A stretch of 64,000 nt of DNA from Trichosphaerium sp. ATCC 40318 (lineage: Eukaryota > Protista > Tubulinea): the NCBI GenBank assembly GCA_038496445.1, contig JALMLS010000149.1:62001-126000 (forward strand), read 5' to 3'. The notes beneath the pieces are model-generated. The model was not told where the DNA came from. It made no database searches and was given only the letters and a program-made list of their open reading frames with translations. A program made the position numbers and the translations under genes. Positions 1 through 64,000 of this stretch are shown here, piece after piece. Each line of letters begins with the position of its first letter. Position 1 is the first letter of the stretch.

Positions 1-947
1 ACAACATACAACAGGAGTTTGTAGATCGTATGTTTGTCTGAAAGATCCTATTTTGTATTTTGTTTACGATTAACAGTTAAATAGCAACTCGTGTCGTGAC
101 CTTGCAAATATTAGACAACCTGAAAAGAAAGATGCCAATGTTATTCTACGATTGTATAGGTGGATAAAGAAGGCTCGGGAAATTACAGATCGTTCTGGAA
201 ATACGTACAGATACGTTGTTTGCAGACCAATATTGGTGCGTTTCTAGTTATTGCAACTAAGACTAATATCTTGCTATCACAGGGTATGCTTCTAGTTATG
301 ATTGGATCACTCTACACTGGGTTTATTTCTATTGGTATTGGAGGTAAGTTAAAAGAACGAAAGAATTGATTTATCGAAGTAAGTGACTTACCTTGGAATT
401 AAATTAGAATCGTCAGTAACAACATTAAATGCTCAATGTGGTCTACCTATCAAGGTACTTAATACTAATCTTTTAGTTTCTAATGAATAGATTTCTAAAG
501 GGACATCTGTATTTATTGTAACTATTGTTGTATTATCAAGTAATGTCACAGATATAATATTCAAATTGATAGAAACACGTGCGCTCTACAATGAATAGTT
601 TATTGACATACTTAACTTTTCCGCAGATAAACTCGGGATGTCTTTTCCTTGGCCTCTCCTTATGTGGACTATTCCAGGTGTTCTTATAGGTGCTCAATTA
701 GGTGCATTTGTGGCTAATAGGGTACCAGAAAGTATGGTACGTTACACTACTTACCATTTATGTAATTCCTTTTAATATTTGTTGCTAGGGTGAGATTATA
801 ATAATTGTGTTATTTGGTATTATGTTCCTTGTCATGACTACACTTCTTGTATTGCTCTTACTTGATGTCATTCACCTAGACTTACCCTCCCATACAAACT
901 CAACAAGTACATTAAGCCAATTAGTACCTCCTACAATGGTGTATTAA
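1..947 (+). CDS. Sulfite exporter TauE/SafE-family membrane protein, 3' part (multi-exon, begins before window)
   Basis: Spliced exons give hydrophobic segments GMLLVMIGSLYTGFISIGIG, KGTSVFIVTIVV and WTIPGVLIGAQLGAFVANRVP, typical of TauE; stop TAA 945-947. Confidence 0.7.
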
Positions 948-1054
948 ACAACGAATAAAAACAAACTGTGCTACTAACGCTTTCCTTTACTTAACGAAAC
1001 AATTACCAAAATGAATATACTCTGTTAACGCTGGCCCACTTCTGACAATGAGTC

Positions 1055-2370
1055 TCACAGTGATGTTGCTAATGCGTCGCCTTTACGAGGGTTACGCACA
1101 TAAACAGCCTTGTGGAACGCTATACCAGACAGAAACAAACATTGTATTCACTTTTCTAAGTATTACAAGTCTGAGTAGCAATATTTTGTTCATTAAAACA
1201 ACGATATCAATTCAATGGTGCCAATTGTGCATTAAGTAACCAAAACTTACTTCCCAAAGGTAATCCAAATTGACCTAAAACGTACACTTGTAAATAAAAC
1301 TAAAAAGTTATAGACCATCGTACTGTCTAGAGCATCAAGTTCTTTTACTGCAACTACTTTTACTGTAACACTTGGAGATAATCTACCATCATATCTTTGC
1401 TTTATTTCATCACATAGAGCCTACATAAACATCAGCACTAAAGCCACAACGAGGAATAGACTTGTTTGTACGTACTGGGTTCAGGAATATTGGAGGTTGT
1501 ACTGCCATACCATGCATTGTTGCTGATAGTCTGTATATACCCTCTCCACTTAGTGTCATCGACACCACGTGGCCTATGATTTGATGTGCATCATTAAAGT
1601 TTGCCATATCAATAGGAGTTGCTTGTTCTACGTCAAACGGTCGCCCTTTATTTTCAAAAGTATTTGGAGAGGATCTTAGTGCTGTAGGAGCCATTAAATC
1701 CTTTGTAGTAATAGTTGCTGTTCGAGTATTTTGTGGCGTTTCAGGCACGTGTTTTTCTTTCTTCAAAGACGCAGTAGGAACTTGAAGAAAAAAAACTGTT
1801 AGTTTCGTTTAGGTTTATGTGCTTGTTTAAACGGTACCATTCATAAATGAGCGGTAGGATATTCGTTGTTGGTACTCAATAAGAGAATCATAGTTTTCTT
1901 TCATTAGTTGTGATTTTAATTCTGACCAAGAGACGTTAAATTTCTCCTGTAGTATGTCTGTGATTGTATTCTCTGGCGTGAGAGCGTATAAGAGCCTAAA
2001 TTATTTGTTAGTACGTTTCTAATCGGCTAGCGTATTTTTTAATACCGTAGGGCTTCTGTGGCAGGGTCTAAGAGCGTTGGTAAGTAAAAACATGAGCGTT
2101 AACGGTAAATTGATGTTTGTTGTACCAGATAACAGTAATTGTTGCGCCAAAGCAGCACTGAGTATCTTTCCGTCTGATTCAAGTTGTTGTAGCTCTTTTA
2201 ACACCCGTGTTGCTAAATATTAGTGTTAATAGATTCATTATGTCTCCTGAGCGTAGTAATTACGTGCCAACCTCATATCTTGACACTATAGTCTTTTCTT
2301 TCATCAACTTTGCTACAATTTGCGCTTCTGACGTTATAACAAACTCACGTAACTCGGGTTCTTCAAGCAT
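1055..2370 (-). CDS. Hypothetical multi-exon protein with possible C-terminal ATG11/FIP200 claw-like domain
   Basis: ATG 2370 (MLEEPEL); exons include ORFs 2019-2204 and 1410-1766; spliced C-terminus PPIFLNP...VTVKVVAVKELDALDSQFGLPLGTFHKAVYV. Confidence 0.45.
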
Positions 2371-2486
2371 GGCCTATTAGTTTTTGTGTAAGTATTTTAA
2401 ACGAAGCTAATTCACTTAATGACACTTGAAGTTTTTCGCTGGTTGTGGCTGGTATGGGAATACTAGTATGGTACAATATTTATTTT

Positions 2487-3678
2487 TTACAACAGAGAGT
2501 TCAAGCCAGCTGGGTATATCTCAAGTTGGGTTGGTTTGGGTGGTAAATAAGGTACAAACCATAATAGAGGACTATCACCAAATATTTCTTCCCAATTATC
2601 TCGTATGCTCTTATAGAATGAAGCACGGTCCTATAAGTACAAGAGAGTTAATATAAAGAGTAGGAAAATTGAATAAGTTTTTTCTCAATGTCATTGCAAT
2701 CAAACAAAAAATCAGCATAAAAAGATCTGTCTCTGCGGAACTGAACTGCCGTTTCTTGTTTAAATGTGTACCTCCATATCATGATACCCAGTAAGACTTC
2801 CAACAAACTCAAGAGTTGTTTGGTTTATAAGAACAAGGAAGAAGTGAAAGGCGCAGAAACCGCCAATGACACAGAATATAATACATGTCACATAAAATAA
2901 TATTTCTAATGATAACTCATTTTCTTCGTTCTATTTTAATAATATTAGCTCGTTTATCCGTATGATGAAGACCACATACCTTGGATAAATGTTCATGGGC
3001 TGTAATAGCCGCAAACGCTGAAATAGATACACTATGAAATAAAAGAAGAACAAAAAACTTGTGGTTGTGTCTACCAACGCAATTACCTACCCAAACGCCT
3101 AGAATTGGTCAATTAAGTGATGAAAAAATGTCAGCAGGTACAATGGTGGTCCATTCTAGAAATACAACTACAACATGGTCAGTGAGCGAATGGATATTGG
3201 CTCAGTGAGCTGTATATACGTACGCTTCGCATAGAGCGCAGTGGTGGCAACGTGGCGGTTTTACAATGTCGCATTTGTTACATCGACGATAGCGCAGTAC
3301 ATATGGTACATGTCTGCCTAGAATACGTGTTAAAACAAAATATTGCCGTATTGACGCGCCTGTTTGTCGGTCAAGTAATTCTGAATGGTCTAGAAGCATT
3401 GGAGGTTGTGTTAAGCACGCTTTATAAAATGACGTGACTAGTAGGCCCAGTAGTACGTGTAACATCATGAGGTTTACAAAATCAGGAATACTATTTTAGA
3501 TACGCTTAGAATATTGCTGTTACGCGGTTTTGTACCCTCCTGATAACAAATAAGCCATTCCAACGGTTTTTATCCAAGTGAAATAAAGCCACGTTATCAT
3601 CAGCGCTATAACCAAAGGAGGGATCGCAAGGACGAGGTTTTTGGTAAACCTCCATAGCGGTTGTACCGCATAGCGCAT
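2487..3678 (-). CDS. DHHC-type palmitoyltransferase
   Basis: CNKCDIVKPPRCHHCALC, MDHHC and VWVGNCVGRHNHKFF across exons; C-terminal DNWEEIFG motif; ATG 3678, stop 2487-2489. Confidence 0.93.
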
Positions 3679-3739
3679 TGTTGTAGGTTAAAAAAGTCTT
3701 GGCTTGTCTTCCAGCAAAAATACTTTTGGTTGCCCAATC

Positions 3740-6700
3740 ATGGACATCTTTGGTGGTATGTTCGATGATGACGAAGATGACGGCTTTGAGCTGCTAGGAG
3801 CTCCTACAGTTCGTGGTCGTTGCGAGAGGCCTCCTATGCAACCAAGAGAGGTCTCTCAATACGTAGGGCTGTTAAATCAGTAAGTTTTACTTATTTATAC
3901 ACAATTTTATACTTGAAGTTCTCACAACGCACAGAGGTGCTACTTGCTACCTAAACTCGCTCATTCAAGCTATTTATTTGACACCTGAATTTCGCGAACG
4001 TATTTACGCAATTCCACTGGATGAAATGGTTATAGACATAGACGAGGTACGATATAAACAACTTATTCAGAAAACATCTCTTCACTGACTCAATCGTTTA
4101 TTTCCGTTATTTTTTCTTAAAACTTGGCTGTCTTACCACTCTCTAGGATGATGATAAAGAACCAGAGTTATCTACTGACCAACAAAATACAGCAGCACAA
4201 CTCCTTGGTATGGGTTTCGATGCCAAACAAGTACGTACTAACACAAATATCGAAAATCTTCTAGTTGCACGCGTTTAATCAAATTGCTTAGGTGTATAGT
4301 GCTGTAAAAATATATCCCAATGACGTAAACGCTGCGTACGGCCATTTGTAACCCGTTTGACAGCTGTATTCTAATAAAAATCTAAAGTCTCGAGTGGGTA
4401 CTCGGTGGAGGTGCACAAGAGCCAGAGCCTGAAGAACCAATACTTGGACAAGGATTTGAAGATGATGATGAAGATGGAACAGAACCAGAACCAAAAAAAA
4501 AGAGGCAACGAGTTCTTGTTATTCCAAGAGAGCTACAACGACTTTTTGCAAGAATGCAAAAGTTGAACCAAGTAAACTTCCCACCTAAAGTATGATTTAC
4601 CACATAGTACTAACTTTCCTTATTAGTATGCTGTATCCACAGAAGGACTTACAGATGGATTTGGATGGAAGGGTAATGACACAAACATTCAACATGATGT
4701 ACATGAACTCAACAGGTAGATGCATTGTAATCTATTATTCCGGAATCTGATGTTTTTTTTTCTAAAATTAGGGTTCTTTTTGATGCTATTGAGAAGTCGT
4801 TACAGTCAACATCACAAAGAAACTTGATAAATGATCTTTATAAAGGAACTACAGTTAATCAAGTGAGGTGTTGTAACTGTGATAGTACGTACTAACCGGG
4901 TTTTTGTGTTGTTTGTTTTTTTTTGTTACTGATACTTTTATTGTTAGAGGTTTCAGAATCTGAGGAGTTGTTCCTAGACCTTCAACTACATCTAAGCTCT
5001 TTTATTGATAGCTATGAATCAGTTCCTGAGAGTCTTACTGCTCAGACTTCATTCGAGAAACTTGACGGTGCTAATCAGTGTGTATTAGTTGTTTTAAAAC
5101 TCCAGCAAGCTTATGTACATTCAGGTACTATTGCGACAGATGCAAATGTAAAGTAGATGCTCTCAAAGGTGTTCGTATCAAGACTTTACCACCTATTCTT
5201 GTATTATCTCTACAACGGTTTGAATACAACCTCCAGAAGGTATGAGACTAACTATCAGAGCTAACAGGTTCTGATGACTGTTTTTAGCAAGCACGTGTTA
5301 AAAATCCCAAAAAATTCGCCTTCAGTACCAGTCTTGATATGAAGGATTACTGTACCGAAGATAATATTGAAAATACAGTATATGATCTATTTTGCGTTGT
5401 GATACATACCGGAACAAATGCTGGGTTCGGTCATTATCACACTTATGTCAAGTATGTGTACAAAACTAAGTCAGTATTCTAAGGCTACATTAGAGACTTA
5501 TTGCAAGAAGGCAATTACAGCTACAAGGAAACAGATGCATCTACGGATTCAAAAGACACGGCTGATAAAGGTGGTGACAAAACAGATGAAGATGAAACAG
5601 ACGGTGGGTGGAAGGCGCCCGATGATATGCCGGCTAAGTACGAGGTACACTTTTTTGCAGGCTATTTTTATAAAATACTTTACAGGGATGGTATAACTTC
5701 AATGATTCTGTTGTTACTCCTGTTAAAACTTCTGCATTGTCAAAACAATTTGGTGGACGAACAGAGTGTGCTTGTATCCTTTGCTTCTAGTTTTCATATT
5801 GTGGTCTTAATTTTTTTGCCTTTAACTGTTGCAGATATGCTTATATACAGAAGGCGTACTTTAAGCCCACCAAGTTCTATAAAGCTACCAGAACATCTTA
5901 AGGAGGAAATAGATAAGGCCAATAAAGATCTAGAAAAAGAGAGAATAGACTACGAAGAAAAAATGGTAAATAGAGCTTACCATTATAACTTACTAATTAT
6001 TTATCCAGAGTCAAATCGATATTGAAGTGGTTCTGCCTACGTTTTACAATGTAAGAGATACCGGGATTACGTATGAACTTGTAGTGTAAAAAACGCATTA
6101 TTAATCGTATCCGTAGACCTCTCAAACCTGTCACAAGGGAAGATCATGAGATGGTGCTGAATGGGAAAAAGACTATTACAATTAAGCTTAAAAGTACAAT
6201 GAATGACTTCCGTGTTATGATAAAGGATGCCTTTGGAGATGGTACTAATGCATCCTTTTACTATAATGGGTTTATTTAACATACAAATTAGCCATTGGTC
6301 TGCTTTCAGACTTTGTAATTGATGAAGTAACAACACGTTGCGGTAAATTCCATTTGGGTAGAAGAATTAATGCTGTTGGCACTGTAAGTATTTTACTAAG
6401 TTTAGTTTGATGCTAATACCTTAGTTGTAGGATCTTATTGAATCTACTGAGTCTGGGTTAAATCACAATATCAAAGTATTAGTTTGGGATGGTAAGTTAT
6501 TCAATGGCATTGACTGGGCTGACTTGGCGACTTCAATAACACTTCAAGTACGAAAAGGAATACTAAATAATACCTTACAACCTTTAGTTGACCTGGTACG
6601 ATACTGACGGCACGGAGACTTTGCATAAAGTCTCTGTTCATGAAGGCTGTACTATTGGTGCTCTTAAAGAAGCTGTTGGTAATGCATGTGATGTTGATGT

Positions 6701-8761
6701 TGATGAATTGTTTATATGTCGTGTTGATAGGGATGAAGTAAGAAACACAATGAAGTTTGATTGTTCTAAGTCCTTTTTCTAGCATGTGTCTATTGCTTTT
6801 CTTCCTGAAACTACTTCAACATTTGATGTTGGCATTGTTGAAGGAACAATGATTACTGCTGAGAGCACACCACCTTCGTACCAAGAATGTTTATCTCTTA
6901 ACGCCTATAAAACAAAAGGATGCAGCTGGGTAATTTATGTTGTTGACAAATGCTCAACAAGTGGCTCTACTGGTTCCGTTTTACAAGTTACAGCAGATAG
7001 CGGTGTTTCTCTTTCAACAGTAAAAGATCAAGCTATTGAAATGCTAAAGGATGTTCATGATAATCTAAAAGATACAAACACAAGACTTCGGAGGTGAAAA
7101 TTGTAGTTGTATTTCTTCTTGTACTAAATTTTGTTCGTATAGGGCTCTGTTAGGAGATTCTCCTGGAGAGATTTATGCAGATGAGAGTAAAACATTACAG
7201 ACACTTGGTATACATTACCATCACGTGATAGTTTTTATTTGCTTATTGTTAATTATAGGTTTCACTGATTGTACACGTATCATTATTGAACGTGGAAGAG
7301 TTCCAAAGTCAATGGCACTTAGCGCAATGACAATCAAGTTTATTTTAGGTATGTTGATTGTTTTTGTAGCTTTTCTGTGTTGTTGCGTGTGCCATTAGTA
7401 TAACTTGCTTATTACTATCTTAGGAAGAGACGGGAAGGCAGTGCCAGATCATGATGAGTATGATATAAACTTACAGATGGAATGGACCGTACTCACTTGT
7501 AAAGAAAAGATGCAAGAGTTGCTACAACAAAAAGAAGAATCTTTCAGGTATTAAAAACCTTCTAATATAATTGTACTAAACCACATACCCATAAGATTGT
7601 ATAAAGTTAACCCAATATGGAAGGAACCTACAGAGATTTTTGATGACGAATCAAAGAAGATTCAGGTACGGTTCTTTACAAAAACAAGGAGCTAGAAGCG
7701 CCTTTTGACTTACAATTATTTAGCAATGTGGTGTAAGAAATGGTGATGTTTTATGGCTTGAGTATGGCGTACCGCCTGTTAAAGGAGAGATCAGACTTAC
7801 AGTTGAATTCGCAACATTTGAATGGACACAAAATGTAGGAATGGATTTTCTTAACTTTGATAGGTAAGTATTCTCACTTTCTTGACGTTTCTCTGCATTG
7901 TTAACCTTTTCTCTATAACCAGAGTAACAAACATTGATATATCAAAGTTTGTTACTGTAAAAAAGCTAAAGGAAGTGCTCTGCACAAAACTGGAACAAAT
8001 TGTAAGTTCAGTAATTATTATTATCTTTTTAGCTCACTTGTTGTTAGGAATCTCCTAATCATATACGGCTTTGGCGTAACAACTACTTGATACGTGGCGA
8101 TGATACTGTAAACTTATAAGTCTTTAAATTCGTTGTCTAATGTGAGTATTTGTTTAGAAACTAAGCAAGAATAGAATCAAAAAAAGTACTTCAATTGCTG
8201 TACAACTTTTATCAGAACCAGAAATCTTACCTACAAACACTCGATTACTGTTCCTTCGTAAACGTGATCCAAAGAGTAAAAAGCTGGAACCTGGGGAAGA
8301 GATAAGTGTCGTCGGAGACGTACGTATACAAAGTGAAGCAGTGCTAAATTGAACTAAAAAAACGTTTCAGCTGCGAAGTGGTACACCTAGAGAATCAATA
8401 TTCAAGGCGGTTCAACTTCAAGTTGGTGTACCAGAAGAGTTTCTTGAGTGCGCATTGGCTCGTTCTAACAAATGGGTATGGATTAGTAAACCTCCTGAAA
8501 CAGAGAAGAAAGGTGGAAATGGTGTTTGGTTCAAGGACGGAAGTGAGTTGTCTTTTTTTTTTTGGCAGATTCTCAAGTTTTTGTTTTTTAGACGTTATAT
8601 GTTGGAGAGATAAACGGGATGATCCAGAGAATACTGATGATTTTTTCTTAAAGCCTGTACGTTCGGTTAAGTCTAGAAAAAACTTTAAAGGAAATCAAAA
8701 CCCTGCACCACGAGTTATTGAACGTGGTGTCAAAATTGATACAATGTGGGTTGAACAATAA
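3740..8761 (+). CDS. USP40: Ubiquitin carboxyl-terminal hydrolase (C19), USP40-like, many exons
   Basis: Cys box GLLNQ/GATCYLNSLIQ, QHDVHELNR, His box HTGTNAGFGHY, ECAYMLIYRR; N-terminal layout (M..G.MF.DDE...PREV..Y.GL.NQG) resembles USP40; long C-terminal region. Confidence 0.85.
5774..5834 (+). other. U12-type GT-AG intron in USP gene
   Basis: 5'SS GTATCCTTT; branch-like GCCTTTAAC 8 nt before the 3' end; splicing restores conserved ECA-Y-MLIYRR. Confidence 0.85.
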
Positions 8762-8983
8762 AAAAACACAAAAATGCATGTATGAAAACTGAAGCTGAGA
8801 GAAAACCTTACACCTACAGCTCTTTTTGAGCGTTAAAACCTTCTCTCTAAATTATTTTGGTAACTTTGATTCAAATCTGAGAGCCCTGCTAAACGCGCTG
8901 AGAGTAGGAAAACGAAATTCTGATTTTTTTTTAAATCTTTACATTTTATTTAATAAATAGTTTTTTGGTGGACGTTTGGTTGT

Positions 8984-9505
8984 TCATTCCAAGTCTACAT
9001 GTTCTCTGTCCTCACTTGAATCATGTACAGTTATATCTAAGTTTCTATGAGACGTTGACATTACATGAAACCGTGGAACAACATCTGAAGAAAAGTCTAC
9101 TTGAACTCTTAAAATAGGATTAACATTCTTTGTTCTAGATCTTAGTTTAATGTTAAAACTACCACTAAAAGCTTCGCTAAGGTCTCCAAAATTATCAATA
9201 TTTACAACAGCTCTACCAATAGTCTTTGTGCTCTTCAATATTTTCTTCTTTTTTATAATCTTGAATTTCAAAAATAGCGGCTGTCCATAGCTCTTAACTT
9301 GTATAGGATCAACCGGAGTATTGAATGTGGCATCGTGTGATGTTGTTTGTTTACTTTTAGCTGACTTTTGAGTACTTTTATGTCTTTTATGATCGCATAG
9401 AGCAACTTTTATGTAGTAATCACGTGATGAGCTTCTATTCTTCATGTCACGCAAGTCTTCAATGCGTATGTATAAAAAACCTTCGTATAACGCTGTATCG
9501 CTCAT
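8984..9505 (-). CDS. Intronless C2-domain protein (173 aa)
   Basis: LYIRIEDLRDM, DYYIKV, ATFN, TIGRAVVNI pattern of a C2 beta-sandwich. Confidence 0.65.
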   Translation of the reverse strand: MSDTALYEGFLYIRIEDLRDMKNRSSSRDYYIKVALCDHKRHKSTQKSAKSKQTTSHDATFNTPVDPIQVKSYGQPLFLKFKIIKKKKILKSTKTIGRAVVNIDNFGDLSEAFSGSFNIKLRSRTKNVNPILRVQVDFSSDVVPRFHVMSTSHRNLDITVHDSSEDREHVDLE

Positions 9506-9919
9506 TCTTTTATTCTGTTATGTCTTGTTGGGTGTAGTGGCTTGAGTTGTAGTGTATTTGTGGTTTGCACTTCGAAGGTGTTTAGAAATTTGATTTTACT
9601 TTTTTTTTTCAGTTTTCCCGAACTGGATGACGTCAACATTAACGAAAAACAAAATTTCGAACGGGCCGGAAAAGCTCTTATTAGGAATTTCAAACAACCA
9701 ACAGTCACGTGATTTATGGTGGCACCTTCGAACGGTTTTTTTTATTTTTGCTTTATTCGCGAATATTTTTGTTACCGTACAACAGTTCATACCCCCTATT
9801 GTCCTAGGGCTTCATACTTAATTAATTGAGTACTTCACAACTATTTATGCGATGGTTTTGTTTATTCACATAAATCGGAAATACACTTGTAAAAATACGC
9901 TAGTTACAATCTATAGCTT

Positions 9920-10120
9920 ACAGCTACTCTTAAAACCGCCTAAGGCCAATTCTTACACAGGCTAGCCTGTAACAGTAACTGAAAAGTTCCCTAAACCGCA
10001 GAACGCGGTTTTCTTTAACCAATCAATGTTGAGTACACGAGCGTTCGCACATATAGGACCTTAGAGGAGGGTAGAGTTGTCAAAAGGATTTAGGGACTGT
10101 TTTTATTGTTTCGTTTGACA
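9920..10120 (+). ncRNA. Candidate structured non-coding RNA (unassigned)
   Basis: Intergenic segment with nested complementarities: closing stem 9920-9947/10056-10080, hairpins 9957-9970 and 9993-10011, GAACGC/GCGTTC, TGTCAAA/TTTGACA. Confidence 0.25.
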
Positions 10121-10194
10121 TCCAGAGTCTGAACGTCACCGCGGAACTTCTGAAATTACTTGAAGGCAGAAAGAGCGTTTATTGGAAAAGATGC

Positions 10195-10882
10195 TTACAG
10201 AAAAAACCTTACAATGTGAGTGGCAAGACCGAACGTAAAAGTCAAGCCTGTAGCCCAAATAGGACCTCTAATAGGCATCGAGTTTACGTATGCTATTGTG
10301 TAAAGAGTACGCATAAAGAGATACCCATACATCCAGAATTGAGCAGCGAATGGGTTTGGATTTGTGAAAACATAAACAGAAGCCAAAAGAAGGAATGGTA
10401 CAACGTTTTCTAAATCGTTTTGTTGAGCCCGACGTATCCTACCATAAAGTCAACTTAAAAGTACGTCACGTGCAGTATTAATTAAGGATCTGAACCGTAA
10501 CAAAAATAATACCTTGCAACATCTTCATTGTTCTCAACTTTTGCCGGAGGTGTTAATTTGAAATATCTGTAATCTTCAGCGTTTGGCAAGTTTGTACCTA
10601 CAAGCCGTGTCCTTACGCTAAAATATAGTCAGTTTCGAGATGAAGAAATATGCTGGATCGGTTAGCTAAAAAAAAAGCGCACGTGTGAATGCTCTTCCAG
10701 ATAATGAGACCAACAAGACCAACAAGAGAAAGTCCAAAAGTTTTAAATACTAGTGGGTCTGGAATAGATGGCGAGAATCCTGAGTTGTACGTTTGCCCAA
10801 GTAATAGAGGGTTTATGAAAGCACTGGCTACACCAAAAGCTATAGGTACGAGGTATCCAGCGATAGGTGGAGGAGCTGACAT
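10195..10882 (-). CDS. MAPEG family protein (microsomal GST1 / prostaglandin E synthase-like)
   Basis: PNAEDY, RIRRAQQNDLENV and YLFMRTLYTIAY motifs over three exons. Confidence 0.88.
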
Positions 10883-12170
10883 TGTCGGAAGCTTGACAGT
10901 TTTTGTTTGTGTAGATACTTAAGCCACATTGTTGCGGCGAAACCGGTGGAAAGAAAGGCCTGATTCGAGTAATCAACAGATTAATAAAACGAGAATCATA
11001 GTGTACAAGGTGCACCTGTATCTATAGCTTTATACTACCGTAGTTTGGATGTACACCGTTTAATGTGAAGTGAGCAGCGACAATAGTTCTTTCCGAGGAA
11101 TTAACAAAAATTTGAGTAACATTAAACCGGTGGCTTTCGGTTTTAATGCACAAGTACTTAACACGTGTTATTACGTAATCAAAAGGTTTGCACTACTTTT
11201 CGCGAACTTTGGCGCCATGTTATATTTCTAAGATCAGGTTGAAGGCCGTTTTTGGACAACATTTTTGGTCAGAAAACAGCGCACTTTTAGCCAATCGAGG
11301 ATCTAATCAATTATGCGAAAAGTACAAACCCAAGGATAATTTCATAATACCACGTGTTCATGTGCCAATCCCACAATAGGTAAGTAATACTCAATTTTGC
11401 ATTTGATTAGATTATGCGTCTCATGGTGTAGGCAAAACCAATTTCATTGTATTCACTACTTATCAACGCAACGAGAATCTATTCAGTGTATTGAATACAT
11501 AAGATGGTCTCCTAGGCGGGTTTGTGCAAAGCGTTTCTCAAAGAAAGTGAATCACTTGTGAGACTCAGACTGGAACTGTAAAAAAGCAGCCAGGAACCTT
11601 ACTCAGGATGAATACAATGCTTATTATCAACTATGTGACGAGGAGACACGTACAAGACAAATGGTTGTCGTGCTTCAGCTGCACCTAAAAGTTCAGACAC
11701 TAGCATTAGCCATCGTCGTTCAGTACATGAATGTAACAATTGCTTTCATGAGGAGCTTTCTGTAAACAACACTGCCCTTTCTACTGGGTTGCATGACAAT
11801 TTGCGGAAACAACAGTGAACTTCTTGTCAAACATAGCACAGGCTAATTGCATTGCAAAAGCAATCGCGCTGTCTGAACGAATGTGTTGTAGGCATATAAT
11901 AACGACGAATATGACACATGCTCGGCTTATTGTAACAATGAATATAACAAAAACACAATCACCGGTCAATGTGCACTGCCTAGTCGCGCAACAGTGGGAG
12001 ACAAGAAACCTTGTGAAGCAGCATGGCTCACTACATTCAAGTTTACAATCTAACGAGATAAACAATTGTTTTTTCCTATTAGAGTCTTGATCCTCAAAAA
12101 ACCGAAAAACTTTTGGTTTGTGAGTTAAGTCGAGCTTGCTAAGCTGTTTTTTTACCAATCCAGTAGAACG

Positions 12171-13520
12171 ATGGAAGGTTACAAAAAGAAAGCTGAAGAG
12201 ACTTTAACGCTTGTAAAAGTACGTCCTGTTGCTGGTTATTTCCATTTTGGAGTCATTGTTTAACGTTTTCTTGTCAGGGGCTCGTTAAAACTATCGATGG
12301 GTTTACTGAGACCAACACTGGTATTGATGGCGTAAAAGGTTCGTTTAATTACAATTTGCCTTATTTCAGGTTTAAGACCCCACCAAGTACATTCCACGCT
12401 TACAGGTAGTAGGATACACTAAACCAATGGAAGGAAGCTACATTTCGTGCTTTCGTGCCGAAGTACGTTTACATTTCGTCTAAATACAGTGAAACTGACG
12501 TTACATAGACCACAATAGATGCACCACCAAAGCAGATCCGTGATCAGTTATGGGAATATAAAAAGGACCAGTGGAACGTAGTAAGTAGCTTTAGTGGTCT
12601 AATGTTGTCATTAACCTTTTTTGCCTAAAAGGATGGCTCTCTTTTGGAATGGGAGGTGCTTGAAACAAGTGAAGACGGAAAATTACGTATTGTTCATCAG
12701 GTACGTTTAATCAACATAACCACGGCGTCGCCAAACGCTGTTGTGTTTTGAAATTTCTCAAAAAAGAATTTTCACGTTTCACCTTTATTTTTTTTAAATT
12801 CTTTTATTCGGTTACAAACACGTTTTTCTTCCCTAGGTTGCGTCCATGCCTTGGCCTATTTGGAACAGAGACGCATGTGTACTCAATTACGCATATGATG
12901 ATCCTGACGGATCATCAATGTTGGTTATTTCATCAGGTTAGTTCAGACTAATAGTGTTTGCTTTGAACTACGCTTTTACTTTTATGTTTGCCTCAATCAA
13001 AGTTAGAATGAAGAAAAGCTAGATTTTGTGTGATACAAAGCCACACAAGGCACAAGGCCAGCCATCGAGCTGGGCAAGCTTTGTTCTTCGTCCTTCATTA
13101 TGCAGATTTAATGTTCATGCTTTTGTTACTTACTTGTTTTATAGTTGAACATCCTAAGGCTCCTAAAAAGCCTACAGAACTTATTCGTGCTATTTGTACT
13201 TTCAGTGTTTACCATTTTGAACCTATTGAAGATGGTAAAAAATCAAGAGCAACACGTGTTGTTCATGTTGATCCTTGTACGTTTTTAGCAATTTGAATTT
13301 CAATCACGGGCTTTTTGCCTTCCTTATGTGTATTTCTAGCTGGATCTATTCCTGCAATGGTTGTCAACATGAAAGCAACGGTAAGGAATATTTCTTTCCT
13401 AAAAATTTCTCGGCTAGTCTAGCTTGAAGAATATCACTATTTCCGCCTTTTTATTCTTATTTTTTTCCTTAGGTTGTATGGCGATTCAAGGAGAATATTA
13501 TCGCTCACATGAAAAAGTAG
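12171..13520 (+). CDS. START (lipid-transfer) domain protein
   Basis: Spliced ASMPWPIWNRD, SVEHPKAP, IRA and VHVDP-GSIPAMVVN are START signatures; stop TAG 13518-13520. Confidence 0.88.
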
Positions 13521-13782
13521 GATACCGGATAATATCGACATGTAGTAGAATAATAAAAGACGAAAAGTGTCAAATTGAAAAAGATAGCAAAGTGTAAAGA
13601 ATTCTGCGAGTTTCAAAAAAACATAACTGTTTGGCTTTCACGGTGCAAGAACAAACCGATTTAGCCTTGTTTTACTTGGAATGCACCACGTGTAAGAAAC
13701 ACAAACATCATGCTAATCATTTATTTTGTAGCAATAAAAACATGCCGTGATAAAGTAATTGCTGGATAAACTGTTGGTACTG

Positions 13783-14316
13783 CTATTCACAGAAGTCTGA
13801 GTTTACTATCTCTGCACCTAATGCCTGGATACTGTCTCTTGAAATTGAAACGCAATCATACAAGGTGATATTGTGTACACCTACAAGCGCCTTCAAACCT
13901 TCATCTGTCACTTTTGTCGATTGTAGATTAATTTGATATACACCTGCCAATGCTTTAATACCCTCATCTGTTACATCACAACAATTTAACTGTATTTTGT
14001 GTACGCCCGCCAATGCTTTCAAACCTTTGTCTGTTACCTTGGTACATGATAAATCAATAGCGTGTACACCTGCTAGCGCCTTGATGCCTTCATCTGTTAT
14101 TGACATACAACGATACAAACTGATTGTATGTACTCCTGCTAGTAAACTCAACTGATTGTCGTTTATATTTCCATAAAGACAAATGGGCGTATTCTTCAAC
14201 AAAGGACTCCCAGAAAGCATCATCACATCGGTAGTGCTTTCGGCATTAATTCGATCATATCCGACGTGGTTATGGACAATGTCCCGCAAGAAGCGGCAAG
14301 TTTGTGCGGAATAAAG
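13783..14316 (-). pseudogene. 5'-truncated intronless LRR gene, paralog of the F-box/LRR at 43991
   Basis: LAGVHxIxL..TDEG repeats; shares LSGSPLLKNT with 43991 ORF; N-terminal F-box replaced by inverted-repeat element, only downstream in-frame Mets remain. Confidence 0.65.
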
Positions 14317-14326
14317 TGTACTAAAA

Positions 14327-14522
14327 TGTCGAAAAAAAAGTCGAAAAAATGTCAAAGTGATATTGAACTGTTCGCCACAAAGGGAGACAACTGGGTTATG
14401 GCGCTCAGTCGCCGCTAGGCTCTGCCCCCCCCAAACCCCCCCTTTCAGGGGGGCTTTCTAAATAGTTCCTATGGCATAATATAGGATAATTAGTGTGCCG
14501 AATTTTCGACTTTTTTTTGACA
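14327..14522. mobile_element. MITE-like element (~200 bp) with ~20-bp terminal inverted repeats
   Basis: TGTCGAAAAAAAAGTCGAAAA (14327-14347) vs TTTTCGACTTTTTTTTGACA (14503-14522); GC-rich core with C-runs and CCCCCC-TTTCA-GGGGGG hairpin; no clear TSD. Confidence 0.55.
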
Positions 14523-15168
14523 AAGTTCTACATATTTGGGTTTCCCTTTGACTTATACTCGATTATTTTGTGATTTGAACTTTTGTATAATATACCACTC
14601 TGTACCATATGAAGTGCCTTTATCTTAGATATCCAAACATCTCTTTCGACTGTTTTTTCCCTACATTAATAATATCACGTGATACTTTTTTTGAAACCAA
14701 ACGTGCATGCAATTATTGTCAGTGTTAGTTCATGAAGCAACGTTACGTCATTGTGTAACGGCTGACTGTTCGAAAAACCAGCGTATTCATAGAGGTCAAT
14801 GTATTCGGTGTATCAGTAACACGAGCAATGAACCAGTTGTCAAAATTATTATGTTCATGAACACTGATAGAATAGAACTGCTTGAACTCTGTTAGGCTGG
14901 TGCTTTTTAATGAGTATGCTACCATGAACTGCTGTTTTTCATTTGTCATTCTATGGCGTTTAATCCCTTCACAGAATGTGGGTGAGTCACTGATTTTGTT
15001 TTAGTCATCTTGTACGATAAAGCCTCCAACATCATATGTACACCTCCGCCTGAACTTGTAGACTTTGCAAAGAGCTTATTAAACGACTTTCGCAACGTTA
15101 CATTAAGGCTGCTATAATCACAAGATAGATTATGGCTCACAATATTGTTTATAGACATTACATAAAAG

Positions 15169-17155
15169 TTACAACGAATTCACAAGCAGACATAGTCCAA
15201 ATAAAAAACTAATCAATGTTGGATAGCCAACGGAATTGGAAGTAGGGATAAGAGTTGGTGCTATTGTTGGCGATAAAGTAGGCGCCTCAGTTGGAATGCT
15301 AGGATCTACAGGAACCATAGTTGTTGGTCCTGTAGTAGAGGGCTCTGGAGAAACTGGAGCCAGTATTGCCGGTGTATCTAAAGCTACTGGAACCCCTGTT
15401 GTTGGTGGCAGTGTGGGTGTAGTTGTAGTAGGCGAGTCTGTAGTAGGTGGAGGCGTAGGCGGAGGACATACAATCTCGTCACCAATGAGCATAATCGAAA
15501 CAGTGTCATTGAAAATATCACTACGAGATGTGCGAGTGGCAACCTGCACAAGACACGCATTAGTACCTTTGACGTTTTTGACTCGTTATACGTACAAAGG
15601 CATATCCACAATCGGTTGGAGTATCTCCAGGAAGCCAAGAAATTACGGGGTAAGATGCTTTTTCGAACACGTGCGGGGGTAATGTTGTTCTAATGAACTC
15701 GCCATTGCTTGCAATTGCTACGACTACTGTACTTGCCAGTTCTCCTGTTGAAGATGGTTCTGTGTATGTTACAAGAAAAGAGAACCCAGGAGCCCCAGAA
15801 GAGGTTATTGAGTATAGTCCACCTTGCCCAGCAAAGCCGCTTTGCATGAATTTTCCATCAGTTGCGATCTCAGTTCTTGATATTATTTCAAAGGATCCTG
15901 ATTCACACTGTACTTTAAATTGCTCAACAAACAATGACTCTTGAGTTCCGTATACAAGTCCCATACTACCCGATACTGTATCAAATGCCATATCTATTGT
16001 ACGCGATATTCGGGATGTAAACCCACTCACAAGAGTTTGTCGTGGAGTGAACTAAACAGTAAGATTAGAAGATAAAGTCAAATAGTTATGTCTTCATTAC
16101 ACCAATATCTAGGTCTGTGAATGTAACTCCGTATAGATCGTAATTGATTCCAATCCCATACACTACAATAAAGCACTTGCCATCGCTAGCTGCATTGGTA
16201 TACAATACATTGTCTTCAACAACTTAAAAAAACAACTTAGCACAAAAAGTTCACACAAAAATACAACTTTTTCTTTGGCGACAAGATTATGCTGGTGTCT
16301 TTCTAACAACGAAAAAACAAACTTCTTTACGCACGTCTTTTACTCTTTAAAATGAATATTGTTGGATTGACAGTCCTATAAACTATTGGATACCGAAAGA
16401 AATTGGTTTGCAGCCCAAGCTGCATTAATAAAAAAGAGTCTAAATACACGTGTCAGAGTAAATAGCATTATAATCTTGTAAACATACTGTTACTATACGC
16501 AAACCCTCCAACTGGATAGAATCGTCCGTCAGAAGCGCCCCTGAAAAGCTGCACTGGGCGTTCCAAATTCCAATCCTATTAAAGTTCCAACAGTGAGCCC
16601 ACTATTTGACAACATCTAACGTACACTTTGATTATACGTGATTTTACGCATAAACACTTCGCCTGGCTGTAACTCTCCAGGTTGTTGGCCATACGCTATG
16701 GCAAAGTTGTTGTCACCATAGATAAGAGCCACATCGGAAGGATTCGCGAAAGGTACAGCTGCTGGCATAACTAGAACTTTTGCTGTATTGGAAATCAATT
16801 CTACATTGTTGTGTATGAGTGCTCGCTAGTAACATTCTTCACTGGTTGTACCTTCTCTTGTACCAATGAGCATCGATACAGAGGTAGCTGTTCTTCGGAT
16901 AGATACGGAACTTACGACGCGTGTAAGTATGCATAAGACATGACCTTTTCCTTCTATATACCCAGAGGCAATAGAAGGCCTTTTGAGTTCATCAAGTCGA
17001 GAAGTATTTGTAATAGTACTAAAAGCATAGTCTTGAAGATCAGTCCACGTGTTGAATGGCAGAGACGCGGTTGTGACTAACTAGCGTTAGACTGGTATTA
17101 AAAAACCAGAACACGTGCAAATCAAGCTTAGTATGACAATGAGATATGACTGCAT
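15169..17155 (-). CDS. Secreted/GPI-anchored surface protein with Pro/Thr-rich stalk
   Basis: Signal-like start MQSYLIVILSLIC (ATG 17155); exons link ORFs 16616-16798, 15560-16030 and 15169-15549; PT-rich tail and hydrophobic C-terminus. Confidence 0.65.
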
Positions 17156-17435
17156 GTTTCAATAAGGTGCGATTAGAGTTTGCTATCCTAACAAATGGAA
17201 ATTTACGAATAAATTCTCCGAACATGTCGCGCGAATGTCTTGATAGAAAATGTAGTTCCGTTTGTTTAATACAACACACTATATCATATAAGGGTATATT
17301 AACCTATACAACAATAGTGGAACAATAGTTGGCATTATGGTACCACTGTGGTTTCAATGAAGAAGCAACTCGTTTTCGCTATCACGTTTCAACACAACGA
17401 TACAATTTTGCAAAGTCAATGGTTGCACACTTTAT

Positions 17436-17762
17436 TTATTGCTCTTCATCAAAGTAGTGCCGACGAACCCATGGCTCATAGGAAAGCATGAGATCAACAT
17501 GATATTTTACCTCTGAATTGATATATTTCTTGTTACTTTTAAGCTTGGTCATGAGAGAAGAACTTAAAGCTTCATCTACATTTGGATAAACGCCATCACC
17601 AATCACACTTTTTGGATGACTTATTTTCGAGAATGCATTGATAATAAGCGCCACACTTGCGTCTGATAGAATAGGTTGTCCGAGCTCGCTGACATGAATA
17701 TCGAGCGCACAAAGGTGAGTATTGGAACGCAATCCACGTGATAAGTGTTGACCAGCTAGCAT
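17436..17762 (-). CDS. Hypothetical protein fragment, possibly RI-like LRR
   Basis: 108-aa ORF with LSRGLRSNTHLCALDI and LSDASVALIINAF; 5' end unresolved. Confidence 0.3.
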   Translation of the reverse strand: MLAGQHLSRGLRSNTHLCALDIHVSELGQPILSDASVALIINAFSKISHPKSVIGDGVYPNVDEALSSSLMTKLKSNKKYINSEVKYHVDLMLSYEPWVRRHYFDEEQ

Positions 17763-18371
17763 AAAAAACCCAGTTCTGCCTGATCGATGACAGAACTTGC
17801 AAATATCACTTTTTTAAACGTGATGCCCTCACGTAGGTCAAGCGGAAAATTTCTTGCGAATCCAGTGATGAAAACAATTGTAAAAACATAATTGACCCTG
17901 GCAGCGTTTACAAAGCCTACAGCAACGTTGGTAGTGTTGTGAGAGGTTTTTACATTAATACACCTGCTTTGCTGTTTGAACGTTGCGAGAGCGCTTCCGT
18001 TAGCGTGAGTAGGCGCTAGCGTAGCGCTAGTAAGTTACTTACATTGATTTTTTAGAAGCAAAACAAACGGCAAACAGTTTGAGGCATTTGTCTGTGTTGG
18101 TGAATGCAAAAGCTTTGTAGACCATCAATCCTTAAAATTCGGTTTTAGCTCAATAGAGTAACAAGAAAAATACGGTCTACAGTATACAAGAAATGAATCT
18201 GGTACTTTACACTAAAATATGTAGGTGTTAGTGAGCACATACGAGATCCTCCAACACCACAAAGCCACGAACAACGCCACAATTCTGTATAAACACATCG
18301 CTCACAAAAAGTATCACAAAGCTCCGAGATATTACTTTTGTAACTTGTCCTGATTTACATTTCTTGTGCGC

Positions 18372-19693
18372 ATGGCAACACGTAGCCAGTTTCATTTTCT
18401 AAGTAAGAGAAATAGATAATAGTAAATGACGAGATACATAATAAATTTTTAGTTGTTTTGGTTTTTGTATTCTTCTCTTGTTACGCCCAAACAAACACGT
18501 GTACATGTTCTTGTAGCACGTGCGAAGCCTGTAACTTTGATAGAAGCGTATGCGATGTTGTAGGAGCTGATATGATAAATACTGATATAGTGGGTACGTA
18601 CATGTTAACACGAAAGCGAAACAGCGATGCGAAAGTTTTTTAAACTATTTTTTAATTAATAATAACTTCTATTCGTAGTCGCATCAGACTGTGTTATTAT
18701 AACAGTTGATGTCCTCAGTATCACAGGAAGAGCTGGAAACGACTGTATCTTTATTGCTGGAGGCGTTACTGTGTCAGGTCCTGTTTCGCTTGAGAATGGT
18801 GATGATTGTATTCGGGTACTAAATGCTGAACTACAAGCGCCACTTACTTCAGGTAACAAAACAATGACGCACAATGTTTGACTAACAGCAATAAGCTGGA
18901 ACCGGCGCTGATTGCCTTCGAGCTGATGGTGGAATACTTACTAGTGTCAGTTTGGGTGGTGGTAATGATGAAGTAGTACTGACAGGTGTCACAGCGTACG
19001 TCTTATTCTCACTTTGGTAAATAATACAAATACAAATTAGTGAAAGTGTCTCCCTTGGGAATGGTAATGATTGCGCACAGTGCAAGGGAAGTACAAGCCC
19101 CATGGTAATATCTAATGCTTTAGATGGCAATGGTGGTGATGATTGTATACTATTCGATGGTGGGAGCAGTGGAGCCATAAATGGTAAATATTTAGATTTT
19201 TATACACTGTTTTTGGGATCTACACTTTGTGTAGAAGAAGACAATTGTTCAGTTTCTCATTTTCTTCCTTTTCTACTATTAAAGTCTTTCGTGCTATTAC
19301 TTATTTGCAAAGGTGGAAACGATGATGATGTAATTATTGTTCAAAGAAGCACATTTGGTGTTGTTCATGGAAATGCCAACAATGATATGCTTCGAGTGGA
19401 TGATTTTCAAACAAGTATTTTTTGACAAATATAAAAACCTTTTAGTTGACTTGTATTAGCTGGGCTGGGAAGAATACAAGGTGGTCCAGGGGATGATTTA
19501 ATAGAAGCATTTAAACATAATGGAGGCCCTTTAACAATAGGCGGGCAAGGTGATTTTGATACGTAAGTACAATTATTTACAAATTGTCCAATGATTCATA
19601 CTTAGATGTTGCGCAGCAGGTACTGGTGTGGTTCCAGATTGCGAAGCAACCACTTCTCCTTGTGTAGAACGTTGTGCTTTAAGGAGAATTTAA
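18372..19693 (+). CDS. Secreted Cys-rich protein with RTX/hemolysin-type Ca-binding repeats (7 introns)
   Basis: Signal peptide MATRSQFHFLIVLVFVFFSCYA; about 10 GxGxDx-type repeats (GRAGNDCI, GGGNDEV, GNGNDCA, GNGGDDCI, GGNDDDVI, GGPGDDLI); stop 19691-19693. Confidence 0.75.
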
Positions 19694-19985
19694 GAACATA
19701 GTCTACCAAGACGTAAAAAACCAACTTTTTATTGTTAGGCTAAACAATAATAAAAGCCAGTTAAATTCTAAGGTTTTTGTCGTTTATACTTATGTGACGT
19801 TACAGTTTTGTAAAGTATAGAAACTGAATGGCAAACAATTCAAGACATAGACAACGAGAAAAATAAAGCTGAGCAGGCAAATGAACAGAAACAAAAACAA
19901 AGAGTTGAGAGAAATTTGTTGAGGCGCTTATCTAGTTAATTGGTGTACAAAGATGCTTCGAAATCCGTTGATACTTTGAAAAGAA

Positions 19986-20525
19986 TCAACATACGGAGGT
20001 TACTTCTTGGCCTTTAACAAAGAATCGAGCTTTACAGCCACCTAACAAAATGAGCGTTTAGCCAGATAAAAAAAACCAATAAATTGTGATTCATACCGCA
20101 GTAGTCTGCTACGCAACATGCATCTCTGATGCGGCATGTAGAGTAGTCACAAGGATTTCGCACACAATGAACAATACCACAAGGACAAGAACAATCAACT
20201 GGTACTCCTACAACCTCGAACTGAGTGATACCTGATCAATTTTTAGAAGTACTTCATCGATTTTTTTACGTACACAAGCCTGGTACAATGCATGTTTTAG
20301 AGCAACACTGTGCCGCTGGTAATCTTGGACAAGCCACTCTATGACAACAACCGCGGTCCAAGGCGCATACGGTATCCGCTTGTCGGTTACAAGACGTCGT
20401 TTCGCATATTTTCGTTCCTGGGCTTGACACTACAACATAGCAGTTAGATTAGCATACAGCCGTTTAACGATCGTGCCGATAACAGAAACCGAAGCTAGTA
20501 GGATGATTACTAAGAGGTACTGCAT
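19986..20525 (-). CDS. Small secreted cysteine-rich protein (4 exons)
   Basis: Signal MQYLLVIILLASVSVI; spliced product ends HCVRNPCDYSTCRIRDACCVADYCGGCKARFFVKGQEVTSVC. Confidence 0.75.
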
Positions 20526-20981
20526 TTAGGAAGATATAACTAGTAAACAAGGTTTTATAGGCAAATCTTTATCGCACATGCACATTTCTCGCTTCCAAAT
20601 AATGATTAACCGTCGCTAATGAAGCGATTCGCATGACATAGCTAGGACGTACAAAAAGCGAGTTGACGTTAGTCTAGCGGTACTTGCGAACGCCAATTAT
20701 GCCTTCAAGATTACTAAAAACCACGAAGGGTAGCGCAGTTCGAGTGTTCGATTAATTTTATTTGAAAAACACGTTTTACAAGAAGCACGTTTCGATTCAT
20801 TAGCACTTTCTAAGCATAAAAATACTGTGTGATAACCACAAAAAGAACGCAGAGTATTATTGTGTTCGTAAGTAAAATGCATGATGCATTCTCGAACTGT
20901 GACTTCTCTGAAAGTGACAAGTTTTAAGAAGAAAAAAATGAGAAAATACTAATTTATTTTTTACGTGATTGGGTGTGCACG

Positions 20982-21978
20982 TTAATGCACCCATACAAAA
21001 GATTTATATTGTATAGCATACTCACGAAATAAACACATTATAAAAAAAGCACCACAAAGACGTAAAGTACGTGCAAGACCTCCTTTGTACAATCTCCTAA
21101 ACCCTCCTTTTGTTTTTGAAATTTCAATCAAAGCAGAAGTCGCAGAAGGCCACCTTTTACCATGCATATCAGATTGTACTAAGGTCTTTGCAGTATCAAA
21201 TGGATGAGATAATAAAGCTGCCATTGTACCAGCCATACAAGAGCCTAGTAAGGAAGCAGCTAATTCAGGCATTTGATATCTCCTTTCAAAGTCTTTTGTT
21301 AAAATAGGTGCAACCCCTAGATACCCACTAGCATAGATAATCTCCCGGCAAGCTGTTGGAGATAATCCATGAAAAATACCCCTCAAACCGAACCTATCAA
21401 AGATTAAGCGAGATTCCCACAAAAGTCAGAAGTTTTTAAACGCACTCTTTGTATAAAATATTTACAGTTGCTACTGGCCCTTTAGACATTTTTTGCTGTT
21501 GGATGGTTACTAGGTCTGCAGTACTACAAATCAAAGATGATACTGCGCCGGCAGCCATGGAACAGACCATTTTTTCTCCTACACATGTTGACATTTATCG
21601 TGAACGCTTAGCAATCAATCAACATACCTGTTGAAAGCTCTCTAAGCTCCCCACGTCTTAGTATCCGCCCGAAAAAGCCGTTTGCGACCATTTGAGCAGA
21701 GGTGAGCGGTGCTATAGCGCCAACTTGTGCCATTGTACCTCTGAACCATCCTAACGCGTGTTTTGGGTACGCCCTGCCTTGTAATATGAGTTTAAGAAAA
21801 AGCTCGCTACAAGGCGTTTCTTTTAGTGCTTACCTTCTTGTATACAAAATTTCCACGTTATCAAAGGCATTTGGATGCCAGTTTGTAGCCCACCGGCAAA
21901 ACCTCCCACAAGTAGGTTTTCAACCTCATTTAGCGGTATTCTACGCGGAACAGATACAACACGTTCACTGGTAGTCAT
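20982..21978 (-). CDS. Mitochondrial carrier family (SLC25) protein
   Basis: Px[D/E]xxK-type signatures (QMPLITWK, SHPFDTAKT), GIFHGL, LYKGGLARTLR; ATG 21978. Confidence 0.9.
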
Positions 21979-22322
21979 TTGGCTGATGTATAGCGTAAAT
22001 TACAACGAGTTTTCAAATATTTCATCATGAATTCGTAATTGTACTGCAATTTCAACAAAGTTCAAACGACGTTCAAAACAAAACTACGAAAACATGCCAA
22101 ATTGGTAAAAGGGACAAAAGTATGCTATAAACATGCTGTCGTATGCTGTTTGATACTTCTAACTTTGGAATTAGTGGTGCGAGTGGTGCGACAGAAATTC
22201 GAGTTTTTTTCGGCATAAAAAAGCTGTTTTTAGAACTTTTTTTCTAGTAAACGTGTTTATTGCATGTATCAAGCGTTAGTGTATAACTTTTCCTTCTACT
22301 TTAGGAATGAGCAAACAAGAAG

Positions 22323-22941
22323 CTATCCTTCAAAGGCGATATCAACCCACGCAACCCAGGATGGGCTTACACTTGTTTCAACCTTTACAAAGCGAGCTGT
22401 GATTGGAGATGGGAAGGTGTAAGTCAACACTTGATTTCGATACGTATATCCATCAAAAGTGTGCGCCAATGTTGGTGTGCTACAATCTTCGCCGTAGTAA
22501 ATCTTGTGAACAGTACGTCCGTTAGGCGCTTGGGTGATAGTCAGCGTTATCTTGGATATACTCTTATTTTCCCAAAAGTCCATAACGAGCCAGCCAGGCG
22601 CATGAGCTAAATTACCAGAATGAGTATTGTCAGGTTTTGATTTTGTTTGTGTGCGTACCACCAGAGTTCCAAATGCCTCCATTTACAAAGTCTAGAACAG
22701 TACTACCTGGATAATTTCTAGAAGCAAAGGCAGAGTTGTAGGTTACTGGACCTGGTGCAATGGTTGGCGGCTGTGTAGTAGGCGCCTCTGTAATTGGCGG
22801 CTCTGTAGTTGGCGGCTGTGTTGTAGGCGGATTGGTTGTAGGTGCATCGGTTGTAGGCGGATTGGTAACAGGAACCTGTTGTGCGGAGGTTGATATTATT
22901 GTAGTCAGTACAAGCAAGCAAATTGTAAGAAGCGTTGCCAT
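22323..22941 (-). CDS. Secreted protein: signal peptide, PPTT repeats, F5/8 (discoidin/CBM32-like) domain; one intron
   Basis: MATLLTICLLVL; PPTTxxPTT repeats; WNSG-AHAPGWLVMDF and ARFVKVETSVSPSWVAW. Confidence 0.75.
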
Positions 22942-24231
22942 TGTTTGTGGGAGTTTGGATATTGTGTGTATAAAAAGTTGAAAAATACTGCAAACTTACC
23001 AAATGACGCCATTTCTCGTATCAAACACGAACAGAGTATTATTCAAATACAAATGGTTCGGGAAGCCACGTGATTCTGGAAGCACGTTTCAAAAAACTAC
23101 AAGTTACGTGATAATTTGAATTTGGGCTCACTTCTCTTCACCAAACTTCACGGGTGCCCTCGTCAGGACCTACTTGCGGAAGTCTTCCGACGCAACGTAG
23201 TAAATAGCAATCCATAACGTACAAGACCCTTCCATCACTATTTTTAACTGTTTGTGCCCTTTCTGTATACATGAAGGTGCCTGTTTCTTGGAGGCTGACC
23301 GAATGTATCACTCAACTAAAACCACTCCGCCGATTGAGGTTAAACTAGCTATTTTAGTACAATCACAAGCTTCGCCGGTACAATGAAACAACTGTGTGCT
23401 TAGCGAATTATATCACCTTAATCCATGGTTGGCGGCCGTAAATGGATACGTAAATGGATACTGCAGTATTTCTACAAAGCTAGACCTTTTGTGCTTACAA
23501 CTTTAGCTTACCATTGAGGCTGAAAAGCAGCTTGAGCACTACGGATTGCGTCCGTCGCCTGTTTTTGTGGCGGAGCTTATAAAACCATGTGAAGGTCACG
23601 TATTCACACGATATCACAAGAGGTAGTGCCGTGTATTCAGAGGAATATGTCAATAGGTAGTATCAATCAAGTGATATTAACCATTGTATGTTATGCTACG
23701 GAGATGTACAAGTTTGGCAAGCAGTTCACAATTGTAAAACAATATTCTAACACGTTTAGATCATATACATGACTACGCTATTCTGAAAAGTAGGAGTTTG
23801 CATCGCTTTGGGTAACTGTAGTTGTATTCAAATGGCTATAATTTTATTTATGCTTTACTTTCACATGCAATACCAGCATAGTAATGAACAGGTAATTACG
23901 TTTCATGTTAGAAAATTGGCTTACGTACTTTGCAATTAAAGCACATATAGATTCTTTTATAAATACCCCAGTACATGCAGATGTCTCAAAGAAAGCGCCA
24001 ATCAGTTATATATCTTAGTTTTTTCTTACCTTCACCCTCAGGTATGTCAATATACGTTTGGTTTGTAAGTCGCATTAACAAGAACTATAGCTACAAACAC
24101 AATTATTTTTTTGACAGTAGTTGCTATATTTGAACAGTAGCTATCGTGGTTAATCGAAAAAAAAACAACATTTTTGCATAAATTTGCTAATTTTCAACAA
24201 ACGGGTTCTTTTTTCTATTTGCGGCGAGGTA

Positions 24232-25420
24232 ATGGCGAAAACGTGGTCTCTTCTTGACGAACTTCCATTAGAAGTGCTATTTACTGCTTTGAGCTTTGTT
24301 CCGTATGTAGAACTACTACAAAGCGTCAAACTGTTAAACAAAGGCTATGCAGAACTCGTAAGGTACGTTGACGCAATTTATGCGTTGTAATAATGAAGTC
24401 AGGTCTGCGTGGTTTTTTCGCCCTTCTGTTGATTTCTCAAGGCGATACAAGGTTAAAGACCTTCAATTAGATAGATTACCTGACTCTTGTAATACACTAC
24501 GTGACGTAAACTTAAACTGGTACTCTACCTCCTTGTCACACTTCACTAAGACACCCAGGTGTGATATAACGGAAGATGGGCTTCTCACGCTTGCTTTGAA
24601 ATGTCCACAACTGACAACCCTTCAAATCGCTGGTGCGTAATCTTGTACAGCGATCTGTGCATCTTTCCCTGCTAACAAACTGTTCACGGGGTTTTTTTAG
24701 TCAAGTGAGTGCAAAGTTCCGACGTATTTATGCTATGTAGGGACATATCTTCTCGATGGCTTAAGTGAACTGAAATGCGCTAGAAATTTACGTAATCTTA
24801 ATCTTGAGGAATGCAAGGGTATCATCACAACAGAGCTCGTTGAAGTTGTTAACGGATGTACAAAGCTTGAAAGGTACATATCCAAAAAACTGGAATGTAA
24901 AAACCCAAGTCACCTGACCTATTTAGGTTATCCCTTCTACGCGCTAGTTTTCACTATTCTCGAGCACATTACACTGGTATTCATTGCAACAAAAAATTGG
25001 TTTCTGCATTAACATCTCACCCTTCATTAAGGTGCGTTTAACTTTCCCTTTTTTTTCTGCATTTCTTTTTTTTTTATGTCTTCTCACGTGGGTTGAGTTC
25101 TCGATCGCAATACATACAACTATACGTGTACTTTTTTTTAATTTGTGTTTCGTAGGGCATTGGATCTTAGATCAAACCCTCCTATTGCCAATGTCAACCC
25201 TGATGAGTTTGATAAAAATAGATTAGAGATAATTATATACTCAGATAGATATATTTCTGAAGTATACGCACGAGACGATATTAAAATCTACATACAACGC
25301 TTGACAAAACATAGACTGTTTCCATCTTCATTTGGCGACAAAGCTTTAGATAAAGGCTATGTGCTCTATGATGAAGAAGGCACATTTATACCACCACCAC
25401 GACCAAACAAAATGTTGTAA
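24232..25420 (+). CDS. F-box/LRR protein (multi-exon)
   Basis: LDELPLEVLFTALSFV F-box; AMN1-type LRRs (CDITEDGLLTLALKCPQLTTL, LRNLNLEECKGI). Confidence 0.8.
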
Positions 25421-25888
25421 CTATAAATGTAAGAAATGCTAATAAACGCCTGCTTGACATAATGGCCTCTTTAATACGAATTCTTAGTTTATTCTTCGTG
25501 ACCTTAGAGACTAAATCATACCTTATTTTTGAATGTAGGTGTCACATTTCAAGTGTTTGCTAGGATTGGCAATACAAAGTCAAAATACGACAGATTGACC
25601 AATCAAAACCTAAAATCCTTTTTATTATTTGAAAAATTCTAGTTTTTTTCCTTTTCAACAACATTGCATAGCACGCAAGTGTCTAAAATATAGAATAAAT
25701 CATCTCGTGTGGCTACACCAGAGGTACCAAAGTATGAGGGTCTTTCTTCCAGAGCGCCCTGATTGTATTGTCAGTCCAATCTAACCGACTTTTTTTTTTC
25801 TCGCAATTGTAAAGAATTGACTTTCAATTCTCAGTTACAGCTCCAATCAAAGACATCCTTTTTTTCTCTTCTATACATAATCAAATAA

Positions 25889-26818
25889 ATGACAGCCAAA
25901 CACCTCAGATGTGCCGATACACTAAGCCCTGAAGTCATGCATTTGTTTTCGCTTCCTAAAGAGATACTTTTATCTATCGTGGTCAATAACAACCTAAAAT
26001 GGGAAGATTTAGCATCGTTTCAACAATCAAACCGTTATCTATACGAAATAATACTAAACAACTCAGATTATGTTTATAGACATTTGTACCATCAAAGATG
26101 GGGCTGTGATGGCGAAAAAATAGAGTCTGGTGTCCATCAACGAATCCAAAGTGGTATCAAACAGCTACAGTTGTCTGGATACCACGGGGATGTGAAGACT
26201 TTGTATAATCTTGATGCGTCCACGTGGAAAGAAAAGTACCTCAACAAACTTGTACCAAATATCACCTGTCAGTTGAGTTGTGACAAAAAACATATACACA
26301 AAGGAGAGACAGTAACATTCACACTCACCTTTGAGAATATAGGTAAAAGAGAAGAGGTAATTCGCGGGGGTTGTGGAGTACGATCAATTTTCGATTCTGG
26401 TAGTAATGTCTATATTTGGAAGCCTCTTATCAACAACCCTCAAGGATTTCTCAATAATTACAAGACCAAACACTTTCACACTGATTTTGCTAATAGCAGT
26501 AATCCTAAATTATCTCCAGGAGATAGACAAACACATGAGATGCCATTACGTTTTGACACAATTAAACCAGAATATCGACCATTTGGAATGCTATTGCATC
26601 CAGCACTGTCTGCTCTACATCCAGCACTGTCTGCTCTACCTGTTGGTGTGTTATGTCTTCAAGGGAGTACCTATCAAGTTTGCATTGCCTCTGATGAAAC
26701 ACCAAATGTTTTTCCTATTCAAGTATTTATGACGTTCAAAATCTGTAAGAAACATGGACATTGTGCAGTTGTTACTAGCAATGTTGTAGATCTTACAATG
26801 TACAAGACAACTGAATAA
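25889..26818 (+). CDS. Intronless F-box protein with possible C-terminal Ig-like region (309 aa)
   Basis: LFSLPKEILLSIV...DLASFQQSNRYLY F-box; WKEKYL; GETVTFTLTFENIG. Confidence 0.7.
   Translation: MTAKHLRCADTLSPEVMHLFSLPKEILLSIVVNNNLKWEDLASFQQSNRYLYEIILNNSDYVYRHLYHQRWGCDGEKIESGVHQRIQSGIKQLQLSGYHGDVKTLYNLDASTWKEKYLNKLVPNITCQLSCDKKHIHKGETVTFTLTFENIGKREEVIRGGCGVRSIFDSGSNVYIWKPLINNPQGFLNNYKTKHFHTDFANSSNPKLSPGDRQTHEMPLRFDTIKPEYRPFGMLLHPALSALHPALSALPVGVLCLQGSTYQVCIASDETPNVFPIQVFMTFKICKKHGHCAVVTSNVVDLTMYKTTE
26598..26640 (+). repeat. Perfect 21-bp tandem duplication in coding sequence
   Basis: CATCCAGCACTGTCTGCTCTA twice, giving HPALSAL-HPALSAL. Confidence 0.9.
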
Positions 26819-27305
26819 AACTTAAACATTCAACAACGACAACACAAGTTTTGTTAAAGATGCGTTTTCTACTGCTACAGACTTGATTTATACGTGTGCT
26901 ATCCCTTGCTCCTTCTTCACCTTGGCACCATAGATAGAGCGTGTAAGGAAGTGTTCTTGACCTTTTGGCATAGCTGTAAGCTAGACTTACTTATTGTCCA
27001 GGGCAATCTACTTACCAGTAAAAACACGGAATGTTTCGGAATATTTGGTGTTTTTTTCGGAACGTTTTGTGTTTTTTCGGAATAAATTCATTTCATTCTG
27101 TACATCTCCTTAAATGTTAGGCCTAATTATTTCCTGGATGAGAGCCTGTATGCTAATCTCTTGTATTGTGCCATGACCAGCCCAAAACCTGTACCACTGC
27201 CAACTCGCTTGAAAATTGTTGGTAGCACACAGTGTAAAAGGAAGAATTCGGAACTGGATTGCCTGTTTTCTCCGTCCCGATTTTTCTTGCTTTGGAACTA
27301 CTGAT

Positions 27306-29388
27306 ATGTATAAAGCAGCATGTTTTGTACTTTGTAGCGTATTGCTACTCGTTCACGCGCATATTCAAGTCATACAAACAGCATACAACACTGATGACCG
27401 CTTGACACCAAAACAACCGTTACAATTTACGACAGGCAGTCCAGGAAGCTCGTATATCACTGTCGATGCGTCAAAACAGTATCAAAAAATTATTGGTACG
27501 TTTCTGACACATACTCACCCTAATGCATGTCAGGTTTTGGTGGAGCGTTTACCGAGGCTATGAGCGTCGCTGTACGTTGTACACAACTCCAAAACGAAAT
27601 CACTTACAAACGAATTTCTGACACTATTGAAGCTTTCAGGATTGAATGAGGACCTCCAGAACGAAATATACGAAGCCTACTTCGGTAAAAACGGTATCAA
27701 CTACACACTGTGCAGGTACGAATACGACACGCGCAATGGTGAAACATTATAGCCTTTACAACGTTCAGTACAAAATTGTAGTCGTTTCACACTTTTTTTT
27801 GTTAGAACGCATATTAACAGTTGTGACTACTGCGAAAAGAGCTACTCCTACGATGACGTTGCAGATGACTTCAACCTGACACACTTCTCTATTGCTCATG
27901 ATGAAAAAACACTTATTCCAATGATTCTAAAAGCGTACAAGACTGCTGAAAACGCAGGGCGTAAACGTAAGCCTACAATCGACTTTGAAAAGTTTTTCAT
28001 TAATTCCTTCAGGATTCAAGCTGTTCGCTTCTCCTTGGTCGCCTCCTGCTTGGATGAAGTTTTCTGATACAATGATTGGTAGTTTGATACCTGGTCTAGG
28101 TCTAGAGGAGAAATATCATAGAGTTTGGGCTGAGTACTTGTCACGTTACATGACAGAGTACAAGAAGCGAGGAGTAGATATGTGGGCAATGACAGGTCAA
28201 TTTTTTTTTTTGTTTTTTAACTGTTTTATTCCTGACAGTATTGAACAGTTCAGAATGAGCCTCTTAACCTCTTTATAAACTGGGAAGCATGTTTTTACTG
28301 GGCAGAAGAAGAAAGAGATTTTGTTTCGAAATACCTTGGTCCTACTATGGAAAGAGATCATCCAGAATTGAAGATTATTATATTTGATCACAACAAGGTA
28401 AGCATTTTTTTCGAAACTATCAACGTTATTTTCTTCTGACCTGTGTATTAAGGATAATATTGTATGGTATGTAAGTGATATATTGAAACATCAAGACGCT
28501 GCAAAGTATATCTCCGGAAGCGGATTTCATTGGTATGCAGGAGCACACTTTGATCACTTGGACCAAGTAAGAACAACCTCCAAAGAGTGACTTGTTAACA
28601 TAAACTCAGGTTCACGAAGCATTTCCTGACAAGTTTCTACTTTCTACTGAAGCATGTGCTGGACCTGGTGTATTGGTACATATATAAACTTAGTATCTAT
28701 ATGATTACATAATACGTTGAATAGCTGGGTGCTTGGGATCGAGGTGAACGGTATGGAAGAGCCATTATTGGCGATTTAAATCATTGGTGAGCACATAGAA
28801 ATCTGAAGGTTTTTTATTCTTACTTCTTATTAGGTCAGCAGGTTGGGTTGGTACGCGTGGACAACATTTTTTGATGAAGTATAAGTAACCTTTACGATCT
28901 AGATTGGAACATGGTTTTACAGGTCAAGAACTGTACTTCTACAACAAAGTTTTGTATTAGTGGTCCAAATCACGCTGACCCACGCATGTGAATTGCACTT
29001 ATTTTTGTTACAATAATCTAATATTATCTGTAGAAGGTGATGATAGCCCAATAGCAGCAGATACTGTTCTCCAAAAAGTTCACTACCAAATTCCGTATTT
29101 TTACATTGGTCACTTTTCAAAATTCATACAACCAGATTCAGTACGCATAAGCGTATCAATGACTGTTGTTGGTGTAAATGCCACAGCTTTTCTAACACCC
29201 AGTACGTATTTAATACTCTAGTGCGCTTCGAAACAGATATCTAACACGTGATAGAAAACGACATAGTACTAGTTGTGATGAACACAAGTGATAGACCTGT
29301 AGAATTTGATATTGCATATAAAAATCAAAAAGCTTCTGTTACATCACCGCAACACGCTATACAAACATTCATATGGAAACAAGATTGA
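27306..29388 (+). CDS. GBA: Glycoside hydrolase family 30 glucosylceramidase
   Basis: Signal peptide; YQKIIG-FGGAFTE, FASPWSPPAWMK, QNEP (acid/base), GFHWY, LLSTEAC (nucleophile), YIGHFSKFI. Confidence 0.92.
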
Positions 29389-29670
29389 CCCTAACTTACA
29401 GCGACCTTCGTATATTCATATACGTATTCCCTGCAGAGAGTTGTGAATGAACGACATCAACAAGTTGTATTCACTGATGTGTTTTTGTTTCAGTCTGATT
29501 GGAATCAACCAACACATTGTTTAGTCTTTTTGGTTTTCTTTTTAATAAAATGGAGAAAGCATCCTATTTACAGTACTTACAAGCACCCACTTTGATCATT
29601 TCGCAAGTATTTTTTTTTCATGGTATTTGCAATAGATTCTTCTTTGAGGTTTTTTTTGTGGTATGAATTA

Positions 29671-31300
29671 TTAATTCAATATTAAGGCATCATTTTCAGT
29701 TATTAAGTCAATATCTTCTTCAGTTATAAGAGACTCATCGCTATCATCATCTGTCCACTCTGCACGTACACGATACCGTTCAAGTAGATTACGTAGTTCT
29801 TTTACGCAAGGGACGTTAGCTACCATTCTTTTTTCTTTGATTGAAGCAACATTGACGTGCATGTGAAGTTCACCTTGAATTGAAAAAAAAATCAGAGCTT
29901 TTGATCAAACATCATTTCAGAAATACGGAAAAAAATCCTTACCTATCCCATCTTTGCCTTCTTTACAAGAAGATGATACAATATTATTAAGGTAGGTATA
30001 CGATTCGCTTACCTGAAACGATAGTGAGAAACAGCTAAAGTAGAAAAAACGACAAGTTTTTTTGTAAAAACAAACAATCACAAAAAAAAAAGAACAAAAG
30101 GGACTCTCGCTCTCGATCGAAACAAAACGTTCGGTACCGTTTCTTTTCTTGAGTTAAGAGAAATAAGACGTTTAGTAGTTAGAGCGACAACTTTATCAGT
30201 GCCTGGTCTTCCTGATAGGTTTATAGCAGCTATAATAAAGAACGGTATCCTACAAACAAAAAATAAGCAAAAAGCTTTTTTCTATTTTTATAAATGTCTG
30301 ACGTTTAGTAAAATAGTTTGGAAGAAACACAAAGTATTTCATACTTCGGAATAAAAAATTTCACGCAATATTTTACATAACAAAAAAAATGTTACTTGCG
30401 GTCAAATAATACAGTGAGATGATGAGATAAAATACAATCAGTAAAAAAAAATGTTCAAAAAAATTTTACAAATAAAAACAAAAAATTGAAAAAGGATTGT
30501 CTTTCTTCTTCTTGAGTACGTACCCAGTAAAAACAAAAGTGAGTGTAATACCCATGAAGGGCATATCAGTAGATAGATTCTCCGGATTATGAAATACGAA
30601 AAGTGATAAAATAAGGGAGCACGTGATGATGCCACATATTACAAGACCTAATCATTTTTTGTTATAAACAATAAATACAGCAAAACAAAGAAAGAGGAAT
30701 GTTTCACAGGAGTTTGATTTTTTTTTGGGCGTGAGCGTCGTAAAAAGCGTACTGAGGGAGATGAAAAATAATATCCATCCATTACGGTATACTCTAGAAC
30801 CTTTAGGAGAAATATTAGCAAGAAATAAGAGCGTGATGAAATGGAATTTGCTATATTTTTTTTCCCTTTGTAACCCGTTTCATATAGGATATTTCGCGTA
30901 CCAGAGGCGTGTGCCCATACTAACGATTCATCTGTTTTCAGTATTTGTTGTAAATGATCCTCCGTTTCTTCTGGCACAGCGACAGGAGATACCAAGTCGA
31001 TGCTATCCTCGTCGTCGCCCAATTTTCTAATTAGGGGAGTGAAAATGCTATTTACGCAGTACGCGTTCAATAGGCACGTACAAGCTCTCTAAAGGTGAAC
31101 CTTCAATATCATCAACTACATTCCGTGTTCGGCTCGTGCGTTGGCGTTTATGTTTAAAATACCACACAAAGCCACAAACTATATGTACAACAAAGAATAG
31201 TACATTAATGATCACTACAACAACCGGTTAAAACTAGAACCAACCAAAAATGTACATTACATAAATATAAGCTATGACAACTCTCTATATTACTATGCAT
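29671..31300 (-). CDS. Hypothetical multi-exon membrane protein
   Basis: Exons with TM segments and EDHLQQILKTDESLVWAH; last exon ORF 29671-29862; start uncertain. Confidence 0.45.
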
Positions 31301-31568
31301 CGCAGTGTATATGTGTCAATGACAGTGGAGAATTAAAATGAACAAAAACAAAGCCAGTTTGACGAAAAATTGACCAAAAGATAAAAAATGGATCCTTGCG
31401 TACTTAATTTATTCCTTTACCGGAAGATGTCGTGTTAACATAGAGGTGACTTGTACACCATTGCTTTTTTGGTTTAGTTTATTATTTCCTTGTGCTGAAA
31501 AGCCAAAAACTTGACCTGAGGTTTGTGTACAAAATTTAAATATTACAAAAGGGTCCAAGCAAGCTGTT

Positions 31569-32789
31569 TTATGCTTGTTGAAAGCGGTCAGCAACTTCTG
31601 GCCAACGTTCAATGACTTGCTCTATTGGTAAAGGAGGTATTGTTTGAGGGAACACAGCCACATTATACATGCTAGAAGAAGTGTTAACTGGCGATAAAAC
31701 AAATCTGGATAAAGTCGTAATAAAAAAGGAATAAGGCCAGAAAATACGAAAACGGTCTGAGAAAAAATATTGGAGGCATTTTCGCTTGTTTCTCAAATCA
31801 AAAAAAAAAGCGTACAGTCTTCTTAGTTCATAACAGGCAGGTGTGTCAAGGCTCATGATAGTAAAGTGATTATAAGCTTGAACAAATACTGGAACGTTCA
31901 GAAGTCCTAATACCGAAACAGCTAAATGGCAGGGTGAGTGAGGTTTTTTGTACTAGCAAAGGATAAAAAAAACCAAAATCTATGGTGTACTTGGAAAAAT
32001 ATACGGGATACTCTTAACATATTTAAAGTGTGATTTTGTCCAAAATCCATAACCTAAGCGCCATAGTGTGTTTATTGTTATGCCCATTGCGTTAAAAGTG
32101 CCCAGTCCTAACGAGTACATTAATTACAAAGCGACCATTATAATTATCATTGAAAGTCACATGTGACATTTTCTCTTTTTTGATTTTTTGTTTTTTGGAA
32201 ATCTACAAAATCTTCACGTACCAAAGGCTGCAGCAGTTAGATACTTTGGAATTAGTAATCGGCTATTTTCTTCTTTCCATTTACGCAATTCAGATGTCAA
32301 AAACTGTTCTTTGTGCATATGTGACCAAAATGTTAAGCAACCTTGTTCATCTTGCTAGTGAAGGAAAAAAAAAGATTTGAAAGTAAGTGAGACAGTGAAA
32401 TCAGGTATTAACATAAAAAAGTGCATAGATACAGTCTAAAACTCGTCTATAGTGCGGGTAGCCTAATCTTGGATCGTGTTTGTTGTAGCCTAGGCGTGTT
32501 AAAATGCGTACAACCAATAACAACTCACCTCTCGCTCTAACGTCAGACACTTTCAGATATAGCGAAACAAACGCAAGAAAAGGTATTGGCGCCGCTTGTT
32601 AAAATGTTAGTGCGCAATTAGGTAGTTAATCGTGCCTAAGTCTGGTAGGGGCTCTCTAGCATCGAGATTTGGCTCCAGCAAGACATTTCGTTGATCATAA
32701 CTTCCAAGTGAGTAGCCTTTATACCAACGCTTAGTGGTTAAATCGTCGTTTAATTCATAATCGTTGTAATACGACGTTTGCTCTACCAT
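31569..32789 (-). CDS. Hypothetical protein (7 exons) containing a GC-AG and a U12-type intron
   Basis: Hand-spliced open frame MVEQTSYYND...LGYPHYRRVLD-YEQGCLTFWSH...PACYELRR-LFVLSP...DRFQQA. Confidence 0.65.
32351..32432 (-). other. U12-type intron
   Basis: 5'SS GTATCTAT; branch TTTTCCTTCAC 7 nt before AAG; phase 1, next exon starts AT; first AG after the branch gives a stop, second keeps frame. Confidence 0.65.
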
Positions 32790-32933
32790 TGTTTTATGTA
32801 AAGCAGAGAAAAGACGAAAAGAAAAACTCAATAAAAACGTTGACCAAAAGAACAAAAAAACTGCATCAAATAAACTGAAATTTACACGATAAAACAAGAA
32901 CACGCGCCTCGTTTAATATTTTGGAGCAATTCT

Positions 32934-34063
32934 ATGGGCGTTTGCCACCCAGGTCCAAAGCCCGAACGCCATTCAGAAATAACGAAGCAGCTACAAAAAG
33001 AAAAACGTGAAAGTCGTCACAAACTATCTATTCTGTTTCTTGGCGCAGGGCAAAGCGGTAAAAGTACATTTTTCAAACAAACAAAAGCAGCGCACAATAT
33101 TATATCTAAAAGCGAGCGGTATGTTTATATCGAGATTGTGCGCGATAGTATAGTAGAGGCGTTAATACAACTCTGCGATACTGCAACTTCAGATAGTCTA
33201 GACTTAAGCTCTAAGGCCCAGGAAGCTAAAGACAAGCTGTGCGATATAGAAACATGGAGTGCAGGTATGTAGCCAAAAAAAGGTTTTGTGCCCGAATAGC
33301 CACTAATAGTGTTCTTGAAGATGTAGCTAGGCTGTGCTCCATTGTGTGGAATGATGACAGCGTACAGGCTGTTCATAAGGCTGGGTCTAACTTGTCTATA
33401 CTTTGGTGCATTGACGCATTTATGAAGGATATAGACCGTATAGCTGACGAGGACTACGAACCAAGCGATAATGATATGATTTGCTCTCGCGTTAAAACTA
33501 CAGGCATAAAAGAGATCGCAATAGAAGTGGACAACTCCACAGTTACATTCACAGATGTTGGCGGCCAGCGATCGGAAAGACGGAAATGGATCCATTGCTT
33601 TAATGGGGTAAACGCAGTGCTATATTTGTGCGCTATAGACGAGTACGATAAATATGAAGGAGAGGATAACTGCTTGGTTCAAAGTATAAAGCTATTCGAA
33701 CAAGTTGTTAACGAACAAGCGCTACAGGGCAGTTTGATCATTTTATTCCTAAACAAGGCCGACCTTTTCAAAAGAAAGTTTGACCATGTTAACCTACAAG
33801 ACCACTTTGAAGGATACAAAGAAGGACAAGACGATTGGGTTAACGGTGTAAAATACATAGAAAAAAAGTTTAAACGGAAATGCAGAGGACGTGCTGTACA
33901 AACGTATGTAACGTGCGCAGTTGATGGAAACAACTGTAAAAAGGTGTTTAATAGCGTAATCAAGGACGTGAGGCGTCAAAGCCTTATAAAATCGGGATTG
34001 ATTCCAGAAGGAACAACAGCAGTTGTTGAAAGAAACAAAGATCGAAGAAAGAACTCCATATAG
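32934..34063 (+). CDS. Heterotrimeric G protein alpha subunit (one intron 33265-33309)
   Basis: MGVC lipidation start; GAGQSGKST, RVKTTG, DVGGQRSERRKW, FLNKAD, TCAVD. Confidence 0.95.
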
Positions 34064-34356
34064 ACTATCCTTAAGGGTAGTTTCGAGCATGAGATGATGA
34101 CGAGTGGATGAGTTTGGGAGGCTGTGATGTTATTGAAATACATAAAAAAAAGATAAGACGCTTGTATAGTTGTACGAGAGTATGTATACAGTAACGAAAA
34201 TGTAATTGTAGAAAAAAAAAACAAAGGTCAAGAGTTGACACTCAAATTGGAAAAAAAATATTTTGGACTTTTTTTCGCCCAAAGCTTCTAATTTTGATTT
34301 AAATACTGAAACGACAACTTCTACATAACGCCAGTTATAAATCACCTAACGTTACC

Positions 34357-37300
34357 ATGTTTTTGGAGTGGATAGCGTTGCTAGGTTTCATACCTAAGGA
34401 CACCAGTACGTTGCACTATAAACCTATTTATATTTTTCTGTACGCTATATTGAGGCTTGGTGGTGTGAAATGGTGTACTTTCGGCTGTGCTAACCTGATC
34501 TTGCAGCATCTGGCGTGTACCTCACGTTTCCAGTCGCTTTACGGCGCTCTGCGGCTCAACAGACGGTAGACCATCTACTGAATAGCCCGCGAGCGAACGC
34601 AGAGTTATCTAGCGAAACGCACGTTAAAGTGGTTATGGAGGTAATGGGCCAAGCGTTTGCATTAGACATTGCCGACAACGCACAAATTATTTCGGACGTT
34701 ACAGAGTTATACAAGAGGTGGCTTCTTTCTGGAGAGAACAGACCTGCTCCAATTGCTAATAACGAACCTAAATTTTTCAAGGTACGCGTTAGGCACAAGT
34801 ATAAATTTGGCTCTATTGCACTGCACGCTATCTTTACGTCTGCAATAGCTAATTATACCTTCCTAAATAGTTGCCTTTTTGGTGTTTTAGAACTAATGAC
34901 ACCTTGATTTTTTTAGGAGATATTTAAGCATTTCTCTCTCTTATTTACGCCAAGAACAACGCAAAGACCCTCCCCTGATATGGTCCTAAACCATGCCGCA
35001 TTATGTGCCACAGTTCTGAGCATAATTGATCAGCTGGGTAAACAATATTTAATGTGATTTTTTTTTTTTACATTTTTTCGCTTCGTGCGCATGAACGTTT
35101 TCAGTTGTTAACTGGAATACTCAGGTAAGGACTATGGACGTAAAATGGATAAAGACACGTGGGAAACTATACTTCTTATTATGCTTGGTATATGTGATCA
35201 TCTGTTGCAAGCTTCAGAGGCAGTACGTTTAAAATAATAAAATACCACATTATTTGAGCAAACTTTTAAACGAATATTAATATTTTTCTACCTAGGCCGC
35301 TCACGCAGCGTTGGCAAACAATCTATGCTCACAATTACTTAAAGTATTATTTTCACTATGGATACGCTCTGAAACTCAAAATGATGTTATGTGGGATCAC
35401 TTAAAGCTATTAATGGTCAATTGGCGTCATAGACTACCAGTTATATATCAATGGAATGCGACATGCACTTCACTAACAAATGCACTAAGAAAGGTGCTTT
35501 ACACATCACATAATTCTCCTACAGTTAACCTTCAAATGTACGTGGCTACTTATGCTCGTTCGAAACATTAATGCTCCTATAGGCTTGGTGAGAGTGATGT
35601 TATACAAATACCAACCGAACATGTTAAATATGTGTGGTACCGATGCTTGCGTATCTTTTTTGGGTGTTTTGAATTTTTTTTTATTTGTCATTATTTCGTT
35701 GTTGTTTGAACTTCTGAGGTTTGATATGACTTTGATATTATTGTAAAATTATTCCTTGACTTTATAGATGTTTTGGGAGATTTAGAAGAACTTGAAGCGC
35801 CTCGGAATTACTTGGAAGCAATGAAAACTGTTCATGTTTTATGCAATCTTTTTATACATAATAAAATACATAACTCTGACCACTCTCCACGAGGAGGAAG
35901 TGGCGACTCTGTACGTTTTTTCTTTGCACACCAAATATGTTAAATTATCATGATTTGTTCTACTCACTTTTTTTTTGATTATAGCAAGCTATCAAGTCTA
36001 GACCTGATGGTAATGTTATTTTGCATATTTTTGGACCTTTCTTGTTTGAGGCAATAAATAGATACAAGGCTGGGTACGTTTTAATGACCTCAACAATAAG
36101 AAAGACAAGAACATTGTGTTCTGATTTTTTTTTTCAACAAAAGGTTCGAACAAGGAAAGGCTGAAGCTTATGAAACGTTATGCACGTTGTTTACAAGTTG
36201 TTGTGATACGAATTTCCTTGATACATATCTATCTGCATTTTATAGAGGCTTAGAAATCGTACGTAGTTGTTTTTTTCAATTTCTTATTATTATTGTTCGC
36301 TTATGTTGCATGTAGGGTATTGCTATGAGTCCAATGTTACTGGATGTTATCATTAAAAATTGTGCCCAGTTGTTCCATTGTGAATTACGTGGTACACGCC
36401 TATTATTGCCTATATTCATCTATGGTACTGAGAAACTCCTAAACAGCAATGTAAGTACCTTCATTTAGAGGGTTTTTTTTACTCATTTGATTTTTGTTTA
36501 GGGTCGTCTTGAAGGAACTAAAACACCACCTGCTGTACTAAGAAGATCATGCTATCATATTCTTCAGTATCTAGGAAACATGGCACACCTCTTTTACAAT
36601 CAAACAATCCGTCAGACATTGTTTACAGATATCAAGCTAAAATATACTACACACAATCAAGTACTATTTTATTTTCGATTTATACAAGATTAACCATTAC
36701 TGTAGCTCACTGGATTCGTATCAGAGATGTTACTGAGTAAGCTCAAAACGGAAGACGATAACCAGAACAGAATATTGTTGATTTGGCATGTAGTAACGTA
36801 CGTACACTTGTTTGTAAGGACCAAATTTAATTTGTGATTAGGTTCATGTTTGAAAACGCTGATAATTTGCGTGATTTCCCAAGAGCTGTTGTTATGTTAT
36901 TAGTAGAGAAGTTGAATGGAGCTCCTTTGGATCCTACTGTAACTCATGAACTTATTAATGCTCTAGCAGAAATATCTGAGTTATACACACACGTTGAAAA
37001 CGAAAAAGAGGTAAAACGTCAAGCTGACACTTGTCAATCAAAAAAAAAAAGAGAATTTTATGTTTCGTTCTATTGTTGTTGTATACGCGTTTATACTTTT
37101 TTAGATCATGGCTAAGTATCTATCTAACTCACTTTGTGATTATATTTGCAAATTGATGAGCAACTCTACTAATAGCGAAGCTTTGGTTCTTGCATCTTAT
37201 AATTGCTTGACCAGATGGGTAGTACAGGTACAAACTAGTACTCTTTATAAAACTCGTAATTAATTGCCTTAAATAGGGTCAATGGATTGTTAAAATACAT

Positions 37301-39550
37301 GATCGTACTGTTTCTAGACGTATATTCGAGGTTATTGAAATTGGTAAAACTGGCGAGCTTGTGCGTACTGCTTTTTTAGATGATAACAATTTGTTTTTTT
37401 GATTTACTTTAATTTTTGTTACCACAAATGGTCGAACTGTCTTTTCTTACTGTGGCTGTGGTTAATTTTTTATTTCAAGGGCAAGAGACCGCATGAAGAT
37501 GATGAGGACGTCGTACCAGATGCTAAGCAACCACCAAGGAGCTTGTCTCCAAATCTATCGAGACGTGAAGAAAAATCTCTCAAGGATAGCAAAAAACATG
37601 ATAGTGACTCACGTCGCAATACAATGGTCTACAATACAACTCCTCAAATCAAGGCATGTATCTTCATGTTGCCATCTTATTACTTACTATATCATACAGA
37701 AAGCAGCTACAGCACTCAATAATTGCATGCTGCAGCACTTTGATTCGTATCCACCACCTTCAGGTCGTTCCTGCTCGTGTCTTCAAAACGAAGAGGTATC
37801 TTTTTATTATTGTTTAAATGTGGAAGCTAATGCGGTTTAAAGGATATTTTAAAGATGACAGGAGTAAAAGGAATACGTGCCGTATCAGTGTTTGCTTTTG
37901 ATGATACTCTCATTTCCGTCATTCGTCACCCACGTGATTCAAGTACGTCCGTTCAATCAAGTGCTCAATTCTTATATCTCCGAAACAGAGGGTAATTGCT
38001 TCTTGCACTTGATGGTGCGCGATCCTATCGGTAAATTTTTGTGGAAGATTAATCTCGAATATGCTCCAGTAGAGAAGAACAAAGACCCACCTTGTATCCA
38101 ATGCTGCCTGTTTTTTTTTTGGAATGTTTTGTTTGTTATTTATCTTTGACTATGCAGATGTACCAACTGTATTCCACGGAAATATGATTGGTGATCATAC
38201 ACCTGGATATGTTGATAAAGCTCTTGTAGATGATTTAAAGTTATACCTAAATGATGAAGAGAAGCGTCATCATCAACGTGTCTATGAAAGCGGTATGTAC
38301 TTTGGATAAAGTCACATCTCATAAAAAAATATCTTATCATACTTTTTTTAGCATCGACACGTAATAGATTAGAACATGCTATGCTCAAACCTATAAAATA
38401 TAAGTAAGTAAATCATTTAAAATATCTATTGATCCTAACGATTGTCTAGACAAAAAGTTGACGTGTCTACAAGACCTCGTTCACTCCCAAAGATAGATAC
38501 TGAACAAGATTTCACACCAATCAGATTATTCCTTATGCACTGGGGATTCCTTGGATTGGTATGTCACATTTTAATTTGATTCGTTTCCCTGATTTTTGTT
38601 ATAGCCTAATGCAACAAGATTTCACTTATTGCGTACCTTTGATGGCTCGGAAGTGTTCAAATACTCAGATAATCTCAAACACCTTGATAGTTTACCAGAG
38701 TAAGTCTTTGTCTTTTTTTTTCTTCTTCTCGTGTTAACATGGTGCACATAGGCGAGAAACATTCACTGTTGGTATTGTTTATATTCCAAAAGGAGCTTCA
38801 AGTGAAGTAGAAGTATGGGAAGCTGCTAACGTACGGCATAAGTGAGTTTATGTATTTGTAACTAACTTTTTTGTTACTAAAGATCCAAAAGACTTTCTTC
38901 AACTTTATTGATCAAGTCGGTTGGGAAATCACTTTATCTCAACATACAGGTTTCACAGGACGCCTTAATCCACGTTATACAGGAGATAAAACACGATACT
39001 ATGCTGATAGCGCCCAAGAGGTATTTTAGTTGTTGTAGTGTTTATTATTATTTTACTGACGCATTTCGTAGTTAATATTCCATATTGCTCCACTCATGCC
39101 TAATACAATGTACAAGAGATTCCTCATAAAGGAAGATAAGGTTGCAGTAATGTGGCTCGAGAATGCGATGGACTGGCAACCAAAGAAGAGTGTTGTTTCT
39201 GAAGCTGGTGTTATTATTGGTGTCATTCCTTTAAGCATGGATCTGTTCTGGATTAAGATACATACTGAACAGAAGGGATTGATGCAAATCGGACCATTAA
39301 GACATGATATGGTAGTAACAAGCCATGTCTTACCAACACTGGTTAGACGCACTGTCATTAATGCTTGTAATATGGCCAAGGATCCAACTGCGCCTACACC
39401 GTACGATTTTATTCTATTTTTTTATGTTTTGATGTTTGACTTTTTTGTGTTTGTAGGTATTCAACAAGGAAACAATGGATTGAGAATTTTGTGAGAACAC
39501 AAAAACTTAATGTTGGTTTACGTGATGTTCATACACATATGATTGTCTAA
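34357..39550 (+). CDS. RALGAPB: Ral GTPase-activating protein beta subunit-like (Rap/Ran-GAP domain)
   Basis: Start MFLEW; WRHRLPVIYQWN, VRDPIGKFLW, RETFTVGIVY, GW..HTGFTGRL, IFHIAPLMP, IGPL, LPTLVRRTVINA. Confidence 0.8.
35651..35767 (+). other. U12-type intron in RalGAP gene
   Basis: 5'SS GTATCTTT; branch TTCCTTGAC 7 nt before the 3' end; phase 1; restores WYRCL-H-VLG. Confidence 0.75.
38094..38157 (+). other. U12-like intron in RalGAP gene (duplicated at 50148-50212)
   Basis: 5'SS GTATCC; branch-like TCTTTGAC 7 nt before the 3' end; phase 1, next exon starts AT; keeps frame DPP-Y-VPTVF. Confidence 0.6.
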
Positions 39551-40270
39551 AGAGAGTTAAAAAAGTAATGTTTTTTGATTGTCAGACAAAGAGTTAATGA
39601 TGGAGAGTGTAACATAATAAATTGTATAGTGCAAATATTTGTGATGTTAAGTAAGTGTTGAGGAGAGAACCTGCTGCTACTTGTTGTAATACGTGATCAG
39701 TCGTCAATTTGTACTTAACCAGTTAGGCTGTACACGGTGTAACGTCAACGGCCGTTTTAAAATACTCAAACAAAAATGGGAAAAAAGCAAGCACATCCTG
39801 CCACGGCCCCAAGTCAGCTTACAAAGAACAATTGGAGTGGAAGTGTTCCATGGTTGCCGAGGCTCCTTCCTACTCTATTCCTCCAGTTGTATCTCTGCAG
39901 TTTACCCAATATGGTAGCAATAGAAGATGTACTTACATAAGTAGATTTTGGTAACACCATTTATAAACAGCAACATCGCTTTATATTTTTTATTGTGGGA
40001 AATGGCGTGCCACGTTTCTGCGTTTGGTGGCGTAGGTTTGTCACAATAGACTAAATTGAAAAAAAAAAATTATGTCACGTAATAAATACTGTTCTATGCG
40101 CGTGTACTAACTCCACTGAGTAAGAAAGCAAATGAGAACATTGTGTTGGCAAAGAATTGAATTCAGTTAAACCCAACTTCTTTTTGGGTTAGAAATACTT
40201 CTGTTGACCAATGTACTTGTTAGATACGATTCTACAAGCCTTAAATCTATAACATCATCTTTGTTACTCA

Positions 40271-41177
40271 ATGACATCGTACATTAACTCTGTTTCTGTT
40301 CCTGGCTGGCATATTAAAGTTGTTGAAGGTACCTACGCGTCTAATAAAACGTATCGAGGCAAATACGTTATTAATAAAGTGATTTGGTACGTTTAAGGAG
40401 TAAACTCTACACCAACTATGTTTCCTGCGTTTCTACCATTTCAATGAACCTAAAATTGACGTATAGGTATGCTCTACGCTTTATATCAAGTGACGGCAAG
40501 TACACAGTGAAATTGGGCGAGTACACATTATTGTCTGACGCAGAAAAGGCTCTACAAAAACAACAACAAGACCCCAAACTCATTCCTCACAGTGCTGTGA
40601 TTTATATCAAGCATTTAACGTGCGCTCTCAGAGATTTACGAACGCTGACCAATAACGCTTAGATATACGCACTATGGTATCTACGATAGAAATCAAGATC
40701 AAGTGATAGAATACTGCTGGCAGAACGACGTTCTTCAAGTACACGCCAATCCAATCTCGTCTTGGCTGTCTACAGGCTTGCCTATCGTCATAGGAACAGT
40801 ACAATCGTCAAAGTTCACCCCAGACCAAGTAGTAGAGCGTGCACGTTCGAAAATAGGATCAAAGGACTATTCTCTCTTTAATCGTAACTGTGAGCACTTT
40901 GCCATGTGGGCAAAGACAGGAGAATGCTTTAGCACACAAGTAAGTCAATATTAAAGCCATTAAAGGCCTAGATGATCTGATATCTTTGTTTTAGGTTGTA
41001 AAACAAACAAAGACAGCTGCAACCGTTTTACCCTATGTTAGTCAGTTTGTAGGACACCTTGCTAATCATTGGAGTGATAGTCAGACTTTAAAAGAGACAA
41101 TAAAAGTTGTAGACGGGTTACATAAGTTTGCAGTATCTGAGCATGAGGAATCAAAGAAGAAACGAACAACATTCTGA
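40271..41177 (+). CDS. LRAT-domain (permuted NlpC/P60) acyltransferase/phospholipase-like protein
   Basis: H-box YTHYGIY and YSLFNRNCEHFAMWAKTG...STQV. Confidence 0.88.
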
Positions 41178-41199
41178 AGTTGTTTGGAAAAACCCAATA

Positions 41200-43337
41200 A
41201 ATGTAAATACGTTGTGACTGTAGTGATAGTAAAAATAAACATAGTTATCCTTATTGTCTTGAAGCATAGCCTTTCTGTTGAGGAGTACAAGCATATATTT
41301 GTGATACCAACAGCTTGCAATCGCTTGTACTTAAGAAGTAGGTTAAAGAGTCTTTCAGCGTGCGAAATGAGCACTTGTTGCTAAATCAATCTGGTTGTAA
41401 GTTTGAGAGATTACTATTTCGGCTGTATACATATAAGCACTGGATGTCGCGTTGGTGAGCATATTTAGTTCCATCATCGCCACATGATAAACCTGGTGTT
41501 GAAAGTAGAGTTGGCAAGACAGATTGCTATCCAACAAAATAATAAAAACAGTTGAAGTACACATTTATGTTCAGAACATTTTTTAATAAACTCAGAAAGT
41601 ACAATCAACATCTCGCGTCTTGTTTGAAGTTCATTTAACACTCTGCTACAGGCAGAAACCTTCAAAATCTGATAATCTATTTAAATAAGCATTCGCTGTT
41701 ACTTGATAAAATCTCTGTGCTAGAGTTTCCGGCGAATAGAATTGCCAATATGTAATGGGATATTCTGTTTGTTTCACTATTTTGATATCCTGACAAAATA
41801 ACTTGACAAGGAATTCTGCAATAGCATCAATTGTAGCTACACAAAAAAAGTCAGAAAAAACAACGAATATGACAAAAAAGCAAAGAGACTACCTTCAGGG
41901 CAGTCTGGAAACACCTTACAGAAATCGGTTGGTATAACACTTTCATCTCTGTACATAGCCAAATTGATAGCAAGAAAATTGCCTGTTTTGCAAAGGGAAC
42001 GTGACCACAACGAGAAGTTATGTATTGATCTGTGAAGTTTTGTGCCAAATATTTGATCAGGTACATTGTAGTCAGCAAGTACAATATTGTAGACAACAAA
42101 GTATTCGAATCTATCATAGTCACAAGCTTGCTTAAATAGCTTGTGAGACATTGAAGGATACATTGTCAATCTATGATAACGTTAAATGACACTATTGGGA
42201 GTAATTGGTGTTTCACATACTTTAATGTCCATTGGTTGTACTAACAAATGTATTCAGAAGGTAAATCAGTATGTAGAAGTGTACACGGCATATTAATGAT
42301 GTCATCGGCAGTCACGACATACTGTTCATCAAGTATTCTTGGAGCAGCCTCTTCAAAACTATTACAAATGTAAGTACCTTCCATTGGAAACAATAATGTA
42401 CTAAGATTGTTGAGTCTCGTCTGTGGCGTCATTTATAGCTTCACTTGTATTAACACCTTCACTTACCAATTTCAAAGCAACTTTGGTCTTGATTGCATCA
42501 ACACAAGCGCTCTAGTAGGTTGCTAAGTGTAGATCCAAAAAACCAGAAAAAGTAAATGTTGTATTGTTCTTGTACTGATGGTTTATCTTTTGATACTTTC
42601 ACTGCAACTGAGAATGCATATTTTTGGATACACTCCTTGAATGGAGAAAAGTCTGGTGACACTGCGAACTGTGCAAAACCTATCATATTTTTGAGAAAGA
42701 AAATGACTTTTGAATTGATTTTGTTTCTCACCTCCAAGACACATGTGTATATTATCACCAAGAAAAAATACTTGTGACATGTTTTGATCCGCTTGTCGTT
42801 CTTTCCGCATAATACTACGGATTTCTTTGTCACTTGACTTTTGTTGTTTACTTCTCTTCTTAAAACGGTTCGTATGTCTTATCTTTGTGATTGTTCTTGG
42901 CACCGTGTATGGGTTTAAACCTGCATTGTAATACTTTTTAAGAAAGCTATGTGTCTTGGCCCTTGTCTATTAAAGTGGGTAAGTAATACACAAGGTAGTA
43001 CACAACAATAAAATGCAAACATACCCTACTGACTTGGAATAGCTCTTTGAATTCATGCTGACAATACAACGCATACGGTTTCGCAGTTTGAGCAATTGAT
43101 AAAATAGACATCCCATCAAGAAAGCTTATCACGTGCCACACAATCTCAGTTGGAAGTTCTAAAAATCAATATCACTTCGTTTGTAGTTTTCGAGTTAGTA
43201 CCTGTAAAATCAGTAAACGTGGAGGAGTTGCCAGACTCGGAGTCAACCGTGATTGTTGTGGATTTGTTTTTCTTGTATCGAGTTGATATGAACGGCTCGT
43301 TGTTAGATACGATGTATTGGTGAATGCTAATGTACAA
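41200..43337 (-). pseudogene. Multi-exon F-box protein, copy A, apparent premature TAG at 42241-42243 (3' end approximate)
   Basis: ELPTEIVWHVISFLDGMSILSIAQTAK F-box; EYIC*YNQW here vs EYICYYNQW in copy B. Confidence 0.55.
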
Positions 43338-43990
43338 GTTACCGAAACGTTAAAAGCGTCAAATAAGCACAAAATCGAAACAATTCAAGCGTAAAATAGC
43401 GTTTCATGTATGAATTGTACATAAAGGATCAAAATAGCGCTTTTGTTCTAAAAAACGCTACTTGTACCCTTTGCAAGCTTCCAGTAATGACTTAGACGCC
43501 GAATGAGATTGTTTTAGAGCTTGTGACGCAAGAACATCTTGAAGGATTTGTTTTTTCTAGATTACGGCTTAGATTAGCGTCTTTGAGTCAACATTAACCT
43601 TTCTTAAAGTGATAACATCAAGACCTTCCATTGCGCTTGCAAAATACAGTGACAACTATTTTATTGTTGCAGTTTTCTTCACTTTTCTTCGTCTTATTCT
43701 TTTTCTTCTGGAAAATCACGTGCAAGTGACAGACCAGTCGCAAAGGAAAGTAGACATTTTCTTTGTGTTCAAAATATACGTCAGTCAAAAGGAAAGAACT
43801 TACGACGTACATTAGGTCAAATTAAGTATTAAATCACGTGGACTTACCAATTACGCCACTCGTTATCTTTATCTAATAACGACCTAACACGTATACGCAT
43901 TGGGCGACTTAGAAAGGGTTGCAGCACACGGTATCACGTAATACTTCCAAAAAAAGTTAATTGTAGCTTTCCCACGTTTCAAATAGCATA

Positions 43991-44920
43991 ATGGACCGTC
44001 AAACAAAGGCAGTATCCACGTATCACCAAGCATACAGCAAACCAAGTAATATTGAGCTTTTGGAGATGCCCACAGAGATACTTACCCACTTACTACAGTT
44101 CTTGAAGAGACGTGATCGATTTAAAACATCCCAGAGCTGTATGCGATTATCTAGCATCATACGACATAACATTGGATACCATTCTATCCAAATCAAATCA
44201 AGTGAATGTTGTAGACTACTTTCTGGAAGCCCACTTCTAAAAAACACAAGACTATGTTTCAATTCATTCCCTCGTGCAAAAGACGAAGATATATCTATTC
44301 TTAATGGTGTTAAATCTTTATTCCTTTGTATCAACAGATACATTACAGATGAAGCCATAAAGAACCTTTGTGGTGTTGAACGCTTAATGTTATATAAGTG
44401 TCCAGGTATCACAGACATAGGTTTAATATCAATTGCGAAGGACCTCAAGTGGATTCATCTCAACTCTTCTGAAATAACAAATATTGGACTTAAAGCTCTT
44501 TCTAGAGTACCACAGATTTCTGTGTCAGGGTGTAAGGTTATAAATGATGATGTATTGTCAGTACTATCTGGTGTGCATACAATTAATTTGAGTAGGTGTA
44601 ACCGCATCACAGATGAGGGGATCTCTTCATTAGCTGGTGTACACACAATAAATTTGAACGAAACACCAGTAACAGATAAAGGTGTTTCAGCTCTGGCTGG
44701 TGTTCATTCAATTACTCTTCGATGCTGTGAGCATTTAACTGGATCATGTATGGAAAGCCTAGCTAATGCACACTTGATTGATCTATCACATACAAAAGCA
44801 ACAGATGATTGGCTTACTCCACTATCAGGTGTTAAGGTGTTAATACTGTCAGGTTGCAAAAATGTTTCAGAAAAATGTGTGGCCGAGCTCAAAAACAAGG
44901 GCGTGAGCGTTAGAAAGTAA
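43991..44920 (+). CDS. Intronless F-box/LRR protein (309 aa), copy A
   Basis: LLEMPTEILTHLLQFL F-box; repeated LxGVHTINLxxCxxITDEG LRRs. Confidence 0.88.
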   Translation: MDRQTKAVSTYHQAYSKPSNIELLEMPTEILTHLLQFLKRRDRFKTSQSCMRLSSIIRHNIGYHSIQIKSSECCRLLSGSPLLKNTRLCFNSFPRAKDEDISILNGVKSLFLCINRYITDEAIKNLCGVERLMLYKCPGITDIGLISIAKDLKWIHLNSSEITNIGLKALSRVPQISVSGCKVINDDVLSVLSGVHTINLSRCNRITDEGISSLAGVHTINLNETPVTDKGVSALAGVHSITLRCCEHLTGSCMESLANAHLIDLSHTKATDDWLTPLSGVKVLILSGCKNVSEKCVAELKNKGVSVRK

Positions 44921-45322
44921 TAACCAAATGCTCTCTGTCGTTAAGTTACCAATGTACTAAAGCAATGAGGTAACTTCCATACTTGAGAGTTTGACAATCT
45001 GAACTTCATCAGCTGTTTTTACCACCACTGACGAGTACGGAACCCCTTTGATATCATTTGGAAGCCTACCTCTGTCCAAAAATAAATAGCCATTTACGAT
45101 ATGAAATAACTTCTGGTTAATAGGAAAACCAAGCAGTCTTGGTTAAGAAGTTATTTTCTTTGGTTTATTGGGTTTGTCTCCAAGGCTGGTTGCCAACTCA
45201 GAGCTCCAAACACTCTTGATTGGAATTACAAGCACTCACAAAGTACAGCTCTGTTTGCTCAAAGCAATGTAATCCATGTTTGTTTGGTTTTTTTAGTGTT
45301 AGATTTTTTTTTGATGTTTGAA

Positions 45323-47787
45323 TTACTCTTCCATTGCATCGCCTGAAACCTTAGTAGACTCATCTTCAACTGAAAGACCTGCTACCATTGTATCCAATGT
45401 CACCTTTAGTTCTATTTTTGCAGTAGTTGCATCCTTTCCACCAAGATTACTTGCAAATTCTAAAAAAAATTAATCAAAAATGAAACTACCAAAACAGTTT
45501 CACTGTCATTACAGTACTTATACACGTGGTACAAAAGAGCGTAGATATTTTGTTACAAATTACAACCCAAAAGAGGTTCATACCTTTAATATACGAAATG
45601 ACATCAGCCAAGCTGTGTCCTTGAAGTTCCAAAAGCTCCAAACATTTTTCCTTTAGTTTTTCATTTGAACTACACACAATCCCAATAACATAGTCAACAT
45701 ATTGTAGTGTAAATAATCCAGCATCTAAACGTTCCATATAGAAATCTAACTCATCTTCTTCTGTAAGTTCAAGACCCTGAAGAAAAAGATTAAAAAATAC
45801 AAGAAAGAAACGAGAATCGAACTCAACAACAAATTTCTCGTCTGCAACCAACTGTCGCCTTATAAAATAATGTACATACCTGTTTTACAAGTACATTACG
45901 TTGTTTACTTATTTTAGCATCAGCACTACGAACACGTGTGACATATGTATCGTGTAATTCAATGAGCCTCTCAATCTTTTCAAAATTTGTTTCAGCAAAC
46001 TTTGCCAAAACTCTACCCCACAAGTTACCTTCTGGAGACAGATGGGTAAACAGTGATGCAATGATAGACATGCAATGCTCTAAGAAATATTAATATTAAC
46101 TTAACATTTTTATTTCTAAATCACGTGATTGATTGAACGTACCATCATCTTCTAAAGTTGAAAATCCTTTTTTATGTTTTTGTGCTCCTTTCTTCATAAA
46201 AGCAGCAAAAAGAGTTCCTAATCCAGGTATCTCAACCCATCGTTTACAATTATTAACATCTTCTTGCATTGCAAAGCTCAATAGCTTAAGTGCGCATTTT
46301 CTAGCGAATCTCTTATTCCTACAACAGAAGTTAAGGTACAAAGGCAGTAGCGTCGCGAGCAACAAAATGTCAAATGACAGAATTTTTCTTATATTTTTCT
46401 GACTTTGGCCGATTAATCGAACTGATTACGTACTTGATAATTTTTTGCATCAAACGTAATCCTTGAGCTTCAGTAAAGTATTTTTTGTTCTCTTTAAGAA
46501 CAATAGTATTACATAAACAATTAAACAAGTTCTCAACCATTTCTTCTTCTTCAGATGAAGGAGGGTTCTTTTTTTGATAAAGAGCAATTGCAGATAATAG
46601 CGTATTAATACCATTGGAAGCACCGAATTCTATTTGATTTTTCTTTGAGTTTTGTAGTAGAATAAAGAGAATCTCAGCGCAGTATCTAGGAAGATTATGA
46701 GACGAATACAAAGATGTTTCTGTTTTATAATATCACACCCTTTAATCTCCTCAAATTTCGGCTTTTTTAAGCGGTTCAAGAGCCATTTCATGATAGAAGT
46801 CTTTTCTACTAAAGAGCGTGCAAGGAGTGGTTCAATTTCAATTATATTTTCAACAATTTCTAGAGTAGCAAAAACACCTATGATCGAAATTAGATGCAAA
46901 AAAGTAATGAAATTTTACCTTTTTTATCTTCGAATTGCGACTCATCAAAACGATGTATTGTTTGTATAATGCACTCAAGTAGTTGGTTATCAATCTATAA
47001 ATAATAATGAATAAGGTATGAGGTTCGATACTACTCATAAATAATGATAACAAGAGAAAACCAAAAAAACAATTCACATTCAAAAAAAAGTTTTCAAGCA
47101 GCACAAGAAACTCACCATTTTCTCTACCAAGTATGACACCTGGTCTGGAGCATCCTCTTCGTTTGTATAAACACTTTCATCGGTCAAATCACGTATAAGT
47201 GTAATCACATCAATGCAAATGTCAGTATTCTCATGTTGGAATAACGAAAGCAAGGTTTCATGGCACTTGAGGCGGACTAATTCTCTAGTTGATAAATATT
47301 AGCGGACGGTTTTGTAGCTTAGCAGACGGGATTTGGCGTTAAAAACAACATAAAACCAATCTTACGAAGTTAGGTATTACTTACGGGTACAAATAAGGGT
47401 TCGTTGCGATTTGTGTGAAGTCCTTTATGGCATTATCTAGTTCTATCTCTGACGTGACAAATCTGACATTATTAGCGCTTATTTGGGCGATTGAGCGTAC
47501 TTTTCAGGCTTACTGGCAAATTTAATGCGCATTTGTTGATTTCTGGTTAATACGCGCTCTAGATTAAGAACCAAGCGCTTAAGACCTGTCAAATCCACTT
47601 CTTGTACCTATCCACTCTGTTAATAAACAAATACTGGCTATGGGTCTGTACGAACATCCTCTGCTTGGTCTAATAGCCGTTGAATGGTTTCTTCATCAAG
47701 GTCTTCCAAGTCCACTTCATCAAGGTCTATTTCAGCAAGGTTTGCTCCATCATCTACTTTCTGGCGCTTCGCCGGTCTAGCTGTCAT
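45323..47787 (-). CDS. CTNNBL1: Beta-catenin-like protein 1 (spliceosomal Prp19 complex), copy A
   Basis: NQQMRIKF, HENTDICIDVI, YCAEILFILLQ, EEEEMVENLFNCLC, RVLAKFAETNFEKIERL, FYMERLDAGLFTLQ. Confidence 0.93.
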
Positions 47788-47928
47788 TTTGCAATGATTA
47801 CGCTTTGCTTTCGACACGTTAGAGCTTCGATAAGGCAGGAGGACTTAACATTGCGATAGAAAGTTTTTTTTGTTCGCCCCGATACCATACTAGAGCACAC
47901 GAGTGACTTGTTTGCAGTATACGAACCA

Positions 47929-48428
47929 ATGGGAAATAACACAAGCACTTTACCTGACGATAGGCGCACAGCTAGGAAAGAACTGATATCGGCACTCGAA
48001 GGCTTTACAAAAGGTATAAATAGTGAATATACGCAATAATAACGCTCGTATAAAGGGTTTTGTGTAAGTTTTATACCAACATGCCTGTTAAAGCGGAGAG
48101 TTACCGGTATTCGACGTGCTCTCGCGTTGGGAACATTCTGTGGAGGATTTCGTGCAGTGACATCTCTTATGACAGAATTAAAACGAAGTGAGTGAAGCCG
48201 GTTATGTATTTTTCTTTAAAGTATCGCTATCAATTTACTCAACAACCACCCCTATTTTGGGTAAAATTACATTTCCCAACAAAAACTCCACGTGCTGCTT
48301 TTGGAATATTCACATGCGCATTATCAAAGGAAAACAGATGCCTGACTTGTCTGAACGACTTCAATTGGCTATATCTTCGGCGATAAGCATGACAGCTGCT
48401 CTAGTGGTTGACGGTGAACTTCACCTAT
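47929..48428 (+). pseudogene. 5' fragment of TMEM135-like gene cut by the duplication junction
   Basis: Matches 61226-61725, then switches to RalGAP sequence out of frame (stop 48485-48487). Confidence 0.8.
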
Positions 48429-51400
48429 TGTCCATTGTTGTAATTACGTGGTACACGCCTATTATTGCCTATATTCATTGGTACTGAGAAACTCCTAAAC
48501 AGCAATGTAAGTACCTTCATTTAGAGGGTTTTTTTTACTCATTTGATTTTTGTTTAGGGTCGTCTTGAAGGAACTAAAACACCACCTGCTGTACTAAGAA
48601 GATCATGCTATCATATTCTTCAGTATCTAGGAAACATGGCACACCTCTTTTACAATCAAACAATCCGTCAGACATTGTTTACAGATATCAAGCTAAAATA
48701 TACTACACACAATCAAGTACTATTTTATTTTCGATTTATACAAGATTAACCATTACTGTAGCTCACTGGATTCGTATCAGAGATGTTACTGAGTAAGCTC
48801 AAAACGGAAGATGATAACCAGAACAGAATATTGTTGATTTGGCATGTAGTAACGTACGTACACTTGTTTGTAAGGACCAAATTTAATTTGTGATTAGGTT
48901 CATGTTTGAAAACGCTGATAATTTGCGTGATTTCCCAAGAGCTGTTGTTATGTTATTAGTAGAGAAGTTGAACGGAGCTCCTTTGGATCCTACTGTAACT
49001 CATGAACTTATTAATGCTCTGGCAGAAATATCTGAGTTATACACGCACGTTGAAAACGAAAAAGAGGTAAAACGTCAAGCTGACACTTGTCAATCAAAAA
49101 AAAAAAATTTAATTGTTCCTTTCTATTGTTGTTGTACGGGAGTTTATATTTTTTAGATCATGGCTAAGTATCTATCTAACTCACTTTGTGATTATATTTG
49201 CAAATTGATGAGCAACTCTACTAATAGCGAAGCTTTGGTTCTTGCATCTTATAATTGCTTGACAAGATGGGTTGTACAGGTACATACTAGCACTCTTTAT
49301 AAAACTCGTAATTAATTGCCATATATAGGGTCAATGGATTGTTAAAATACATGATCGTACTGTTTCTAGACGTATTTTCGAGGTTATTGAAATTGGTAAA
49401 ACTGGCGAGCTTGTACGTACCTGCTTTTTTAGATGATAACAATTTGTTTTTTGATTTAATTTAATTTTTGTTACCACAAATGGTCGAACTGTCATATATT
49501 TACTGTGGCTGTGGTTAATTGTTATTTCAAGGGCAAGAGACCGCATGAAGATGATGAGGACGTCGTACCAGATGCTAAGCAACCACCAAGGAGCTTGTCT
49601 CCAAATCTATCGAGACGTGAAGAAAAATCTCTCAAGGATAGCAAAAAACATGATAGTGACTCACGTCGCAATACAATGGTCTACAATACAACTCCTCAAA
49701 TCAAGGCATGTATCTTCATGTTGCCATCTTATTACTTACTATATCATACAGAAAGCAGCTACAGCACTCAATAATTGCATGCTGCAGCACTTTGATTCGT
49801 ATCCACCACCTTCAGGTCGTTCCTGCTCGTGTCTTCAAAACGAAGAGGTATCTTTTTATTATTGTTTAAATGTGGAAGCTAATGCGGTTTAAAGGATATT
49901 TTAAAGATGACAGGAGTAAAAGGAATACGTGCCGTATCAGTGTTTGCCTTTGATGATACTCTCATTTCCGTCATTCGTCACCCACGTGATTCAAGTACGT
50001 CCGTTCAATCAAGTGCTCAATTCTTATATCGTTCCTTAACAGAGGGTAATTGCTTCTTGCACTTGATGGTGCGCGATCCTATCGGTAAATTTTTGTGGAA
50101 GATTAATCTCGAATATGCTCCAGTAGAGAAGAACAAAGACCCACCTTGTATCCAATGCTGCCTATTTTTTTTTTGGAATGTTTTGTTTTGTTATTTATCT
50201 TTGACTATGCAGATGTACCAACTGTATTCCACGGAAATATGATTGGTGATCATACACCTGGATATGTTGATAAAGCTCTTGTAGATGATTTAAAGTTATA
50301 CCTAAATGATGAAGAGAAGCGTCATCATCAACGTGTCTATGAAAGCGGTATGTACTTTGGATAAAGTCTCACATCTCATAAAAAAATATCTTATCATACT
50401 TTTTTTAGCATCGACACGTAATAGATTAGAACATGCTATGCTCAAACCTATAAAATATAAGTAAGTAAATCATTTAAAATATCTATTGATCCTAACGATT
50501 GTGTAGACAAAAAGTTGACGTGTCTACAAGACCTCGTTCACTCCCAAAGATAGATACTGAACAAGATTTCACACCAATCAGATTATTCCTTATGCACTGG
50601 GGATTCCTTGGATTGGTATGTCGCATTTTACTTTGATTCGTTTCCTCTGATTTTTGTTATAGCCTAATGCAACAAGATTTCACTTATTGCGTACCTTTGA
50701 TGGCTCGGAAGTGTTCAAATACTCAGATAATCTCAAACACCTTGATAGTTTACCAGAGTAAGTCTTTGTCTTTTTTTTTCTTCTTCTCGTGTTAACGTGG
50801 TGCACATAGGCGAGAAACATTCACTGTCGGTATTGTTTATATTCCAAAAGGAGCTTCAAGTGAAGTGGAAGTTTGGGAAGCTGCTAACGTACGACATAAG
50901 TGAGTTTATGTATTTGTAACTAACTTTTTTGTTACTAAAGATCCAAAAGACTTTCTTCAACTTTATTGATCAAGTCGGTTGGGAAATCACTTTATCTCAA
51001 CATACAGGTTTCACAGGACGCCTTAATCCACGTTATACAGGAGATAAAACACGCTACTATGCTGATAGCGCCCAAGAGGTATTTTAGTTGTTGTAGTGTT
51101 TATTATTATTTTACTGACGTATTTCGTAGTTAATATTCCATATTGCTCCACTCATGCCTAATACAATGTACAAGAGATTCCTCATAAAGGAAGATAAGGT
51201 TGCAGTTATGTGGCTCGAAAACGCTATGGACTGGCAACCAAAGAAGAGTGTTGTTTCTGAAGCTGGTGTTATTGTTGGTGTCATTCCTTTAAGCATGGAT
51301 CTGTTCTGGATTAAGATACATACTGAACAGAAGGGATTGATGCAAATCGGACCATTAAGACATGATATGGTAGTAACAAGCCATGTCTTACCAACACTGG

Positions 51401-51611
51401 TTAGACGCACTGTCATTAATGCTTGTAATATGGCCAAGGATCCAACTGCGCCTACACCGTACGATTTTATCATATTTTTTTTTTCTGTTTTTGGTGTTTG
51501 ACTTTTTGTGTTTGTAGGTATTCAACAAGGAAACAATGGATTGAGAATTTTGTGAGAACACAAAAACTTAATGTTGGTTTACGTGATGTTCATACACATA
51601 TGATTGTCTAA
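48429..51611 (+). pseudogene. 5'-truncated second copy of the RalGAP-beta-like gene
   Basis: Matches 36371-39550; lacks promoter and first ~2 kb. Confidence 0.8.
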
Positions 51612-52325
51612 AGAGAGTTAAAAAGTAATGTTTTTTGATTATCAGACAAAGAGTTAATGATGGAGAGTGTAACATAATAAATTGTATAGTGCAAATATTT
51701 GTGATGTTAAGTAAGTATTGAGGAGAAAACCTGCTACTACTTGTTGTAATACGTGATCAGTCGTCAATTTGTACTTAACCAGTTAGGCTGTACACGGTGT
51801 AACGTCAACGGCCGTTTTAAAATACTCAAACAAAAAGGGGAAAAGCAAGCACATCCTGCCACGGCCCCAAGTCAGCTTACAAAGAACAATTGGAGTGGAA
51901 GTGTTCCATGGTTGCCGAGGCTCCTTCCTACTCTATTCCTCCAGTTGTATCTCTGCAGTTTACCCAATATGGTAGCAATAGAAGATGTACTTACATAAGT
52001 AGATTTTGGTAACACCATTTATAAACAGCAACATCGCTTTAGATTTTTTATTGTGGGAAATGGCGTGCCACGTTTCTGCGTTTGGTGGCGTAGGTTTGTC
52101 ACAATAGACTAAATTTAAAAAAAAAAAAGTATGGCACGTAATAAATACTGTTCTATGCGCGTGTACTAACTCCACTGAGTAAGAAAGCAAATGAGAACAT
52201 TTGTGTTGGCAAAGAATTGAATTCAGTTAAACCCAACTTCTTTTTAGAAATACTTCTGTTGACCAATGTACTTGTTAGATACGATTCTACAAGCCTTAAA
52301 TCTATAACATCATCTTTGTTACTCA

Positions 52326-53127
52326 ATGACATCGTACATTAACTCTGTTTCTGTTCCTGGATGGCATATTAAAGTTGTTGAAGGTACCTACGCGTCTAAT
52401 AAAACGTATCGAGGCAAATACGTTATTAATAAAGTGATTTGGTACGTTTAAGGAGTAAACTCTACACCAACTATGTTTCCTGCGTTTCTACCATTTCAAT
52501 GAACCTAAAATTGACGTATAGGTATGCTCTACGCTTTATATCAAGTGACGGCAAGTACACAGTGAAATTGGGCGAGTACACATTATTGTCTGACGCAGAA
52601 AAGGCTCTACAAAAACAACAACAAGACCCCAAACTCATTCCTCACAGTGCTGTGATTTATATCAAGCATTTAACGTGCGCTCTCAGAGATTTACGAACGC
52701 TGACCAATAACGCTTAGATATACGCACTATGGTATCTACGATAGAAATCAAGATCAAGTGATAGAATACCCAGACCAAGTAATAGAGCGTGCACGTTCGA
52801 AAATAGGATCAAAGGACTATTCTCTCTTTAATCGTAACTGTGAGCACTTTGCCATGTGGGCAAAGACAGGCGAATGCTTTAGCACACAAGTAAGTCAATA
52901 TTAAAGCCATTAAAGGCCTAGATGATCTGATATCTTTGTTTTAGGTTGTAAAACAAACAAAGACAGCTGCAACCGTTTTACCCTATGTTAGTCAGTTTGT
53001 AGGACACCTTGCTAATCATTGGAGTGATAGTCAGACTTTAAAAGAGACAATAAAAGTTGTAGACGGGTTACATAAGTTTGCAGTATCTGAGCATGAGGAA
53101 TCAAAGAAGAAACGAACAACATTCTGA
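52326..53127 (+). CDS. LRAT-domain protein, copy B, with in-frame 35-codon deletion
   Basis: QVIEY joins directly to PDQVIER; offset shift 12055 to 11950 = 105 bp. Confidence 0.75.
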
Positions 53128-53149
53128 AGTTGTTTGGAAAAACCCAATA

Positions 53150-55287
53150 AATGTAAATACGTTGTGACTGTAGTGATAGTAAAAATAAACATAGTTATCC
53201 TTATTGTCTTGAAGCATAGCCTTTCTGTTGAGGAGTACAAGCATAGATTTGTGATACCAACAGCTTGCAATCGCTTGTACTTAAGAAGTAGGTTAAAGAG
53301 TCTTTCAGCGTGCGAAATGAGCACTTGTTGCTAAATCAATCTGGTTGTAAGTTTGAGAGATTACTATTTCGGCTGTATACATATAAGCACTGGATGTCGC
53401 GTTGGTGAGCATATTTAGTTCCATCATCGCCACATGATAAACCTGGTGTTGAAAATAGAGTTGGCAAGACAGATTGCTATCCAACAAAATAATAAAAACA
53501 GTTGAAGTACACATTTATGTTCAGAACATTTTTTAATAAACTCAGAAAGTACAATCAACATCTCGCGTCTTGTTTGAAGTTCATTTAACACTCTGCTACA
53601 GGCAGAAACCTTCAAAATCTGATAATCTATTTAAATAAGCATTCGCTGTTACTTGATAAAATCTCTGTGCTAGAGTTTCCGGCGAATAGAATTGCCAATA
53701 TGTAATGGGATATTCTGTTTGTTTCACTATTTTGATATCCTGACAAAATAACTTGACAAGGAATTCTGCAATAGCATCAATTGTAGCTACACAAAAAAAG
53801 TCAGAAAAAACAACGAATACGACAAAAAAGCAAAGAGACTACCTTCAGGGCAGTCTGGAAACACCTTACAGAAATCGGTTGGTATAACACTTTCATCTCT
53901 GTACATAGCCAAATTGATAGCAAGAAAATTGCCTGTTTTGCAAAGGGAACGTGACCACAACGAGAAGTTATGTATTGATCTGTGAAGTTTTGTGCCAAAT
54001 ATTTGATCAGGTACATTGTAGTCAGCAAGTACAATATTGTAGACAACAAAGTATTCGAATCTATCATAGTCACAAGCTTGCTTAAATAGCTTGTGAGACA
54101 TTGAAGGATACATTGTCAAACTATGATAACGTTAAATGACACTATTGGGAGTAATTGGTGTTTCACATACTTTAATGTCCATTGGTTGTAGTAACAAATG
54201 TATTCAGAAGGTAAATCAGTATGTAGAAGTGTACACGGCATATTAATGATGTCATCGGCAGTCACGACATACTGTTCATCAAGTATTCTTGGAGCAGCCT
54301 CTTCAAAACTATTACAAATGTAAGTACCTTCCATTGGAAACAATAATGTACTAAGATTGTTGAGTCTCGTCTGTGGCGTCATTTATAGCTTCACTTGTAT
54401 TAACACCTTCACTTACCAATTTCAAAGCAACTTTGGTCTTGATTGCATCAACACAAGCGCTCTAGTAGGTTGCTAAGTGTAGGTCCAAAAAACCAGAAAA
54501 AGTAAATGTTGTATTGTTCTTGTACTGATGGTTTATCTTTTGATACTTTCACTGCAACTGAGAATGCATATTTTTGGATACACTCCTTGAATGGAGAAAA
54601 GTCTGGTGACACTGCGAACTGTGCAAAACCTATCATATTTTTGAGAAAGAAAATGACTTTTGAATTGATTTTGTTTCTCACCTCCAAGACACATGTGTAT
54701 ATTATCACCAAGAAAAAATACTTGTGACATGTTTCGATCCGCTTGTCGTTCTTTCCGCATAATACTACGGATTTCTTTGTCACTTGACTTTTGTTGTTTA
54801 CTTCTCTTCTTAAAACGGTTCGTATGTCTTATCTTTGTGATTGTTCTTGGCACCGTGTATGGGTTTAAACCTGCATTGTAATACTTTTTAAGAAAGCTAT
54901 GTGTCTTGGCCCTTGTCTATTAAAGTGGGTAAGTAATACACAAGGTAGTACACAACAATAAAATGCAAACATACCCTACTGACTTGGAATAGCTCTTTGA
55001 ATTCATGCTGACAATACAACGCATACGGTTTCGCAGTTTGAGCAATTGATAAAATAGACATCCCATCAAGAAAGCTTATCACGTGCCACACAATCTCAGT
55101 TGGAAGTTCTAAAAATCAATATCACTTCGTTTGTAGTTTTCGAGTTAGTACCTGTAAAATCAGTAAACGTGGAGGAGTTGCCAGACTCGGAGTCAACCGT
55201 GATTGTTGTGGATTTGTTTTTCTTGTATCGAGTTGATATGAACGGCTCGTTGTTAGATACGATGTATTGGTGAATGCTAATGTACAA
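53150..55287 (-). CDS. Multi-exon F-box protein, copy B (3' end approximate)
   Basis: Same exons as 41200-43337 but TAC instead of TAG at the EYIC-Y codon. Confidence 0.6.
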
Positions 55288-55765
55288 GTTACCGAAACGT
55301 TAAAAGCGTCAAATAAGCACAAAATCGAAACAATTCAAGCGTAAAATAGCGTTTCATGTATGAATTGTACATAAAGGATCAAAATAGCGCTTTTGTTATA
55401 AAACGCGACTTGTACCCTTTGCAAGCTTCCAGTAATGACGTAGACGCCGAATGAGATAGTTTTAGAGCTTGTGACGCAAGAACATCTTGAAGGATTTGTT
55501 TTTTCTAGATTACGGCTTAGATTAGCGTCTTTGAGTCAACATTAACCTTTCTTAAAGTGATAACATCAAGACCTTCCATTGCGCTTGCAAAATACAGTGA
55601 CAACTATTTTATTGTTGCAGTTTTCTTCACTTTTCTACGTGTCTTATTCTTTTTCTTCTGGAAAATCACGTGCAAGTGACAGACCAGTCGCAAAGGAAAG
55701 TAGACATTTTCTTTGTGTTCAAAATATACGTCAGTCAAAAGGAAAGAAATTACGACGTACATTAG

Positions 55766-57104
55766 CTCCTTACGTGTAGTAAAAAAAAAAGTTACGTGGA
55801 GTAAAAGTATTTCGTCATTTATTTTTACTGATGTGATCTTTTGTGTACAAAGTCACATTGAATAGCAAGCTAGCTGCCTTGCGCCTACGAGTGGTGAATT
55901 TCGGCGTTTTATGAGGTGTCATACTGTCGATAATGGCATGTAAAGATGTTAAGGTCAGTTTCATAAGACCTCCTGTCATGCGACATTTCTCATTTTGCAC
56001 CTGACCCTTTTCAACATTACACCATGGCAGCTGGTTGGCCTTATCCACAGAGCAAAATTTGGCCTTATAAAAGGAATGCAAAACGGCTTTGTCAGTTCTG
56101 GGACGGCCTACAAATAAATCAAGCTCTTTTTCTGCATTTTCAAGTAGATTTGGATTTGTGGCTCGAAGAATGCGATTGATCAAAACAGGCTTGTTGCCAT
56201 CTGATTTAAGTAGTAGCTTCTTGCATATAGACTGAAGCTCTGTTTTGTGTTTGGATTTTAGAGTTTCCTCTGTCCATCTCAATATATTTTGTTGTTTTTT
56301 TGCTTGTTGCTTGCTGCAGTTGTAACAAGACCATGAATCACCCTTAACATTTCCCTTGTGCTCCTCAGAATACCAATTAAGACATTTAGAGCAATACCAA
56401 AGTTCACAATCATCACACAAAATAATTTCAGGTCCATCAATTTCTTTGTTTTCAAATTTACATTCATCTATGCAATGATATTCAACAGCATCAGGGAGGG
56501 GTTTGAGAAGGATTTTTTCTTTCTCCTGCAATACTTTAACATCTTTTAAAGAGGGTCCACTCTGATTCTAGTTCATACAGCCACAGAATTCCAAAATATT
56601 TCATAATCTCAGAAACAGCTATTGGCGTCTTCCAAAATGAATTTAACTTGACACCTTTTTTTGTTCAGGCAGTGTATATAATACCTTGTTGAGCTTCAGA
56701 GCATGTTGCAAGATATTCCCAGACTCTTATCAGAACCAGCTTTGAATAAATAGATTTAACTGAGTAATTACTAATATTCCCTCTGTCAAACAATGCAAAA
56801 TTAGGTTCTGATACTTGAACTTGCTTTGACTCTTTGATGTAGTGGAATTCCTCATTTAACACTTCCCAACCTTGTTTTTTTACTTTGAAAAGGCTCTCAG
56901 AGATTTGTACTAGATAGGCACGCTGTTTGGCAGCGTTTTCTTTGCTGTGGTTGTATTCTACGGGCTTTTTCTGCTGCTCTTTTTACATTTTGCCTGTCTG
57001 CGTTATTTTGCACTTTGGCCTCCAGACCGCTGATGTCCATCACGTAAAAAGGTATGCAGGCACAAAAAGAAGACGTTTTACTAATATTTACTACACGTAA
57101 GGAG
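55766..57104 (-). mobile_element. piggyBac-like non-autonomous DNA transposon, 1339 bp, 18-bp TIR, 5-bp TSD ATTAG
   Basis: CTCCTTACGTGTAGTAAA at 55766 and its inverse ending 57104; ATTAG at 55761-55765 and 57105-57109; empty site GTAC-ATTAG-GTCAA at 43807-43820. Confidence 0.93.
55815..56531 (-). pseudogene. Transposase remnant: PHD-like finger, SAP domain and piggyBac-like C-terminal catalytic segment
   Basis: IILCDDCELWYCSKC...WSCYNC; LKSKHKTELQSICKKLLLKSDGNKPVLINRIL; LHSFYKAKFCSVDKANQL resembles piggyBac YNxxMGGVDxxDQ. Confidence 0.7.
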
Positions 57105-57285
57105 ATTAGGTCAAATTAAGTATTAAATCACGTGGACTTACCAATTACGCCACTCGTTATCTTTATCTAATAACGACCTAACACTTATACGCATTGGGCG
57201 ACTTAGAAAGGGTTGCAGCACACGGTATCACTTAATACTTCCAAAAAAAAGTTAACGGTAGCTTTCCCACGTTTCAAATAGCATA

Positions 57286-58215
57286 ATGGACCGTCAAACA
57301 AAGGCAGTATCCACGTATCACCAAGCATACAGCAAACCAAGTAATATTGAGCTTTTGGAGATGCCCACAGAGATACTTACCCACTTACTACAGTTCTTGA
57401 AGAGACGTGATCGATTTAAAACATCCCAGAGCTGTATGCGATTATCTAGCATCATTCGACATAACATTGGATACCATTCTATCCAAATCAAATCAAGTGA
57501 ATGTTGTAGACTACTTTCTGGAAGCCCACTTCTAAAAAACACAAGACTATGTTTCAATTCATTCCCTCGTGCAAAAGACGAAGATATATCTATTCTTAAT
57601 GGTGTTAAATCTTTATTCCTTTGTATCAACAGATACATTACAGATGAAGCCATAAAGAACCTTTGTGGTGTTGAACGCTTAATGTTATATAAGTGTCCAG
57701 GTATCACAGACATAGGTTTAATATCAGTTGCGAAGGACCTCAAGTGGATTCATCTCAACTCTTCTGAAATAACAAATATTGGACTTAAAGCTCTTTCTGG
57801 AGTACCACAGATTTTTGTGTCAGGGTGTAAGGTTATAAATGATGATGTATTGTCAGTACTATCTGGTGTGCATACAATTAATTTGAATAGGTGTAACCGC
57901 ATCACAGATGAGGGGATCTCATATTTAGCTGGTGTACATACAATAAACTTGAACGAAACACCAGTAACAGATAAAGGCGTTTCAGCTCTGGTTGGTGTTC
58001 ATTCAATTACTCTTCGATGCTGTGAGCTTTTAACTGGATCATGTATGGAAAGCCTAGCTACTGCACACTTGATTGATCTATCACATACAAAAGCAACAGA
58101 TGATTGGCTTACTCCACTATCAGGTGTTAAGGTGTTAATACTGTCAGGTTGCAAAAATGTTTCAGAAAAATGTGTGGCCGAGCTCAAAAACAAGGGCGTG
58201 AGCGTTAGAAAGTAA
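57286..58215 (+). CDS. Intronless F-box/LRR protein (309 aa), copy B
   Basis: As 43991-44920 with 8 amino-acid differences. Confidence 0.88.
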   Translation: MDRQTKAVSTYHQAYSKPSNIELLEMPTEILTHLLQFLKRRDRFKTSQSCMRLSSIIRHNIGYHSIQIKSSECCRLLSGSPLLKNTRLCFNSFPRAKDEDISILNGVKSLFLCINRYITDEAIKNLCGVERLMLYKCPGITDIGLISVAKDLKWIHLNSSEITNIGLKALSGVPQIFVSGCKVINDDVLSVLSGVHTINLNRCNRITDEGISYLAGVHTINLNETPVTDKGVSALVGVHSITLRCCELLTGSCMESLATAHLIDLSHTKATDDWLTPLSGVKVLILSGCKNVSEKCVAELKNKGVSVRK

Positions 58216-58617
58216 TAACCAAATGCTCTCTGTCGTTAAGTTACCAATGTACTAAAGCAATGAGGTAACTTCCATACTTGAGAGTTTGACAATCTGAACT
58301 TCATCAGCTGTTTTTACCAACACTGACGAGTAAGGAACCCCTTTGATATCATTTGGAAGCCTACCTCTGTCCAAAAATAAATAGCCATTTACGATATGAA
58401 ATAACTTCTGGTTAATAGAAAACCAAGCAGTATGGTTAAGAAGTTATTTTCTTTGGTTTATTGGGTTTGTCTCCAAGGCTGGTTGCCAACTCAGAGCTCC
58501 AAACACTCTTTAATTGGAATTACAAGCACTCACAAAGTACATCTCTGTTTGCTCAAAGCAATGTAATCCGTGTTTGTTTGGTTTTTTTAGTGTTAGATTT
58601 TTTTTTTGATGTTTGAA

Positions 58618-61084
58618 TTACTCTTCCATTGCATCGCCTGAAACCTTAGTAGACTCATCTTCAACGGAAAGACCTGCCACCATTGTATCCAATGTCACCT
58701 TTAGTTCTATTTTTGCAGTAGTTGCATCCTTTCCACCAAGATTACTTGCAAATTCTAAAAAAAATTAATCAAAATGAAACTACCAAAACAGTTTCACTGT
58801 CATTACAGTACTTATACACGTGGTACAAAAGAGCGTAGATATTTTGTTACAAATTACAACCCAAAAGAGGTTCATACCTTTAATATACGAAATGACATCA
58901 GCCAAGCTGTGTCCTTGAAGTTCCAAAAGCTCCAAACATTTTTCCTTTAGTTTTTCATTTGAACTACACACAATCCCAATAACATAGTCAACATATTGTA
59001 GTGTAAATAATCCAGCATCTAAACGTTCCATATAGAAATCTAACTCATCTTCTTCTGTAAGTTCAAGACCCTGAAGAAAAAGATTAAAAAATACAAGAAA
59101 GAAACGAGAATCGAACTCAACAACAAATTTCTCGTCTGCAACCAACTGTCGCCTTATAAAATAATGTACATACCTGTTTTACAAGTACATTACGTTGTTT
59201 ACTTATTTTAGCATCAGCACTACGAACACGTGTGACATATGTATCGTGTAATTCAATGAGCCTCTCAATCTTTTCAAAATTTGTTTCAGCAAACTTTGCC
59301 AAAACTCTACCCCACAAGTTACCTTCTGGAGACAGATGGGTAAACAGTGATGCAATGATAGACATGCAATGCTCTAAGAGAAATATTAATATTAACTTAA
59401 CATTTTTATTTCTAAATCACGTGATTGATTGAACGTACCATCATCTTCTAAAGTTGAAAATCCTTTTTTATGTTTTTGTGCTCCTTTCTTCATAAAAGCA
59501 GCAAAAAGAGTTCCTAATCCAGGTATCTCAACCCATCGTTTACAATTATTAACATCTTCTTGCATTGCAAAGCTCAATAGCTTAAGTGCGCATTTTCTAG
59601 CGAATCTCTTATTCCTACAACAGAAGTTAAGGTACAAAGGCAGTAGCGTCGCGAGCAACAAAATGTCAAATGACAGAATTTTTCTTATATTTTTCTGACT
59701 TTGGCCGATTAATCGAACTGATTACGTACTTGATAATTTTTTGCATCAAACGTAATCCTTGAGCTTCAGTAAAGTATTTTTTGTTCTCTTTAAGAACAAT
59801 AGTATTACATAAACAATTAAACAAGTTCTCAACCATTTCTTCTTCTTCAGATGAAGGAGGGTTCTTTTTTTGATAAAGAGCAATTGCAGATAATAGCGTA
59901 TTAATACCATTGGAAGCACCAAATTCTATTTGATTTTTCTTTGAGTTTTGTAGTAGAATAAAGAGAATCTCAGCGCAGTATCTAGGAAGATTGTGAGACG
60001 AATACAAAGATGTTTTATAATACCATACCCTTTAATCTCCTCGAATTTCGGCTTTTTTAAGCGGTTCAAGAGCCATTTCATGATAGAAGTCTTTTCTACT
60101 AAAGAGCGTGCAAGAAGTGGTTCAATTTCAATTATATTTTCAACAATTTCCAGAGTAGCAAAAACACCTATGATCGAAATTAGATGTAAAAAAAAGTCAT
60201 GACATTTTACCTTTTTTATCTTCGAATTGTGACTCATCAAAACGGTGTATTGTTTGTATAATGCACTCAAGTAGTTGGTTATCAATCTATACATAATAAA
60301 AATAAGACAAAAGATTCAATACTGGTCATAAGTAATGACAACAATGAGAATAACCGAAAGACAATTCAGTCAAAAAAAAGTAAAAGAAAAAATAAAACAG
60401 CACAAGAAACTCACCATTTTCTCTACCAAATATGACACCTGGTCTGGAGCATCCTCTTCGTTTGTATAAACACTTTCATCGGTCAAATCACGTATAAGTG
60501 TAATCACATCAATGCAAATGTCAGTATTCTCATGTTGGAATAAGGAAAGCAAGGTTTCATGGCACTTGAGGCGGACTAGTTCTCTAGTTGATAAATATTA
60601 GCGGGCGGTTTTGTAGCTTAGCAGACGGGATTTGGCGTAAAACAACATAAAACCAATCATATGAAGTTAGGTATTACTTACGGGTACAAATAAGGGTTCG
60701 TTGCGATTTGTGTGAAGTCCTTTATGGCATTATCTAGTTCTATCTCTGACGTGACAAATCTGACATTATTAGCGCTTATTCGGGCGATTGAGCGTACTTT
60801 TCAGGCTTACTGGCAAATTTAATGCGCATTTGTTGATTTCTGGTTAATACGCGCTCTAGATTAAGAACCAAGCGCTTAAGACCTGTTAAATCCACTTCTT
60901 GTACCTATCCACTCTGTTAATAAACAAATACTGGCTATAGGTCTGTACGAACATCCTCTGCTTGGTCTAATAGCCGTTGAATGGTTTCTTCATCAAGGTC
61001 TTCCAAGTCCACTTCATCAAGGTCTATTTCAGCAAGGTTTGCTCCATCATCTACTTTCTGGCGCTTCGCTGGTCTAGCTGTCAT
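58618..61084 (-). CDS. CTNNBL1: Beta-catenin-like protein 1, copy B
   Basis: Same exon set as 45323-47787. Confidence 0.9.
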
Positions 61085-61225
61085 TTTGCAATGATTACGC
61101 TTTGCTTTCGACACGTTAGAGCTTCGATAAGGCAGGAGGACTTAACATTGCGATAGAAAGTTTTTTTTGTTCGCCCCGATACCATACTAGAGCACACGAG
61201 TGACTTGTTTGCAGTATACGAACCA

Positions 61226-62949
61226 ATGGGAAATAACACAAGCACTTTACCTGACGATAGGCGCACAGCTAGGAAAGAACTGATATCGGCACTTGAAGGC
61301 TTTACAAAAGGTATAAATAGTGAATATAAGCAATAATAACGCTCGTATAAAGGGTTTTGTGTAAGTTTTATACCAACATGCCTGTTAAAGCGGAGAGTTA
61401 CCGGTATTCGACGTGCTCTCGCGTTGGGAACATTCTGTGGAGGATTTCGTGCAGTGACATCTCTTATGACAGAATTAAAACGAAGTGAGTGAAGCCGGTT
61501 ATGTATTTTTCTTTAAAGTATCGCTATCAATTTACTCAACGACCACCCCTATTTTGGGTAAAATTACATTTCCCAACAAAAACTCCACGTGCTGCTTTTG
61601 GAATATTCACATGCGCATTATCAAAGGAAAACAGATGCCTGACTTGTCTGAACGACTTCAATTGGCTATATCTTCGGCGATAAGCATGACAGCTGCTCTA
61701 GTGGTTGACGGTGAACTTCACCTATCATCAATTCTTGTAAACTGGTAAGCAAGTGCTGCTAAGAAGCATTGGCTTCTTTCAAACTTGTACTCGCTTTCTA
61801 ACCTTCTTTTATAAAGGTTTTTGGTTCGTGGTATTCGCACTGTAACACCTGAAGTGCCTTATGGCGCTACTATAATTGTTTGTATTGCTGCTAGTCAGCT
61901 AATTTCCACATGGTTGCAAGCTCCAGATGAACTACATCCCTCCTATATCAAATTCATGAACTTTCATAGTGGTCAGACTATCGATACACTTCGTATATTA
62001 CAAAACCATCGTGGTGATAAGCTTGATGTTTGTAGTATTACACATCCAGGTACCATACAATTCAGCTGTTGAACAACTCTTCTCGAGCAGAAGTTCAGTC
62101 GAAAACAACCACAACATCTTAATGGCTCGTCGTGGTGTTCACCACGTGCTGAGGCATTTTTTTTGATTTTTTTTTTTGTTGTAATCACGTGTTGCTTTTT
62201 ACTTACCTACTAAAAAAGGTAAGTCACACTTGATGTATAATGTAGAATATTTTATATCTGAACTTAAAAGAGCAATACCTACATACCTTCCATTGTATTT
62301 GATATTCTATGCTCTTTCAAAACACAAGAACAAAAGTATTATTCAACTCATGTTAAATGTACTACGTTCAAGTATATTCTTAACAACAATATGTGGATTG
62401 GGATGGGCATCTGGATGTGTTTATTACCCCTTAACTGGAAGAAACTTCACTCGTACAAACTTATTCAGCCACTCGTGCGTTTTTCTTTTGCTTATCTTGA
62501 TGTTTTGTTGACCAATCCTGTTTTAGGTGGGTAGCTGGTTTGGCAACCCTAATAGAGAGGCCAAATAGAAGAAAAGAACTTGCCGCTTATGGTATCACAT
62601 ACGCTATTGACTCAGTGTATACATACTTGAGAAAGAGAGGTACAGAAACACTCCACCTTGTGTTGCGTTAATTAACTCTTATGAAACAGGGTACCTGGGT
62701 CATCCACCAGCTTGGGTTAGTGGTGCACTTATGGTAATATCTTTAGCAATGATGATGTATCGATTTGATCTACAACCAGGTTAGTACACGAGATTATTGT
62801 TTGCAAAAGTTTGGGCTTTTTTAACGTATTGTTCTACAGGATTCATTACAAAGTGGTTGCTCAATATTGACAAGGATAAAGTTCTTGGCATAAAAAAAGA
62901 CGACGAGGATGACGTGTCAAGTCCAAGACAGCTAAGGCATACGACATGA
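61226..62949 (+). CDS. TMEM135: TMEM135-like membrane protein (complete copy)
   Basis: PDELHPSYIKFM, CSITHPG, AIPTYLPLY, NVLRSSIFL, LATLIERPNRRKELAAY. Confidence 0.75.
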
Positions 62950-63212
62950 TCATGTCCCTTGTTAAAATAAGTAATTCTAGTAAACCCTTTGTTTATATCC
63001 AATAATTTTCTAGCTACTTTGTGTTGTTTTAGACAAGTTACTCTACTCTATTTCCATAAAGTAGAAAATAGAGTATTAAGCTGAAGTAGGGTTACACTAT
63101 CACTAGGATCGCTCTTAAAAAAGTTGACCTACGATGGTATATATTGATGGAGAGATAAATATAGTGACAACATTTGCAGTAACTTTTTCTCTATTTTATA
63201 ATTTGTTTTTTA

Positions 63213-64000
63213 TTATGTTGAAGGTACAATAGCTTGAGGACAGTTAAAGTAAAAATCAGGATCATAATCAGCTTTGATACTCTGTAACCTAGGATAATTC
63301 TCGCCGTAATAATGTTTAACTGCGTCATCTAAGTACAGTATAGGTACATTTTGATAAACCTCAAAACTTCCATCTTCAGAGAACATTGGAATAATCACTT
63401 CCTCATACACATGTTTTGACCATTCTTCAACATCAGAGATCTCCTTCTGATAAGAAAAAAAGATTGTACCAAGTTCAAGAGACATAAGAGATGACCTATG
63501 GACATACGCTGTATCAGTCCTGCTACGAGACATACTCACACCGCCAGATAAATAAAAATGAAAACCAAAATGAACACTTTCGCTCAAGTTTGGTGCACTT
63601 TGTACTGAGTAACTTTTCTAAATCGGAAATAGTTGGATATCTCTTGATCTCAATCTCATTCCATCCAGCGTAGTATATGTGTTTTCCTACTTCATTCTCA
63701 TACCCCATTCTATAAGCCTCATATGGACTTATTGTGTACTCCTTGTAGTCAGATACAGCAATATTTTTTAAGTTGTTTTGCGCAAACAATCTTCCGCTTG
63801 CTGACTTGCCAAACCACCAGCCGTCTAGAGATGCTGACCCATTAAGGTTTAGTGAAAACGATCCACTAAACTCTTTTGGTGTATCTACAGCATACATTCT
63901 TTGAAAGGCGGTTATAACATCTTCTCTAGCAATAATGCATTCGAAGCTTCAACTAAATAAGTACACCATTTTTTATTCAAGTTCGTACCGCAGAACTGAT
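63213..64000 (-). CDS. FAD-linked oxidase, berberine-bridge-enzyme type, 3' part (apparent frameshift near 63605)
   Basis: TAYVHR, YQNVP, YYGENYPRLQSIKADYDPDFYFNCPQAI is the BBE C-terminal signature. Confidence 0.85.

What the first reader, a model, noticed from the sequence alone, without database searches (positions are those of the whole stretch)
5774..38157. Four independent U12-type introns in ~50 kb of unique sequence: a possible minor-intron-rich genome
Seen: introns at 5774-5834(+), 32351-32432(-), 35651-35767(+) and 38094-38157(+) all begin GTATC(C/T). Each carries a CCTTRAC-like branch (CCTTTAAC, TTCCTTCAC, TTCCTTGAC, TCTTTGAC) 7-8 nt from the 3' end, is phase 1, and is followed by exonic AT. 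Each is needed for frame. Established: these are minor-spliceosome hallmarks, such introns are normally a very small share of introns, and large expansion is known mainly from Physarum. Inference: this lineage retains an active, possibly expanded U12 system with relaxed 5'SS and a short fixed branch-to-3'SS distance. One intron sits in a gene with no recognisable family, hinting at intron gain.
Basis: partly seen in the sequence, partly recalled or inferred. Interest (0 to 1): 0.75.

Follow-up and report, generated by a model that had tools for sequence, protein, structure and literature searches.

The report
Four real minor-type introns, no expansion
The four interruptions are real introns of the rare 'minor' (U12) kind, and this amoeba-like genome has the machinery and several hundred such introns, a normal share rather than a Physarum-style explosion.

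Summary
Each restores the reading frame, is phase 1, starts GTATC(C/T), has a U12-like branch motif 7-8 nt before the 3' end, and is followed by exonic AT. They lie in three genes, not four: a USP7-like hydrolase, a gene with no Pfam match, and one RalGAP-like gene that holds two.

The genome (70.3 Mb) encodes U11, U6atac, a probable U12, and PDCD7/59K and SNRNP25-type proteins. U4atac was not found.

Whole-genome pattern counts show that GTATCY is specifically coupled to a TCYTTNAC branch 5-9 nt before AG: 557 matches against 210 in the control. Common U2 donors show almost no such coupling (716 against 528). About 29% of the coupled introns are followed by AT, a known U12 hallmark.

I estimate 400-600 U12-type introns, perhaps 0.2-0.4% of all introns. 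That is about human-like and high for an amoeba, but 40-fold below Physarum. An unselected 200 kb sample showed no enrichment, so this window is a local cluster.

The 5' site is genuinely relaxed: only about a third read GTATCCTT. The branch also sits unusually close to the 3' end.

Other windows of this genome were already flagged for U12 introns in this scan. No RNA evidence could be obtained.

The parts
5774..5834 (+). Intron 1, 61 nt, phase 1, in a USP7-like ubiquitin hydrolase gene. Perfect U12 5' site GTATCCTTT; weak branch CCTTTAAC 8 nt before AG; followed by AT.
   Evidence: Splicing gives the ECA-Y-MLIYRR motif. The upstream exon 5288-5479 scores UCH 43.9 bits.
32351..32432 (-). Intron 2, 82 nt, phase 1, in a gene with no Pfam family. 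5' site GTATCTATG; branch TTCCTTCAC 7 nt before AG; followed by AT.
   Evidence: No Pfam hits for eight exon-bearing segments. Listed in the whole-genome match lists as C56:94349-94432.
35651..35767 (+). Intron 3, 117 nt, phase 1, in the RalGAP-like gene. 5' site GTATCTTTT (the +6T variant); perfect branch TTCCTTGAC 7 nt before AG; followed by AT.
   Evidence: in-frame TGA if retained. Listed as C56:97651. GTATCT with the strict branch gives 116 against 64 in the control.
38094..38157 (+). Intron 4, 64 nt, phase 1, in the same RalGAP-like gene. 5' site GTATCCAAT; branch TCTTTGAC (a C-to-T change that would still wobble-pair with U12) 7 nt before AG; followed by AT.
   Evidence: Listed as C56:100094.
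50148..50212 (+). Paralogous copy of intron 4 (65 nt) in the second unit of a 12 kb tandem duplication. It has the same 5' site, branch and AG|AT.
   Evidence: Listed as C56:112148.
3740..8761 (+). USP7-like gene, host of intron 1. A rough model gives about 22-26 introns, mostly 40-70 nt U2-type.
   Evidence: The model is rough, built by a reading-frame chaining script.
34494..39491 (+). RalGAP-like gene, host of introns 3 and 4. RALGAPB_N domain at 35296-35568 and Rap_GAP at 38862-39491.
37796..37842 (+). Contrast case in the same gene: a 47 nt phase-0 intron starting AG|GTATCTTTT, with a CTAAT branch 13 nt from the 3' end, followed by GA. It looks U2-type.
36370..61297 (.). Tandem duplication. 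Unit 1 is 36370-48428; unit 2 runs from 48428 to about 61300, at 97.6-99.4% identity. Unit 2 is interrupted at about 55765-57105.

Best explanation
All four are genuine spliceosomal introns removed by the minor (U12-dependent) spliceosome.

Inferred mechanism, from what is established for other organisms:
- U11 pairs with the GTATC(C/T) 5' site.
- U12, through its GUAAGGAA box, pairs with the TC(C/T)TT(R)AC branch motif. This leaves an adenosine 9-10 nt from the 3' end as branch point.
- U6atac then replaces U11.

In this amoebozoan-like genome the system is complete and ordinary in size, roughly 400-600 introns. It has two local habits. The 5' site is loosely conserved beyond position 6. The branch-to-3'-end distance is short.

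The window is a chance cluster of such introns, helped by two lying in one gene. It is not a sample of an expanded class.

Shown here: the sequences, frames and motifs; the snRNA and protein genes; and the genome-wide statistical coupling of the 5' and branch motifs. Inferred: which spliceosome actually removes each intron.
For: Frames and motifs.

snRNAs:
- U11 scores 66.4 bits and U6atac 51.9 bits, both over Rfam cut-offs.
- The U12 candidate scores 39.2 bits over its full length. It has the canonical GUAAGGAA box and an Sm site. Its 5' UGCUAG can pair with U6atac UUAGCA.

Proteins: PDCD7/59K scores 42.5 bits. A Ubiquitin_4 (SNRNP25-type) hit scores 31.9 bits.

Coupling of 5' site and branch, as matches against reversed control:
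- RTATCCTT with the strict branch: 150 against 17.
- GTATCT with the strict branch: 116 against 64.
- GTATCY with the relaxed branch at 5-9 nt: 557 against 210.
- The three commonest U2 donors, GTAHGT: 317 against 247 and 716 against 528.

Excess per site is about 0.5% for GTATCY and 0.1% for GTAHGT, although most GTATCY sites are not donors at all.

AG|AT follows 115 matches against 13 in the control. The CA[G/C]|AU boundary is a published human U12 hallmark (PMC10853781). None of the four has AG at -2/-1, which that paper links to U2 use.

The paralogous copy of intron 4 keeps all signals.
Against: - No RNA evidence.
- U4atac was not found.
- The U12 candidate is below Rfam's gathering score.
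- Intron 1 has a poor branch motif: two mismatches, or an extra bulged U.
- Introns 2 and 4 match the 5' consensus only through position 6.
- Intron 2 has C where the consensus has a purine.
- GTATCT can also head a U2-looking intron in the same gene (37796-37842).
- My total of 400-600 rests on pattern excesses over a reversed-pattern control and on assumed shares of motif variants.
Confidence: 0.75

Rival explanations
1. At least one of the weaker cases (intron 1, 2 or 4) is removed by the major U2 spliceosome and only resembles a U12 intron.
For: U2 5' sites in this genome are loose: GTACTA, GTATTA and GTGAAA appear in the rough models. A U2-looking intron in the same gene starts GTATCTTTT. 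The U12 branch core TTRAC also fits the U2 yUnAy rule. Intron 1's branch has two mismatches, and intron 2 has C at the purine position.
Against: U2 donors show only a 0.1% excess per site for the relaxed branch at 5-9 nt. U2-type GTATCY introns with such a branch should therefore number about ten genome-wide, against about 300 observed. All four also have AG|AT and lack exonic AG before the 5' site. U2-looking introns here place CTAAY 13-20 nt from the 3' end, not 9.
Confidence: 0.25
2. The genome has undergone a Physarum-like expansion: thousands of U12-type introns with transformed signals that my patterns miss.
For: Four or five in 64 kb would extrapolate to about 4,500. The 5' site is relaxed and the branch is close to the 3' end, as in Physarum. 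Several other windows of this genome were flagged for U12 introns.
Against: - The relaxed whole-genome pattern gives an excess of only about 350.
- AT-AC forms add about 36.
- The unselected 200 kb sample has no enrichment of GTATC donors: 8 of 380 against 1.7% for all GT.
- RTATCCTT occurs at the frequency expected from composition in the window: 7 against 6.6 (expectation is my calculation).
- The U12 box is canonical, not Physarum's GCAAAGAA.
Confidence: 0.04
3. These are not introns but frame disruptions in decaying genes, or assembly errors.
For: No transcript evidence was obtainable.
Against: Each has exact GT-AG ends that restore long open frames. One restores a conserved catalytic-domain motif. 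The signals recur hundreds of times genome-wide.
Confidence: 0.02

Closest known systems
Canonical U12-type (minor) introns of animals and plants
   Same: RTATCC 5' site; TCCTTRAC branch pairing with a canonical U12 GUAAGGAA box; bias to phase 1; AG|AU at the 3' exon; no exonic AG before the 5' site; share of all introns probably a few tenths of a percent. For comparison, human is 0.276% (PMC10639083).
   Different: Only about a third of the GT-AG class read GTATCCTT at positions 7-8 (one search list). About 20% have T at +6. The branch motif ends mostly 5-9 nt before AG, shorter than the roughly 10-13 nt I recall as usual in human. The introns are very short, 50-120 nt.
Physarum polycephalum expanded minor-intron system (Larue, Elias & Roy, 10.1101/2020.10.12.336362)
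   Same: Probably the same supergroup. GTATCT variants occur. The branch lies 9-12 nt from the 3' end. TTTGA-containing branch variants such as TCTTTGAC are present. U6atac carries the 'CC variant' GCCGA box, also reported for Physarum and Acanthamoeba (PMC2396436).
   Different: About 400-600 introns rather than 20,899. The U12 branch box is canonical, not GCAAAGAA. Most branches are still TCCTTRAC. T at -1 is not enriched (40 of 115, about 35%), so there is no sign of the proposed TA-target transposon signature.
Protostelium aurantium (265) and Pelomyxa schiedti (90) minor introns (PMC10639083)
   Same: Amoebozoans with 'relatively high' but unexpanded numbers of minor introns.
   Different: The estimate here is about twice that of Protostelium. 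The organism was not identified, so it may be an unsurveyed lineage.

Membership tests
U12-type (minor-spliceosome) introns | Extended 5' splice site [G/A]TATCCTT | tested here: inconclusive
   Intron 1 matches 9 of 9. Intron 3 is the +6T variant GTATCTTTT. Introns 2 and 4 match only GTATC(C/T). Genome-wide, that short form is still coupled to the U12 branch.
U12-type (minor-spliceosome) introns | Branch motif TCCTTRAC close to the 3' end | tested here: met
   Intron 3 is exact. Introns 2 and 4 have one mismatch, which for intron 4 is a wobble-compatible C-to-T. Intron 1 has two mismatches. In all four the motif ends 7-8 nt before AG.
U12-type (minor-spliceosome) introns | Exonic context: AU after the 3' site and no AG before the 5' site (PMC10853781) | tested here: met
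   All four have AG|AT. The bases at -2/-1 are CT, CT, GC and TT. Genome-wide, AG|AT gives 115 against 13.
U12-type (minor-spliceosome) introns | Genome encodes U11, U12, U4atac and U6atac | tested here: inconclusive
   U11 and U6atac are over their cut-offs. U12 scores 39 bits against a 53-bit cut-off, but has the canonical box. U4atac was not found. Lopez et al. also reported no U4atac for Physarum or Acanthamoeba.
U12-type (minor-spliceosome) introns | Genome encodes proteins specific to the U11/U12 di-snRNP | tested here: met
   PF16021 PDCD7 scores 42.5 bits. PF18036 Ubiquitin_4 scores 31.9 bits. Its link to SNRNP25 is from my own knowledge.
U12-type (minor-spliceosome) introns | Removed from RNA, with a lariat at the U12 branch A, dependent on minor snRNAs | not testable with these tools
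Physarum-type expanded, transformed minor-intron system | Tens of thousands of U12 introns (over 10% of introns) | tested here: not met
   Pattern excesses are 133, 52, 347 and 36. There is no enrichment in the unselected 200 kb.
Physarum-type expanded, transformed minor-intron system | U12 branch-binding box changed to GCAAAGAA, matching a TTTGA branch | tested here: not met
   The U12 candidate reads GUAAGGAA. About 60% of the visible branches in the list are TCCTTRAC.
Physarum-type expanded, transformed minor-intron system | Transposon-like signature: TA target, giving T before and AT after the intron | tested here: not met
   AT after the intron is enriched, but that is a general U12 trait. 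T at -1 is 40 of 115, close to base composition.

The most novel reading that the evidence does not exclude
This unidentified amoebozoan-like lineage carries the second-largest minor-intron set known in Amoebozoa, about 500. Its 5' site is degenerate beyond +6 and its branch-to-3' distance is compressed, while U12 remains canonical. That could be an early or intermediate state of the signal relaxation that preceded the Physarum explosion. If the reported mitochondrial insertional editing places it near the myxomycetes, it would date that relaxation.
Probability: 0.3. Interest if true: 0.5.

Novelty: new member of a known kind. Interest (0 to 1): 0.3.

Why it matters
Minor introns are rare and ancient, and have been lost many times. 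Surveys list only a few protists with more than 100. A 70 Mb amoeba-like genome with several hundred, and with loosened 5' signals and a very short branch distance, adds a data point on two questions. One is how far U12 signals can relax without an expansion. The other is how Physarum's extreme state may have begun.

It also has a practical consequence. Standard classifiers trained on human matrices would miss about two thirds of these introns, and gene predictors may mis-splice them.

It does not overturn anything. The density is in the normal range.

Tried and rejected
1. De novo intron catalogues from 264 kb. I tried reading-frame filters, an EM with splice-site matrices, and a frame-chaining dynamic programme. 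All were too noisy with a weak codon model and about 100 nt exons. I used them only for rough intron counts and to see typical U2 introns.

2. RNA evidence.
- A word search with a stop-free stretch across intron 1 found nothing.
- The representative search with the RapGAP exon found no protein from this organism; the best hit was 55% identical.
- Two metagenome scans found nothing.

3. The odd U6atac box, GCCGA instead of AAGGA, looked like possible co-evolution with the relaxed 5' site. I rejected that: it is the published 'CC variant' of Acanthamoeba, Physarum, oomycetes and cnidarians. It is the only U6atac-like locus.

4. I searched for U4atac by complementarity to U6atac. There was no candidate.

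5. I tested for a transposon-like T...AT signature. T at -1 is not enriched.

7. I could not identify the organism. Unfused DHFR and TS and the U6atac variant only suggest Amorphea or Amoebozoa.
Full report
**Observation.**

I read the four sites.

| Intron | Coordinates | Length | 5' site | Branch motif | 3' end |
|---|---|---|---|---|---|
| 1 | 5774-5834 (+) | 61 nt | GTATCCTTT | CCTTTAAC + 8 nt | AG, then AT |
| 2 | 32432-32351 (-) | 82 nt | GTATCTATG | TTCCTTCAC + 7 nt | AG, then AT |
| 3 | 35651-35767 (+) | 117 nt | GTATCTTTT | TTCCTTGAC + 7 nt | AG, then AT |
| 4 | 38094-38157 (+) | 64 nt | GTATCCAAT | TCTTTGAC + 7 nt | AG, then AT |

- All four split a codon after its first base: T|AT, T|AT, C|AT and T|AT.
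- Three have lengths that shift the frame. Intron 3 is a multiple of three but holds an in-frame TGA.
- Splicing intron 1 rebuilds the USP catalytic-domain ending ...ECA-Y-MLIYRR. The neighbouring exon scores UCH at 43.9 bits.
- Introns 3 and 4 lie in a single RalGAP-like gene (RALGAPB_N 70.9 bits, Rap_GAP 48.4 and 28.8 bits). The four introns therefore sit in three genes.
- The host of intron 2 has no Pfam match on any of eight exon-bearing segments.
- I searched exons one by one, by reference.
- No contig looked human.

**Machinery.**

The window is C56:62001-126000 of a 70.3 Mb, 642-contig genome.

- Rfam searches of the whole genome found U11 (66.4 bits) and U6atac (51.9 bits), both over their cut-offs.
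- They also found a full-length U12 candidate at 39.2 bits, below the 53-bit cut-off.
- The U12 candidate has the canonical branch-pairing box GUAAGGAA and an Sm site. Its 5' end can pair with the UUAGCA of U6atac.
- U4atac was found neither by the filtered search nor by patterns complementary to U6atac. Lopez et al. 2008 likewise reported only U11, U12 and U6atac for Physarum and Acanthamoeba (PMC2396436).
- U6atac reads GCCGA where most species have AAGGA. This is the published 'CC variant' of Acanthamoeba, Physarum, oomycetes and cnidarians, and it is the only such locus here.
- Two di-snRNP-specific protein families are present: PDCD7/59K (42.5 bits) and the SNRNP25-type Ubiquitin_4 domain (31.9 bits).

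**Are the four U12-type?**

The 5' site alone does not decide it. U2 sites here are loose. The RalGAP-like gene also holds a 47 nt phase-0 intron (37796-37842) that starts AG|GTATCTTTT, has a CTAAT branch 13 nt from its end and is followed by GA.

The test is whether GTATCY is coupled to the U12-like branch. Whole-genome pattern counts, each against the same pattern read backwards:

| Pattern | Matches | Control |
|---|---|---|
| RTATCCTT ... TCCTTRAC N4-12 AS | 150 | 17 |
| GTATCT ... TCCTTRAC N4-12 AG | 116 | 64 |
| GTAHGT (the common U2 donors) ... same | 317 | 247 |
| GTATCY N27-110 TCYTTNAC N5-9 AG | 557 | 210 |
| GTAHGT N27-110 TCYTTNAC N5-9 AG | 716 | 528 |

- From site frequencies in 264 kb, I estimate about 67,000 GTATCY and 181,000 GTAHGT sites genome-wide.
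- The excess per site is therefore about 0.5% for GTATCY and 0.1% for GTAHGT, although GTAHGT sites are far more often real donors.
- If U2 introns carry this branch at no more than about 0.4%, U2 introns that happen to start GTATCY should yield about ten such cases. About 300 are observed.
- Adding exonic AT gives 115 against 13. That is 29% of the excess, against 6% in the control.
- The CA[G/C]|AU boundary and the avoidance of exonic AG before the 5' site are published features of human U12 introns (PMC10853781). All four introns show both.
- Introns 2, 3 and 4 appear in these lists.
- Intron 1 falls outside the branch pattern but has a perfect nine-base 5' site.

I rate introns 1 and 3 as strong, and introns 2 and 4 as probable.

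**How many?**

- The GT-AG excess is about 350 matches, roughly 300 introns.
- AT-AC forms add little: 408 against 372.
- Gaps of 10-14 nt add at most 105, part of which is double counting.
- Allowing for other branch variants, I estimate 400-600 in all. That is about 0.45 per 64 kb.
- An unselected 200 kb of contig 1 showed no enrichment of GTATC donors (8 of 380 against 1.7% for all GT donors) and at most one or two candidates.
- With a Poisson mean of 0.45, four or more in a window has probability about 0.0013. That predicts one or two such windows in about 1,100.
- The window is thus a tail event, chosen because it looked rich.
- U2 introns of 40-70 nt occur every 150-250 nt of gene. I infer 150,000-230,000 introns in total, which would make the U12 share about 0.2-0.4%.
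- For comparison (PMC10639083): human 0.276%, Basidiobolus 0.554%, Protostelium aurantium 265 introns, Pelomyxa 90, Acanthamoeba 12, Physarum 20,899.

**Local peculiarities.**

In the first 100 entries of the low-noise list, the 5' sites divide as follows:

| 5' site | Count |
|---|---|
| GTATCCTT | 33 |
| GTATCCT + A/C/G | 19 |
| GTATCC + A/C/G | 26 |
| GTATCT | 22 |

- The 5' site is therefore relaxed beyond +6.
- Visible branches are about 60% TCCTTRAC and 25% TCTTTRAC. The rest have a pyrimidine at the purine position.
- The branch motif ends mostly 5-9 nt before AG.
- T at -1 is not enriched (40 of 115). That gives no support for the TA-target transposon origin proposed for Physarum.

**Lineage.**

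- Earlier notes from this scan call the organism an amoeba with mitochondrial insertional editing.
- DHFR and TS are unfused, on different contigs. From my own knowledge, this fits Amorphea rather than Discoba.
- The U6atac variant also fits Amoebozoa.
- The species was not identified.

**RNA evidence.**

A near relative's transcript-like protein does exist for the neighbouring G-alpha gene (96% identity).

**Verdict.**

U12-type identity is well supported statistically, though not experimentally. The relaxed 5' site and short branch distance are real genome-wide. 'Expanded' or 'minor-intron-rich' is not supported beyond a human-like share. Five other notes from this scan had already flagged U12 introns elsewhere in this genome.

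Noticed in passing
window 36370-48428 and 48428-~61300: 12 kb tandem duplication at 97.6-99.4% identity. It begins inside the RalGAP-like gene, so the second unit carries a 5'-truncated gene copy.
   Followed up: partly
window 37796-37842 (+): 47 nt phase-0 intron starting AG|GTATCTTTT, with a CTAAT branch 13 nt from the 3' end and GA after it. It is a U2-looking intron with a U12-like 5' hexamer, and serves as a negative control.
   Followed up: partly
L002 1501-1621 (G000:C20:307774-307894): The single U6atac gene has GCCGA in place of the AAGGA 5'-site-pairing box. This is the known 'CC variant' shared with Acanthamoeba and Physarum.
   Followed up: yes
window 33230-34060 (+): G-protein alpha subunit exon. 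A JGI-derived 357 aa protein on a 1,329 nt contig is 96% identical, so a close relative of this organism occurs in public (meta)transcriptome data.
   Followed up: partly
G000:C11:436663-437867 and G000:C73:94058-94559: Thymidylate synthase and DHFR are separate genes on different contigs, not fused. I used this as a weak lineage marker.
   Followed up: no
window, USP7-like and RalGAP-like genes: Ordinary introns are very short (about 40-70 nt), with loose 5' sites (GTACGA, GTACTA, GTATTA, GTAAGA) and CTAAY-type branches 13-20 nt from the 3' end.
   Followed up: partly
G000:C3:150978-151034: An intron-like stretch with a U2-type 5' site (GTATGT) and a perfect U12-type branch (TTTCCTTAAC) near AG. 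It is one of a small excess of such mixed cases.
   Followed up: no
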